This document shows positions 1 through 64,000 of a stretch of 64,000 bases of DNA, in pieces (within the stretch, counting starts at the first letter, position 1; every line of letters starts with the position of its first letter). The translations under genes and the position numbers were made by a program. The DNA is from Penicillus capitatus. Lineage: Eukaryota; Plantae; Chlorophyta. A model generated the notes under the pieces. The model worked only from the letters and a program-made list of their open reading frames with translations, ran no database searches and had not been told where the DNA came from. The stretch lies in contig OZ287695.1 of the NCBI GenBank assembly GCA_965649825.1, forward strand, positions 124,001 through 188,000, read 5' to 3'.

Positions 1-42
1 GTGAGATTCCCGAGCGTCGGAGGGAATCCACCCGTCCGAAAG

Positions 43-267
43 TCACGTCCGAGGTGCTCTGCAGGTGACACCCACCCTCAGTTCAAAACCTTCTCGCCTT
101 GCTGCAAGCCTTACGCGTCGGAGGTCGACGTGCGAGCTGCTTCCGCGTGATAATGCGTACGGTTCTGATGTTTGTCGGAGGCTTTCGTAGATTGCCTGCG
201 ACATCTCTGAAGCATACGGCTTCGCGATTCTCCTCACCTTTTGCAGCTCGGGATCGGCGCTGTCCAT
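43..267 (-). CDS. 5' part of a hypothetical spliced gene, probably running off the left window edge
   Basis: ATG-initiated protein-like helix (MDSADPELQKVRRIAKPYASEMSQAIYESL) followed by a plausible GTACGC donor; no recognisable family. Confidence 0.3.
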   Translation of the reverse strand: MDSADPELQKVRRIAKPYASEMSQAIYESLRQTSEPYALSRGSSSHVDLRRVRLAARREGFELRVGVTCRAPRT

Positions 268-360
268 TCTAATGGCAGACGATGCGATTCGACGACACGC
301 ACGCAGTTACGTGTTTCGTCACCTCTTCCCCATTCCCAAGAGGTCACATCTTGACTCAGC

Positions 361-1866
361 ATGAAGCGTACACGCGATCGCACGGCGGACAGACGGCCCG
401 CGCAGAGAACCAAGAGTTTTCCGTATGCCCTGCGCAGCCTGTGATCGACATGGCTGTCCTCAGGCCCCGTGCCATCCGTTCCCGTCGACGAAGGGCTGTC
501 GCTGATTCGAAAGACATCCGAGAAGGTGCCTGTCGTCGAGATGAGACGGCTGACGGGATGTTCGACTGCAGCTCATCGACTTTCGGAATTCTGCAAAGCA
601 TCTGTCGGAGACGGTGGCTTCCAGTCCTCCCACATCCGATGCCGCCAAGAGCATCACCAAGGTGTTCTTCCGCAGCTCGATCGATGCTCGTGCATTCCAT
701 TGCATTCCCACTAGAGAGCGGAAGAAATCCTGGCAGAACTCGAGAAGCCGCTCGAACGAATCTTTCAGATCGAGGCGGCATTGATGCAAGTGTCTGGCGG
801 ATCTGAAGACGACAGGGCAAGACAGCCGGCACTCCTTCTGGGACCACATCGTGTGCCCTCCAGATGGACCCAGCTGACGCACTAGATTTTGCTCCGAGAC
901 TGGGAGACTCCGAGAACGAGGAAGACAAGTTGCCTGCATCCCCCGAGAGCTCCCAGTTCGGCCGATGCACTCGAAAATTGGACGCGGACCTGAGGTCGCT
1001 CAGAAACGAACGCGTCAGAGAGGCAAAGGCCAAACTGTTTCAAAATCTTGCGGCCGGTGAGCATGAACGTTCGGTTGCCCTTCAGAGCACTCCGCCTGTG
1101 GTTCAGATGAGATGCACAACAATGACATCCGCAGCATTACAAACCGGATAGCCGAGATCGCTGCCGTGAAGTGTTCTTTTCAGACGGCGTTCTGCACAGA
1201 TACCATCTCGGTGTCTCTCGCTCAATTCGTGCCGTGTTCACCACGACTGTGCTGTGAGATGGATCCCTTTCCTTCGTGTTAGGTTTGCATGAGGCATGAT
1301 TCGTTCGTCGTGTACGTCGAGCTGAACGACAGAGGGACTGCGACTCCCAAGCGCGTTCACGTTCAACCTTCCTTCTCACACCCAAAGTCGCGAGTGCTTA
1401 GCCCGATGGATGCTCTGGACGTTCTTGCAGACTGGCGTGCTGTGTGTAGAGGACTGCCGGTGTCCATCCCTCGATCTACCACAGACCGGCTGCGAAGGTG
1501 TATTCCTCAGAGCGATGCTGCGAATCTCATTTCATGCGTCTGCAGGTGTTTCAAGATATGGAAACCCTGCTGAACGAGGCGATGGAATGGTACTGGCGGA
1601 AGGAGCTCGAGAGGTACATCCACCTCAGCGCAGACAAACGCGAGAAGAGTGTACCCGGTGAACAAAGCGACTGGATCCGCGCACGAGCAATGTCTCTCTG
1701 CACACAGGTCTGGCGGTACTTGAACGTCTGCTCCTGTACGCATCCTGCTTCAGGACGCTGCTGCAGAAATTGCCTCAGATTACAAACTCTGCAAAGTATG
1801 GGGATCCCAGGGTCCCTCTCGAAGAGGTCTACTGTCAGAGATACAGGAAGACGAAGGACGAAATGA
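361..1866 (+). CDS. Hypothetical multi-exon protein
   Basis: Protein-like, helical or charged ORF pieces (VPVDEGLSLIRKTSEK; AEEILAELEKPLERIFQIEAAL; DADLRSLRNERVREAKAKLF; VFQDMETLLNEAMEWYWRKELERY) separated by ~45-55 nt GT..AG gaps. No family recognised; ends are approximate. Confidence 0.4.
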
Positions 1867-1899
1867 TCTCCTCGCTCTTGAGCAGAACATGATCCGTCG

Positions 1900-2652
1900 T
1901 CACTGGGCTTTGCCCTCTTCTTTCGTCGCCGAGGTCGTTGTTTGCAGACCCTCTGTTTTCAATTCCGAGAAGAACTCGGCGATTTTATCGCGAGCTGTCA
2001 GCGCCACGCCCACCATCATCACCATGATGATGGCAACGCCGCCGTAGATGAGGACCAAGAGTCCCCGCTCCGCATCCACTTCGTCCAGCGATCTCCACTC
2101 GTATCTGTGAGCAAATGCATCCGAAGGAAGCCTGTGGATTTGCAGATGGTACGTGACTAAAACGTGTTTCGGCCAGTGATCTCTGTTCCTGTACTCTGCC
2201 ACGATCTCCGGATGCTCTTTCATGTATGCTTCCGGCAGCCGACGGCTGTCGACTCTCATCTTCAGCAGCGTGTCTTCTCTCTTCCACAGTTGGACGTGAA
2301 CGTAAGGGATCAGCACGTCGTCGGTCAGCCGATGTGCGTGAAAGAGGTCAATTCCAGCTCCGGGCGCATCGGGTTTGGCGAGAATGGTCACCCAGGCAGA
2401 GAACAGACGTCCGTGATCCAAGGAGAGCTGTATCTTGTATTCGTCCAGTTCGTCGTAATCTTTGGGTTTGTGAATCGGAATGGCGACTCTGGTGTCGACG
2501 TTGAAACGCGGACAGTGACGTCCTTGCAAATCGTGCCACGTTGTTCTCTGCTTCCGAAACTGTCCCCTTCGAGACATCTGTACGAAGTCGCCTGCGTGAA
2601 AATTCGCTGAGGCGCACGGACAGAGAAGCAAGACGGCGAGAATCGCATACAT
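1900..2652 (-). CDS. NPU: NPU (At3g51610)-like conserved plant protein: signal peptide, lumenal domain, C-terminal TM helix
   Basis: MYAILAVLLLCPCASA signal peptide; GDFVQMSRRGQF..RTTWHDLQGRHCPRF and HPEI...HWPKHVLVTYEW match the motifs I recall for Arabidopsis NPU (GDIVRMSKMGQY..RTTWHDVIGKHCPIF; HWPKHVLVRYTW). One in-frame 48-nt intron at 2105-2152. Confidence 0.85.
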   Translation of the reverse strand: MYAILAVLLLCPCASANFHAGDFVQMSRRGQFRKQRTTWHDLQGRHCPRFNVDTRVAIPIHKPKDYDELDEYKIQLSLDHGRLFSAWVTILAKPDAPGAGIDLFHAHRLTDDVLIPYVHVQLWKREDTLLKMRVDSRRLPEAYMKEHPEIVAEYRNRDHWPKHVLVTYHLQIHRLPSDAFAHRYEWRSLDEVDAERGLLVLIYGGVAIIMVMMVGVALTARDKIAEFFSELKTEGLQTTTSATKEEGKAQ

Positions 2653-3338
2653 CGCGGCGGAAGGAAGACGCGACGAGTACGATCATTCTACGGCAACACG
2701 ATTGGTCATTCTGCGCGCAGCTGCTCGATGATGATCTGACCGGACACGGGGACGGTGTGGCTGAAGCGCCAAGGCAGAGACAGGACGAGAAATGCGAGAA
2801 GAGGCTCAAGCCGAGGACCACTCGCCGAATCTTGTGCACACGATCTTGCGCAATGACCGACTCTCTCCAGAACCGGAGAGATCACTCCAAGAAGGTCGAA
2901 GTTCGAGGGACACAAGATGCTTCGCTCAGTCTAAAATCTTCTTGCGCGTCGCACGAATGGACAGCCCCCGGACTTCTCAAGCGTGGCTCTGAACCCGTGT
3001 CCCCTTGTCAAGATTCTCACTGCGCACAGTACTTAAGAAGCACCACCTTCGTTCTTTCCCGAGGCGATCCATCCATGCTGCGAAGACTCTCTGGTTATGA
3101 TAGAGGCGTGCTGGGTAGCCGGATGGACGCGCCTACCTGCACCGGTCCTCTTTCTTCCCGCTGTTGAGAGAAGGGAGCTCCGAATAGAGTGCTCTCTCTG
3201 TCTGCAAGGTCCAACCTGTTGAACGTGCCATCAGTTACGTGCTGGCTTCAAGCGAGCTTGCGGACTGACTTGTTTTTCCATAGTGACAGGACATGCTGTA
3301 ACGTCCGTCTCATACGATCATCGAGTGAGTCGCTGAAA

Positions 3339-5890
3339 ATGATTCGGGCAAAAAACTTTTTGCGACGCCGTCAGCAGAAGCCGACCGCGGAAGAGCAGAA
3401 AGAACTCGTCTCTTCAGAAAGTGTCGAGCGTTCGGGCACGAGCCTCAGAACGACTGACCGTACGATGTCGTCGGTGGAGGGAGTGCACCATCCGTTCGCT
3501 GTGCACGCTCGACGACGGCGCGGCCGTCTCGCATCCCTCACCTTTCGGAGCGCCGACGTGAGCCCTTCGGACCTGTCGCTGGACCAGGACATGGCAGAAT
3601 CCATAACAAGGAGCATGACTCAGAAATGGTTTGGCGTGGATGTACCGGCAGAGAATCAAGACCTGATGCCTTCGGTTTCGAGCGGGACGGGTTTCGTTCG
3701 ATCCTGGCTGGAGAAGAGTCAACCCATCGCCGCGGAGACCCCATTTGTGGACACAGATCCACGACCAGAACACCCTGTTGCCGCTCGGGGCCGAGACTCT
3801 GTGGACTCGACCATCTCCCAAACAGTTGCGCCGTTCCCTCTGTCAGCCGATATCGATTGTCTTGTGTAGAAGTCTGTGGGGAGGATAGGGTGTAGTTGGA
3901 TGTATTTGGTCGTCAGTTGCCTGGTCTTGTTGGTTTTGGATGTGGGGCTCATGCTTTCCATGTTATCGCAGTTTTTGCCGCTCTCCTTTCACCTGACCTC
4001 TGCCCATCTGTATTCAACACCTCCCGTTTTTTATCCCTTCCGTGAAAAGTTCTTTAAAGTTTTGGTCTTCGAAGATGTCTCTAGAACATTTGATTGGGAG
4101 TTCGACAGAGGTGTGCGGGACGCTGCATCTTTTCTAAGGTCGCCATCCAGTATTGGCCGCGTCGTGCAACATGAAGTGTCCTGGTGTGACAGAGTGAACG
4201 TGAGTATCGACAGGACAGATGACATCTCACAGGCTATCGACAACATTTTCGAAGCTCAAGACGCGCTGTATGACGGTCTGATGATATCAGGCTTTGACGA
4301 TCCCAGTTATGTGGATGCCGTGAAGAAGGCGCACGAAGAAAACCCGGTGATGATGTTGGGCTCACTCGAGGCCTATAGGACGATCGATCTGAAAACGCTG
4401 GCCCATGTTGGCGACGAAGAGACGAATGTTGGTAGACTGGCTGGGAACGTGATGCAAGAAGCAGGAATGAAGGTGATTGCCGCAGTCGGTTCTCTGCAGA
4501 GATGATCACCCAACGCACTGACTGTTCTTTCGCCTGCAGACCGCCTTGTGCTTGAGTTACCACGACAACCTGGACAGCATGCATCGCTGCAGAGGGTTTC
4601 AGGACGCGTTCGGCAACAACACCTACGACTTGAACTTGAAGACGACGGTCAAACCGCACTCGCATCTGGTTCTCCTGACCGTTGCTGTGTTCCAGATGCA
4701 AAGTGAACTGAAGTCCAAACTCATACCCATCATCCTAGACGACAAAGAAATAAATGGTCTTTTCATGGCCGACGCTCGTGCGTTCAGCCTCGTGCACCAG
4801 ATTTTGAAGTCGCTCAACCGGCTCTGTCCCCGCGGAAAGCCAGATCCGCTGGCGCATTGCATCTACTACGGCACGCATGGGATAGATCGAAGGATCCTTC
4901 AGGTCCGTGGAGTGTTGTCCTTCGACGACTGTTCTCATCTCCGTTGACAGGCAATGAAGAAGAAGGAAGTTCAGTTCACGATCGATCCACAAGAGCATCT
5001 GAAAGGCTACCTAGGGACGACCCTGATGACGTTGGAATCTCTGGGGTACACAATGCCACCGAAAGCACTTCAAAGTGCTTCTTTGACAGGTAGGACTTGA
5101 CAGCGAATGCCGTTACCCAACCAGCAGTATGCTTAAACAGCATCCAGAGTCGTGAAATCTCCGGAGGAAGCCACGAGGCTTCTGTCGGATCCCTGCTCTC
5201 GGCGCGACGGTAGACGCGTCCACGGACAGACGTTCAAGTTCTTTCTGTTCGGGAAGCATCCGAGGGAGGTGATCAGTGGCCTCAAGAAGGGCTTGAGGAA
5301 TGCAGCCAGAGACATGAATGTGCGCCATGCGCGAGACGCGGAAGCGATGCTGAAGAGTGTTTGCAGGTCCATCTTCGTTTCTACCACCATCCGGACGTTT
5401 CGGATGCTGTCCGACAAGGATCCGTTTTGCTGGGACAGCTGAGGTCCGCAGACGGAATTGGGGTCTCCACAGTAGAGTCATTCGGCGACAGTAGTTTTCT
5501 CGACCGCATTGATCAACTCAAAAAGACAGGTCGAGTTCACTCATTGCACCTTTTGCGACATCCCCGTTCTTTCAGGAATACCAGTGGTCACGTACGGAGC
5601 CTACAAGAAGAACACCAGTAGCAAGCTGTCAAGTCTGCATATCGGATACAACGATGAAGAAGAAGCAACAGTCAAAAGGTAAAAGAACCGTTCAGCCGAC
5701 GGAGCCCTTAATGCTACACGCTTGTGTGTGCGTGAGCAGATTTGAAGGTAATGATTCGAAGTACGACAACGTCGATAAAAATCCGGTGCTGACTGGGTAC
5801 TTGAGCGTTGCATTTTTAGTTGCGAATAACATTTGCAGTCAAAGTGCGTCTGGGATCTTCAACACTGCCGTGAGCGATATAAACATGTAA
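3339..5890 (+). CDS. Type II membrane protein with tandem periplasmic-binding-protein type 1 (sugar-binding-like) domains
   Basis: Low-complexity N-terminus, then TM MYLVVSCLVLLVLDVGLMLSML. Domain 1: DGLMISGFDDPSYVDAVKKA..LAHVGDEETNVGRLAG..HRCRGFQDAF..QFTIDPQEHLKGYLGTTL. Shorter domain 2: ADGIGVS..TGIPVVTYG..LHIGYNDEEEA..LTGYLSVAFL. Short GT-AG introns keep the frame, e.g. at ~5090-5140. The true start may lie further upstream. Confidence 0.75.
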
Positions 5891-8141
5891 CAAATGGTTC
5901 GGTTTGCTTACACATGTGACAGGGTAGTCGACTATGAATAGCATGGCTGGAGATCGTGCGTAATCTTCTTCTTCTTCGCGTGCCTCATCTGCGAATGGTT
6001 TCCTTTCTGGCTGGTGGCAGCTCTTGCCTGCAAGACAGGTAGCCACGTGTCCACTTAGATTGTGCTGCACGAGAAATCTACGAATACCAGAGAAACGAAA
6101 GTATCAAGAGCATGGCAGGACTTTCATTGTTCCGCTTAGACTCCCGATTCGCGCTTCAATCGCTTGTTCTGCTGCCCGTTCCATCATCGCCTCTTCCTTT
6201 GTCGTGCATAGTTTCTCCGTCGAAGATTCAATTGAATCGAGCGGTATACGTAAGCGATGCTTGCCTGTGTTGGCGAACCGTGTTTCGCGAAACGTCAAAG
6301 GCAAAATCGTGCATGGCCTTGAAGAACTCAGAATGTAGAGTCGAAGCGGATTTCACCTGACAGCGGAAGTGAGAGAAGTGGATCTGTATCCTTTTCAAAC
6401 AGGATGGCCCCGCGAACAAGAGCCGCAATGACCAATCTCCAGGTACTGGTCGGTAGCTATGCGCGTCAAAGACGATGAAGTTTTTCCAGAGTTTAGTAAA
6501 ACAAGCAAGAGCAATCGATTGAGCGTCGCAAAAACTGTGTCAGATGGAGTGTTGCTAGAAAGGCCTCTATCTAATCGGAACAGGCAAGCAATGGACAGCG
6601 GATACGGGAAGGTCGTCGTCGTCGTTAGAAGCTTCTCCTGTGTTAAGAAGTCAAGAAGTCCGGGTGGGGCAAATCAATTATGTGTTGCAATGAATGCTAC
6701 ACCGGACGACAAGATTCTTAAAATCTACTATAACCGTCGAGAACGCAGAGAACTCTCTCTTTTATCGTCAAGGTCGACATCTCGTTTTACATTCCAGCTT
6801 CGAAAGCACAAAGCATCAAACGCTGAAGCCCTAATGTTTTCGGAATGGCGTCCTAGCGGTCGAATCTAGATGGCGAGCAGAAGAAACGCACAGCGCGCTC
6901 CGATCGCGTTTCAATGACTATCTTATTCAGTTATTCGTTTTCTGCACGACAATTGCCATGACCACGACCGACTGAAAGATGATATGTCTTATCAGTGATG
7001 TCTGCTTCGTCTCGCTGTAGTCTTCTAACTGATCGATGCCATCTTGACAAAGACATGTGCTCTTTGGCCTGATTGTTCACGGCACTCTTGGTTTCTTATT
7101 CAACAGAACCACTAATTACTGGCCAGGTAGTACAAATCTTACGCGCCATGAAGGAATACACAGGAGGAACTGACGGGCACGCTTTGCTAGAACTTGGTTG
7201 TCGACAATCTCCTGAGAGGACACTTGCCCACTGTGCACTACTGTGGGAAGACAGGAGAATGGATGTTGGCCAATGACCAATAGGCTCAAAATGAGACGAT
7301 CATCAGTCGCTCGGGCATGAAATAGAATGAAGAACGAGTGACAAAGATCATGTCGTTGGGTGCTCCTGCTTGTTATACTTGAACATAGATGGCTGCTGTT
7401 AGCGATGGATATCATCAGATGCGCCACACAGTCTGCTCGGCTTGCTGCTTTCTTTCTCATGGATGGAAGCAGCGGATCGACACGAGCTGAGCTGATGCGT
7501 TCTTGGAAGGTTTTTGATCAACAAGTAGGCAGTTCCGTGTCCGCTGCCTATTGAGGAAGCCATTAAGCCTTGGAAAGTCAACAGAAAATCGCCATTCAAA
7601 CGAAAGCAAATGTCACAGCTCCTACTGTCCAGACAGCCTCAATGGATCGTATTTGACTGAAGCAGACAAGTTCTTTTGCAGTGGACACTGCAATTGATAA
7701 AAGATTTCAAGGGATATGGTGGACATGGAAAGACTGAACAGGAATGGTGGTCGGATGGACATCAATCGTTTACAGCCACATAAAGGCGGCCGTCGTTTCG
7801 TTCGCGTCTTCTGCGTCTCTTCGGCAGAAGATCGTAACGGAGGAAGGAACGCGAAGAGAACCTTGTTTACTGTTCGTGTCAAACAACCTCTGGCGGCGAC
7901 CCTACTGTGGTGCTGTCCTAGGCAAAGAGTTGTCCGTACCGCGTCTCAAATTCGATTGATCAGACAACCACCTTCTTCATTTGGTATTAGCGCTATCATG
8001 CAGCCGCTGTGATCGGTTAAAGCCGCGTCTGAGGGTATAAATACGAGCGAACTCAACGTGGCAGCATAGTCTCATATGTCTTCTTTTGCGCGCTTTGTTT
8101 TGCCTTGCACGTTTTCGAACGTGCTGTCCGGTTTGGGAAAC

Positions 8142-11100
8142 ATGCCGCGACGTAGTGCAAATGTCTTCAAATGCTTCGTCGTGGCACTCTGTCTTGTCGC
8201 CGTTTTGACGGTGGAAGAAGTAGATTCGCAAGGTCAGCACAAGAACCTCGCTTGCTCTTGTTTGATGCTACGACGCTGAACGCGCTAGAATCCATGCGCG
8301 AAGGCGACATCAGCTTTGCCGCGTTTTGCATGAGAACGAGAGCGTTTTCTGATTTATTCGGTTTCTAGGCAACGCATGCGGTTTGCTGCAACCGAATGAC
8401 GATCAAGTAGCTGGTGGCGCGAGGACGACATGGCACGTCGCCGATGCATTCCTCGACGAATATGGTTTGCAAGACGCAATCGACTGCGCAAGAGACGGAG
8501 ATGTCATTTGGATAAGCGCTTCTAGCACTCTTCGACCGCCGAAGCCACTCAACATTACAAAGCGACTCACGATTCGACATGGCCAGTCAGACGAGGCAAG
8601 GACGGAGACAGAGGATGACACGAGAACGACGTTGACATGTCCTTCGAACGACAGGCTTTTGCTCATCGAGTGCGTATTCCGCACAAGGCATCACACAGCC
8701 AGCGGACTTGGCGTGTCTAGGAACGCGAGCGTCGTCTTGGAAGATATTGTCATCCGAGACTGCTCGTTCGTCGAGGACGATTCCGTCGACAGCATCATCG
8801 ACGTCAAGTGCGACGCAGCCTCAGATGAAGCCTTTGTCTTCGAGCTGTCAAACGTCGACTTTGTCAACAACACGAATCTTGGTGGTTCCGTTGGATTCTC
8901 TGTCCGAAATCAAAACTGCGTCTCCGTCTCTATGGACGGCGTCGTATTCAGTGCAAATAGATTTCTTCACGGCTCATTGTTCGGCCAGAAGAACGAGCTC
9001 AAAAACATACACCTATCGGAGAACGTCCAGATCTGGTCAGGATCCGCGAATGATGGTCAGGATGTGACCAACCAATACACCATGAAACAGCAAAAGGGTC
9101 AGAAGTGAGTTGAAAAGGTCGCCACTGAAGCTTTTATCGATCCATTTTGTTCTTAGGCACATGCAGAATTCGCTTCGTTTTGCGGAGAATCCAGCCCTCT
9201 ATGCTCTTTTTCGTTTCCCCAAGTCATCGACGGCGACACTGGTGAATGTCATAGCCGAGAAGAATAAAGGGGAACTGATATCCGTCGAAGAGGCAAGACT
9301 GACGATGGAAGGCAGAACGAGTTTTCATCACAACGTTCTTGACATAGCAGGAAGTGCGATGATCATCGCCTATGAAAGCGCAGTCCACCTCAGTGGCGTT
9401 TCGTTCCAGTCTAACGAGTACAGAAAGCAAAGCTCCGGCTTCTCCTTGTACCAAGGATCCAATGGGACACTGGATCGCGTGCACTTCGTCAATAACACGA
9501 TCGATTCCGGGTTTTTTGTTGCCGCCACTCATGTCGGAGAATTGCACATACACTCATCCAACTTTGAGGAAAACACTGCGAAGAATGGTTCCGTTGTTTT
9601 CGTCAGTGGAACATGCGATGACCGAGATCCACTATTGAATATTTCTAACACCCGCTTTTCAAGAAATGGGGAAGTCCCTTCTTTCAGTGCGCAACACCTT
9701 GGTATCCAACTTCTGATTTCAGGATTCGACAGCGGACGCGTGTTATTGCATTCGACCACGTTTTCATTAAATGAGATCAAGTGGTACATATCCAGGTATA
9801 TCCTAGATTTTTTTCAATACTTTGTCGGTGGAAGTTTACTCATGAGATCAAGTGAACACGTGGAATTTACGATGACGAACTGCACTTTTTATAAGAACCA
9901 TTTCCCGCTTGAGCTGCCTGAGATGCACTTTGTTAATTGCGGTGGCGACTTCATTATCTCGAAATCGAGATTCTTAGAGAATATTGGTGTCGGCACGGGA
10001 CGTGTGATTCTGTTTAACGACACCATGGGAAAACGCAGCGATCTGAGAATCGCCGATTCTCTTTTTCGAGGAAACTCCGGTGATGTGAAGAATGTCTACA
10101 TTGTTGGGGCAAAAAGCGTCCGTGTGGAGCGCAGTAATTTCACTGACAACACTGCCCATCTTGAAGGCTTTGGTCTGTTTGTTGATAATGCGGATTCTTT
10201 TGAAGCGCACGACTGCCAGATATTGAACAACTATATGCACTGGAAGAGGATTTCTGGTCGCGTGCTTTATGCTCCCAGAAGTGGCGCATTTCTTTTTCAC
10301 ACAGTCCACTCTGTCGTTATTAAGACATCTGTCTTTTACAACAACAGTGGAGGAGTTGGCGCTGCAGTGCGATATGAGCCACAAAGCGACAAGTCGAAAC
10401 TTTTGGTCGAATCCTGCACTTTCCAGAAGAACAGTGCGAGGGCCGATGGTGGAGCATTCTATACCTATAGTTGCATGCACGTGACGGTCCGGAATTCCTC
10501 GTTCATTGAGAACAGTTCCGAACACACTTCTGGAGGCTTGTGCATAGGGGGTAGCGATAGAATGAACGTGGAGTTTTGCACGTTCCAGAAGAACAAAGCG
10601 AAGACGGCTGGAGGATTGTTTGTCGGTAGTTACGAAAGAGTGTGGGTTGCAAACAGCACGTTCCATGGGAACAGTGCAGAAACTTTTGGCGGTGCCCTGC
10701 GCGTGGATGATGGTAGATCAGCTGTCCACAAAGCCTACATAAGGGATGTGAATTTCACGGAGAACACGGCGATGATTGGAGGGGCCATCAGCTCGAGCGA
10801 ATCAACAATTTTCACCCTTCATGAATGCTCCTTTGTCAGAAACAAGGCAACTTTGTACGGAGGAGCTGTCGCATTGATGAAAATGCCAGGACCGACAGAT
10901 CATTTTCTTAAGTACATGCATCTTGGTCGGTTGTCATTTGTGGAGAACAGAGCAGCCTATGGAGGTTAGAAGCTAATCCCTGCTTAGCAACGGATGACAA
11001 TAGCGTGTTCTCTTTGCAGGAGGATTGTTCATAGACACAGGGGAAAAAACCGTTAAACCCGACGATAAGAACAATGTTGCGATGCCAAAGGCAGAAATGC

Positions 11101-13717
11101 GTAACTTTCCGAAGGACGTGGACCTGGGCATAGGAATCATGACGTTTTCTGACAATCATGCCGAAATAGCTGGAGGTGCAGTTTTTATTCAATACCGGGA
11201 CTATATCGATCATTTCAAGATGAAATGCACTCTGGCTGTGAATACGTCTTCCAGCGCAGTCTACTCGAAGATCTCTTCCTTGCCTGCAGCAGAATGCGAA
11301 CACATGGAAGGCAACACAGTGAAGGATGGTGGTTATGGACCGAACATTGCCACTCCTTCAACAGGATTCTTCGCCACGATATCTTTTCAAAACGAGACGA
11401 ACGATTCTCTGGCTGAAGGAGACAGCGGCGACCTTGGAGCCTGGAAGAGTGGCGATGAGTTACCCTTGATGGAGATCGTGGTGTACGACTCCTTTGGACA
11501 AAGATTGGCTCGAACACGGTCGCCCAGCGCGGAGGCCGTGTCTCTTTCGCCAGGTCAACCTCCGGTTACCTCATACGGTTTTCCTATTACGGCGCTGTTG
11601 CACTCGGAAGACTCGTTGTTTCAGAATGATCTAGTGTGTGATTTGACAGACGGACAGGGTATCCTCGTGATGGGATCGCCTCTCGTGGAACCTGGAAGCT
11701 ATTCTGCAAAGCTGGGAGTACATGGACTTTCAGATAGAGACATCACATTAACAGTCACTGCTCGCGAGTGTGTGATCAATGAATACCAACGAGACGACAA
11801 CAAGGAGTGCATCGAATGCGATCACAGACACTACAACTTCAACCCTACAGATGGAAGTTGCACAATCTGTCCAGAGAATGCCAACTGCACGGGGATGTAT
11901 GTACTTCCTGATCCTGGGAAGTGGAACTCCTTTCCGTGCTCGCATGAGATTCATCTCTGCCTGTATGAAGACGCTTGTCTTGGAATAGAAGAAGACAATT
12001 TCCGTCAGGAAGGTCTGCATGTCGACGAAGAGAAGAAAGACACGTGCGACTTCTCAGATGAAGCGATCGAGAAGTATCGAAAGGCCATGTGCGATGATGG
12101 CTACGAAGGTGTTCTCTGTGGGGCTTGCAATGAGAACTACGCCAAGATCGGACTGAGCCGGTGTCGGGAATGCCAAAATCGTTTTCTGATCGTGCTCGGC
12201 ATCGCGGTCACCATGGTTCTTCTGACGTATTCTTCCACAGAACAGATCGGCGGAAACCTGGATAACGTCAGATCGAGATGGGTAAGCCGCTTGGAACGGC
12301 TTCGAACGACGCCGACAGAGGCAGCCATCCTTGAAGTAATCAACCGAGCAGAGGCCGATAAGGAACACGTCGAAGTGGCACAGAAAGCGAAGGAGCGGTT
12401 TGTTCTTGTGCTTCAGGTAAGTATCAGTTCTCCTTCTGATTCTCATGAGTCGAGTCTTCGCTGCAGATCATGCTGAATTTCCTGCAGTCGATCTCTGCGG
12501 CGATGTCGATGGATTTCAAATGGTCACCATACATCGTTCAGCTGTTAACAACATGGAGTAAGAGCAAACGCGCCCTTACGAGTCGTTGACGCTTTTCACG
12601 CTGTGCAGATTGGATCAGTGGCACCATGTCCGACGTATCCACGTTCTCGTTTGAATGCTTGCTTCCTGCTCGTGGGTCGACTCCTGGGTCCATCATACAA
12701 ACTGCCCTCACAGTGATCGTCCCACTTTCCGTTACTGCCGCCATCTGTTCTTTCTGGGCTATCAGGACTGTCAGCCGACGCATGCCGTGGAAGTTCTTCG
12801 TCAAAAGGTGCATCCTGACTGCCGTCTCTGTTCTGTACATTTCCTATCTCTCTCTGGCCGAGACGGCCATTAACGTCTTCTACTGCATTGATGTTTTCGA
12901 TGAAGTCACGCTTGGTGGCGTCAATACTTCTCATTCTTATTGGGTTGCGGATACGTCTGTCACATGTTATGCTGGCAGCCACAGAGTTCTTGCCTACGTC
13001 GTTGCCGTTCCGCTTCTCGTGTTTGTTATTGTGTATCCACTTGTGTTGGCCGTCGTTATGGCGATCGCACATAAAAGAGGCAAGTTGCGATCCGACTGGA
13101 TCCAGTCGACGCTCGGGGTGCTTATGAATGGGTTCAAAACCGAGTTTGCTTTTTGGGATTGTACCATTTTGCTCAGGAAGGCTTTAATTGCCGCAGTCGT
13201 TGTGTTTGCTTACAAGTTTGATGTTGCGCTTCAGGCGACTTTGATGACTGCTATTTTTGTCTGCTCGATGTATCTGCACTTGGTTTTCCTTCCTTACCAG
13301 ACAAATGCCGGACCTCTGAATTTCCTCGAAGGGCTCAGTCTCTTCGTCTGTGGAACGACAGTCATGTCGGGTGTCATTCTCACTGACCCTCACACGACAT
13401 CAGAAATCGTCAAGTTCACTGTGGTGCTCTTTGTGTTTGCGAGTAACCTGATCGCCTTCTCGATCTTCGGTTACCATCTTTTGACTAACAAATACACTGA
13501 AATCAAGTACACTCTTCTTTGCGAAGGTGTTGACGTGGGAAACGGCGATGTCGCCGCTGTTCTGAAAGCCTATGTTCGACACAAAACGGAGAAAGTGCGA
13601 AACCTGAGCCGAAAGATCACGGAGAAGATGGCACCGTCCAGACGCAAGATGGCGGCGGTGGATGCTGCCGGCTCAGAATCGACGAGGAGCTTGCTCCCCT
13701 GTGACAGCACCAACTAG
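8142..13717 (+). CDS. Large cell-surface protein: signal peptide, Pmp-like/pectin-lyase-like beta-helix repeats (FxxN..GGA), Cys-rich region, multi-pass (~7 TM) C-terminus
   Basis: Signal peptide [20 protein letters not shown]; repeated FQKNSARADGGAF, FHGNSAETFGGAL, FTENTAMIGGAI, FVRNKATLYGGAV, FSDNHAEIAGGAV; Cys-rich ECIECDHRHYNF..CTICPENANC..CDDGYEGVLCGAC; several hydrophobic helices in the 12626-13717 ORF. Confidence 0.85.
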
Positions 13718-14823
13718 ATTCAATGGTCTTCTCCTCCGGAAGCGGACCTATTTCATTGACGTTAGAAGCTTGATGCTTAAAACTTCCTGTTTGTTTTCCC
13801 GATTCGATTATGAGGATAAAGGCGAGTGCGACAAGTCGTCGTCGGTTGATGTTCGAGTAACAATACTCCATTTTAATGAGACAGTCGCCTGTGGGTTTAA
13901 AATGCGAGTGTCACATCGCGAACGCACACGAACTGTTTCAATTCGCCGTCGGCATCTACAAAAGGAGGTTTGTACATACAAACGTCACGTCATGTTCAAC
14001 GAGAACGGCAGAACTACATAAGTAGTTCTGTATTGTTCAGCATGCAGCAAAGTGTCAAATAGACACATGACATGGACGCCGATCACACTCTTCAGTTGTT
14101 CCTCTTTGTGACACATCTGTGCATACAGACGACCATCAAGATTCCTCCAAACAAGGCGAATGCATGTTTCGAAGTTCGAGTTGCCACTGAATGCGTCGCA
14201 ACATCTTCAACAGATGGTGGATCCGCGATCAAGCAACGCTGTAGTGCACGAAGAGACGGTGAGAGTGGAAAGGGGATTGGCGCATATGCAGCCATTCCAG
14301 CCAAAGCAGTCGGAGTTTGACGAGAACCGAAATCTTTCGGACCATCCGCTGCCAGATGTTCACGAATACGAACTGTACGAATGGTCCAAAGATCTAATTA
14401 ACGGGACAGGATAAACAACAAACAGCTATGACGATACTTGCGTTCAAGTGGAGAACACTCCTCATTCAAGATTCGTCCACGCGTGGTCGGTTACAAGAAC
14501 TGCTGAATAATGCGTGATGCGTGATGAAAGGGAGAATGTTCTGATATAACAGTAATCATAGAAAGAGTACGATTGTGGAGGTAGATCGCTCTATCTAGGT
14601 CTGTTTAAACATTTGAATGTCTTCATCGAGACACATCGTCGCTGCCACTGCCACAGACTCCGCATCGTCTCCCGCTGTAGAGACGACGCTCTCAAAATGG
14701 CGATCGCCACCAACAGAGGTGGAACTGCTGGTAGTGGTAGAGGTTGATCGTCGCTCCTCCATCGATGCGTTCCTTCATCGCACCTTCTTCTCCTCATCAC
14801 CCCCGAACCAACACAGATCTCAC

Positions 14824-15072
14824 CTTCATCGTCTATGTGTGTCCATTTGCTACCTCAACGTGAAGTGGTGATTGCTAATGAGCGTTGATACCGTCGATCG
14901 GCGCTCCCACACAGATGACCTCCTTCAACGTCAGGTGAGCTGTTCATGAGATCTGATGAAGGATCATCTTTCTACGCGTGTTATTCGTCTGTCCGCTTCC
15001 GACAGCAATGTGCAATGCCGTCTGTCCAGCAGCATTCAGGACATCCATCACCGCTCCAGTATTCTTGAGTTT
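14824..15072 (-). pseudogene. Decayed ankyrin-repeat gene fragment
   Basis: Minus strand reads KLKNTGAVMDVLNAAGQTALHIAVGSGQT, then EVICVGAPIDGINAH*QSPLHVEVANGHT*TMK followed by a GTGAG donor: two ankyrin repeats, with two in-frame TAG stops in the second. Confidence 0.55.
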
Positions 15073-15246
15073 CTGCAAGAAAACGGTGTTCGTTGATGAA
15101 ATCAAAGGGACACGGGCTCCACCAGTGCGATTTCGCGTCGCCTTGGTCGCTCTCTTGACGCCGTTCCGTCAAAACGAACTTCGATGATGCATGATTGCGT
15201 CCATTTTGTAACGCCGTTGCTTTTTTTCTGTCTCTCGCGCAATCAA

Positions 15247-16816
15247 ATGAAGTGCAATGCCTGTTGGGCAGATATCGAGCCCAAGACTCGGGCCGTAGCC
15301 TCAACATGCGGCCATCTCTTCTGTACGTCCGATCGGATCCGTTACAAAGCTCGAGCGAGTGTACGTCGACAGGCATCAAGTGCGCTCAGGCCATCGTCGA
15401 GTCCGACAGCTCCTGTCCCGTCTGCGAGGCACTCATTACTAAAAAGTAACACGATAGATCTGTTTTCATGGAGACTGATCTCTACATGACTCGACAGCAC
15501 TGTAAAGCTCGTGACGATTCTGCAAGAACCGGCCGATTGTCGAGTGAAATGGTAGTCTGCGACATGGGCAGATGTTTGAAGAGTGATACCTTTTAGTTGC
15601 ATCTGTGTGGACAGACGCCAGAGACGGCGTTGAATAGTGCCCTGGCTGCTGTGAACTTCTACATGAAGCAACAGGAACTGCATTATCAGATGCGCGAATC
15701 ACACATCAAGAGCAAACTGCAGAAAGTTCAGGAGCAATGCAAGCAGAGACTGGCCGAAGTACACAACGGATATCAAATGGTGCGGCGCCAACAGAGAGAT
15801 CTCATCCCTCGTTACACACGAGTCTTTCTGTCGTACAGGCAAAGCGAAAGTATCAGGAAGTGGTGGAACAGAAGCATGCATTGGAGAGGGACAATGCAGA
15901 ACTGCAACAGAAATATGCTCAGAAGGCCACGTGTGTCTACGTGCCCTCGCTGTCAGTAGCATGTATCCTTGTATGTTCACAGACAAGCGAAGAAACTGCA
16001 GGAGATGCTGAAAACGTCAAAGGAAGATCACAAGCAGCATCGGACAAGCGGAGGCAGCCGGCACAGCAAACAGAGTGGAAACAGAGGGTTCCCGTCACAT
16101 CAGCTGCCGCACGATCCCTTCAAAGTTGAGCCTTCATCTCGCTGTATCTAAGGCGGACAGTGTCGGAGCAGGTTCGATCCTCGCCGCCTCCAATGCGTGG
16201 ACTGGGGGATGATCTCCAAACGGATGAAAATCTTGCGCCGATGCACCTCCACCATCGGAGGAAGACATTAAGTCTCCACCCAAAACAACGGTCACGACAC
16301 TGAATCTATGCGTTTATAGGTCGAGACTCGAGAGAACGATCCACGTGAGACATCTCTTGACGAGAGATACAGGGATGGAATGTCACATCGTATCGTTTTA
16401 GGTCACTTGGGCATCCTCATCACAAGCCATTCAAAGATTCCCGTCAAGAGGGACATCTGAAACGCAGAAGAGGTCCAGGAGTCATGCCACTGGATGAGAT
16501 GGCGGAACCCTCTCGACTAGCACATCCACAGCAGAACAGATCCACCTTTCTGTCGAGGCTCGGTACAGTGACCCTGTTTCGTGACCTCTATCAGCTTGGA
16601 GGTGAGCAGGATCGCCGGATGGTTTGGCAAGTTTCTGATGCTATTGGACAGATCGTCACGTGCACTTCCACCTGGCATACGTTAACGCGCATTGTTCACC
16701 TTCCAGACACGCCTGTAAACAACCTGCCGTTTTCAACGCGGAAAGAATTCTCGTCTGCGTTATCTTTTCCCAGGAGAGCAGACATCAGGCATCACCAGAA
16801 AGCTCCAAACAATTGA
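15247..16816 (+). CDS. HEI10: HEI10/CCNB1IP1 RING E3 ligase (meiotic crossover protein)
   Basis: MKCNACWADIEPKTRAVASTCGHLFC..CPVCEALITK RING, then CGQTPETALNSALAAVNFYMKQQEL and coiled coil EVHNGYQM..LQQKYAQKARQAKKLQEM, collinear with plant HEI10 (MRCNACW..STTCGHLLC..RQKRKLDEMY). The 3' end is approximate. Confidence 0.88.
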
Positions 16817-17087
16817 CGTCGAGACACGTCGTGAGGATGGTATACGTCGAATGCACACTTTGACGCTTATCCCGTGCATGGACGATTCCTTCACCTGCAT
16901 CTACGGTTACCTCCGACATCTCTGTTTCCATTAAAGCCATGTATGGCGCCAATAAATGCCAACCCGTTCGGCTTCACGATAGATCCTTTTCACTTGCTTA
17001 TTGCTAAGGTGACTGTCAGAGACGAACGGTTACGGAGACATTCGACTTTGACTTGTTCAATTGCCTTTCAGTGTAGACAACTGAGAG

Positions 17088-19723
17088 ATGCGTCCGTTGG
17101 GTTTCGCAGTGCTCTGCTTTATTACCCTCACATGTCCCCAACTGTCTGCCATCCAAGGTAAATAGATCATCCGCCATTGTTCGCGTTTCTCCGCTTCCAA
17201 CGGACGCATTCCGACGCATCTCTCGGCGGCAGGCGATCACGAAGCCTTGCATGCATCGGACGATGTGATGACGACTCCAACGCATTTCACTAGAAGGCTG
17301 AAGGGCATTAACGAAATACTTCAAGACTTCCACATAGAAGAGAACGTACGTGCCTTGGACCTGGCGTTTGTATGAACGGCCATGCGTTTACCTATCCTTG
17401 GCCATATCACCCTTTCTTCGCATGCATGGTGTTCCGACCTCATGCGATCTCCATCTCAACGATCTTTTCTGAGATGAATACACTTTGTCGAATCGTTGGG
17501 TGTTCAGATGGACATTGCATGATAGGTTGTTCTGGATGGCTCCATCACGAGTCCAAGCCATTCTTCCAAAAGAACGAAAAAGGCGTCCGCTGTGGAGGAA
17601 GACACGGCGACGAGCAATGATGCAGAGATATCCGATTACACGAAGAAGCTTCAGCACATGACGAAAAGACAGCTGACGAGAGTGCTGCTTTCCTGATGAT
17701 GATCTTCTACTTCGTTCATCGTGTCTGGTCTGCAGGAAATGATCAATGTGATCTCGGTGGACGATGTTAAGAAAGCGAAGCGGATCCTGAAGCAGGGACT
17801 GAATGTGAATGCTGTCTGCGATAATCCCCAACTCTCACTCTATCCATTGATCACGCACAGTACCATTCTGCATTGGGCAGCTTACTACGATGCTGTCCAG
17901 ATTACGGAGGTGAGCTGACTAGATGGAGTATACCGCAAATGAGGCATCTATGTCGCGCAGCTGTTGGTGCGCAACGGAGCGGATGTCAATTTGATGAACT
18001 CAAGGAAATGCACACCGCTTCACGTGGCGGCCTGGTTCGGTCGCGCCGCCGTTGCAAGGGTGAGTTATCCAGAAAACCTCATATGATCTGTATGATCGGC
18101 TTCGATTTGATGGATGCGCGCATTGCTCTGCACAGACCACCATGCCTTGGCTCACGTTGCCTCTTCAAAGAGATTCTGTTGTGCGATTTGAATGAACGAT
18201 GGTCTGTGGCTGTCTTCAGATTCTGTTGGAGGCAGGAGCCGAAACAGAAGTCGTCGACATTCAGGGATGGACACCTGTGTACTATGCAACGCGCAAGGGC
18301 GAGATCGAGATCGTGAAAGTGAGACCAGAGATTTACTCTCTTCGCTGATCAACATCGCCTCTGCTTTGCAGATTCTGTTAGATGCTGGTACCAATATCAA
18401 CCGAGGCTACAGTTATGGATGGACAGCTCTGCACAGAGCAGTTTTTGACAAAAGCCTCGAACTCGTCGAAGTGATCTGAACGCATCATCCAGATCCAGAA
18501 TTCAGCATTCGCCTCTCGCTCGATGCACTTTAGGTTCTCATCGAATACGGAGCACATATCGAAGCCACGAATGCTGACTGGGCAACACCACTGTACTTTG
18601 CCGTTCAACGCGACTGTTTCGAGATTGCCAAGGCAGAGAATGCGTTTTGTGTGGCCAGAAATCGGAACGCATATCATATAGGTGCTCATTGCCAGCGGCG
18701 CCAATGTCAATTCAGCCACACGGTTGTCGTGGACACCGTTGATTATGGCCTCGTCTCATGGAGACACCGCCTTTGTTAAAGTACGACACTTCACGCACGG
18801 AAGGACGTGTTTCCAAACAGCTTCATCGATTCCTTTAGATGCTCATTCGCCGCGGCGCAGATGTCAATGCGAAAACCAGATCCCATATGAGCGCTCTGAC
18901 TATTGCTGCCAATAGGGGCCACATTAAGATCGTGAAGGTGCGGGGCAGATTCTGTGGATCGAGTGAAAACGATTCTGGGATGGTCTGAAGATGCTCTTGT
19001 CTCACGGAGCAGATGTTAATGCCCAAACCAAAGATGGCAGTACTCCAATCCACGGCCCCTCTCGTGACGGTTACATCGAAATCGTCAAGGTACAGAACGT
19101 CTGAATAGCGCCCTGCCCGTACACCAAAGGATTCGACAGATTCTGATCGACTACGGGGCCGATGTCAATTCGAAAGACAGCTGGATGTGGAGCCCTTTAC
19201 ACAAGGCCGCTTTCTGCGGTCACTTGAGAATCGTCCAAGTAAGACAGCAGTCGTGCACGAGATGTTGTGCAGAACGATTGCAGATGCTTCTGGACAATGA
19301 CGCCGATGTCAACGCCCTTGATGTCGATGGAAGAACGCCCCTGCACTGCGCGTCCGAAAAGGGACATGTCAAGATGACAACGGTATTCCCGATGCAGTCC
19401 AGCAACCCATCGCAGCAAGGGATGCGTTTCTAGCTTCTTCTCTCCCGCAAGGCTGACATCAATGTAAAAGACACCAGTGGCAAAACGCCACTTCATACGG
19501 CGTCCTTCCAAGGACACCTCACCGTTGCAAAGGTTCGTTCTTCCGGTATGGGATTTTCTGATCTTCAACACAGAAGTGCTTCTAGGTTCTGATCAAGAGC
19601 GGCGCGTCTAAGAAGGTGAAGGATGAAGAAGGGAACACGCCTCGAGATGTCGTGTGTCGTTTTTCATTGGCCGACTGTTCGCCCGAGACATCGGCAGCCC
19701 TCGAACGCTTGCTGTCTTGGTGA
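17088..19723 (+). CDS. Signal-peptide ankyrin-repeat protein without a protease domain (N-cap exon, 10 single-repeat exons, C-cap)
   Basis: MRPLGFAVLCFITLTCPQLSAIQG signal peptide; acidic linker; 58-aa cap exon ending TILHWAAYYDAVQITE; ten 33-aa repeat exons; terminal exon GNTPRDVVCRFSLADCSPETSAALERLLSW*. The link between the signal exon and the ankyrin exons is inferred from phase-compatible splice sites. Confidence 0.8.
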
Positions 19724-20187
19724 ACAGTCCGCATTTTCCATTTCCAGTATATTCTTGCCTATTTTGATGATGAATGGCGTCAGAAGGTTCTTTGCCATTC
19801 TGCTGCAAAATGATGAAGCAGGGGGACATTCTCTCCCTCTCTCAACGAATGAACTGCGTTAGCTTTGGATGGCGGCTGCCAGAAGTATTATGCGTAGAAG
19901 TATTCTAGTCTCTATTCTAGAGAGATTTTGGCCATAACCGTCGTCAGAGATTGGTTATATGAAACGACCTTGCATGGATTCGGAACAAGCATGTTGTTTG
20001 CAAATGATGTTCCACAGACAGTACCAGAGCGCGAATTCGAAATCCTCAAACGTATAGATCAACGCACGTTTCTCCATAGACTCTCGATATATTTCACATA
20101 TTGTTCTTCTAGAAGCACAGGCCTTGCTTGCATCACACCAGAGGAATGCACGCATCCGACATCGATCGAATACAGAGCACAGCATGT

Positions 20188-21917
20188 CTACAGTCCTCTC
20201 ATGGCTTCGCGAAGTCGAGCACTCCATGCCAAGAACGCGTTATCGACTGATTGGTACTTATCTCGAACCCGCTGCATGTCGTGTTGATGTCGTTCTCTTA
20301 TCTCCTTTGTCTTCTCATGCCAACCCTGTATCTGATACCGCCCTTCAGCAACTGCTGTTTTCTCCACGTTTTCGTTCTCGGCCTCAGCCTCGGCCTTCTC
20401 TGCCTGCTTGGCAACTATCTCATGCTCCAACTTCTTCCGACTCGCCTCGAGCTGATGAGCAGATCCCGGTGCACGATGACCTCGTGGCAGGATGATCGCA
20501 TGCATACCTCGTCGCTCGCTTTGCGAAGCTGCCCCGAAGCTTGATCGTATCTGCAGCTCAATGACTTGATGTCATGAACAATGCTCTGATAGGTTGCATG
20601 GGCCTGATCACACTCTCGCTGCTGTTCTTTGCTTTTCTTCGACACTTCTTTCTTCGACGACTTGGCCGCCTCGATCTGACTCAACAATTCGAGGTTCTCC
20701 TCCATACGCTTCCCCAACTGCACGGCAACGTCATACAGGAAGCAAGGAATACGAAGGTCACCTCCTGAATCCATGCGACTTCTTCTGCGAGTTGGGAATC
20801 CCTCGAGAGCAGTTTCGTTGCGTCGTCTCTCGCCTCAGCGAGTTTCTGCGACAGATCACTCAATCTTGTCTGAATCTTGCTCGGCGACTGCGGCACGACA
20901 ACGGATCCACATCCACTACGGCAAAGGGGCTATCCGTGCTCACGCACCTGCACGATCTGATCCTCCAGATTCTCGCGTTCCTGAATCATCGTGTTCTTTT
21001 CGAACGTTGCTCCAGCGATCTCGTCTTTGAGTTTGTTCACTGCAGATCTCAATCCGTTTTGCTACAGGGATTCTTTTGGTTTTGCCTCAAAGCGAAGAAA
21101 CCAGAGAGTGACTTGGTTGAAGAGATGGTCGTGCGTTTTGCTCAGCTGCACACACTGCTGACGTCGTTTCTGCCTCTCCGGCTCCATCCCTTCGGCTTCT
21201 TTGCGCTCAGCCTCGTGCATCTCTTTGATGCGCATCAGCTCTGTTCTCTGCCAATGAACATCTATCTCCCCTGATGAAGAGCCTCATCTTTGAAGGTGCA
21301 CCTTCTTTCGAGCAGCCTCTTCTAGGTAACGTCGTTCTTCCGAGATGGCACCCTGTTGCTCTGCACATTTCTACAGAAGAAAGAGTGAGATGGATGCAAA
21401 TGAAGGATTGATCAACAGAACCTGCAGAATCTCCAAACGCTCCCCACGAAAACGCAGGAAATTCATCAGTCCACTCAACTGCGCCATGAATCTGGCACCC
21501 TCTGGCCGAATCAGATCCTGAAATGCATTGTCTGTGGATAGTGGATACGCCGACAGCCAGATCCCACTTCGAGACAGAAGTCCTTGACCATGATCTTGCC
21601 AAAAATCTTCTGAAGGCGAGAGAAGAAAGCGATGCGCGGCGCGGCGTCCGTGTAGAGTTCGGGAAAGTCCGTCCAGCTGAGAGAGGAATAGTCAAACCTT
21701 CGAAAACACAGTTCAACGAAACGCGATGCTGAACAACTGGGCGGATCTACGGAATGGATCCCACGAGCAGCTGAACGGTGGATTCGAATACGCGCTGGAC
21801 GACGTCTGGCGTTGGCCGCTCGAGATCAGAAACGTGGACGTCAATGGAGAGGAAACCCGATAGCATTTGTCGAAGCTCCTGCGGCTTGAGGAGTGGAAAG
21901 GGAAGCTCTTTGGGCAT
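20188..21917 (-). CDS. NUF2: Kinetochore NDC80-complex subunit Nuf2
   Basis: MPKELPFPLLKPQEL..DLERPTPDVVQRVF; DFPELYTDAAPRIAFFSRLQKIF..KDFCLEDLIRPEGARFMAQLSGLMNFLRFRGERL (Nuf2 calponin-homology signature); long C-terminal coiled coil. Confidence 0.85.
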
Positions 21918-22148
21918 GGTGACAGAAAAACGTCAGCGACGTCCACCTCATGACGTTACTAGTGGACGGTACATCTATCCTCATCTGCAGCCACGAGATG
22001 GACGTCTTTTCACGTTAGGCTGAATAACCGCGGAAGACGCGTTTAAACGGATAGGCCTGTCAAGTCACACCGCTACCTGTTTCGTGCCGAACACGCATAA
22101 AAGTCGATCGTTATCTGTTTGCCTTTTCTCCCCGGAACGTAAAGATCA

Positions 22149-25100
22149 ATGCAACGAGGACGCGGTGGACGTGGACGTCGCGGAGGCGGCGAAGGACGAC
22201 AGGGTGGCTACGGTGGTGAGCACGGACGTGGAGGTCGCGGCAGAGGTGAAGGACGACAAGGCGGATACGGCGATTACGGACGTGGAGGTCGTGGACGCGG
22301 TCGAGACGGTGGACGCGGTCGTGGTGGTGGTGGTAAGGAGAACGGTAACGAACCCTCGCGCATTGGGTTACGGCATTTACAGGTGGAAGATCCGTATCTG
22401 CACAAGAAGGGCAAGATGCCACGCGACGTGTTCTCTCTGGACTATCTATCCGTCTCAACAGACCACAAGAACTCGTCCAGGGGCAGGTACGTCGCAACGC
22501 GCTGTATCTTCGCTGTCTGGTACATGACATGGTATTGGCGTAGCTGGTGCGACGTCCTGATCAAGGAGGACGTGCGGGTCGTTCCTTCGAAGTCTTGGCG
22601 AATTTCTTTATGCTGAACGTCGGTGTCCAGACGGTCTACCACTACGACATCGACATTAAGCCGAAAGAGACGCGACGACTTGGTGATGCCCTGACAGGAG
22701 GCCTGGACAAAGTGTGAGGGGCTGTTGTAGGTGAGGATGATGTGGCCGCCGAAGGCCCGCAACTGTTGCCCATCAAACTCTGCAGATCTGTCGTAAACCT
22801 CTGTGCTCAACAAAACAACTGGAAGCCAAGTTGGACCTATGATGGAAGAAAGAATGTGTATTCGCCAGAAGAGTTTATGAGAAGACAGCGCAGTGTATAC
22901 GAGGTGAACATGGGCACTGCAGAACGTCCCAAGATTTTTGAAGTCGGAATTCAATGGGCGTCTACCATTAACATGCTGGACATGCGTCGTTTCCTGGAAG
23001 ACGGCAACGTGCCTCTCCCCAGAGAAGCCCTTCAGAGCATCGAGGTTTGTAACCGTAAGTCTAAAGGATGTCACGAATTTTGTCCTGATGTAGGTGTGCT
23101 TGAAATTCTCGGCGGCGAATCGTCCAGGGTGTTATCTCTCTGGGCGATCGGTCTACCTGGATGATCAAAAGACACACGTAGAGCTATCGAAGACGGCTGA
23201 GTTATGGACAGGATATCATCAAGGAGTCAAACTCTGCCAGCGGGGACTGATCGTGAATGTGGAGACAACCTGTGCTGCATTTCACAAGAAACAGTCCGTT
23301 CTCGATTTTATGCAGACCACTCTCGGACGCAGCTTCAATCAAATGAACAGAACGTGTTCGAATCATGACGTCGCGGCCATGAACAAAGCCATTGCGAATA
23401 TTTTGGTCCAAGTGATGCACAGACAGAACGAGACGAAAAAATTCAGGTGAGCATGATATTCGATCTTCATCTCTGACCCGATGTCCTGTGGATAGATGTC
23501 GAGGCATCACACGAAAGCCTGCTTCACACGAGAAGTTCGATCTCAAGGATGGAAGCGAAATGACAGTGGAGCAATACTGGAAGCAAAAATACGGACCGTT
23601 GCGTTATGCCTGGTTGCCGTGCCTCGATGTCTCGAAGGGCAGAAGAGTGAATTACCTGCCGATGGAGGTTTGCGAGATCGCCCCTGGACAGCGAATTCTG
23701 AAACTCTCTGACGAACTGACGAGGAATATTATTCGTTTCACGGCTGTGAAGCCAGATGAACGCAAAGAGAAAATTCAGTTGGCTCTTGAACAGGCAGGAA
23801 TTGCCCAAGATCCTGCTGCTCAGGCATTCAAGCTACAGATCGACCATAACATGATTAAAGTCTGTCTCCTGACCCGATGTGATTGATGTGACAACTGTGG
23901 TCGGTTTGTGTAGGCACCTGCCAGAATTCTCCCCCAGCCGCATCTTCAATACCACACGCCGCCGTGCTTAGACACTGAAGACAGGGGAGCATGGAACTTG
24001 GTCAACGCTCGTTTTTTGAGGCCTGGACTGATTCGATCGTGGTCCTTGGTCTCATCTATGGACAGAGGGACGGCAGTTCGCAACGACCTTCTTGAATTTA
24101 TCAAAGAGCTGATGCACATGCTGGGGAATGTCGGCATGACGATCCCACAGACCATCTGTCCGCTGGTCAACAAAGAAACCCGAACGACGGAAGAAGCTCT
24201 TACAGAGGCGATGGCAAGGGCACAGAGAGAGTATGGAGAGCCGCCAGATGTCATCCTTTACCTGCTACCCTCCAAAGGTATCCAGCACACCATCTGCATT
24301 TCTGCCATCTCCAAGGACCTGCTGCTCTCGGTTACAGATCCTTATAGCTATCAAGAAGTGAAGCGCGTCGCTGAGAGAGACCTGGGTGTCGTCACACAGT
24401 GCTTCGTGGCCACGTCTGCGGGAATCGGTATGCTTGACGGGGTATCAACAAGACTGCATCGTTTGCCATCTACCTGTAGGATGCCCAGCACGTGGTCGTG
24501 CTCAGTATCTTGCGAATCTAGCGATGAAAATAAATCATAAAGTGGGAGGCGTCAACACAAGAATGATGCCGGTAGATCAGAACAACTTTCCAGTTCTTGG
24601 CCAAATGGGCAGAAGACCCTTCATCGTCTTTGGTGCCGATGTGACACACCCACCGCCGTCAAGATTCGAATCGGATGCAGGAGATCCTTCCATCGGAGCC
24701 GTCGTCGGCAGCATGGATCCGTACACCCGATATCTACCCCCTCTCCTTCTGACACCTGTTCTGTGATATTCTAGACATCTGGGTCAGTTTGCTGCCAGAG
24801 TGATGGCGATGGAGAGGGGAAAGGAGAAGATGTCGATGAGCATGGCCATCAAGGATCTCTTCTTGCAGTTCCATCGACGAAACAATCTGAAACCGGAAGC
24901 CATCTTCTTCTACAGAGATGGTGTCTCGGAAGGACAGTTTCTAGAGGTGCTCGAGCACGAATATAGCGAAATTAAGAAGGTGATGCCTAGCATTCCTTTT
25001 TGTGGTGATGTGACAGATGTGGTCTGTTAGGCCTGCCACAGTCTGGACCCGAATTATAACCCGCCAATTACCTTAATCGTTGTGCAAAAGTCCCATCACA

Positions 25101-25560
25101 CGCGTCTGTTTCCTATCCGTCGAGAAGACGGGGACCGAAATGGAAATGTTAAACCAGGGACGTGTGTAGACACGTCCATTACCTCCAAGTATGAATTCGA
25201 CTTCTACCTGAATTCCCATGCCGGCATTCAAGGTCCAGATCCACATCCACCTGTCGGATTTCGTTCAGCCCCTCTGCATTGCTACTAGGAACCAATAAAC
25301 CAGCGCATTACTATGTTCTGGTCGACGAGAACGGAATGGGATCGGACGGCATGCAGTTGTTTACCTACTGGATGTGCTATCTCTACTGCAGATGCACTCG
25401 ATCCGTCTCGTATGCTCCACCGGCCTACTATGCCCATCTCGCCGCAATGCATGGGCGGTATCTCGTGGATCAGCGGTCAGATTCGCCGTCGGACGGTTCC
25501 AATGACGGACAGACGTCGATATTTCATGAAAACCTCAAAGAGAGGATGTTTTTTGTATAG
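22149..25560 (+). CDS. AGO: Argonaute (RGG-rich N-terminus, N, PAZ, MID, PIWI)
   Basis: [22 protein letters not shown]; YDGRKNVYS; [31 protein letters not shown]; LGVVTQC; [14 protein letters not shown]; GADVTHP; [10 protein letters not shown]; QKSHHTRLF; GTNKPAHY; [18 protein letters not shown]; ends MFFV*. Confidence 0.97.
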
Positions 25561-25977
25561 TTACCAGATGGTATGCCAAAGGGCAAGTTTTGACATTCTG
25601 TTTCTTTGCTTGATCAGACTAGACGCACAAGTGATCGATGCTTTTGAGAAAAAGTCAATGGATGTGACTGTTCAACGCTGTTGACCTTGCTGTTATATTG
25701 TAAAGGGATAGATGGATCGATGACATGACAGTGTCCGTTGCCTCGATGGATCCTCTCAGATTCTGGCACCTCACGGAAAGGATCGCGTGAATCTGGAATC
25801 GATCAACGTTACAACGTTGGTGCATTCAGTGCAAAACCCTTTAACCCGGTTGCTTCTACCTCTATGCGTTTCATGTGGGGCAGATGTATGGTGACCGATG
25901 ATCATTTTGGGCCTGATAGCCGAGATACAATAACTTTCATCAACGAGAAAGCGTCGGACTATCAAACGTCAACGTCA

Positions 25978-28837
25978 TCATGGTGAGAGTAAGCTAACAA
26001 GGGCAGCTTGCATTTCATAGGTGCAATCCGCAGCAAAAGAATCACAGATAACATGTAAAGGCATCAACCCGTCCCTATTGGTTATCGATTTCGACGCTCC
26101 GGCGTCGGACAATGCCTAAACAGCCATCCCACCACGCCGTGAGAATCGCACTCGTGGATAAAGTGAGAGATGACCTGCACGACACTGACGTGACCTTTAC
26201 TCGCCGCCAGATGCAACGGAGTCCACCCATAGCTCGTCGCGGCATCTATGTCAGCACCATGAGAAATAAGTATCTGAGAACATCGACTTTAGCGCAGCTC
26301 AGGGGCACGATCTAGAGACGGACTTTCACACTCTGAAGGTGTCCTCCATCGGCAGCGAAATGAAGCGATGACCACAGTAATTGATCTGTCGCGTCGATAT
26401 CGGCATCGTGTGCAATCAGGGCCTAAGAAGAGACGTCACATCAAATCGTCTCGCCGGATGAAAGAGAGAGGCTCATCACCTTCATGACATCGAAGTGTCC
26501 TTCTCCGGCCGCTTCGTGTAGTGCCGATCTTTTGTTGATGTCGAGCTTGTGAACATCTGCCTCGTGCGACAGAAGGACCTGAATAGACATGGCAGAATTC
26601 GGATTGCCTCTGCAAAGGGTGCTGACCTTCACGACTCCGACGTGACCTTCAGAAGACGCAAAGTGCAGTGGCGTCGACCCAGTGTCGTCAATCACATCAA
26701 CCACTGCTCCATACGCGATGAGGAACTTGAAAACACAGTCCGTCCGTCTACGTCGTGTCAAAGTGACAGATGCTGCCATACTTCGACGACATTAGGATGT
26801 CCCCCAAAACTCGCTTGGTGCAGTGGTAAGAGACCAAATCTTGTGGTGGCGTGAACATTTGCGCCAAAAATAACGAGATGCTGGCAGAAGGCAATGATAT
26901 GAGATGGAGAGGAGGGAGTGAGCACACTTTCACGATGGGCAAATCTCCTTTGAACGATGCCATGTGCAGCGACGTCCACCGATTGAAGTCGATAGCATCC
27001 ACTTTTGCACCGGCACTCAGAAAAACCTACACACCACACAGCACCCTTTCAAGCTTCTCATGCCGAAGAAAGTCTCGTTAAGAGGAAGCTACGGTTAGAA
27101 TTGGGGAACAGGAACAGTTGGCTAAAGTAGAGTGACATCCAAAAAGCCAGCCTCGTTGGTGATGTGGCCTCAGACATTGCTCTTAGGTCATGTGGTGGCG
27201 CACGTACCTTTACTGCAGGTCTGGATCCACAGAGAACAGCAGCATGTAGGGGGGTTAGCTTCTTGGCATTAGTCCATTCCAAGGTGGCCTCATGCTCCAA
27301 AAACACCTGCATGCCACAAAGTCATGTAGATGGACTGCACGAAGTCAGCATTCGGTGAGACCTTGGCGCATTTTGTGGCATCAAAGCAAGCAGCCCAGTG
27401 CAGCAGCGTAGAATTTTTTACCAAAGGATAGTCACGAAGCCGTGTGTTGTGATAGGTGGTGTCAATATCTAGACCGTCTGAGAGAATGGCCTCGGCCTCG
27501 ACTCCATTGTCCGAACGAATCGCATTGATCATTTTCTGCACATCTCTCTTTGTAACGAAGCGATCGCACAGATGGACATGTGCACACCTGGAGGAGATCC
27601 TTATTCGACGCTTTCTTAACTCCGGGATCTTTCTCAGGCAATCTTGCCGTCTTGGGTCCCCTCACAGTGTCGTCCTTCGCAGATTCAGGTGTCTTGTCCT
27701 CTCCTTTATGCTTAGAAGAGGGTTCCTGCATACAAGGCATGGTTCAGTCGTCCATGATGGGGATGATGCACCTTGAGTTCTGCATCTGTCAAGTTTGTAA
27801 TCCAAGAAAGGAAAAACTCTACGCTAGTGTACAATCCAGGGAGTGTTGTTGCATTGCTCTCATCTGTGTTAATGGATGGAATGCCAACCAGGCGGTCCCT
27901 ACGTGGAGATCCTTCTGAGATATTCCCGTCCGGGGCATCAGCTATCAGCAAAGGAGCTCCAAAATGACCTAAGCGACCGAGGCATCCGCAAATGGTCTGT
28001 AAGAGAAAAGGGGTCGTCCTACATGACGGACTCTTTCTATCTTGGAGCTCAGCACAGATACTCCGTCCTTTTCTGGCATGCCCGTGGTGTTTTTTGCAGT
28101 CTGAATGCTTCAACACTTGCATTTCTGGTGAAATTTTCATCCCCCCATAAAAGTCTTTCCCAGCACTGTCCATTTTCCAGTCGATCGCGATAAGGACTTC
28201 ACGAGCACGGGACCGCCATCCTCGTGTATGCATCTTCGGCAGAGTGAGGTTCGCTGCCCGATCCAATTTCAGCAAAGCAACATCGTACCCGTCTTCAGTT
28301 TTACCCGTCCAGTGGTCATGCAGATGCACGGCCTTAGTAACGAATGCCTTGAACAACGACACGTCTTGTACATTTGTCACATCGATGGAGCACGACCCCT
28401 TTCATGTTCTTAGTTCCGTTGACATCCATGCCGCAAAGGACAAGTGGTGGAGTTCTTTTGAAACTCGACGGTTCAGCATCCAGACAGTGAGCAGACGTGA
28501 GCACCCACTTCGGTCGAATCAATGTCCCGCTGCATTTTCGCTTCTTCGTCTTTCCGCTGTGAATCGAACAAACAAAAGGAAATCGATTCTCCGCGACTCT
28601 CGTCCAGTTCTGTGCACCACAGCGAAAAACACGCACTCTGGCAACATCCGCCTTACGATGCCTCACCTGACAATGCGTTTCTGAGGCGGATTTAAGAACT
28701 TCGCCTCGGAGATGTTCTGCACGAAGAGTTCAGAAGAGGTAGGGAGGGAAAGGAGGATTGCTTTGTCTGCCGTGGGCCGATTGTAATGCGGCGAACAGTA
28801 AAACGAAGACGGTGGTTACGAAGTGTGCTTTCTGCAT
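25978..28837 (-). CDS. Gene A: signal peptide, S1 protease-like domain (catalytic Ser replaced), linker, ankyrin array (7 repeat exons)
   Basis: MQKAHFVTTVFVLLFAALQSAHG; WVLTSAHC; GYDVALL; HFGAP where GDSGGP is expected; cap exon ..TLLHWAACFDATKCAK; seven 33-aa exons; terminal GLMPLHVICDSFAADC..LLSP*. Confidence 0.82.
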
Positions 28838-31169
28838 GGGAGCTGTTTCAAAGATAGGTCTTAGACGATGCTGAGTTATTCAGAAAATAACAGAGGCCAA
28901 GAAAATATCGACACCAAAAGACCGGGAGACGGTTCGGTACCACCGGCCAAACGACTGTTCCGCGACGTGGCAGTACGTGGAGAACGTAGGGAATGACAAC
29001 CTCACTGACAATCATGCACTCGATGCCTCGCCACGTCATTCGATATCCGTCCTGTCTGCGTTCGTGTCCGATAGGGGATAGACAGATAAATGCCGCAGTA
29101 CGAAGTGGAAGAAGAAGCGCTGCGCAGAGGCATGGACTCTATGACAAGCTTTACGCGGTTGGCATCCGTTGTTAAGTGGTGGCTACCAAAAGTATGAGAA
29201 TGTACCTCAATGTGCCTCTTGCAAAGAAAGAGTTCTTCCCATTGTGGAGAGCAGACTTGTCTGTCGTTCTGAATGGTGGGAGTGAAATTTGGTTGTTGTT
29301 GGCTCAAGGGATATGGATGACGCTTTGTCCCTCATTCCTGCAGCAGAGAGCCTCTGCTGCTTAACAAAAGACACTTATCCGATGGTGTGTGGAGTTTGAG
29401 GAGTTGTTCGGAACAGCGGGATGCAAGGTAACAAACTCAGTGTCGATCGGGGCTGGCGATGACGATGCATTTGGGCAGAGGTCTTCGTTTGACGATGAAG
29501 AATCAAGAACTGTGATGCCATCTGTTAAACTCGAATAGAGATTGAGTATTGCTCATGCAGTACCGAACAATGCTTTGACAAAAGCAGTCTAATTGATTTC
29601 GAACGTTCGGCGACTGCTTCAAGCAAACGTCAAACACACAAACAGTGAAGATGGGTACTCACAAGTGAAACAAAGATGAAGCACATTTTATCATGTAGTG
29701 CACGCAGACAAAGTGTCAACGATATCCAAATATCGGTGCTAAAGAGAAGCCTCCTTCCAATGGTTCGTACGCATTTGTAACCACATATTCACAGACACTT
29801 ATCACTCATTTCTGTCAGAAGAGTGAGCTTGTCGCTATCTTCTCTCCATCTCGACCCAAGCAGAAAATTCTCCGCACTGGATTCTTCCAGTTTGTGCATT
29901 CGGTTCTTTTCTAGTACAGATTTTGTTTGTTTTCAGTCATGGATGTCATTAGAAGACTCCTGACTGGAGAACGTTTCTCTATGGCTACACTAAGTTTCTA
30001 TCTTTTTTGCCAAAAGCGCATAGAAAAATGCTAGTGCCATTGTCGTCGGGCATCTTTGCTCATAGATAGATGGATGTTATCTGCATCTGTGAACGTCGAC
30101 CTGGCGGCCGAGTCCGGACCGGATGGCGAACCGCGCAGGGGGACTCGTCAGCAATGCTATTTACATAGCTAGAGGACGAACACAACAGGGCAGTTCCGTT
30201 TAAATACCCAGCAGTGGGAGAGTCACATCATTATGTAAGCGCATCGTCACTCACACCTCGCGTCATGCGTTCCAGTGATGTTCTGCTGGCGTGGCGCCAC
30301 AAGGACGGTTTGCACGCCAGCAGCGTCTCCTCGCCAGAAGACCCGTGGCAGAACCAGCTACCTCTCGCAGCATCTGAAATTAGGTGGTCATGTTATGAGA
30401 GATTTCCTTGTGGCCGAATGGGATAGATATATCCAGGATGTCAGAGATTGTCATGTGCTATTTAAGGCTATTTGTGGGTTCTATAAAACTCTCGCATTTC
30501 ACATATTAAAAACACTTGTAATAGAGGAAACAGGTTTCTACAATCACGCAAGACAGATCTGGAGTCAGATATCTATCATTCGAGACCGAACAGTTGATCT
30601 GTGCAACAAGTTCATTGTCGACCAAAGCGAGCATCAGAAATGTAAGTGTTGAGAGATGGGACTGCTAGATCGATGACAACAGTGAGTGCAAACCGAAAAG
30701 ACATAAGTCTACTGTCACAATAAGGTGATTGTAGCATGTAGACGAAGACTAAGGCGGCTCCGTAAACAACATGATTGCTACTGTATGGATTTGGATGAAT
30801 AAGAGACTACTAGGGCCCCAGACGACAGAGAAAAGTTCTAGCTTACATGGGCCTCAAGCCAGAGGCATAGGGGTAATGACCCATGTACAAGTTGGTCGGG
30901 AGAGTACATTGTAAGGAACGACAGTAGCATTTTTTCTCATCTTAATCATGTTCGGGGAACCTTTTGGCGAGCACTTTGCGTAAAATGCGGCAAGCGGTAT
31001 GAGCGAGTCCATTTAAAAATAAAGGGCGGTCGGAGAAACAGTCAGGACGGTGGTGAGCATATGCAGGACAGGAGAAAAGATGAAAACGCGATTCCACTTG
31101 ATGACAGTACGGCACAAGTAGATATTTGAAACTGATGACTACGTAGTTTAAGCGCCGTTCTCTTTGAGT

Positions 31170-33670
31170 TCAAAGCCAAAGTCCGTGGATGGCGACTGTC
31201 GCCGAACAATAAACCAAAAAACAAAAGCCAATACATGTGACAGAAACAAACACAAATCCCTTGACCCCTCCCCAAATGACGACACCGAACAGTAATAGAG
31301 AGCAAAAAAGAAAGCCACCCACTACAATCAATGCTACGATCTTAATTTTGTCACAGTCGCAGGAGCCAATGCTACAGTTATACAAGATAGTTCCGATGAT
31401 GATCAAACCGCATCCTCCAAGTACACATCCTACGCCAAGGGCAATGTTCATGTCACACCATCCACCAAAATGAGATGCGCATCTGACAAGCCACCGCTCG
31501 TCGCACGCCCACCTAGTGCAGTAGTTTTTTTCCGCTTCAGTACACCGACAAACTGCCGAAGAGATCTGATAACTGGAAGAGATGTTCGCCTGCCAGACGC
31601 GACAGTACTCTCCACTCGCGTCATCAGCCGCACATTCGTAGTACTCTTCTGTATCGATCTCGCCGTTTGATTTCTGCACGCAACTCCACTTCAGACAATA
31701 ACGATCCTTCTCAGATCTCGTTTCGCACACGCAGTCTCTGTCGTCCCTCGAACAGTGCCATGACTCGCAGACAGGTGAGCCTCTTTCAGAATCACAACGA
31801 CATGCTGTGGGATCTCGATCGCCCGAGGAATGAGTGGTCTCCCATGATTGACAGCAGTCTCGGCGCTTGTGAATGCAGCGAAACTCTTCGTGGTACGATC
31901 CCCTTGCTTTCTTGTACAGACCTCCTCTGTACTTCCCGGACTCTGAGTAATATCCAGCATCTCGTTTAAGAACATTCCAGGAGGCGAGAGAAACATCGCC
32001 TCCAGCTGAAAGTTCCACTTTCTCTGTTCTGTTTTTGGAAACTTGACTTTTTGGTTGAACGGAGTTTGATGAAGAAACAGTGTCGTTGATATTGTCTTCG
32101 CGTGACGAGAGTGGCATTTCCTGCAAGGCATGGATGGTCAGAATTCGGGTTGCCTCACCTCTCTTACCTCTTCTGACGGTAGCGAATGGATCGACTGGGT
32201 AACACCATTTTTGTCCGGTGCATCATCTTCCTCCTGGAATGAAAACATCAACAAGAGAAAAGCATCATGAGCATTCGTTACTTCATCCACCAATTCGACA
32301 ATGGGTTTGAAGGTGTCTTGTGTTGAACTCCTCTGAACAGACAGGGAGATATTGTCTTCTTCTGCCGAACTCCTCTGAACAGACAGGGAGATATTGTCTT
32401 CTTCTGCCGAAGTCCTCTGAACGGACAGGGAGTCATTCTGTACACCAAGAAGTCTTTTAGGCGTCGTTTAAACATCCCCTCTATGAGCTCAAAGTGTTGC
32501 GAGCACATGTTTATCGAGCAGGCACTCTCATCAGTGAAAACGAAGCTACTAGCTACCACTAGCATAAAAAGACCGCTTTTTGTCATAGACATCTTACTTT
32601 GGTAACCTCTCCGTCGATAACACTCGTTATCCAGTCCCAAAAGTGACCGATGCGCAGGTACACACCTGGTGGGCTTCCGTCACAGTCAGTGGACCCAAAG
32701 GAAATGACGCCAACGATCAGATCGCGCTCAGGCCTTCCAGCCGGCAGGTCGCCGTTCGGCCTGTTCGGAATGAGTAACGGACCTCCAGAGTCACCTAAAC
32801 GAAGAAGAACGTAATTTGAGGCAAAGTCGGATAGAAGAGAGATATGTCTCACCTTTGCAGGTGTCTTCGTTCATCAATCCAGCACAGACCATCTGTTCGT
32901 CTATTTTGTAACCGAACCTTTCTCTGCAACTCAGAGGAGGGAGGTAGACTAGGTTCTCTGCCATCTTCAGTCGATTTGGAAACGCGCCTGTCTGTGTTCC
33001 ACCCCAACCTAGGGCGGTGAAAAGTCGCCCGTTTCTGAATTCGCCTCCCTGTCTATCGAATGCCGGGAGTGTGATGTTCGCCTTCCTGTCCAGTTTGATC
33101 ACAGCAATGTCGTATCCTCCGTTCACATCCCTTGTCCAGGAGTCATGGACGTAAGTGGCCACGCCATTGAAGGTCTAACAAACAGAAAAAGCTAAGGGCT
33201 CAGCTGTCGATTTGGCCGAGAGAACCAGTTCGGGAATATTGTCGTCAAGATCGTGTATCCCGCAGTAGACGAGAGGGTTTCTTCCGGTCGAACCGGTGTG
33301 GAAGGGATCAACGCAGTGGGCGGCCGTCACCACCCACTTCTGACGGAAGAGAATCCCTCCGCAGAAGTGGCTTTCGTCCGCTCTGTCTAGCAGACTGCAG
33401 ACGTACGGGAATCTGCCAACCGGCGCTTCTTTTTCTTTCTATCGGACAACGGGGAACACACTGACAAAGCACGTTGTCAACCGAGGTGAACTCACCGCTA
33501 TTCTCGGAACGCTGTTCGTGAAGTTGGAGCTCTTTTTTTCGCCTAGTTAACGCCGTGCGAAATTCGCAGGTTGGTACAGCTGTATGAAGTGAAATACTTG
33601 TTTGGGCGACAGACGCACCGGGACTGGATATGAATAGCACAAATATGAAATGCGTGAGTGCTCTCTTCAT
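31170..33670 (-). CDS. Gene B: signal peptide, trypsin-like S1 protease, acidic stalk, Cys-rich domain, 3 TM helices
   Basis: MKRALTHFIFVLFISS; VVTAAHC, GYDIAVI, EDTCKGDSGGP. Phase-0 exons NDSLSVQR.., EEDDAPDK.. and EMPLSSRED.. link to the 31170-32126 Cys-rich/TM ORF. The fusion is inferred from splice phase. Confidence 0.78.
32325..32437. repeat. 42-bp coding tandem repeat (~2.7 copies) in the stalk of gene B
   Basis: gaactcctctgaacagacagggagatattgtcttcttctgcc twice plus a partial copy; encodes SAEEDNISLSVQRS on the minus strand. Confidence 0.9.
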
Positions 33671-36600
33671 GTTACGTTGAGCGAAAACTTGGCGTCTGTA
33701 GATTCAACGTTTGCCGAAATGCACGAATGAAAAAGGTACTTATTTGTAAGACGCGAACTGACACACTTCTGTTCGATGACGTGTGATGTAATTTTCTCAT
33801 CTTTATCATTGCTTACAGTCGACATCTAACCCTTGGCCGTTCCTTACGGTTGGCATCTGTAACACTCTCGTTGTTGTAGAAGACGACGGCAGATATCTTT
33901 AGAGAGAATGGGAAATGTTCAAATGAGAAGTATCATGGCGGTGTTATTCGACATGTGCAGAAACGCAAGAGATGAATGCTTTCAGGCATTTAAAAGGTCC
34001 TCGAGGGTGTCTCTTTTCCTCGCGGGACACTCTGAATTCTTCGCTTCGCAGACGAGGTCCAGAGGAGTGCTTCCTTCTTCGTTTGCTGAAGACGTGGATG
34101 CACCGGCATCGACAAGCACCTAGGATTCTCGCCTCATGCCTAGAGAGAGAATGCATTCGCTATCTACCTCGACGACATCCAAGTGACCGCCATAAGATGC
34201 AAAGTGCATTGCCCTCCATCCGAATTCGTCAGCGATCTCCACATCCACACCTCTGTCAAGAAGAACCTGTCCATCGAAGCAGATGCCGATGCCGGAAAAA
34301 CGAAGTAGGTGGATAACGACTTCGACAAACTCAGTCTGGCCGTAACGTGACGCTATGTGAAGCGGAGTCTGTCCATCGTCCGATGCGGCATTGATGTCAG
34401 CACCATTGCGAGCCAGAATCTGTCGACAGACTTCTTGCGATGCGACAACCAAGTAAGACGAAGGCGGACCGTTGCAATCTGATAGTGTCCGTCGTAGGCT
34501 GCTTGATGAAGAGGACTGGATCCGGTTTCTTGGACGGCATTGACTTGTGCTCCACTCGATACGAGAGTCTGTTTGTCATATCATTGGTCATCGTTGCCCG
34601 AGAGACAGATGCAGACGGACCTTCACGATATCGAGATCGCCGTAGTACGCCGCATAGAGTAAAGGCGTCCATCCGTATTCGTCGACAGAGTTGACATCCG
34701 CCTCTTCATTTACCAGAACCTGTAGAGTGATGATGCAGAGAAGGGTTAGAAGGAAGGGAAGAGCCCGCAAACCTGAACGACTTCATGGTGTTCGTTGTAC
34801 GCGGCATAAAGCAAAGGCGTCCATTCGTATTTGTTAACGGCATTGACAGCAGCCCCACTGGCGATGAGAATCTGCCACCAAATGCTGTCTGATCTGCAGC
34901 GCGAAGAAGATGCAGATGCACCTTTGCGACATCCGCGTGTCCAAAACGTGCTGTATAGTGAAGAGGAGTCCATTTGTCTTCATCCACGGCATTAACGTCT
35001 GCACCTTCGGCTATCAAAATCTGTCCATCGATGACTCTTCTGGCGAGATCTGTAAACAGGGTGAAGATGCACCTCTGCGATATCCATGCTTCCTTGACGC
35101 GCTGCCAAGTGCAACGAAGTCACTTCATAGTCTTCAACGGCATCCACATCTTCGACTTTAGGAGCCAGAATCTGATGACAAGATTGCAATTCTTGCAAAT
35201 CGAAAAAATCGCGTTACTTCTGCGGCGCCGACGTGTCCATAGGAAGATGCGAGATGCAGCGGATTCGCGCCGCTATTCAGGGCCACGTTGACGTCAACGC
35301 CTTCCTCGACCAAGGCCTGACGAACACTTTCTTCGACCGGCGTGCTTGAATGGAAATGCGAGTTACCTTCACAATCGCAGAATGTCCGTAGCGGGAAGCC
35401 GTATGCAGCACGTTCCATCCATCCCATCTGACAGCATCGACATCTGCTCCACGGAGGATCAACATCTGCCAACAGATCTCCATTGCCTCAGTGTCAAAAC
35501 CGAGAAAGAGTGATGACCTCTGCAATGTGAGAGTGTCCGAAACGCGATGCGAGATGGAGCGGCGTCCACCCTTCGTCCTTGACCGCGTCAATATGCGCTC
35601 CGTTGCGCATGAGAATCTGTCGGCGTCGATACTCCGCTGCCTTACGCACAAGAACGATAAGGAATGACCTCCGCGATCATGAAGTGTCCGTATCGTGCCG
35701 CTTCGTGCAGAGGGGCGACTCCATTGGAATCAACGGCATTAGCATCCGCACCTCTGTTTAATAGCAGCTGCCAACAAGACCGCGTTATGGATGCATCTCA
35801 CACGATCGCGAACGCACTTTCACGATCTTAAAGTGCCCGGCGAACGAGGCGAGATGCAAGGGTGTCCAGCCGAAGTCTGTCAAAGGGTCGACGTCGATAC
35901 CTTCGTCGAGCAGAATCTGTCGGACAACTGCCGCAGTCGAGACACCAAAACGCAGCAAGGGTCACCTTTGCGATCTCCTTGTGTCCATAGCGCGCCGCCA
36001 CGTGCAGCGCCGTCCAGTCTTCGTCTGTCACGGCAGTGACATCGGCGCCAAGATCAATCAGCAGCTGCGAAAAGGTCCTCAATGTCGGCGCATGAGGCGC
36101 CATGAAAGCATAGAGCGGACAGAGACTGACCTGCACGATGTCGGTTCTGTCGTAATAGGCGGCGTAATGCAACACCGTCCACTGCTCGTAATCTGCCGCG
36201 TCAATGTCCGCTCCGTTTTCAATAAGCACCTGCGCATCGTTCGCGAAAACTCTCGTCCTGAACGACGTCGTCGGCGTACCTTTGCGACTTTGTCGTTTCC
36301 GTATTGCGCTGCCCTGTGCAGCGGCGTCGCTCCAGTATCGTCGACCGCGTTCACGTTAGCCTCGGACAATAAGAGGACCTAAGCACGTACAGTCGTACGT
36401 TCTCGCTCTGTGTGGATGCGCAAGCCAGTTTGCTCGAGAGTCGGGAAGCACGCACCCTCGCTACCGACGCGGATCCGTTGACTGCTGCTACGTGCAATGG
36501 CGTCGATCCGTCAACATTCCTTTGGCTCACCTTCGAGCCATCGTCCAACAGAATCTGCAGAACAGTCCTTTAGCCGGAAGGGAACAGGCATAGCCACATA

Positions 36601-38230
36601 AAACGCGACAGCCATTGTCACAGTCTCACCTTTGCACACTTGACTGCACCGTAAGCCGCTGTCCAATGAAGAAGAGTCGGCTGTCCTGCCAATGGATATC
36701 CTGAAAGTTCAGAGTTGTTGTAAACGGATTGGACAGGCAGGCCATCCGCGAGCACAGATCTCAGTTTCGCGCCGTTATCGTCTGCGATGGAAGAGATCGC
36801 CTCCTAGAAATACACTGTCACCCATCGATCTGTGCAAGGAATGTTAGCGGCTTACCAAGATGGACATTCCATCTTCTGTGTCCGGTGAACGGCTCCGATC
36901 TTTGATGATCATCTCTTGTGCTGTACTTACTGGAGATTCGTTCTGAAGTGAGTTGAGTGAGAGAGTGAGCACATATTGTAAAGGAAGATGTGAATAACCT
37001 TGTCGATGATATCCAAGATCCAACCCCAGAAGTAGCCAATGCTCGTGAAGGCATCAGGACTGCTTCCATCACACCTTCCTTCTCCGTTTCCAAATAAATC
37101 GATACCGACAACCAGATCCAGTTTCGGGGTTCCTTCGCTTACATTACCGTCTGGCATGCTGGGAATGATCAACGGCCCTCCCGAGTCCCCTATTAATATC
37201 ATCTCACTTTCATGAACGGCAGAGATAGAGCAGATCCGATCACCTGAACACGCCTGTTGAGTGACTTCAGGTGATTCAACGCAGATGATGTGATCTTTTG
37301 GGTGAAAGCTGAGTTGTTCTCCACATGGCTGCGACGCCAACTGGACGAGACTATTTGCCATCTGCAAGTAACGTGGGTATCGCTCGCGTCTCGTTCTTCC
37401 CCAACCCACAATTGTGAACTCCTGATCCTCATCAAAGTGGGCAATCTGATGAGCAAACAAGGGCTCCGGCAGATCGACGCTTCGGTCGAGCTCCAACAGA
37501 GCGATGTCATAACCCGACCTCGCGCGACCCTTCCAAGATTCGTGAATGTGCGTCGCTTTCGTCTTCAGTGTCTGTACAAGATGTCCGACGTCTCAAAGCT
37601 CATTCATCACACGTGGAGGCAGGCTTACGGGCACAGAGGCAGTTCGCCGACGATCGCTGAAACCACAAAGGACTGTGGGCGTTTGTTCGACCGATTCTCC
37701 TCCCTCCGGGTCGACGCAATGCGCCGCCGTAAGAATCCATTTGCTGCGAAACAGCACGCCAGTACAGGTGCTACTACTTCCTTCGACGTATGTGTACGTC
37801 AAGTGGCACACGTAAGGGAACCTCTCTTCCGGAACGCGCACTCCCTGTCCAACGCAAAAAAAACAATCAACATGCAGACAATAGTGCCAGAGTGAGATTG
37901 TTTACCCCCGCTACGTTCTGACGATAGTCTGTGGCGTTATCCGTCTCGGCAGTGCCTAACGAAGAAACGCACTCCCGTCGATACACGTCACGGTCGACGC
38001 AGAGATTACCGAAGGCTCGGTAGTGTGCTCGTATGTCTCCGAAGGACAGGTCGCAAGCGACGGCGAGGACGAGGAGTATTGCTTGTGCGAGACGGCCTCG
38101 CCCATTGAGACCGCCACGAATACCGGGCTGAGTTTGTACACTACCTCCCATTGTCGTTCCCGAACGAATCGTGTCGCAGCCGGGGTTGCACTAACAGAAG
38201 AACCGAGTCGTTCTCAAGTGGAAACAGGTG
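33660..38230. repeat. Segmental duplication, homologous to ~44920-50330
   Basis: Exons and introns are nearly identical between the two blocks; homology continues more weakly into the flanking spacers (38230-41800 vs 50330-52620). Confidence 0.92.
33982..38151 (-). CDS. Gene C: signal peptide/anchor, S1 protease (H-D-S intact), linker, ankyrin array (16 repeat exons)
   Basis: [19 protein letters not shown]; [15 protein letters not shown]; WILTAAHC; GYDIALL; QQACSGDSGGP; cap exon ..[16 protein letters not shown]; sixteen 99-nt exons (first at 36456-36554); terminal [20 protein letters not shown]. Confidence 0.88.
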
Positions 38231-40370
38231 TCGTAAGAAAGCGCGATCGTCGAAGTCGACCTACACGATGAGCCGAAAACGGTAAAGGCAGGATGCTTTT
38301 CCGCCGTTTGCAGCTGCTTAAGTAGCTTCGACTGGTCTGTTCAGCTGCCATAAAGATCCGTATTTCTATGAGTCTTTGTCACGCGTCATTGTTCCCATTC
38401 GTTTTCATTGGTTTTTATATGGTACATTTATATTGCCGGTTCCTCTTGATTACAGTATCGCCTTCCATGGCTAAAACCACAAAAGGCGTTACTGGTACGG
38501 AGACCAGGCGGACAAAAGAATACGATGTCTGGGGGCTTTTTGCAGTATGCTCCGTGAGTATGTGGCACTCGACGACAGACAACGTAGATAGTGCGCTGAC
38601 GCAACGACGCGGTGTGTACCAGAACGGGAACAACCGCGCAGCCGTTCTTTTACGCAATGGGTAACACCTACCGCCAGCTCAGTTTTTGATACCCCTGTTC
38701 TTTCCGTACGAGGTGTAAATGGTTCTGTGATGTTTGTTCATGCGATTTAGACATGACGAGAAGTATGAGGTGAGCATGACATCGTGCAGGACGAGCATGA
38801 TGAGAGGTATAACGTCATGCGACTTCCAAGTGTCGAATGGTCATGACTCTTCTGCGAGCCGTTTTTAATATACTAGTGCGATGCACATTTCGCGTTGATT
38901 ATTCGATGACGGCGGAGGCGAGCCCCGAAGAACCCGGCCTTCGCTGAATCTAGGACGTAGAGCAAAACTTTGTTCTGAGCTGCAAGATGACCGCGAGCTG
39001 ATAATTTGCGGATTGTCTATTTTGTAAAATGGTGAAAGTGGAGGCCGCTAAGCTTGTCGATGTCACCTCCTCATTTAGAAAGCATTCGTTTTGCATGCAA
39101 AATCCCTGTTCGCTGCTAAAACTGTAACAAACCGAAAAGGGTAACGTTAATTTGTTTAAAAGAATGGCGCAATTTCGACTGAGTGGTGATGGGGCATCTC
39201 TAAAATGACGGTGTTTGCGTTGTTATAATGGGAAATGATGTGACAGTCCTCGGAAGACAGTGAAATACGCTGCGGACTAAGGCTGTTGGATAATTTTGTA
39301 AAGACTCAAGAACGTTCTGGCAGCAGAAATCAATGATCATTGTTCTGTCCATGACCATTCTTTATTCTAGAGCTGCGTGACGTAACCGTTGACGTGCCCG
39401 GTTACTGCAGAGAAAGCGCAACGACGAGGACGGTGAACTTCAGTAAATTTCGTGTTGACGTTCCCAGCTGTTAGCTCGGAAGCTTCTAGTATTCACTGTG
39501 AACTTTCAGTCTCCCTCACTGTGAGTTTTCGGCGAATTTCCTAGTCTTGTCGGTCCCAACACTTGAAGAGTATAAAAGCGAGGGTATGAGACATTAAACA
39601 TCTTCCGTTTTACATTAGCGTTCTACTTGTGTTTGTCTATTGCATACATTCCAATGTCAACAACATCTACTGGCTACGGTTGTAGTAAGCTATCTGTTGG
39701 TTACGCTTCGGGTTTGGTTTTCGCAATCCTAACTAGCCCGTTTTCATCTTACCTCAAGATTTCCGCTGCGATTGTGAGATGAGTCAACGCGGAGACGATC
39801 AAGAATCCCCCGCTAGTCCCATTGGCGTCCTCACAGGCCACGAGAACCAATAATACCTGCATTGTCGTCGCGTCACGGCAAAATACATCCCAAGAGACGT
39901 GGAGGGTGAGGGGCTTGCAACGAATCTTCATGATCTCTCTCTGTAGACAAAGAATTACTGTACGGAGACTGTCTGTTTGCATTTGTACGAGTCAAAGAGT
40001 CGACGCTGTTCGAGTTGGAACAACTGAATGCATTCGTTGATTGCGAAGCGTATGACCCGTGATTTGGCGATCTCTCTTGTTCTTTGCCGGTAAGAAACCA
40101 ACGAATGGCACCACGTATGTGTTCTGGAATCAAGAAGAAAACGACTGTGGCGTATCTACGAACTTTGCACAATCGATTAGTGAAAGCGGAGAGCGATCAC
40201 GTATCGACATCAATTGAGCAGCGCACTCTGGTACTTCTGTTTTCTCTTCGTGAGTTGATTGATCAAGCATTCTTTCTCCCTTGGCAACGTATCACATCGA
40301 TGAGATTGAAGATTTCATGATCAGGATCACCGTCTCCGTGGCATGTTTAGTTAATTCTATGGGCCAGCGC

Positions 40371-41356
40371 TTTTTTTTTGATTGTGGGCTTTTACAACTC
40401 CTTTTTGTGAAGATCAGGAGTGGGTCTGTACATTAGGTGTGAACAAAGTATCTATGTATCACACGTGTCATCCCGGATTAAGGATGCAAGGCAGCCTGGA
40501 TTAGGAGTTGCACCAACTTCTTCCTTCTTGTCTCCACTTGGCACTGATGTCTTCTACGAACTCCGACATCTCTTTCGGAAACTGGAAAATGCACGCAGTT
40601 GAGAGCGTTCCCGGAATCTGTCGCTGGAGCTTCCTTCGTGCTTCATGAAACAAAGGGCATTCCAGTAAGAGGTGCTCTCTGTCTTCTAGCGCCGCTCCAC
40701 ATGAGCATTCCGGAGATTCGGCCAGGGCTCCAAATCTGAACAGGTATTGTTTCGAAGGGAAGTGGTTTGCTGCGAACTGCGAGAGTCTGGAAGCCTGGGC
40801 TCTCTCTAGGTATTTCCCAGGGAAGTGCCCTCGTCGGAAATTCGTCAGGTGCGCCGTCAGATGGAAGCTGGTGTTTCGCTGTTTGATGTCCTTTGCTGCC
40901 TCCTTATTCAGAAAGTGCGCGATCCGGTGCTTGATCCATGATCTGTGCGGCGGAATTCCCTTTGGGCCGCCACTGCTGTCTTCTGTGATAGCGGTTGCCC
41001 GTCTCCACTCTGACAGGGCATAGAACAGACCGGGTTTCCATTTCTGAGTTGCCCAGAAGATCGAGTGGCCATCAGTGGACCAATCGAGAAGTTCTTGTTG
41101 TATCTGGATGCCGGTTTCTGAGACGTTGGTCCAGCTTAGAGCTGCTTTCTGGATTCGGTTCGAGTCGACAATTACGACCAGGCTTTGTCTTCGATTCGGC
41201 GCTGTCGAGGTCAGCCGCTCTTTCAGGGTGCACAGGCCCTTGTACAGACCCACAAGCGTGGAGAGCTCCTCCGACGCCCAGTCTGGATCCCACCAGCTTT
41301 CACCTTGTCGGTTGTCTCCTTGAGAGAGTCCCCAGCTGGTGCCGAGGCGGTGACGG
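40371..41356 (-). mobile_element. 5'-truncated non-LTR retrotransposon (LINE ORF2 3' end: degenerate RNase H-like region plus CCHC finger)
   Basis: CSCGAALEDREHLLLECP zinc knuckle; poly(A) seen as T9 at 40371-40379; TSD atgggccagcgc(tt) at 40359 and 41357; the paralogous empty site atgggccagtgtttgc lies at ~52369. Confidence 0.92.
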
Positions 41357-41509
41357 ATGGGCCAGCGCTTGCTTTCTATGTAGCACGTGTATTGTGCAAG
41401 GATGGGTGCAAATGATGAAGGAACCTTGATTAAGCTTGCACTCACAAAAACAACAGAACAGAGGCATTGAAACCTCGATGAGAGTTTTTATTAACGCCCG
41501 TAGTGCAAG

Positions 41510-41686
41510 TGTCAGACTAAATGAGCACAATGAAGGCATCCCGACTGTATAAGGGAGGTCACATCAGAACCTACTACATGTCACATCAGAACCCTAACAC
41601 TATAAAAGGGGGACAATTGCGTTGTTTACGTCGTTCTGTTTAAAGTCTTCCGCTAATGCGTGTGTTTGTTCACCGACAACGCGACA
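41510..41686. mobile_element. Solo-LTR-like insert (177 bp)
   Basis: TGTC...GACA termini, perfect 5-bp TSD GCAAG (41505-41509 and 41687-41691), internal TATAAAAG; absent from the paralogous spacer near 52510. Confidence 0.75.
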
Positions 41687-42441
41687 GCAAGGTCATTAAA
41701 TGGCCGAGTAGACAAATTGGACGATTGCTTACATATCTGAGATCTATTGAAGAATTCTTAGGATTCCAAGATGATCCGTGCTGCGCCATAAGTATACACG
41801 CGCTAGTACTGTGAAGAACTCCCACCGGCAGTCTGACCCTCCACGTCCCCTAGAATGACGTCGGCGTGGACACGTATCTCCCCCTCGCTTGCGCGGCGAG
41901 GGAGCGAGGACGAGGAGAGTAAGTGCCTGAGTCGTCTCCCGGCTGGCCGTCTGACAAGAGCAGCCGAAGTCTTGAAGCAAGATTAGGATGGGCAAGGATA
42001 TCGGAGGCCATGCTAAAAGTTGCAACGAAGAGACAGCTTGTTACAAAGACGATAGACAACGAATGTTTTGACAAACAGAAACAGATCGTATGCGACTCAC
42101 AGACACAAGTGTAAACTCAGATGTCAAGCGAAAGATGTTTTATGTCCCGAGCCCTCGCTTTTGTACTCGTTCAATGATGGGACTAACAAGACAACGAAGC
42201 AAAATCTCGGGAAGTTTAAGAGTGTGTTTCCTGTCAAGTTTCTAATAAACTTGAGAAGAAGTTCGCCATGAAATTATAGAAACTTCTAAAGAATTTCAAC
42301 ATACAATTCAAGAAAATCTCACAGTCCTCGTCATTGCGACATCCTAGCAGTAGCTAGGGAGGGTCGACGTTTACGTCGCAAAGTTCTGGTCCTAAGAAAA
42401 GCTAATGACGAAACAACGCCCATTAAGCACACCGACGTTCC

Positions 42442-42707
42442 TGTCGCCGGTCGGCCGCGCAGCGAAAACTATAACAATGGAAGTCTTTACACTGTGTTTG
42501 GAGCAGGGTAATGCAAGGTCAAGATCGTCCGTCATATACCCACGTGGTGACGTGACTTCCGTAGGCAGACGAGTCGGCACGCTGTCAGAACCAAAAAAAG
42601 TTCCTTGAGAAGCCAATGAGCTACTTGACAAGACAACAAGCGCCCCAAGAAACACATGAGCCCTTTTTGAACAAGGCAGTCCTATCGCCATGGAAATCTT
42701 GGCGACA
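42442..42707. mobile_element. Internally deleted, inverted relative of the 51565-52176 LTR-like element
   Basis: TGTCGCC...GGCGACA termini; both ends align to the reverse complement of the two ends of 51565-52176; the TSD is degenerate. Confidence 0.7.
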
Positions 42708-42887
42708 GTCCTATTACCATTCTGACGAAATTGCGCCATTCTTTTACAATTTCTTGTCAGACTGAAACCACATATGTATAAAACGTGTTCAGTCACATCC
42801 TACAAAACATCAGGAATGTAAATGTCAACGTGAATAAGACGTGTCGTTCCGTAAAGCGTGACAATGCCAAGCAAAAGTACAATTGAT

Positions 42888-44928
42888 CTAATACCACAGT
42901 AGAACGATGATGACGGCTAGCATATTTAGGTTAACGGCCCCTTGAGAAGCACTATCGCCATCAGGAGTGCTATACTCAATGTCAAGATAATCATCTTCGA
43001 TTAGCGATAGTATTTCCTGCAAGGCACGGATAGTCAGAATTCGTGCTTCCACAGTCTTTTACCACCTCTGATAGATGCGAATGAATCATCTCGGGTGCAC
43101 CATCGCTACCAGGAGTACCATAATCAATGCGAGTAGATATATCTTCAAGTGACGAAGGTGGCATTTCCTGAAAGGCACGGACGATCAGAATTAGTGTTAC
43201 CACAGTCTTTCACCTCCTCTGACAGATGCGAATGAATCATCTCGGGTGCACCATCGCTACCAGGAGTATTATAATCAATGCGAGTAGAATTATCTTCAAG
43301 TGAGGAAGGTGGCATTTCCTGCAAGGCACGGACGATCAGAATTCGGGTTGCCACAGTCTTTTACCTCCTCTGACAGATGCGAATGAATCATCTCGGGTGC
43401 ACCATCGCTACCAGGAGTATTATAATCAATGTGAGTAGAAATATCTTCAAGTGAGGAAGGCGGTATTTCCTGCAAGGCACGGACGATCAGAATTCGGGTT
43501 GCCACAGTCTCTTACGTCTTCAGACGGTTGCGATTGAATCGTCTCGTTTGCATCATCCACATCAGGTACAGCATCTTCTTCCTAAAAAGGCAACATCAGC
43601 AGAGAAGAAAATGATAATCACCTATTATGTTAGGCAATGATTCGATAGTGTTTTTGTTGGAGTTTTCTGAACGGATAAAGAATCATTCTATATACCAGGA
43701 AAAGCGTCGGGAGACGTCATTAAAGCTTTATTGAGTTCTAAGGTGTTGTGAGCGCATGTTTATAAAATAAAACAAAGACAAACACTCTCATCAGCGACAA
43801 ACGAAGTCACAGTAAGCATTAGCGCGAACAAGAGCCCTTTTGCCTCAAGTATCTCACCTTGGAGACCTTTCCGTCGGCGACACGTGTCAACCAGTCCCAA
43901 AAGTAACCTATGCTTAGATAGACTGCTGGTGAGCTGCCGTTACAGTCTTTGGACCCAAAAGAAGTGACGCCAATGACCAGATCACGCTCTGGCCTGCCAG
44001 CCGTCAGGTTGCCATCCGGCTTGTTCGGGATGAGCAAAGGACTTCCAGAGTCACCTGAATGAAGAAAAACGTAATCTGAGTAAGTATGGGTCGGATAAGG
44101 AGAGAGCTGTAGCTCACCTTCACAGGTATCCTCGTACATTAATCCAGCACAGATCATCTTTTCAAACTCGATGCCAAACCTTTTTCTGCAACGTTGAGGA
44201 GGAAGGTTGATCAGATTCTCTGCCATCTGCAATCGATCTGGGAACGCGCCTTTCCGGTTCCTCCCCCAACCTACGGCGGTGAACGCTTGTCCGTATCTGA
44301 ATTCTCCCCCTTGTCTATCGAATACAGGCAGTGTGACGTTCGCCTCCCTGTCCAGCTCGATCACAGCAATGTCGTATCCTTCATTCACATCCCCCGTCCA
44401 GGAGTCATACATATGGGCGGCCACGCCACTGAAGGTCTGTCGAACAGAAAGTTAAAAAGTCGACAGCGTGATTTGGGCAACGGAACCAATTCGGGAATAT
44501 AGTCGCTGAGGTCGTGTATCCCGCAGTAGACGAGAGGATTTCTTCCGACTGTTCCGGAACGGGAGGGGTTAATGCAGTGGGCGGCAGTCACCACCCACTT
44601 TTGACGGAAGAGCGTCCCTCCGCAGACGTGCCTTTCGCTCACTCTGTCGAGCAGACTGCAGACGTACGGGAATCTGCCAACCGGCGCCTCCACTCCCTAT
44701 AAGACAACGCATACACATTGTCAAAGCGCGTTGTCAACCGAGGTAAACATACCGCTATTCTTGGCACGCTGTTCGTGAAGTTGAAGCTCTTTAACTCACC
44801 TAGCAAAAGCCGTGCGGAAGTTACCGGTTTGCAACTGTTGCTGCTGGTGACCTACCCGTTTGGGCGACAGTAGTATAACGGCCGACTAAGAGTAAAATTA
44901 ACGCAGCAACTGCGAGTGCTCCTTTCAT
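42888..44928 (-). CDS. Gene D: signal peptide, trypsin-like S1 protease, repeated acidic stalk exons, short hydrophobic (GPI-signal-like) tail
   Basis: MKGALAVAALILLLVG; VVTAAHC; GYDIAVI; EDTCEGDSGSP; three 35-aa exons E(I/M)PPSSLED..PEMIHSHLSE(E/V); final exon ..DGDSASQGAVNLNMLAVIIVLLWY*. Confidence 0.75.
43017..43515. repeat. 151-bp tandem repeat whose unit is one 105-nt exon plus one 46-nt intron
   Basis: Three near-identical exons (43063-43167, 43214-43318, 43365-43469) separated by near-identical GT..AG introns. Confidence 0.9.
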
Positions 44929-45020
44929 GTTACGACAACCAAATTCGTCGTCAGGACGAATCGATTTGTAAAGAGATTTACGGACGGCGAAGAAGTACTG
45001 ACAATAATGCGAACTGGGAC

Positions 45021-45871
45021 TGTTAGAGCATGGAACGTCACTGTCGAATGACGTGACGTTATCCTATATATTCGCGTACGGACTCACCTGTAAGGAATAC
45101 CCGTCCGACTCTCCTCGCATCGCAGCCTCGACGCGCTCAGACCAATCGCCGACCCTATCGGTCCTAACAACTGGTTTCGGAGCAGGTCGTTCTTGGGGTC
45201 GCGTTTGGGAGCGCTGGTGTCGAGGGCCGCTGCAGAATCGTTTCGTCAGAGATCCGTCGACTGCCTCGGAAGTCGTGCGCCGTTCAGTTTAGAGAGTCTT
45301 GACTATCCGACCTAGTTTTCTGAGCCCGTATCCGTCGTCTGTACCGTGTCCGTGAGAGTTCTGACCGTTATCTGTGACAAGACGAAGCGCGAGGCGAGTG
45401 ACAGTGCCTCGGAAGCGTAAGAGCCGAAGGCTGTGTGGATGGTGATTCCCACAGAGGGAGAAGCATGGGAGCGTTGAGGAGTGACGCACATGGCTCGACT
45501 CCTGGCCAGCTGGCGTTTCGAGTACCAAGTAGTGTCCGACGTAGAAGCCGAAAAGAACCGTTAGAAGATCGACGCGCCGATTTCAGCAGTCGTATTGGGT
45601 CAACATTAGGATTTCAAGCAGAAAGAGTCGGGACATAACACCATTGTGTCCTATTCACTATTCTGTTGTTTTACGGACTTTGTCTCAAGAGAGACTGTCT
45701 GTTGTTTATTGGTGGGGGGGGGTTGTTGGATCGGGAAACGTCACTGTCGAATGACAAGACGTTTACCTATATAACGACGTACTGAGCACCTGTAAAGAAT
45801 ACCCGTCCGACTCTCCTCGCATCGCAGCCTCGACGCGCTCGGACCAATCGCCGACCCTATCGGTCCTACCA
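45021..45871 (+). mobile_element. TRIM-like miniature LTR retroelement (851 bp, non-coding)
   Basis: Direct terminal repeats 45021-45169 and 45724-45871, each TG..CA; PBS-like TGGTTTCGGAGCAGGT right after the 5' LTR (resembles the tRNA-iMet PBS TGGTATCAGAGC); G-run PPT before the 3' LTR; 4-bp TSD GGAC; empty paralogous site at ~33760. Confidence 0.88.
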
Positions 45872-46093
45872 GGACTCTTCTGTTCAATAAAGAGTAATCT
45901 AATTCTCTGTCGCTTCATTCCATTACAGTCGACATCTAATTCCTGACAGTTTCTTCGTACATTGGTATCCGTAACACTCTCGTTGTCGTAGAAGGCAACG
46001 GCAGATGTCTTTAGAGAGAATGAGAAATGTTTAAATGAGAAGTATCATAGCAGTGTTATGTGACATGTGTAGAAACGCAAGAGATGAATACTT

Positions 46094-49000
46094 TCAGTCA
46101 CTCAAAAGGTCCTCGAGGGTGTCTCTTTTCCTCGCGGGGCACTTCGAATTCTTCGCTTCGCAGACGAGGTCCAGAGGAGTGCTTCCTTCTTCGTTTGCGG
46201 AAGACGTGGATGCACCAGCATCGACAAGCACCTAGGATTCTCGCCTCATGCCTAGAGAGAGAATGCATTCGCTATCTACCTCGACGACATCCAAGTGACC
46301 GCCATAAGATGCAAAGTGCAGTGCCCTCCATCCGAATTCGTCAGCGATCTCCACATCCACGCCTCTGTCAAGAAGAACCTGTCCATCGAAGCAGATGCCG
46401 ATGCCGGAAAAACGAAGTAGGTGGATAACGACTTCGACAAACTCAGTCTGGCCGTAACGTGACGCGATGTGAAGCGGAGTCTGTCCATCGTCCGTTGCGG
46501 CATTGATGTCAGCACCATTGCGAGCCAGAATCTGTCGACAGAATTCTTGCGATGCGACAACCAAGTAAGACGAAGGTGGACCGTTGCAATCTGATAGTGT
46601 CCGCCGTAGGCAGCTTCATGAAGAGGAGTCGATTTGTCTTCATCGATCTCATTGACATGTGCTCCACTCGATACGAGAGTCTGTTTGTCATATCATTGGT
46701 CATTAGTCCTCGAAAGACAGATGCAGACAGACCTTCACGATTTCGAGTTTGCCGTAGTACGCCGCATAGAGTAAAGGCGTCCATCCGTATTCGTCGACAG
46801 AGTTGACATCCGCCTCTTCATTTACCAGAACCTGTAGAGTAATGAAGCAGAGAAGGGTTAGAAGGAAGGGAAGAACCAGCAAACCTGAACGACTTCATGG
46901 TGTCCGTTGTACGCAGCATAAAGCAAAGGCGTCCATTCGTATTTGTTAACGGCATTGACAGCAGCCCCACTGGCGATGAGAATCTGCCACCAAATGCTGT
47001 CTGATCTGCAGCGCGAAGAAGATGCAGATGCACCTTTGCGACATCCGCGTGTCCAAAACGTGCTGTATAGTGAAGAGGAGTCCATTTGTCTTCATCCACG
47101 GCATTAACGTCTGCACCTTCGGCTATCAAAATCTGTCCATCAATGACTTTTCTGGCGAGATCTGTAAACAGGGTGAAGATGCACCTTTGCGATATCCACG
47201 CTTCCGTGACGAGATGCCAAGTGCAACGAAGTCGACCCGTGGTCTCCAACGGCATCCACATCTTCGACTTTAGGAGCCAGAATCTGTTGACAGGATCCCG
47301 TATTTCTTAGAAAACGAGAAAACCGCGTTACCTCTGCTGCGCCGATGTGTCCATAGAAAGATGCGATATGCAGCGGATTCGCGCCGCTATTCAGGGCCAC
47401 GTTGACGTCAACGCCTTCCTCGACCAAGGCCTGACGAACACTTTCTTCGACCGGCGTGCGTGAATGGAAATGCGAGTTACCTTCACAATCGCAGAATGTC
47501 CGTAGCGGGAAGCCGTATGCAGCACGTTCCATCCATCCCATCTGACAGCATCGACATCTGCTCCGCGGAGGATCAACATCTGCCAACAGATCTCCATTGC
47601 CTCAGTGTCAAAACCGAGAAAGGGTGATGACCTCTGCAATGTGAGAGTGTCCGAAACGCGATGCGAGATGGAGTGGCGTCCACCCTTCGTCCTTGACCGT
47701 GTCAATATGCGCTCCGTTGCGCATGAGAATCTGTCGGCATCAATCCTCCGCTGTCTTACGGACAAGAACGATAAGGAACGACCTCCGCGATCATGAAGTG
47801 TCCGTATCGTGCCGCTTCGTGGAGAGGGGCGACTCCATTGGAATCAACGGTATTAGCATCCGCACCTCTGTTCAATAGCAGCTGCCAACAAGACCGCGTT
47901 ATGGATGCATCTCACACGATCGCGAACGCACTTTCACGATCTTAAAGTGCCCGGCGAACGAGGCGAGATGCAAGGGTGTCCAGCCGAAGTCTGTCAAAGG
48001 GTCGACGTCGACATCTTCGTCGAGCAGAATCTGTCGGACAACTGCCGCAGTCGAGACACCAAAACGCAGCAAGGGTCACCTTTGCGATCTCCTTGTGTCC
48101 ATAGCGCGCCGCCACGTGCAGCGCCGTCCAGTCTTCGTCTGTCACGGCAGTGACATCGGCGCCAAGATCAATCAGCAGCTGCGAAAAGGTCCTCAGTGTC
48201 GGCGCACGAGGCGCCATGAAAGCATAGAGCGAGCAGAACACGAACCTGCACGATGTCGGCTCTGTCGTAATAGGCGGCGTAGTGCAACACCGTCCACTGG
48301 TCGTAATCTGCAGCGTCAATGTCCGCTCCGTTTTCAATAAGCACCTGCGCATCGTTCGCGATAGCTGTCGTCCTGAACGACGTCGTGGGCTTACCTTTGC
48401 GACTTTATCGTTTCCGTATTGCGCTGCCCTGTGCAGCGGCGTCGCTCCAATATCGTCGACCGCGTTCACGTTAGCATCGGACAGCAGGAGGACCTAAGCA
48501 CGTACAGTCGTGCGTTCTCGCTCTGTGTGGATGCGCAAGCCAGTTTGCTCGAGAGTCGGGAAGCACGCACCCTCGCTACCGACGCGGATCCGTTGACTGC
48601 TGCTACGTGCAATGGCGTCGATCCGTCAACATTCCTTTGGCTCACCTTCGAGCCATCGTCCAATAGAATCTGCAGAACAGTCTTCAGCCGGGACACAACA
48701 GGCATAGCCACATAAAACGCGACAGTCATTGCCACAGTCTTACCTTTGCACATTTGACTGCACCGTAAGCCGCTGTCCAATGAAGAAGAGTCGGCTGTCC
48801 TGCCAATGGATATCCTGAAAGTTCAGAGTTGTTGTAAACGGATTGGACAGATAGGCCATTCGCGAGCACAGATCTCAGTTTCGCGCCGTTATCGTCTGCG
48901 ATGGAAGAGATTGCCTCCTAGAAATACACGTCACTCATCGATCTGTGCAAGGAATGTTAGCAGCTTACCAAGATGAGCGTTCCATGTTCAGCATTCGGTA

Positions 49001-50255
49001 GACGGCTACGATCTTTGATGGTCATCTCTTGTGTTGAACTTGCCGGAGATTCGTTCTGAAGTGAGTTGAGAGAGAGTGAGCACATGTTCTAAAGGAAGAT
49101 GTGAATAACCTTGTCGATGATGTCTAAGATCCAACCCCAGAAGTAGCCAATGCTCGTGAAGGCACCAGGACTGCCTCCATCACACCTCCTTAGACCCCCG
49201 AATGAGTCGATACCGACAACCAGATCCAGTTTCGGTGTTCCTTCACTCACATTACCGTCTGGCATGCTGGGAATGATCAACGGCCCTCCCGAGTCCCCTA
49301 TGAATATCATCTCACTTTACGAATAGAAAGATGGAACAGATTTGATCAGACCACCTCGACAGGCTTCTTGAGTAACTTCAGGTGATTCGACGCAGACGAT
49401 GTGATCTTTTGGGTGAAAGCTGAGTTGTTCTCCACATGGCTGCGGCGCCAACTGGACGAGACTAGTGGCCATCTGCAAGTAACGTGGGTATCGCTCGCGT
49501 CTCGTTCTTCCCCAACCCACAAATGTAAACTCCTGATCCTCATCGAAATTGGCAGTCTGTTGAGCAAATAAGGGTTCCGGCAGATCGACGCTTTGGTCAA
49601 GCTCCAACAGAGCGATGTCATAACCTGACGTCGTGCTACCCTTCCAAGATTCGTGAATGTGCGTCGCTTTCGTCTTCAGTGTCTGCGCAAGATGTCCGAC
49701 GTCTCCAAGCTTATTCGTCAAACGCAGACGCTTACGGGTACAGATGCATTTTGCCGACGATCGCTGAAACCGCAAAGGACTGTAGGCGTTTGTCCGACCG
49801 GTTCTAGTCCTTCCGGGTCGACGCAATGCGCCGCCGTAATAATCCAGTTCTTGTGGAACAGCACACCAGTACAGGTGCCGCTTCCCTCCACGTCCGTGTA
49901 CGTCAAGTGACACACGTACGGAAACCTCTCTTCCGGAACGCGCACTCCCTGTCCAACGCAAAACAAACAATCAACATGCAGACAATAGTGCCAGAGTGAG
50001 ATTGTTTACCCCCGCTACGTTCTGACGATAGTCCGTGGCGTTATCCGTCTCGGCAGTGCCTAACGAAGAAACGCACTCCCGTCGATACACGGCACGGTCG
50101 GCGCAGAGATTACCGAAGGCTCGGTGGTGTGCTCGTATGTCTCCGAAGGACAGATCGCAAGCGACGGCGAGGACAAGGAGTATTGCTTGTGCGAGACGGC
50201 CTCGCCCATTGAGACCGCCACGAATACCGGGCTGAGTTTGTACACTACCTCCCAT
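46094..50255 (-). CDS. Gene E: close paralogue of gene C (S1 protease plus 16 ankyrin repeat exons)
   Basis: Same exon structure as C; WIITAAHC; GYDIALL; QEACRGDSGGP; terminal ..DTLEDLLSD*. Confidence 0.88.
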
Positions 50256-51238
50256 TGTCGTTCCCGAACGAATCGTGTCGCAGCCGGGGTTGCACTAACA
50301 GAAGAACCGAGTCGTTCTCACGTGGATTCAGGCGTCGTAAGAAAGAGTGATTGTCAAAGTCGACTTATCGATAGGTCGAAAACGATAAAGGCAGGATGGT
50401 TGTCTGCTGTCGGAAGCATCTTAAGTAGCTTCGACTGTCTGTACAGCTGTCACGAAGATTCGTGTTTCAGTGAGTGTATGTGACGCGCCATTGATTTCTT
50501 TCGTACTCATTGGCTTTCGTACTATACATTTCTATTCCCGTTTCTCGTCGGCGACAAATCCATCTTCCATGGTCGACACCACACAGAAGCCGCAAGCAAA
50601 TCGCCGGAACGGACATTCCGTGGACGAAAGAGTACGAGGTCTGGGCGCTCGTTCCGCTAACTGCGTCGACACTTGGAGAGCGACACGTTAGAAACTCGAC
50701 GTCAGGCATCCACTTTCGCGAATGCGGGTTAAAGAGGGAGGCTGCATTGCTTTTGTGTCTGGAGGTGCACATACACGCGACAACAGACAACGCGCTGTTT
50801 ACCCGAAGGAATACATCGACGCAACCGTTGTTTTTCAATTGACAACAACTACTGCGGCATAGTTTCTCGTTTCTTCTGTTCTTTACGAACAAGTTGTAAA
50901 TGTTTCTAGAACCTGAACAGAGTTCGTACTGTGCTTGCTGTAAGATGGCTAAGAGCCGATAGTTTGCTGTTCATCCGTTTCGTAAAACGGAAAAAATGTA
51001 AAGCCCGTTTAAACTTGACGATGTCACCTCCGGTTTAAGCATCTATTCTGCTTACAAGATCTCTGTTCCGCTATTCAAGATGCGGCAAGCCGACTGTGCG
51101 TCGACATTTTCTTCATAATCTCTCTCTGTAAACAAAGAACTACCACACGGAGACTCTCTGTTTGCATTTGTACAAGTCAAACAGTCGACGCTGTTTGAGT
51201 AAACAACTCAATGCATTCATTGATTGCGAAGCGCATGA

Positions 51239-51444
51239 TGACGGGTAGAGGACAACGGTTGCGGCCCCGCGGACCGGACAGGCTGTCCGCTTCCTGATAT
51301 GACAGCGGTCCGCGGGCGCCGAGGGTACTTAGGTGACAGGGCTCACCATGTAATCAGTCTCTGCATTGACTCCTTACCGTTTCTCCGCATTCGCACACGC
51401 GTTGGCGCGTTCGCGTCGCGCCGAAGTCAGACGCATCCCCGTCA
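51239..51444. mobile_element. Solo-LTR-like insert (206 bp)
   Basis: TGACGGG...CCCGTCA termini, perfect 5-bp TSD CATGA (51234-51238 and 51445-51449); empty site TATGA at 40051 in the paralogous spacer. Confidence 0.82.
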
Positions 51445-51564
51445 CATGATCCGTGATTTGACGAATTCCCTTGTTTTCGCTGATAAGAAACCAACTAATG
51501 GCACGTATGCGTTCTGGAATCAACAAGCAGACGACTAAGGCGTGTCCAAAACTTTGCGCAATCT

Positions 51565-52176
51565 TGTCGGCAAGACTTTCTATGGCTATGGGACTGCCTT
51601 GCTGTAAAGGGGTGCATGTTCTCTTCTTGTGCTGCTTGTCTTGTCACATGGGCGCATTGACTGCCAAAGGGCCTGTCAGGATCGATTTAAACACTTGTAG
51701 AAACTCAGAGTCGACTCGGCACGCGACGACGACGCAAACGAACGTTCAGACGATAGCACAGGAATACGAGAATGTTTACAACGGGAATATCAACCTTAAA
51801 TACCCACGATGGCCGTGAGTTCCCTAACCTTAATGTCTAACTGTCGAGAACTTCAAGGCATGTTCGAAAACCATCGCCCTATTGTTATGAGGGAGTTGGC
51901 TCGGAGGCTAACCCCCGTCGCGTCTTATGGTCAGCGCGCCAAGGTGGTTACCATGACATCGAACCGCTTGCGACTGCTATGAACAACGGAGTAGGCGCTA
52001 CATTTCCAACCCTGCCCTTTTCTCTGGCTCTGGCAGCGTGGTGACTCATCTGCCTAGGGATGTCTCCTCATTACGCAAGTATTTGAGGGACGATCTGGAC
52101 CTTGTATTACCTTGTTCCGAGCACTTGTAACAGAAGTCTTCCGCTGTTATCTTTTCGTCCGACCCGACCGGCGACA
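51565..52176. mobile_element. Solo-LTR-like insert (612 bp)
   Basis: TGTCG...CGACA termini, near-perfect TSD AATCT/AATCC; absent at the paralogous site ~40171; a related copy lies at 42442-42707. Confidence 0.75.
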
Positions 52177-52850
52177 AATCCATTGGTTAAAGTGGAGAGC
52201 GATCACGTATTGACGTCACTTGAGCAGAGCACGTTGGCACTTCTATTTCTGTTCATGAGTTGATTGATCAAGTCAAGCATTCTTTCTCCCTTGGCAACGT
52301 ATCACATCGATGGGATTGAAGATGTCATGATCAGGATCACTGTCTCCACGGCGTGCTTAGTTAATTCTATGGGCCAGTGTTTGCTTTCTATGTAGCACGT
52401 GTATTGTGCAAGGAGAGGTGCAAAGGCGGAGGATCGTTGTTTAGGCCTGTACTCGCAAAAACAACAAAACAGAGGCATTGAAATCTCGATGAGAGTTCTT
52501 ATTCGCGGGTGTTGTGGAGGATCATTCAATGGTCGAGTGGCTAAATGGGACGATCGCATTAATATCTGGCATCCATTTAAGAATTGTTAGGATTTCGAGA
52601 TGATCCGTGCTACGCCGTCAGTATATACGCTCTAGCACATCAGTCGCATCAAAATCATATCAGTGTTCGCCATGTCTTCGGTGTGAAGATTGTAGAACGA
52701 AGCTTTTTACAACAATAGACAGATAGTTCTTTACAGTTTCATGTTTGGAAGTCCGAATTCGACAATTGCTCATTTAGATTCCAATAGATTTATGGTTCTG
52801 ATATATAGATTTGCAGGATGCCTTAATGTTCCTTCAGACTGGGAACCGTG

Positions 52851-55305
52851 TTACAGATAGAAACACACCCCGACACAGTAGAGTATAACCGGAATTGAGA
52901 GAATAATTGTCCACATGACTGAAGTCCAAACAACTCCCATGACGCCTCCCCATATCACAACACCGATTAGCCACAGACCAGCCGTGAAGCAAAAAACGCA
53001 GGGTGCAATAATCAAAGGTGCAAAGTCGCAGTTTCTGCTGTCGGCCGCCTCAGAAAAAACGATTACTACAGCCCAAATGGCAGTAAATCCTCCAAATGCA
53101 CCTCCAACGCCAAGGGCAATGCCCATGTCACACCATCCGCCAGAATGAGATCCGCATCTGACTAGCCACCGTTCATCGCAGGCCCACTCAGTGCAGTAGT
53201 TCTTTTGTGCTTCAACACATCGACAAACTGCCGAAGAGATCTGATAACTGGAAGAGATGTTTCCCTGCCACTCGAGACAATACTCTCCGCTCGAGTCATC
53301 AGCCGCACATTCGTAGTACTCTTCTGTATCGATCTCGCCATTTGATTTCTGAACGCAATTCCACCTCAGACAATAGCGATCCTTCGCAGATCTCGCTTCG
53401 CACACGCACTCTCTGTCGTCCCTCGCAGATCTCGCTTCGCACACGCACTCTCTGTCGTCCCTCGAACAGTGCCACGATTCGCAGACAGGTGAGCTTTCAG
53501 AATCACAACGACACATTGTGCGATCTCGATCGTCCGACGAATGAGTGGTCTCCCATGATAGACAGTAGTCCCGGCGCTCGTGAATGCAGCGAAACTCTTC
53601 GTGGTATGATCCTCTCGCTCTCTTATACAGTCCCCCTCTGTACATCCCGGAGTTCGAGTAGTATCCAGCATCTCGTTTGAGGATGTTCCAGGAGGTAAGA
53701 GAAACAAAGCCTCCTGCTGAGAATTTTACTTCCTCCGTTCTGTTCGACGAATCTGGACTCCCGGCTCCAACAGAGTTCGATGAAGAAACAGTGCCATCAG
53801 AATCATCTGCTTCAAGTGACGAAGGTATTCCCTGCAAGGCATAGGCAGATGGTCAGAATCGATGTTACCACATCTCTTCACCTCTTCCGACGGTTGTGAT
53901 TGAATCGACTCGGTTGCATCATCTCCATCTGGTGCACCGCCCTCCTCCTAAAAAAGCAATATCAGCAAGAGAAGAACATGGGGAGCGTTCATTACGTCGG
54001 GGCTTGCATCGACATTGGCTTCGATAGTATTTTCCGTTGAAGTCTCTTGAGCAAACGTCGAATCATTCTGTACATCAAGAAAGTCATTGGGACATGTCGT
54101 AAAGCTCTCTTGAGTTCTAAGGTGTTGTAAGCGTATGTTTATCGAATGGACACTCCTATCAGTGCAAACAAAGCAACCAGCTAACACTAGCGTGAACCGG
54201 AACCTGTCTTTTTTGTTACAAACATCTCACCTTGGCGATGTTTCCGTTAGCGACACGTGTCAACCAGTCCCAAAAGTAACCGATGCTTAGATAGACTGCT
54301 GGTGAGCTGCCGTTACAGTCTTTGGACCCAAAAGAAGTGACGCCAATGACCAGATCACGCTCTGGCCTGCCAGCCGTCAGGTTGCCATCCGGCTTGTTCG
54401 GGATGAGCAAAGGACTTCCAGAGTCACCTGAACGAAGAAAAACGTAATCTGAGTAAGTATGGGTCGGATAAGGAGAGAGCTGTAGCTCACCTTCACAGGT
54501 ATCCTCGTACATTAATCCAGCACAGATCATCTTTTCAAACTCGATGCCAAACCTTTTTCTGCAACGTTGAGGAGGAAGGTTGATCAGATTCTCTGCCATC
54601 TGCAATCGATCTGGGAACGCGCCTTTTCGGTTCCTCCCCCAACCTACGGCGGTGAACGCTTGTCCGTATATGAATTCGCCCCCTTGTCTATCGAATACAG
54701 GCAGTGTGACGTTCGCCTCCCTGTCCAGTTCGATCACAGCAATGTCGTATCCTTCATTCACATCCCCCGTCCAGGAGTCATGCATATGGGCGGCCACGCC
54801 ATTGAAGGTCTGCCAAGGAAACACGAAAAGTTAAGGAGACGACAGCGTGATTTGGGAAACGGAACCAATTCGGGAACATAGTCGTTGAGGTCGTGTATCC
54901 CGCAGTAGACGAGAGGATTTCTTCCGACTGTTCCGGAACGGGAGGGGTTAATGCAGTGGGCGGCAGTCACCACCCACTTTTGACGAAAGAGCGTCCCTCC
55001 GCAGACGTGCTTTTCGCTCACTCTGTCGAGCAGACTGCAGACGTACGGGAATCTGCCAACCGGCGCCTCCACTCCCTATTGAAAACACAACGCAAAACAC
55101 ATTGTCAAAGCGCGTTGTCAACCGAGGTAAACATACCGCTATCTTTGGAACGCTGTTCGTGAAGTTGGAGCTCTTTTTGTTCCCTGCAGCAAAAAATGTC
55201 ACTGCTTTCTTCACCAATTAGAGACGACAGACCCGGCTGAGTAACGGCCACAGGAAGTCCGATAAAAACGAGCAGCAAAACCGTTCTTGCAAGTGTGAAT
55301 CTCAT
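52851..55305 (-). CDS. Gene F: signal peptide, trypsin-like S1 protease, acidic stalk, Cys-rich domain, 3 TM helices (paralogue of B; protease nearly identical to D)
   Basis: MRFTLARTVLLLVFIGLPVAVT; VVTAAHC; GYDIAVI; EDTCEGDSGSP; phase-0 stalk exons NDSTFAQET.. and EEGGAPDG.. join the 52851-53837 ORF. Confidence 0.8.
53384..53461. repeat. 39-bp perfect in-frame tandem duplication in the Cys-rich domain of gene F
   Basis: tcgcagatctcgcttcgcacacgcactctctgtcgtccc twice, i.e. RDDRECVCEARSA twice; single copy in gene B. Confidence 0.92.
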
Positions 55306-56639
55306 GCCTTCGACCAGAGGGGAGTTTTCAACATACGACGGAATATATGAGTCTATTTTGATGGTAGACGAATGTTCGCTGTACGGTACGTACGCTCGCA
55401 TATCCCTTTAACGACCCGAATCGGTTTCCGCCTCTTCGAATCCAATTCTCTTTGAAAGAGACGGCATGCTCATGCTTTCGAAAAACGGTCCTTTCTTATT
55501 GACGAAGAGGTCTTGCGGTCTTAAAAAGGCTTAATCTCCCTCTCAGTTCGCACAGTGCGGCGGAACATGGCATTCGTGTATACGCAGACATGAATTACAT
55601 TCAGCTCATTTTTGTTGCGATGATCTCGATCCAACGACATCGGCCTCGAGACATTGTCAGACAGATAGTAGAGATGCTTTTGCAAGAGCAAGATATCCGT
55701 TAGCTAAGAATGAATACCCCGACCAGTTCAATTCTCATTTGCATGGTCCCCAAGTCTCATAATCAGTTTGAAAACAGACAAGTGTGCATGTTGGTTTTCT
55801 GCTCAATCTTCAATCCATTAAGAGTTTCAATCTAGTGACGGCTCCGAGAACCAGGCACCACGTACGATTCCTTGACGAGCACTCTGGTCAGCGATCTCCC
55901 TCTGCAATGGAGAAGTGTGTTGTGTTGTTGACGATCGGACGCATTCAGAATTCTTCGCGGCGGCACCGCCATTCGACTTCCTTAGAGAAACAGTATATTA
56001 AACCTGAAACGGAACTCACTATCTGCACCCGTTTTGCAAAAGAGCTGAGAGTCTTCAGAGTGGAATGGCAAACGAGTTTGTCAAATCTTTGTCATGGATT
56101 GTGCATTCACGAGTCTTAGAGCGTTTTACCTCACCTTCATCAAGCAATCTCGAATCATCTTGTTATGCAAATACAGGACACGCATCCTGCAGACACGAAA
56201 TATAAGATCACTATCGAACAACACCCCCGAGATCATCACGGCATGTCCAATACGAACTGCACGAATCAAAGAGACAACAAGAACAAGGCAGTTAGGTTTC
56301 AACCAGAGTGTGGCACTTGGTGTGATTCGAGCAGGCATATGCGTCACGCACGACTGTCTGTGACATTGAATGATTGCGGGTGATACTAGAGTCCGAAGAT
56401 AGATGCAGTGCGTTTAGCCTCACCCTTTTGAACAGCTTGAGCTTTTTTGCATCGATCTCATGGTTCGTCCGTTTGTGTGTGGCACTCTTTACCGGATACT
56501 CCAGCCAGCGCACGAACGATTTCTCTCCGTACTCTCACTGCCGATTCGCGAACAGTTTGCACGATACCGAACAGTGGGACCAATACTGAAGTGTTAAAGA
56601 GATTTGCAGTTCGTTTATGTGAGATAATTCTTATACTCT

Positions 56640-59600
56640 TCAGTCCTCCAAGAGTTTCTCCAGAGCTTCTCTTGTACTCGCTGAACAGTAGACTTCTGTC
56701 GAAGTGCAAATGATATCGAAAGGAGTCTCCCATCCCTCATCCATTGAGGATGTCGAAGCACCAGCATCAACGAGGACCTGAGATATCCATTCAGTCATTA
56801 TACGAAGAAACAAGAAGGCATTTCACCTCGGCGATTTCCAGATATCCATAATGGGCTGCAAAGAATAACGCTGTTAATCCGAAACGAGCAGGAGCTTCCA
56901 CATCGGCATCGTGATCGAGCAGGAGCTAAAAAATCGATTGACAGAGAAGAGAAAGAAGTGCATGTGAAACCTGCACAATTTTCAGATGTCTGTAAATTGT
57001 CGCGGTGTGAAGGGGAGTCCTTCCGTCTGTATCAGCGGCATCAACATCAGCACCTTCGTCCAGCAGAATCTGCCAGGCATCGAGCACATGTTAATCATCG
57101 AGCAGCAGATAAGTCGACAACGCACTTCTGCGATCTCCAGATTTCCATGGAACGACGCAAAATGTAGAGCAGTTACACCAGAGTTTGTTGCCGCGTCGGG
57201 ATCGGCGCCATTCTCCAATAGAACCTTTCGAAGAAGCTCCGCGACTCATAAAACGAAACGAGAGGATGCTAAGAATCACTTTGACGATAGTCGTGTTCCC
57301 CTGACTCGTTGCTTCGTGTAATGGTGTCCATCCTTCGTTGCCTTTAGCGTTGATATCGGCACCCTCAGCGATCAATACCTGCAAATAAACTTCGATGGAT
57401 ACAGTGATCTGGAAAAACGGCGGATGGCTGACCTCTACGATTTCCAAATGCCCAGTATAAGCCACTAAATGCAGCGAAGTTCTTCCATCACTGTTAGCGG
57501 CATCGATATTCGCTTCGTTCTTTAAGAGAACCTATTGAGGAAGTCGGTGACGGCAAGTTGCGCTTGGGAGGGATGTCATCTGACCTTCACTGTCTCCAAG
57601 TGTCCGTAGGCTGATGCGAGTATCAATGGTGTCTCCTCACGCTCCGTCTCAGCATCCACTTCGGCACCCGCATCGATCAAATCCTGTGTCGAATCATCTC
57701 TGCAGCGATGTAAAGGAAGTCCACAAGTACTTCTACGATCTCAACAAGATTGTTTAAAGCAGCAACGTGAAGTGGTGTCCGGTCGTCATTTGCGGCAGCA
57801 TCAATGTCGACGCCTTCCTTAAGCAATGCCTGTCGTACGATCGATCTTAAGACAGAAGAGTGACAACTTTAGCCGGGATTTACCTTTATGATGTTTGTGT
57901 GTTCAAAGCGCACGGCCAGGTGCAGCGAAGTCCACCCGTCTAACAGTCTAGCATCAACGTCTGCTCCTTGGCGCATCAGCATCTATAGGCCAAGGCTCTT
58001 CGGAGGAGTTCATTCGGGATGCCATGGTGTGACCTTGGCGGTTTTGATTTGGCCATAGCGCGCTGCATAATGCAGAGGCGTCCATCCTTCATCTCCGGCA
58101 GCATCAATATCTGCCCCTTCACGCACCAGAATCTGCCGAGAGCGCGTTTCTGCATCTGGAAGGGTAATGAGATGGATAACCTTGGCGATTTCGAGGTATC
58201 CTTCGCTTGCGGCCTCGTGAAGCGGCGTCCGTCCGGTTGCGTCAGCGACTTCCGCAGCCGCGCCACTCTTCAAGAGAACCTGTCAGGGAAGACGTGTTTC
58301 GAAGTTTCAATCGTGGCATTTCTGGCACACACCTTGACGATATCGAGGTGACCCGCGAAGGCGGATAGGTGTAGAGGCGTTCTTCCAAATTCTGTAACCG
58401 CGCTGATGTTCGCATCCTTGTCGATCAAAATCTGTAGTAGACAGACATCTCTGCCTTGAATGCACCGCTCATGTAAATCAGAAGCTCGCCTTTGCGATGT
58501 CTGTATGTCCATAGCGTGCTGCTGCGTGAAGGGCCGTCCATTCTTGATTGGTCACAGCGTGAATGTCCACACCACTGTCGATCAGCTCCTGCGCATCAGG
58601 TTCTTTCTCGTGAGCAACGCGCACACGGCTATATTGGCGAATGCCAGTTAACCTGTGTGATCTTGAGATGGCCATAGTAAACAGCGTGTTGCAGCACTGT
58701 CCACTGCGCCTGATCTGCTGCATCGACGTCAGCTCCATTCTCAATGAGCATCTGTGGATGATTCAATTGAGGGGCTAGGTTACACAAACTTGAAGGTGGA
58801 CCTCTAGGATGTCGACATTCCCGTACTCGGCTGCCTCATGCATCGGTGTCTCTCCGACGGCGTCAACGGCATCCACATCCGCTTTGGACTCGATCAGTTC
58901 CTGCACACAGACGATGCCGATTTAGGAGAGGAAAGAGCTTATTGTATTTTCGATGGACACGACGGACCTTTGCCACCGAAAGCGATCCATTGACCGCCGC
59001 GACGTGCAGAGGCGTCAATCCGACGCTATTCTTCGCTTTAACCTTCGCACCACGTTTCAGGAGCACCTGCAGAGAAAGGACGGAAATGAAAATGCGTGTC
59101 ACATAGGGTGAGAGGGGCAGTGGAGAGGGAGTGCGTCTGACCCTGACGATGCTGACGTCTTCTCACCTTTGCACACTTTAAAGCGTCATACGCTGCGGTC
59201 CAATGCAGTAACGTAGACTCCTTCGTCAGAGGATATCCCGACAGGAAAGAATCTTGAAAGACAGAGTGTACACGAAGGCCGTCTTCGAGTACGGTCTCCA
59301 AAGTCACATCATCGTCATCCATGATCGAGTCAATCGCATCCTGCATCCACAGAGGTCATCCCTCTTAGGTGCTTCTCAGTCAATGCATGTCACGTGCCTG
59401 AATCTGTATTCTTTGGGCGAAGTTGATCACCGTTCGACCCTCTTCTTCAAAGCCTCCTCGATTGGCACTCTCGGGACGTCCCGTCTGCGCCAAGATGCTC
59501 ATCAGGAAAGAGAAGATGGACTAGAGACTGGAATGACCTTTTCGACGGTACCCCAGATCCAGTCCAGGAAGTAAGGGACCTTTGTGTACACGTCTGGCAT

Positions 59601-60674
59601 TTGTCCGTTGCATTCTCCTCTCCCGAACGAATTGATGCCAACGATCTGATCCTTTTCTGGTCGCCCTCTCGTTATATCCCCAGCAACACTGTCTGGGATA
59701 AGTATTGGACCTCCAGAATCTCCTAAAACATTTCGCCATTCTTGCTGCACTAAGGGGGAATCCGTTCGAGCTGACCGTCACAGGTGTCCTGTGTCTGATC
59801 TGGTGATCCGGCACAGATCTCGCGGTCGTTAGTGACATGGCCAAGCATCTCGCCGCACTCCTGAGGCGACAGATAGACCAAGTCATTTGCCATCTGCAGG
59901 TAACGAGGCGCGTCGACGAATTCCGTCTGTCCCCAACCGATTGCTGTCATTTCTTGTCCGCTGCTAAACTTGACATTCCGTTTAGGAAATGCAGGCAGGG
60001 CAAGATTGAGAGGCAAATTGAGCTCAAGGACGGCAATGTCATATCCTTGCGATTGCGGCCCTGTCCATGACTCGTGCTTGTATTTGGCAATGGCATACAG
60101 CCTCTGTACACAGCACTCCATCGACTGTCCTTCTCTTATGACGTTTGGCGTCTTACCGGTACTGAAGAAATCTCTTCGAAATCACTGAAGCCGCAATGGA
60201 CCGTCGCATATTCGAAGAAAGACCAACCTCTTTCTGAATCGACGCAGTGCGCTGCCGTTACGATCCATCTCTGCTGAAACAATACTGCCGTGCAGCCAGA
60301 ACTCCCAAAGAGCGTTCCGTGTTCCAAGAAACATATGTACGGAAATCTATCCAGCGGCACCGTCGTTCCCTGTCCAGTCAACCAAGTGTGAGCCACAGAC
60401 CTTCAACGCCGAAAACGGCTGTATTGTTACTCCGTAGATGTTCGAGGTAACGCCAGGCTTCGTCGTCCTCCGCATCCCTAAAGGAATACGGTCAGCGTGT
60501 TAGACGGGGAGGTTTGTCTCGTGTGCACGCACCTTCGTTGCCGTAGGGCGTACGTGCGACGCTGAGAGACGGAAGACAGACGAACGCGAGGACAAGGAGC
60601 GTCGCTTTCGCTGTTCCGCTGTTTGTTGTCTTATTTGCCGTCGTTCGACGACCCTTTGTCTTGAGTGCGTCCAT
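56640..60674 (-). CDS. Gene G: signal peptide/anchor, S1 protease (H-D-S intact), linker, ankyrin array (15 repeat exons)
   Basis: KATLLVLAFVCLPSLSVA; SNIYGGTTVPLDRFPY; WIVTAAHC; GYDIAVL; QDTCDGDSGGP; cap exon ..[16 protein letters not shown]; fifteen 33-aa exons; terminal WETPFDIICTSTEVYC..LLED*. Confidence 0.87.
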
Positions 60675-61893
60675 ACAGACGTAACTCGTCACAACGTTCT
60701 CCGTGTGACACGCGTCTGCGTCGTGACCGCTTTTCTGAGGAACCGCGTGGTGTGAAAGCCGCGACGTTAATATTCTGAAGCGAAAGGCTTATTTGAAATG
60801 GAAAGACGTTAAGGAAGTGAGTCGTAAGGGCAGAGAACAGAATGATTCTAGAGAACTGAGCTGGGTATTTATATGTACCCGCCGCGTCTCAGAAGTATCC
60901 GCACCAGGCACGAATCAATGATTTATCACAGTGTCTCTCGGGTGCGTCGCTAGAGTCCGTGTATGTGTATGAGATTCGGTTATGCTGTCTGGAAAGATGA
61001 TGCCGTACTCCACGATGCACGCCAACGCAGGAGGAGTTAGAAAACCGTAACGTCATCAAGGACACACACGTAAGCTGTTTCCCGCGAAAAACGAAAGCGC
61101 AGACGCATCGAGCATTTTGTCGACGAGACCATCCCGTGAATTGCTTAGCGCTGGAGAGTTCAGTAGAGACGTAAGGTTTGCTTTGCGCGATTACACATGG
61201 ATGACTATGTGCTCAGTGAGTACGTTCGCTGAGAGACACGTTGGTAGTTTCCACGTTACTTGATGAAGCGCTGTGTCGGCGGAGATAGACCCTTGTTTCG
61301 GTTTTCCGTCTTTTTTAGTCAAAAAGAGACATTTCTGATTCGGCGAATATTGTTGCGATCCCTCAGACAATGCGCGCGACACGAGGACGCAGTTTTGCTC
61401 TTATCGCCGCGATAAGAGAGAACGTGGAATGGCGGTTCGCGATAAGTCCAACTGTTTTCAGAAACAGAATCGGTTGTTACAGTAACTAGTCAAGCAATGT
61501 TTAACAATCACGCAGATACAGTCAATCACACGAAAAGCGATATTGGATAATCACATGAACAAACAACAAGAACTTAAGAGTAATCACGCAAGTAAAACCG
61601 AGATAGATAAAAGTAATCAGTTCAATTCGAGATAGATAAGCAAAAAATAATCAGTTCGAGGAAGGTGGGATATCATCAGGTTGGTAAATTTAATTCCAAC
61701 TCGTCTAACTAAGATGATAAAGAGATCAACGATACATCCTAATCAGTTTTCAATTTTCAGCTTCAACATTTCAGATAAACAGGCTCTGGCGTGAACAGAT
61801 GGACGCATTCCACTGCCAACAGACAAAAGGCAATACGTTCATTCCAGAATGTCAAACCACTTGTATGTCGCTTCAAGAGACAGTAAGGAATTT

Positions 61894-64000
61894 CTAGGTC
61901 AGGAGCTGTTGAAGATCCGTTCGCGTTCTGTCGGAACAGTTACTGTCACTTGATGAACAAACAACCTGCAGTGGCGTTTTTCCTTCATTGTTCGTGGCGG
62001 ACTTGGAGGCACCAGCGTTGACGAGAGTCTAGATTTCGCAGTCAATCATCACAAAAGACCCATGCCTGATTACCTGTGCTATTTCTAAATGGCCGATGGA
62101 CGACGCTAAGTGCAGAGGAGTATAACCATCAATGGTTTTGGCTGACACATCTGCCCGATGCTCAAGAAGTGTCTGTGGAGCACAACTGCAGCTAACTCGG
62201 GACAATGGCATTATGATTCACCTTTACTAAATCCAAGTGTTCATAACGGGATGCGTGGTGCAGGGGAGTCCATCCACGATCATTCGCGGCATTGACTTTT
62301 GCGCCATTGCGGAGCAAAACCTTCAGACAGAACCCTTTAGTCAGGACATCTGCATAGTCAAGAGAACCTTTGCAGCATCAAGGCGTCCTTTATTTGCTGC
62401 TTCATGCAAGGGAGTCCAACCAATGTTGTCAACCGCATTCACGTTGGCTCGGTGGTTTTCACACAGAAGCTGTGCGAAGAACACACGTTGATAGGCGACT
62501 TAGAAACAAAGGAATCACGAACAGGTTACCTTCACAATGTCAGCATGGTCGAATCTAGAAGCAAAGAAGACAGGTGTCCGTCTATCGACATCCACTGCTT
62601 CCACCCCTGCTCCATTTGCAATGAGAACCTGATGTGTCTCATCGCATAAGAGTGCTACTGGGACAACTTAATTCCTCACTTCTGCAACTTGATGGTGGCC
62701 GAAACCAGCTGCTTTGTGCAAGGACGTCGCTCGAATTGAATCTACTGAATTTACGTTGGCATTCGATTCCAACAGAAACTAAACCACAAGGCATTAAGAT
62801 GGCAATGTACTCTTGCTGGTTTGGTGGAAAAGCTTGTTAGCAGCATACCCTGGTAACGTGGATTGATCCTTCTACTGCTGCCACGATCAACGGCGTCGAC
62901 TGAACGGCGTTTCTGCTATCAACTTTTGCTCCGTGTCGGACGAGAACCTTCACATCAGCATCTGACAGTTTAGAGATCATAACCATGCAAAAATTCCGAA
63001 GGCTCATACATCAGCGCAATCTAACGCATCGTATCCGGCTGCCCAATGGAGAAGAGTCGAGTCCCTGCTTAGTGGATATCCTGACAGATTTGGGTCGTGG
63101 TAGACGGATTCGACATTGAGGCCCTCTAGTAGAACAGCTTCTAGAGTCACGTCGTCGTTATCTCGCAGACAACGAATTGCTTCCTAAAAGCAGATCTTAG
63201 AAATCATTACCGGCCACTAAAGATTTACGCTCAGGAGCTGCTGGTCTGTGAATTGCTTCATACGTTCACGCTCTTGTGCTAGGCGATCCCGTCGATTTTC
63301 ATTCTGCCATCACCATAAAGTAGTGGATAATGAGATGGCGAGAGATGTCATCGGGAACCTTAATAATCTTCGAAATCGTGTCCCAATGATGTCCGACGCT
63401 AGCGTAGACACTTGGATCTTGTAATCTGCACTGTTTTCCAAACGAAGTGATGCCGACGACCAGATCCAGTTCTGGCTTCCCTGCATTGATGTCACCGTTC
63501 GGCGCATTAGGAATCAACAAAGGACCACCAGAATCGCCTATTTGACACATCATTCGTGAATTCAACAGAAGGAAAGTGCATTCACGAGGAATACCGAAGC
63601 ACGTGCTCTGGGACTGATTCGGGGAATTGGCACAGATCATGTGTTTTTTTGGATGGAAGTCCAATGCTTTTGCACACGTATTGATCGGGGCGGAGACTAA
63701 GTTGTTCGCCATCTGCAGATAACGTGGTGCTTCTTTGTCTGTCGGTTTCTGCACCCCCCATCCAACAGCTGTGAACTTTTGACCCGCTCCAAAAGGGGAG
63801 ACTTGTCGAGCGAATGAAGGCAATGGGACGTCGACTTCTCCGTCAAGTTCGAGGACGGCGATATCGTTGCCATTGCGACTATTTCCCGTCCAGGAGCGGT
63901 GTGGATGTTTCTTTGCAGTTTTGAATCTCTATTCACCAAACGCGTTGCATTTCAGTCATTTCGCGACATGTGCACTCACTCGAACCAAATGGAGTCTTTG
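61894..64000 (-). CDS. Gene H (5'-partial): S1 protease, linker, ankyrin array (6 repeat exons)
   Basis: GNDIAVLEL; QSTCFGDSGGP; cap exon ..[16 protein letters not shown]; six repeat exons (one of 34 aa); terminal [19 protein letters not shown]. The signal peptide and His57 exons lie outside the window. Confidence 0.85.

Follow-up and report, generated by a model that had tools for sequence, protein, structure and literature searches.

The window analysed here is a 64,000-nt stretch of Penicillus capitatus DNA. At positions 25978-64000, its minus strand carries eight S1 (trypsin) genes, referred to as A-H, all in the same orientation. Within this region S1 matches were exclusively on the minus strand in a tblastn search, and that search of the window returned no plus-strand S1 match. 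Six-frame open reading frames of the region contain trypsin pieces with ankyrin (ANK) pieces downstream of them. Gene models were built in silico by hand curation and spliced alignment, and repeat exons were collected with a scan that required open 99-nt exons, preceded by AG and followed by GT or GC, to match an ANK profile. In five of the eight genes (A, C, E, G, and H) the protease leads in frame to a linker exon, an N-cap exon, and 6-16 ANK repeats, which confirms the S1-ANK fusion observed in this region.

Gene A (28837..25978, where 25978 is the final base of the stop codon) encodes 666 aa in 15 exons: a signal peptide, an S1 pseudoprotease, a linker (exon 27588-27725), an N-cap (27362-27547), seven ANK exons (26175-27306), and a C-cap (25978-26115). 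The donor of its exon 1, GC at 28761, is uncertain. Gene E (50255..46094; 982 aa, 23 exons), which was curated by hand, has a signal peptide or anchor and consists of exon 1 (50010-50255), S1 exons (49110-49948), linker (48969-49055), N-cap (48744-48914), 16 ANK exons (46280-48669), and C-cap (46094-46231). The model of gene C (38151..33982; 984 aa, 23 exons) is gene E spliced-aligned onto the C region; it likewise has a signal peptide or anchor, followed by S1 (36999-37844), linker (36856-36942), N-cap (36630-36800), 16 ANK exons (34168-36554), and C-cap (33982-34119). Gene G (60674..56640; 919 aa, 23 exons), also hand-curated, comprises exons 1-2 (60431-60674) and S1 exons (59538-60369), an 18-aa linker (59431-59484), an N-cap (59167-59340), 15 ANK exons (56827-59066), and a C-cap (56640-56777); it begins with a signal peptide or anchor and uses one GC donor, after 58490. 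Gene H (64000..61894) is a partial model, as its 5′ end lies past 64000, outside the window. The visible 491 aa cover the C-terminal two thirds of S1 (63359-63910), the linker (63229-63303), the N-cap (63010-63183), six ANK exons (62074-62947), and the C-cap (61894-62028).

The other three S1 genes, also on the minus strand, carry no ankyrin array. Gene B (31170..33670) encodes a signal peptide, S1, an acidic linker, Cys-rich "YCxxWxC" repeats, and 3-4 TM helices, the hydrophobic segments being C-terminal by hydropathy. The same layout is found in gene F (52854..55305; 649 aa), and Trypsin is the only Pfam domain in either gene. The Cys-rich domain of F had no sequence match in the PDB, and its AF2 model (pLDDT 49) is too poor for use. 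Gene D (42994..44928) has a signal peptide and an S1 domain with GDSGSP, followed by three recent 151-nt exon-plus-intron repeat units (TRF: period 151, 3.6 copies, 91% matches, 43012-43557), and appears truncated at its 3′ end. DNA similarity between D and F ends past the S1 part, and the S1 domains of B, D, and F form one group (NJ bootstrap 100). Along the cluster, soluble ANK-type genes alternate with the TM-type genes B and F. Outside the cluster, on the plus strand, gene Z (17088..19723; 546 aa) encodes a signal peptide, linker, N-cap, 10 ANK exons of 99 nt, and a C-cap with C-x6-C, and no protease.

The protease domain is a trypsin-type (S1A) domain throughout. The Trypsin profile PF00089 scores 56.8 bits in A, 112.3 in E, 126.5 in G, 68.7 in the partial H, 124.4 in B, 115.5 in D, and 110.6 in F (cut-off 20.6), and E-values in the fusion genes A, E, G, and H range from 4e-15 to 2e-36 (3.9e-32 for E; 1.7e-36 for G). 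In a PDB sequence search, kallikrein, matriptase, and other S1A proteases of known structure align with the domain over its full length. The His57-Asp102-Ser195 triad, sought through the motifs TAAHC, DIAL, and GDSGGP, is present in all genes from B to G, and GDSGGP is intact in C. In H, the Asp and Ser are visible and GDSGGP is intact, while the exon for the His lies outside the window. Gene A retains H57 (TSAHC) and D102 (DVALLKLD), but C-HFGAP stands in place of C-x-GDSGGP; Ser195 is thus lost, which makes A a pseudoprotease member of the S1A fold. Cysteines were judged against the S1A disulfide pairs 42-58, 168-182, and 191-220, and those of the fold, including C42, C58 (in TAAHC), and C191 (in C-x-GDSGGP), are invariant or nearly so in the family alignment. 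A DGN[VI]SEG sequon is conserved as well. Residue 189 of the S1 pocket differs between the paralogue models, being Asp in G, Glu in E, Gln in C, and Ser in H. An [IV]-x-G-G-like N-terminus motif appears as NVAGG in C and E, NIYGG in G, KIAGV in D and F, and RVVGG in Bryopsis, and is absent in A. At P1, just ahead of the N-terminus that activation is predicted to expose, C, E, and G have Asn in place of Arg or Lys; the usual trypsin-type zymogen activation can therefore not be taken for granted.

The scan yielded 99-nt ANK exons in A (6), C (16), E (16), G (15), and H (5), separated by introns of 45-77 nt, and reading by eye added one repeat exon each in A (27306-27208, 99 nt) and H (62469-62368, 102 nt), giving totals of 7, 16, 16, 15, and 6. 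Apart from the 102-nt exon in H, the repeats of the fusion genes are encoded one per exon, each exon being 99 nt long and in phase 0, and every array closes with the C-cap that all of them share, marked by a C-x6-C motif. For tandem 33-residue repeats of the signature TPLH…GH…V..LL..GA..N, Pfam reports Ank (PF00023/PF12796) above curated cut-offs in A, E, G, and H, with 182-445 bits over 7-15 matched stretches (E-values 2.8e-139 for E and 1.7e-137 for G). Gene Z matches Ank only (293 bits) and has the same N-cap and C-cap as the fusion genes, the latter being VLIKSGASKKVKDEEGNTPRDVVCRFSLADCSPETSAALERLLSW followed by the stop codon. As the 99-nt register is also found in this protease-free gene, it belongs to the ANK module and not to the fusion. 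Moreover, because each repeat corresponds to a symmetric phase-0 exon, gain, loss, or skipping of one preserves the frame. In vertebrate ANK1-3, one 33-residue repeat is likewise encoded per 99-bp symmetric exon. The module described here resembles these genes in that organization; their products, however, act in the cytosol as membrane-skeleton adaptors and contain neither a signal peptide nor a protease.

The two parts are joined in one reading frame. In all five fusion genes, a phase-0 boundary closes the last of the S1 exons (…ELK, …IIDK, …VEK, …IIK). Next come an intron of 46-56 nt, a single linker exon of 54-138 nt, a second intron of 40-90 nt, the N-cap exon (171-186 nt), and the ANK exons. 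The spliced frames, with 15-23 exons, contain no stop. The interval between S1 and ANK is only ~200-230 nt and contains the conserved phase-0 linker exon. Gene Z, which stands alone, has a signal-peptide exon, but the N-cap exons of the fusion genes contain neither a start codon nor a signal. TGTAA, a candidate poly(A) motif of green algae, follows the stop codons of genes A, C, E, and F at a distance of 119-167 nt and is absent from the S1-ANK introns, although this is weak evidence. Genes C and B are separated by only ~315 nt, the smallest intergenic gap of the cluster, and short spacing alone therefore does not prove a fusion. The spliced S1-linker junction found no match among the JGI metagenome contigs searched. 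Taken from their sequence, A, C, E, G, and H each read as one gene, not two. The original prediction of a protease followed by 6-16 ankyrin repeats in a single frame in these five genes is borne out by the stop-free spliced frames, the exon scan and by-eye reading, and the Pfam Trypsin and Ank matches.

At their N-termini, A, C, E, and G each have a single hydrophobic segment with an n-h-c layout, as judged by hydropathy and inspection. The segment of A (MQKAHFVTTVFVLLFAALQSAHG) and that of gene Z (MRPLGFAVLCFITLTCPQLSA, followed by IQG) look like canonical cleavable signals, ending in AHG and LSA, respectively. Exons 1-2 of gene G encode …TAKATLLVLAFVCLPSLSVA. The n-regions of C, E, and G are 20-23 residues long, and their segments, although read as signal peptides, could instead be signal anchors. 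Hydropathy revealed no second TM segment between S1 and ANK. The N-terminal segments agree with the signal peptide or anchor first noted for A, C, E, and G and have counterparts in the algal relatives, and the fusion proteins may be secreted or located in the vacuole.

Copies of the fusion gene have been retained as intact frames. Genes C and E are 92.5% identical in DNA across 4.7 kb, and C, E, and a second-haplotype copy of C (C′, locus L001) all have intact frames of 982-984 codons. Among the three, dN/dS is 0.35-0.40 overall, 0.22-0.26 in S1, and 0.43-0.55 in the ANK array, and dN (0.042) is lower than intron divergence (0.067), a pattern that points to real coding sequence. Along the copies dS varies as a mosaic, which indicates gene conversion. 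At the six canonical ANK binding-surface positions, omega is 1.15-1.23 compared with 0.35-0.46 at framework positions and elsewhere. The excess in the three pairs (Fisher p = 0.11, 0.0096, and 0.019; permutation p = 0.14, 0.06, and 0.03) is marginal, given few substitutions and pairs that are not independent. The array had been proposed to be variable, and the repeat numbers (6, 7, 15, and 16) and the surface omega of ~1.2 agree with that proposal; the S1 pocket varies as well, at residue 189.

The same architecture is found in other siphonous green algae. At least five genes of this kind occur in Bryopsis sp. KO-2023 (BSKO_04781/04794/04685/04699/04697; GMH36921.1, GMH36812.1, GMH36826.1, GMH36824.1), where they were annotated by RNA-seq-guided prediction and where two complete copies were seen in tandem, and Ostreobium quekettii has at least one (CAD7703549.1; UniProt A0A8S1JBT6). 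In addition, three Logan contig families, which are probably transcripts, encode the fusion as a single uninterrupted ORF; among Logan sequences, P0174 carries S1 plus ANK in one uninterrupted ORF of 979 aa on a 3.8-kb contig that is probably an mRNA. All relatives start with a signal-like segment. In the window, in Bryopsis, in O. quekettii, and in the three Logan families, the parts come in one order: signal peptide, S1A, linker, ANK array, and a tail that contains Cys and finishes in …L..LL... The window, Bryopsis (L002), and O. quekettii (L004) also share the positions and phases of three S1 introns: before G-x-x-x-P-x-x-RFPY, nine codons before HE-x-W, and in phase 1 within the Gly193 codon before DSGGP. 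The S1 domains of the Bryopsis and O. quekettii members are, however, only 30-37% identical to those of the window (~30% for the closest O. quekettii domains); these members have 3-10 repeats as opposed to 6-16, and four cysteines in the tail (C-x-C…C…C) instead of C-x6-C. The ANK exons of the window are 99 nt in phase 0, whereas those of Bryopsis are 99 nt in phase 1, with several repeats together in the last exon, and O. quekettii has a single intronless exon; introns are ~50 nt in the window and 300-1000 nt in O. quekettii SAG 6.99. Genes A, C, E, and G contain every element of the SP-S1-ANK family of Bryopsidales defined here, and H lacks only its off-window 5′ part.

Among known systems, a published parallel is the expanded Peptidase S1 family of O. 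quekettii: signal peptides occur in ~40% of its members, and 25% are bound to membranes [Iha et al., bioRxiv 10.1101/2020.07.21.211367]. As in the cluster, trypsin-domain genes have expanded in a lineage-specific manner in a siphonous green alga, and the split between secreted and membrane-bound forms mirrors that between the ANK type and the TM type (B and F). Ankyrin fusions, tandem clusters, and repeat-exon structure, however, do not come up in Iha et al. (10.1101/2020.07.21.211367), who count domains. The animal mosaic S1A proteases (CLIP-domain, complement, clotting, and type II transmembrane proteases such as matriptase and hepsin), which give the best PDB sequence matches, also combine an extracellular trypsin fold having the same triad and disulfides with recognition modules and expand in tandem. 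Their accessory modules (CLIP, CUB, EGF, kringle, SRCR, LDLa) are N-terminal and of typical extracellular folds, while here the accessory module is a C-terminal ankyrin solenoid; Pfam found no CLIP, CUB, or similar domain in the fusion models. Assignment to the type II transmembrane serine proteases was rejected, since S1 comes straight after the hydrophobic segment at the N-terminus, the accessory module lies at the C-terminal end, and SEA, LDLa, SRCR, and CUB are absent by Pfam. Likewise, no model matches PF12032, and the CLIP-domain serine proteases of arthropod immunity and clotting were rejected. HtrA/DegP (S1C followed by PDZ) offers a functional analogy only: a trypsin-fold protease with a C-terminal protein-binding domain in an extracytoplasmic compartment, but of another S1 subfamily, with another binding fold and an oligomeric cage, and with no sequence relationship beyond the PA-clan fold.

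Collectively, these data lead us to lean, by a little over even odds, toward a model in which A, C, E, G, and H each encode a mosaic S1A protease that enters the secretory pathway with the solenoid as a tethered binding module. The N-terminal signal peptide would be cleavable in A; in C, E, and G it has a long n-region and may act as an anchor. After it would come a short pro-region, a disulfide-bonded trypsin-fold domain, a hydrophilic linker of ~20-50 residues, and an ankyrin solenoid of 8-18 repeats closed by the family-specific C-cap. The solenoid may recruit particular partners or substrates to the protease, or keep the protease in one place, either beyond the plasma membrane or inside the lumen of the vacuole or endomembranes. 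The family would diversify through tandem duplication and gene conversion, through gain or loss of whole repeats, and through changes at the S1 pocket and the ANK binding surface. In this scenario, A, with Ser195 lost, would be a binding-only paralogue, and gene Z would export the same ANK module without the protease.

Gene Z, making the same ANK module alone behind a signal peptide, also suits an unlikely alternative, in which a single secretory polypeptide is cut in the basic, hydrophilic linker and the protease and a free ANK protein act apart. The linkers are indeed hydrophilic with many basic or dibasic sites (e.g., …KDPGVKKASNK… in A and …IKDRSR… in E, and also in H), and that of a Bryopsis relative is predicted to be disordered. 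However, no cleavage motif is conserved across the linkers, and many paralogues and several lineages have kept the fusion, which suggests that physical linkage itself matters.

The same disordered linker bears on another improbable reading, that the solenoid controls the protease in cis (by autoinhibition or allosteric activation) or drives oligomerization or anchoring to the wall or matrix, without choosing targets. In HtrA-type proteases a binding domain follows the protease, and PDZ domains regulate HtrA/DegP in cis; the domain order here is the same by analogy, conserved N- and C-caps flank every array, and the pseudoprotease A retains its array. In the AF2 model of BSKO_04781, however, S1 and ANK are confident modules joined by a linker with pLDDT <50 (pTM 0.54), which indicates flexibility and no confident inter-domain packing. 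Moreover, a range of 6-16 repeats fits a fixed regulatory interface poorly, and faster change at outward binding positions is better suited to variable ligands than to such an interface.

That the N-terminal stretch is not a working signal, or anchors the protein with S1-ANK in the cytosol, is very unlikely. ANK repeats are overwhelmingly cytosolic, and the long n-regions of C, E, and G would be compatible with that usual setting. In these three proteins, however, positive charges precede the hydrophobic core and acidic residues follow it, favouring an N-in, C-out orientation; the signals of A and Z are of the textbook cleavable kind, S1A domains need the conserved disulfides whose cysteines are retained here, no second TM segment lies between S1 and ANK, and every family member in other taxa has a signal-like start as well. 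Least probable of all, and only barely credible, is that the S1 genes stop after the protease exon and the ANK exons are separate downstream genes: a retained post-S1 intron would give a stop within 6-20 codons, so that an S1-only isoform is possible, and intergenic gaps as small as that between C and B do occur, but the frame is kept through a dedicated linker exon in five of five genes, the ANK parts lack the start that Z has, TGTAA (weakly) marks the gene ends and never the S1-ANK introns, and the fusion recurs in the Bryopsis and O. quekettii annotations and as uninterrupted ORFs on short Logan contigs.

The original prediction is supported in part. That this is not a characterized family holds insofar as we found no paper that discusses an S1-ANK fusion; its members were nevertheless already in the Bryopsis and O. 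quekettii database proteomes, labelled "hypothetical" or "Peptidase S1 domain-containing". The architecture is thus not unique to the window, being found in Bryopsis, Ostreobium, and Logan contigs, yet it is uncharacterized and lineage-restricted. Steering of the protease to targets by the array, and a role in immunity, microbiome control, or wound plugging, are hypothetical.

The S1-ANK fusion is an uncharacterized, lineage-restricted variant of the mosaic secreted serine proteases, with secretion predicted from the N-termini. Ankyrin arrays normally act within the cell, which makes it unusual to find a long binding array of this kind in one reading frame with a trypsin-type protease and a secretion signal. 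External protein degradation has been proposed for the Ostreobium S1 expansion, the only published reading that we found [Iha et al., 10.1101/2020.07.21.211367]. The purpose of the fusion proteins could be the same, or it could lie in defence or wound responses.

The window has a base composition of ~50% G+C and is eukaryotic DNA. With algal S1 (trypsin) proteins as tblastn queries, all trypsin-like matches at 25-64 kb fall on the minus strand, and six-frame translation gives protease pieces followed downstream by many ankyrin (ANK) pieces. The cluster comprises eight S1 genes arranged head to tail. Five of these, all minus strand, are S1-ANK fusions: gene A at 28837..25978 (15 exons, 666 aa), C at 38151..33982 (23 exons, 984 aa), E at 50255..46094 (23 exons, 982 aa), G at 60674..56640 (23 exons, 919 aa), and H at >64000..61894, of which 491 aa are visible, the 5′ part lying beyond the window end. 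All gene models are in silico; E, G, A, and H were curated by eye on three-frame displays, while C was modeled from E, and the S1 genes B and D from the S1 gene F, with a BLOSUM-scored spliced aligner. The introns are ~45-80 nt long and GT-AG, with a few GC-AG (at 58489 in G, at 18633 in gene Z, an ANK gene discussed below, and possibly at 28761 in A; the others are GT-AG). In exon 1 of gene A, no usable GT donor follows the signal peptide, and the donor assignment is uncertain.

The fusions share one plan. Their first exon encodes a hydrophobic N-terminus (the start of H is off the window), and the trypsin domain, interrupted by three introns, ends directly at a phase-0 boundary (…W[IL]xxxxxK/). 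A single hydrophilic linker exon of 54-138 nt follows, and then an N-cap exon of 171-186 nt with the motif …G-Y-P-L-x-x-x-S-T-L-L-H-W-[AT]-A…C-A-[KD], the ANK repeats, and, as the last exon, a C-cap (x-L-V-x-A-G-A-S-x-S…C-x6-C…L-x-x-L-L-x-x-stop). For A, E, G, and H, Pfam reports matches to Trypsin as well as to Ank families. Scanning for open 99-nt segments bounded by AG and G[TC] and consistent with an ANK profile identified 58 such exons on the minus strand of the cluster region (A, 6; C, 16; E, 16; G, 15; H, 5), with neighboring exons spaced by introns of 45-77 nt. Two further repeat exons were read by eye, 27306-27208 in A (99 nt) and 62469-62368 in H (102 nt), which brings the totals to seven repeats in A and six in H. 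Hence, throughout the fusion arrays one ankyrin repeat corresponds to one symmetric phase-0 exon. The original prediction of a protease joined to 6-16 ankyrin repeats through phase-0 exons in an unbroken frame is thereby borne out, the repeat range by the scanned and by-eye exons together and the fusion by the models of A, C, E, G, and H; its start coordinate, 25978, falls exactly at the stop codon of A. Tandem Repeats Finder (TRF) did not detect the ANK arrays as DNA tandem repeats, which argues that the repeats are old.

Could the protease and ankyrin parts be neighboring genes joined by an annotation artefact? The frame is kept across 15-23 exons in all five genes, and the interval of ~200-230 nt between the S1 domain and the N-cap holds a dedicated linker exon. 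Moreover, the ANK parts lack a signal-peptide start of their own, unlike gene Z. A candidate green-algal poly(A) motif, TGTAA, lies 119-167 nt past the stops of A, C, E, and F, and none was found within the S1-ANK introns of the cluster, a placement that weakly favors single fusion genes. The spliced S1/linker junction gave 0 matches in JGI metagenome contigs. An artefact is the less likely explanation: frame continuity, selection, the gene Z control, and recurrence elsewhere (see below) together show that the fusions, as read from the genome, are real genes, each predicted as a single ORF.

Gene Z (17088-19723, plus strand) encodes a signal peptide, ~90 hydrophilic residues, an N-cap, ten 99-nt phase-0 ANK exons, and a C-cap. 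Its signal-peptide exon, MRPLGFAVLCFITLTCPQLSA/IQG, is canonical-looking, and its N-cap and C-x6-C C-cap are those of the fusion genes, with the protease domain absent; it looks like an exported, ankyrin-only paralogue. The idea that C-x6-C is specific to the protease fusions is ruled out by its presence in gene Z, which assigns it to the ANK module. At the extreme C-terminus of A, C, E, G, H, Z, and all relatives, we observed a short L-x-x-[LI]-L-x(1-2) helix. In addition to closing the ANK stack, this helix could be a sorting determinant, possibly vacuolar.

The S1 domain aligns over its full length with the solved S1A proteases plasma kallikrein, matriptase, and hepsin. TAAHC, DIAL, and GDSGGP are kept in C, E, and G and in the visible part of H, and the family cysteines are conserved, including those in TAAHC and C-x-GDSGGP. 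In gene A, C-HFGAP takes the place of C-x-GDSGGP, so that Ser195 and Asp194 are lost; A is thus a predicted pseudoprotease with a complete ANK array. At position 189 of the S1 pocket, genes G, B, D, and F encode D, gene E encodes E, gene C encodes Q, and gene H encodes S; C and E diverge at this site despite 92.5% identical DNA. Immediately before the predicted mature N-terminus ([IV]-x-G-G), B, D, F, and Bryopsis have Lys or Arg, and C, E, and G have Asn (minus strand; E 50010-50030, C 37906-37926, G 60431-60445; RQN/VAGG, TSN/IYGG). Speculatively, an Asn-preceded N-terminus would suit an asparaginyl endopeptidase (legumain/VPE-type) as activator.

In genes B (31170-33670) and F (52854-55305), both minus strand, the S1 domain is followed by an acidic linker, a Cys-rich domain, and 3-4 transmembrane (TM) helices, a module that takes the place of the ANK array and starts from the same phase-0 boundary. 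The Cys-rich domain consists of five "YCxxWxC"-like units and has no match in Pfam or by PDB sequence search; its single-sequence AF2 model (pLDDT 49) was too poor for a fold search. Gene D belongs to this type but is apparently truncated and seems to lack the Cys-rich/TM end of B and F. At 43012-43557 (minus strand) it carries a 151-nt unit (105-nt exon plus 46-nt intron) in 3.6 copies with 91% identity, the only repeat that TRF reported here. Its product is an acidic repeat of 35 aa, and it represents a recent case in which an exon together with an intron was duplicated in tandem. A neighbor-joining tree of S1 domains unites the window genes in a single clade (bootstrap 100), with A sister to the remaining genes and with the groups (G,(C,E)) (bootstrap 99) and (B,(D,F)) (bootstrap 100). 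The out-groups are also ANK-bearing, which points to the membrane-anchored type as derived; it probably arose locally from an S1-ANK ancestor via exchange of the C-terminal module.

A metagenome contig (ENA ERZ25074695 ctg339180, 1-20666) is collinear with 26.6-43.3 kb of the window at 91-100% identity and represents a second haplotype or strain of the locus. Between the D-side and gene C, this contig has a Ty3/gypsy retrotransposon insertion (RVT, RNase H, integrase); it also contains a copy of C (C′) that matches C in its 23 exons and whose 982-codon frame is intact. The copies C, E, and C′ are close relatives and not independent of one another; among these three, dN/dS is 0.35-0.40 over the whole gene, 0.22-0.26 in the S1 domain, and 0.43-0.55 in the ANK array, and dN (0.042) is below intron divergence (0.067). 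By these values, purifying selection acts on the S1 and ANK halves alike as coding sequence. Over 4.7 kb that include the introns, C and E share 92.5% identity. Along the gene, dS forms a mosaic in which the S1 domain of E is nearer C′ and its ANK array nearer C, which indicates gene conversion. At six canonical ANK binding-surface positions omega is 1.15-1.23, versus 0.35-0.46 elsewhere (three non-independent pairs; Fisher p 0.11, 0.0096, and 0.019; permutation p 0.14, 0.06, and 0.03); faster change at the binding surface is suggested by these tests, not conclusively.

The architecture recurs in other algae. A protein search identified BSKO_04781 of Bryopsis sp. KO-2023, with a signal peptide, a trypsin domain (S1 35% identical), and six ANK repeats. 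An S1 profile run exhaustively with HMMER yielded 118,502 S1 proteins; since scores add up, the best 150 representative matches were mostly multi-S1 "polyserase" proteins, and the Pfam scan was made on 48 top matches whose S1 domain is N-terminal and followed by a long tail. Eight of these 48, a selected set that gives no frequency estimate, carry ANK repeats: four more Bryopsis genes, on the same 7.4-Mb contig as BSKO_04781, Ostreobium quekettii CAD7703549.1, and three Logan families. All S1-ANK relatives have a signal-like segment at the start and a Cys-containing tail (…L..[LI]L..) at the end. One Logan protein, P0174 (979 aa), is encoded by an unbroken ORF that has UTR-like flanks and sits on a contig of 3.8 kb. 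As the genomic relatives contain 9-22 introns, the contig is most likely an mRNA and, read in this way, transcript-level evidence for the fusion in a relative. On Bryopsis BSYQ01000004.1, the region 10001-19082 holds two complete tandem copies of signal peptide, S1, and ANK (10001-13916 and 15176-19082). The annotated range of BSKO_04781 covers both; hence, the public model range probably merges two genes. Three S1 intron positions and phases are common to the window, Bryopsis, and O. quekettii, while the ANK exons differ, being all phase-0 and 99 nt in the window, phase-1 and 99 nt plus a multi-repeat last exon in Bryopsis, and one intronless exon for the whole array in O. quekettii as opposed to one exon per repeat. 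Moreover, the introns of the O. quekettii SAG 6.99 homologue are 300-1000 nt, compared with ~45-80 nt in the window, and the S1 domains are ~30% identical; the window therefore does not come from that strain.

Outside the window the S1-ANK family was seen only in Bryopsidales. No mention of a trypsin-ankyrin fusion was found in the literature, including the Ostreobium, Bryopsis, Halimeda, and siphonous-algal phylogenomic papers. The original view that this is not a characterized family therefore stands as far as the literature goes, but the proteins already sit unnamed in public proteomes. Among mosaic secreted serine proteases, the fusion is a new variant restricted to this lineage. What is unusual is the C-terminal position of its ankyrin module and the apparent export of an ankyrin solenoid, which also occurs without the protease.

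An Argonaute/PIWI gene (22700-25600, plus strand), also present on the metagenome contig, has chlorophyte algae as best named matches in its PIWI region (51-57% identity), and its MID region matched only itself. The PIWI matches support a green alga as the source without pointing to an order; with the S1-ANK family seen elsewhere only in Bryopsidales, the source is plausibly a siphonous ulvophyte. An ORF at 40504-41487 (minus strand, 328 aa) ends in C-x-C-G…E-x-x-x-H-L-L-x-x-C; it has no Pfam match, and this end is similar to the zinc-binding ORF2 tail of non-LTR retrotransposons. At 15100-16200 (plus strand), a protein beginning MKCNACWADIEPKTRAVASTCGHLFC has a RING finger and then a coiled coil (weak Pfam zf-RING_5 match) and presumably resembles the meiotic crossover ligase HEI10. 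At 8353-13714 (plus strand), a set of very large ORFs covers a region of right-handed beta-helix/PMP repeats, a stretch rich in Cys, and a tail with multiple TM segments, and probably makes up one giant surface protein.

How might the fusions work? Each has a single N-terminal hydrophobic segment, a TM segment between the domains is absent, and every ANK array is flanked by the conserved caps. The protein would enter the ER, leaving both protease and ANK solenoid extracytosolic; a non-secretory location is less likely given this topology. The solenoid would then be a binding module tethered by a flexible linker. In the AF2 model of a Bryopsis relative, the S1 and ANK modules are confident, the linker has a pLDDT <50, and the pTM is 0.54, which suggests that there is no fixed inter-domain docking. 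Regulation of the protease in cis by the ANK array is less likely on such a model. Post-translational separation of the halves is also less likely. The exported arrays could be variable receptors that bind foreign or damaged-self proteins, and the proteases joined to them in cis would differ in specificity; the protease-dead A and protease-free Z could be decoys or sensors. Siphonous green algae are giant single cells that seal wounds in seconds and harbor dense bacterial communities, and Ostreobium bores through skeletal organic matrix. That the cluster is part of a diversifying extracellular or vacuolar recognition-plus-cleavage system, an innate-immune or wound cascade of these algae, is nonetheless an improbable proposal at present. 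The sole published idea is that the Ostreobium S1 expansion serves external protein degradation by the endolithic alga (Iha et al., bioRxiv 10.1101/2020.07.21.211367). External protein degradation and a defense or wound response would be candidate roles alike in standing.

Ankyrin solenoids are among the commonest eukaryotic binding scaffolds and are regarded as cytosolic; to our knowledge, the fold works only in the cytosol in other eukaryotes. A conserved signal-peptide ANK family, with or without trypsin, would widen the known working places of the fold. With one repeat per symmetric exon, the layout is a clear case from nature of arrays that can lengthen, shorten, or undergo alternative splicing with the frame kept. 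Tandem expansion, gene conversion, and variation in the S1 pocket and ANK surface form a pattern typical of outward-facing proteins. Bryopsis is culturable, and an RNAi method for it has reportedly been published. The S1-ANK fusions represent a concrete, testable subset of the large Ostreobium S1 expansion and would show a second route to mosaic serine proteases, apart from the animal CLIP, complement, and clotting designs.

Follow-up and report, generated by a model that had tools for sequence, protein, structure and literature searches.

Does an ankyrin array with one repeat per exon act as a kit of interchangeable parts, or is it the trace left by the way in which the array grew? The question arises for six genes in the window, which is the whole 64,000-nt stretch of DNA analysed here. 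The original prediction saw in them a plug-and-play architecture that would generate combinatorial binding diversity by exon shuffling or alternative splicing. The one-repeat-per-exon layout is real and of a known kind; it looks more like a relic of repeat multiplication than a proven mixing device. Feature coordinates are collected in Table 1.

Table 1. Positions of ankyrin-repeat exons, capping exons and protease-coding parts of the six genes, numbered along the window
Gene	Feature	Position	Strand	Details
C	repeat exons, 16 x 99 nt	34168..36554	-	from scan and splicing
C	repeats R1-R4		-	R1 36456-36554, R2 36280-36378, R3 36131-36229, R4 35966-36064
C	repeats R5-R8		-	R5 35818-35916, R6 35669-35767, R7 35518-35616, R8 35367-35465
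C	repeats R9-R12		-	R9 35218-35316, R10 35073-35171, R11 34922-35020, R12 34773-34871
C	repeats R13-R16		-	R13 34621-34719, R14 34470-34568, R15 34321-34419, R16 34168-34266
C	C-terminal capping exon (C-cap)	33982..34119	-	45 codons + stop, two conserved cysteines
C	N-terminal capping ankyrin exon (N-cap)	36630..36803	-	58 codons
C	five 5' exons	36856..38151	-	38151-37906, 37844-37629, 37571-37244, 37189-36999, 36942-36856
G	gene, paralogue of C	46094..50544	-	16 collinear 99-nt repeats 46280-48669; C-cap 46094-46231
H	gene	56640..59645	-	15 repeats 56827-59066; C-cap 56640-56777; trypsin-domain end upstream ~59547-59645
I	gene	61894..63823	-	6 repeats 62074-62947; N-cap 63010-63123; C-cap 61894-62028; trypsin ORF 63299-63823
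B	gene	25978..28380	-	7 repeats 26175-27306; N-cap region 27422-27535; C-cap 25978-26115; trypsin-like ORF 27712-28380
A	gene	17781..19723	+	N-cap ~17781-17909; 10 repeats 17961-19532; C-cap 19586-19723

A scan for AG-ORF-GT units of ankyrin-like sequence, completed by hand where it left gaps, counts 70 internal repeat exons over the six genes. Sixty-nine are 99 nt long and one is 102 nt (gene I, 62368-62469), and phase 0 holds at every repeat-exon junction in all six genes. This bears out the predicted ~70 exons of 33 codons (one of 34) and their distribution as 10, 7, 16, 16, 15 and 6 over genes A, B, C, G, H and I. The predicted ~150-bp periodicity likewise recurs in gene C, where exon starts are spaced 145-176 nt apart, mostly 148-153 nt. 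Introns had been described as ~45-75 nt long and in phase 0; the phase is correct throughout and, of the 64 inter-repeat introns, 62 measure 45-77 nt (median 52 nt), but two are longer, at 160 nt (A 18060-18219) and 181 nt (B 27027-27207). Decayed pseudo-exons were sought in both with protein and DNA profiles of the repeats, and none was found. GC donors occur in two cases (at the ends of exons A 18534-18632 and H 58490-58588). The intron interrupts all 70 repeats at the identical position in helix 2 (...VVK / LLL..., Pfam Ank positions 19|20), most exons end in AAG, GAG or CAG, and the consensus of 54 non-redundant repeats (xLLxxGADVNAxDxxGxTPLHxAxxxGHxxIVK) is canonical ankyrin. As had been claimed, each exon is a symmetric phase-0 unit with a length that is a multiple of three, so that its loss, gain or exchange is frame-neutral. 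The unit alone is not rare: by an arithmetic estimate, chance would give ~100 AG-99 nt ORF-GT units on the two strands of 64 kb. The non-random part is that 70 of them are ankyrin, tandem and in register. Other window genes have exons as long as 1860 nt. TRF reported no tandem DNA repeat within the arrays, which suggests that the repeat units are old. A 151-nt tandem repeat at 43012-43557, with a period equal to exon plus intron, proved not to be ankyrin.

Gene C carries much more than its array. Removal of 22 canonical introns leaves an unbroken 987-aa reading frame, in which the 5' exons supply an N-terminus that is hydrophobic and resembles a signal peptide, then a trypsin-like S1 protease and a linker, ahead of the capped array. 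The span originally assigned to the feature (33982-36554) runs correctly from the gene C stop codon to the first base of R1, but omits the N-cap and the protease, which extend to 38151. Pfam recognizes Trypsin (PF00089, E = 1.9e-29, profile positions 3-220), Ank (PF00023, E = 9.2e-139, in 14 stretches) and Ank_2 (PF12796, E = 2.4e-133). The catalytic His, Asp and Ser are in place (LTAAHC, DIALL and GDSGGP are all found), and Trypsin is the only Pfam partner domain of the array, with no ROC-COR GTPase or NB-ARC. Between the 16 repeats lie 15 phase-0 GT-AG introns of 46-77 nt. Intron density is uneven: 17 introns in the 1722 nt of the array versus 5 in the 1242 coding nt of protease, linker and N-cap.

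A trypsin-like protease and a capped ankyrin array are joined in at least five of the six genes; upstream of gene A a trypsin domain was sought and none was seen. All six genes, and relatives as well, have a C-cap exon homologous to that of gene C, and homologous N-cap exons occur in genes A, B, I and G and in three related loci (L003, L005 and L006). The family comprises trypsin-like S1 proteases with a C-terminal ankyrin solenoid that consists of an N-cap, n internal repeats and a two-cysteine C-cap. The proteins are probably secreted, with the ankyrin array as their putative target-binding part. Gene B has GHFGAP in place of GDSGGP at its active-site serine motif. The window also encodes an Argonaute PIWI domain with best matches (47-50% identical) in green algae, plants and chytrids; searches of the window for tRNA and Rfam matches returned none.

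Related genes were found in a scan of related loci, run with a trimmed alignment, and among Bryopsidales proteins. The L003 contig, from another, more AT-rich organism, has 14 exons in two genes, with introns of 43-92 nt at the same position and phase as in the window. L005 and L006 are intron-free, transcript-like contigs that encode a signal peptide, a trypsin domain, an N-cap, 4 or 10 repeats and a C-cap, and their repeats are joined precisely where the window junctions were predicted; they could in principle be intron-free genes instead of transcripts. A three-repeat block in L006 was duplicated recently (DNA identity is 87% for repeats 4/7, 90% for 5/8 and 74% for 3/6), and repeat number in the relatives ranges from 3 to 10. 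Among the scan loci L008-L015, the two that were read, L009 and L011, are ordinary trypsins without ankyrin repeats. In Bryopsis sp. KO-2023, GMH37229.1 has exons of 96, 99 and 99 nt that, as in the window genes, hold one repeat each and break it at the same place and in the same phase, although its introns are 137-346 nt long compared to the window median of 52 nt. The intron position and phase common to the window, L003 and GMH37229.1 indicate that the trait is old and inherited.

Not all relatives are divided in this way. Bryopsis GMH37229.1 and GMH36841.1 and Ostreobium quekettii CAD7703549.1 and CAD7695175.1 have the domain order of the window proteins (signal peptide, S1 protease, linker, ankyrin array and cysteine-bearing C-cap) and the same S1 motif, GDSGGPL(L/I)IP..P.GN...G.P..D.VVGI.SFG, although their protease domains are only 32-34% identical to that of gene C. 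Unlike the window genes, GMH36841.1 and CAD7703549.1 have the whole array in a single exon and a four-cysteine C-cap, which implies either intron loss in these genes or intron gain in the other subfamily. For Ostreobium, the genome preprint describes only an overall expansion of S1 peptidases (189 genes, ~40% secreted), which has been linked to external protein degradation; the Ostreobium and Bryopsis genome preprints that were searched do not mention ankyrin.

These comparisons bear on whether the window introns are spliced at all. As no transcripts of the source organism were found, the region could be read as pseudogenes or mis-modelled sequence with unspliced 'introns', but this is extremely improbable. 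Removal of canonical introns restores the long frame of gene C, and L005, L006 and the annotated Bryopsis protein join their repeats at the same junctions. Exons are also more conserved than introns in three comparisons (divergence of 5.5 vs 6.9%, 7.3 vs 12.6% and 5.8 vs 11.6%), and indels in exons are of 3 nt only.

Repeat order is strongly maintained among paralogues. Genes C and G are 92.4% identical over the entire 4.7-kb gene, and their differences concentrate in repeats 10 (12/99) and 14 (15/99). They had been described as collinear for repeats 1-9 and then divergent; the first part stands, but collinearity spans all 16 repeats. C', a copy on a second contig, retains the same 16 in order. 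Repeats 1-8 of C and G match those of H in the same order, with 48-67% identity along the diagonal against a background of 37.5 +/- 7.7%. Exon pairs within a gene never exceed 58% protein identity, and exon-to-exon DNA identity is 40-68%. Repeats C12 and C13, which had been taken for an exon duplication, are alike only in a central 40-nt tract (34/40, the top of 1431 pairs); on either side of it the identity falls to background (21/40 and 10/19), and their proteins are 48% identical.

Exchange among the recent copies is not confined by exon borders. In a three-way alignment of C, G and C', 454 informative sites show 166 topology changes compared to 287 expected (p <= 1e-4), and intron variation follows the flanking exons. 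Repeat 13 of C' switches in mid-exon from 98% identity to no detectable match, and no source for its divergent half turned up in the sequence searched. Within G14, a stretch of 26 nt agrees with repeat 11 at 25/26 positions, and conversion tracts between different repeats (26 and 40 nt) lie inside exons. Exchange among recent copies is ordinary recombination or gene conversion in which introns are carried along, not a transfer of exon-delimited cassettes. The exon shuffling of the original prediction is not supported: repeat order is kept between C/G and H (1-8) and among C, G and C' (1-16), exons are at most 58% identical and tracts break inside exons. Along the repeat, dN/dS rises from 0.35-0.46 outside the six canonical contact positions to 0.97-1.23 at them, with 0.43-0.55 for all positions together; the contact-position values come from small counts (11-25 non-synonymous differences per pair) and are confounded by conversion.

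A plug-and-play system could still combine exon skipping or choice with shuffling between genes to produce combinatorial binding surfaces. Symmetric phase-0 exons and paralogues that differ in repeat number (6-16) would suit it, yet paralogue order is conserved and repeat number is constant in three recent copies. The contact positions evolve fastest, within a tandem gene cluster that exchanges sequence frequently, but near-identical exons are absent and the exchange tracts disregard exon borders. Introns of ~52 nt are expected to have their splice sites paired across the intron, which favours intron retention over exon skipping and should make skipping uncommon; retention of a short intron would break the frame in 54 of 62 cases. 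A search for isoforms found none, and when transcripts of the source organism were sought with the spliced array, only generic ankyrin proteins of <=38% identity were returned. There are precedents for such splicing: in mouse Ank3, exon 16, a single-repeat 99-nt ankyrin exon, was observed to be skipped in frame (PMC4449188), and brown-algal repeat exons are reported to be alternatively spliced (PMC11378527). For the window genes we consider this explanation unlikely.

The introns themselves have no detectable similarity to each other: among 47 introns the best pairwise local score is 21, compared to 23 in shuffled controls. Introner-like elements, i.e., recently propagated near-identical introns, were considered and rejected because intron likeness is no greater than in shuffles. 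From their sequences, introns without mutual similarity appear to be old copies and not recent insertions. Gain after the array had formed, by repeated insertion at a recurring proto-splice site or by one gain that spread through in-register conversion, is quite unlikely. Intron-free arrays do exist in sister genes and the AAG/GAG/CAG exon ends resemble a proto-splice site, but dozens of gains at one exact codon boundary would be required and the position is common to three organisms. Conversion between repeats does happen; introns this dissimilar, however, were not inserted recently as introners are, nor are they copies that spread a short time ago.

Introns could alternatively have been kept for their use at the DNA level. 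Unrelated ~50-nt spacers would shorten homology, suppress unequal crossing-over and stabilise the array while permitting in-register conversion. The absence of similarity among introns is as expected for such spacers, but exon DNA identity of 40-68% by itself limits unequal exchange. Although recombination among C, G and C' is clear, all three have kept 16 repeats, and between-repeat conversion tracts are short and intra-exonic; single-exon arrays nevertheless persist in sister genes, and the argument is made after the fact. We regard this role as very unlikely.

The repeat-per-exon layout is probably a historical by-product of array growth, with later diversity produced by means other than exon-delimited cassettes. 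The ancestral repeat would already have had a phase-0 intron in its second helix, at Pfam Ank positions 19/20, and the array would have lengthened through tandem DNA duplication of exon + intron units, or of blocks thereof. Because exon and intron would have been duplicated as a unit, the intron would lie at the same place in every repeat. Afterwards, introns would have diverged to saturation while exons stayed under selection. Adjacent window units are too unlike to show duplication directly (at most 58% protein identity, with dissimilar introns), and we infer their origin by unit duplication; the L006 sequence indicates that block duplication occurs in the family. The introns are most likely spliced constitutively, which we assume here. 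Tandem duplication of whole genes, the occasional duplication or loss of blocks, and homologous recombination may have produced diversity. Short-tract gene conversion between paralogues and between in-register repeats may have added to it, as may relaxed or diversifying change at target-contact positions.

A more speculative possibility, improbable in our judgement, is that these genes, in a coenocytic green alga, form a repertoire of 'aimable' proteases. The secreted S1 head would stay constant and be steered by an ankyrin array that is varied through regulated skipping of 99-nt exons and conversion within the cluster, with a function in innate recognition or attack. The phase-0 design, fast-changing contact positions, mosaic cluster and the lost catalytic serine of gene B are features that would fit. 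If true, the repertoire would be an analogue of brown-algal LRR receptors with a built-in effector.

The window provides an unusually clean natural case of an array and its introns multiplying together, with 70 of 70 exons in one window. Bryopsis has both layouts within one genome, and the single-exon sister subfamily, which belongs to the same algal order, offers a ready comparison for intron effects on repeat gain, loss and conversion. Trypsin-like proteases, probably secreted, that are fused to capped ankyrin arrays have expanded in siphonous green algae and are undescribed in the genome papers searched. The consequence for annotation is modest: prokaryotic gene callers split these genes into 33-residue pieces.

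Comparison with brown algae was part of the original prediction and is apt only as an analogy. The ROCO (LRR) and NB-ARC-TPR genes of brown algae, like the window genes, belong to algal multigene families with a short exon per repeat and variable repeat number (PMC3341825; PMC11378527); ligand-facing positions change fast there and apparently also in the window genes. The likeness to Ectocarpus does not extend to shuffling or to the protein core. Brown-algal repeat exons encode LRRs in 72-bp, phase-2 units, whereas those of the window encode ankyrin repeats in 99-nt, phase-0 units. Intense shuffling and alternative transcripts are reported for the former (PMC3341825; PMC11378527), whereas the window repeats are collinear, with conserved order and exons at most 58% identical. 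The repeats are joined to a GTPase or NB-ARC domain in brown algae and to a trypsin-like protease in the window.

Vertebrate ankyrin genes are closer in repeat type. In mouse Ank3, a 99-bp exon encodes each of most of the 24 ankyrin repeats, and some exons of 186 or 198 bp encode two (PMC4449188, Table 2). Repeat exons of ANK1/2/3 are symmetric, as in the window, and their removal keeps the frame. Ank3 exons start with AATGG, GACGG or AGTGG, i.e., with the x-Gly just before TPLH, which places the window intron 14 codons away if Ank3 is taken to be in phase 0 and the general ankyrin consensus is used. This difference in intron place implies an independent origin, and the same design seems to have arisen at least twice. 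Introns of Ank3 range from 89 bp to 25 kb compared to ~52 nt in the window, and its context is that of a cytoskeletal adaptor whereas that of the window array is a protease, probably secreted. Exons that span whole repeats, and duplications that copy several units together, are described as common in repeat proteins (Street, Rose and Barrick 2006; Bjorklund et al. 2006, PMC1553488; Schaper et al. 2014, PMC3995336; Paladin et al. 2020). Such surveys are mainly of animal proteins, whereas the window case is probably green-algal, is unusually regular, with 70 of 70 exons, has mini-introns and is accompanied by an intron-free sister subfamily.

The layout of one ankyrin repeat per exon is genuine and regular, and it is conserved in other species. 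A search for units of AG, an open frame of 96–105 nt and GT that resemble ankyrin repeats, with units chained and gaps filled by hand, yields 70 internal repeat exons in six genes of the window (A, B, C, G, H and I). Their numbers per gene agree exactly with the original prediction, as does their size of 33 codons with one exon of 34: 69 of the 70 are 99 nt long and one is 102 nt. Every repeat-exon junction in the six genes is in phase 0, as had been claimed, and 62 of the 64 introns between repeats are short (45–77 nt, median 52); two introns of 160 and 181 nt depart from the claimed range of ~45–75 nt. The expected ~150-bp periodicity is evident in gene C, where repeat start-to-start spacing is 145–176 nt, mostly 148–153 nt. 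By our arithmetic, chance alone would give ~100 bare AG-99-GT open frames in 64 kb, counting both strands; what stands out is that 70 such units encode ankyrin repeats lying in tandem and in register.

Features of the window and their positions
Feature	Position	Strand	Detail
Gene A array	17961-19532	+	10 repeat exons
Gene B array	26175-27306	-	7 repeat exons
Gene C array	34168-36554	-	16 repeat exons
Gene G array	46280-48669	-	16 repeat exons
Gene H array	56827-59066	-	15 repeat exons
Gene I array	62074-62947	-	6 repeat exons
Gene C N-terminal capping ankyrin exon	36630-36803	-	
Gene C C-terminal capping (C-cap) exon	33982-34119	-	two conserved cysteines (...VC......C...)
Gene B trypsin-like domain	27712-28380	-	GHFGAP
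Intron before GDSGGP	37190-37243		phase 1
GC-AG repeat introns	18633-18681; 58432-58489		
Tandem units	31170-38442; 43436-50544; 52851-59700		76-92% identical
151-nt tandem repeat	43012-43557		3.6 copies, 91% matches
Window-only insertion	within 39943-41445		~1 kb
Argonaute gene	22149-25560	+	exons roughly 200-560 nt
Beta-helix open frames	8383-13717	+	up to 619 residues

The repeat introns interrupt the second helix between Ank profile positions 19 and 20 (...VVK/LLL...), as placed by Pfam alignment and the gene C exon table. Their consensus is weak (GTNMG ... (A/G)CAG), they have no mutual similarity beyond that of shuffles, and retention would break the reading frame for 54 of the 62 short introns. 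GC-AG introns occur twice in the window and twice (11527 and 16320) on L003, a contig (Logan run SRR33785046) that derives from a different organism, richer in AT. Tandem Repeats Finder reported no DNA-level repeat in the ankyrin arrays, so the ankyrin units are old. A young 151-nt tandem repeat, also found at the start of a second contig (L002), has the period of an ankyrin exon plus intron; its sequence is unrelated to ankyrin. Introns are concentrated in the gene C array (17 in 1722 nt versus 5 in the remaining 1242 nt). Exons of other window genes reach 1860 nt, and long open frames that encode right-handed beta-helix and Chlamydia-PMP repeats and, after these, a multi-pass membrane segment indicate that long exons are normal in the host genome.

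Gene C, on the minus strand, runs upstream beyond 36554. Its N-terminal cap is preceded by one linker exon and, further 5', by four exons for a hydrophobic, signal-peptide-like N-terminus and a trypsin-like protease in which LTAAHC, DIALL and GDSGGP are all present. When 23 exons are spliced at canonical sites, they encode an uninterrupted 987-residue protein, in which Pfam finds Trypsin (E = 1.9e-29) and then ankyrin repeats (Ank, E = 9e-139). The C-cap exon is homologous in all six genes (44–45 codons, two conserved cysteines); a disulfide bond there would fit a secreted ankyrin domain, an unusual setting for this fold. Members of the repeat-per-exon family have two such cysteines and those of a single-exon subfamily have four. 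A trypsin domain also lies upstream of the arrays of B, G, H and I; none was seen upstream of that of gene A. Gene B has GHFGAP where its paralogues have GDSGGP, so that the catalytic serine and preceding aspartate are replaced and its product is probably a pseudo-protease that retains its ankyrin array. A phase-1 intron directly before GDSGGP is conserved in the aligned window paralogues and on L003; one gene of Bryopsis seems to be interrupted at the same point. This intron is a multiple of three and stop-free in several copies, so prokaryotic gene callers read through it.

The locus forms a threefold tandem unit with a cysteine-rich membrane protein gene (no Pfam match; missing from the middle unit), a short trypsin-only gene and a trypsin-ankyrin gene, in that order. 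The window also has an Argonaute gene, whose product combines an Arg/Gly-rich N-terminus with a PIWI domain and finds its best named matches in green algae and plants (47–50% identity). Upstream of the window, contig positions 1-20200 (L004) carry a katanin/Vps4-type AAA ATPase and a Peptidase_S41 fragment, which would fit a plastid-bearing organism.

A first search with the protease found no close named relatives, the nearest being insect trypsins (27%). Two genes built in the same way are present on L003; they have 7 and 8 internal repeats and repeat introns of 43–92 nt at the same position and phase. Neighbouring genes there encode starch-synthase-type glycosyltransferase and RETICULATA-like domains. 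Scanning JGI metagenomes gave two contigs, L005 and L006 (Ga0099817), each a single open frame with untranslated ends that encodes a signal peptide, trypsin domain, linker, N-cap, 4 or 10 repeats and a C-cap. Their repeats are joined exactly at the junctions predicted by the splice model. They are most likely transcripts because every genomic copy has introns in its protease part. Repeat DNA identities in L006 (4/7 87%, 5/8 90%, 3/6 74%) show a recent three-repeat block duplication. An exhaustive profile search returned 118 cluster representatives, the named ones being proteins of Ostreobium quekettii and Bryopsis sp. KO-2023 with 32–34% identity to the gene C protease domain and signature motifs in common. 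Bryopsis GMH37229.1 has repeats on separate AG/GT-flanked exons of 96, 99 and 99 nt, with position and phase 0 as in the window and introns of 137–346 nt; in Bryopsis GMH36841.1 and Ostreobium CAD7703549.1 the entire array lies within one exon. On the evidence of these relatives, the host is probably a green alga allied to the Bryopsidales, although the Argonaute encoded in the window reaches only 47–50% identity to any named protein. According to the Ostreobium genome preprint, S1 peptidases are expanded in that alga (189 genes, ~40% secreted); ankyrin is mentioned neither there nor in the preprint on the Bryopsis genome.

Repeat order and identity do not support exon shuffling in the strict sense. 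Genes C and G were thought to diverge after repeat 9; they are collinear across all 16 repeats (92.4% identity over 4.7 kb), with differences concentrated in repeats 10 (12/99) and 14 (15/99). C/G and H share a diagonal over repeats 1–8 (64, 48, 64, 67, 55, 48, 61 and 55%, against an inter-repeat background of 37.5 ± 7.7%), which indicates that the N-terminal half of the array was inherited as a block. No diagonal exists beyond repeat 8, and the C-terminal halves differ beyond recognition. I1/I2 pair with C1/C2 at 55% identity. Repeat pairs within any one gene reach at most 58%, and the window holds no recent tandem exon copy. C12 and C13, proposed as an exon duplication, have proteins within background (48% identical), and their DNA likeness is confined to nucleotides 41–80 (34/40, the highest of 1431 pairs; flanks 21/40 and 10/19). 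A short conversion tract fits this pattern better than whole-exon duplication.

The window sequence belongs to contig ctg338108_23x_l (81.6 kb) of ENA metagenome assembly ERZ25074695. L002 (ctg339180_25x_l), of similar coverage, aligns collinearly with window 43343 to 26648 (90–100% identity) and carries C', a third copy of C/G that also has 16 repeats. The contig pair could represent two haplotypes, two strains or a recent segmental duplication. The contigs differ by insertions: one, only in the window, contains a 314-aa unannotated ORF without a Pfam match that is possibly a retroelement remnant, and a 4.9-kb element only in L002 (3003-7925) has reverse transcriptase, RNase H and integrase domains. 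The three copies form a mosaic. From protease exon 3 through the N-cap, C stands apart while G and C' agree; repeats 4 and 9–13 group C with G and leave C' apart; and in repeat 14 C is again the outlier. Introns co-vary with adjacent exons. Over 454 informative sites the grouping switches 166 times (expected 287; permutation minimum 251, n = 10,000). Breakpoints ignore exon borders: repeat 13 of C' matches C and G at 98% over 44 nt (positions 5–48) and then changes mid-exon, with no match in available sequence after position 48. A 26-nt tract is shared with repeat 11 by G14 (25/26) and C'14 (23/26). Judged from these sequence patterns, the exchange is ordinary recombination plus short-tract, in-register gene conversion, not exon-cassette exchange.

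Divergence is lower in exons than in introns in all comparisons (5.5 vs 6.9%, 7.3 vs 12.6% and 5.8 vs 11.6%), and exon indels occur in threes only. In three pairwise comparisons, dN/dS is 0.43–0.55 for the whole array, 0.97–1.23 at the six canonical target-contact positions and 0.35–0.46 at all other positions; the contact-position values, which rest on small counts confounded by conversion, are suggestive of relaxed or diversifying change on a putative binding face.

On the best reading, the intron would have been multiplied along with the repeat and carried since. Family diversity stems from gene duplication, block duplication, recombination and conversion, and contact-position change. Alternative splicing, the other proposed source of diversity, would generally be expected to be less likely with introns this short.

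In surveys of repeat proteins, an exon often covers an entire unit, and duplication of ankyrin repeats tends to involve several at once (PMC1553488, PMC3995336). In the ROCO genes of brown algae each LRR occupies its own 72-bp phase-2 exon, and shuffling, positive selection and alternative transcripts have been reported for them (PMC11378527). The literature searched contained no description of the protease-ankyrin family. The ankyrin consensus was used to place exon starts in mouse Ank3 relative to TPLH. Most of the 24 Ank3 repeats are on single 99-bp exons, and skipping of exon 16 is possible (PMC4449188). The x-Gly codons with which these exons start come immediately ahead of TPLH. Repeat exon boundaries in Ank3 and the window genes lie 14 codons apart, assuming phase 0 in Ank3 and the ankyrin consensus, and this difference in position implies that the repeat-per-exon design seemingly arose independently. 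A seemingly independent intron position, a protease-ankyrin family new to the literature searched and a sister subfamily lacking the introns are what these genes add to what is known.
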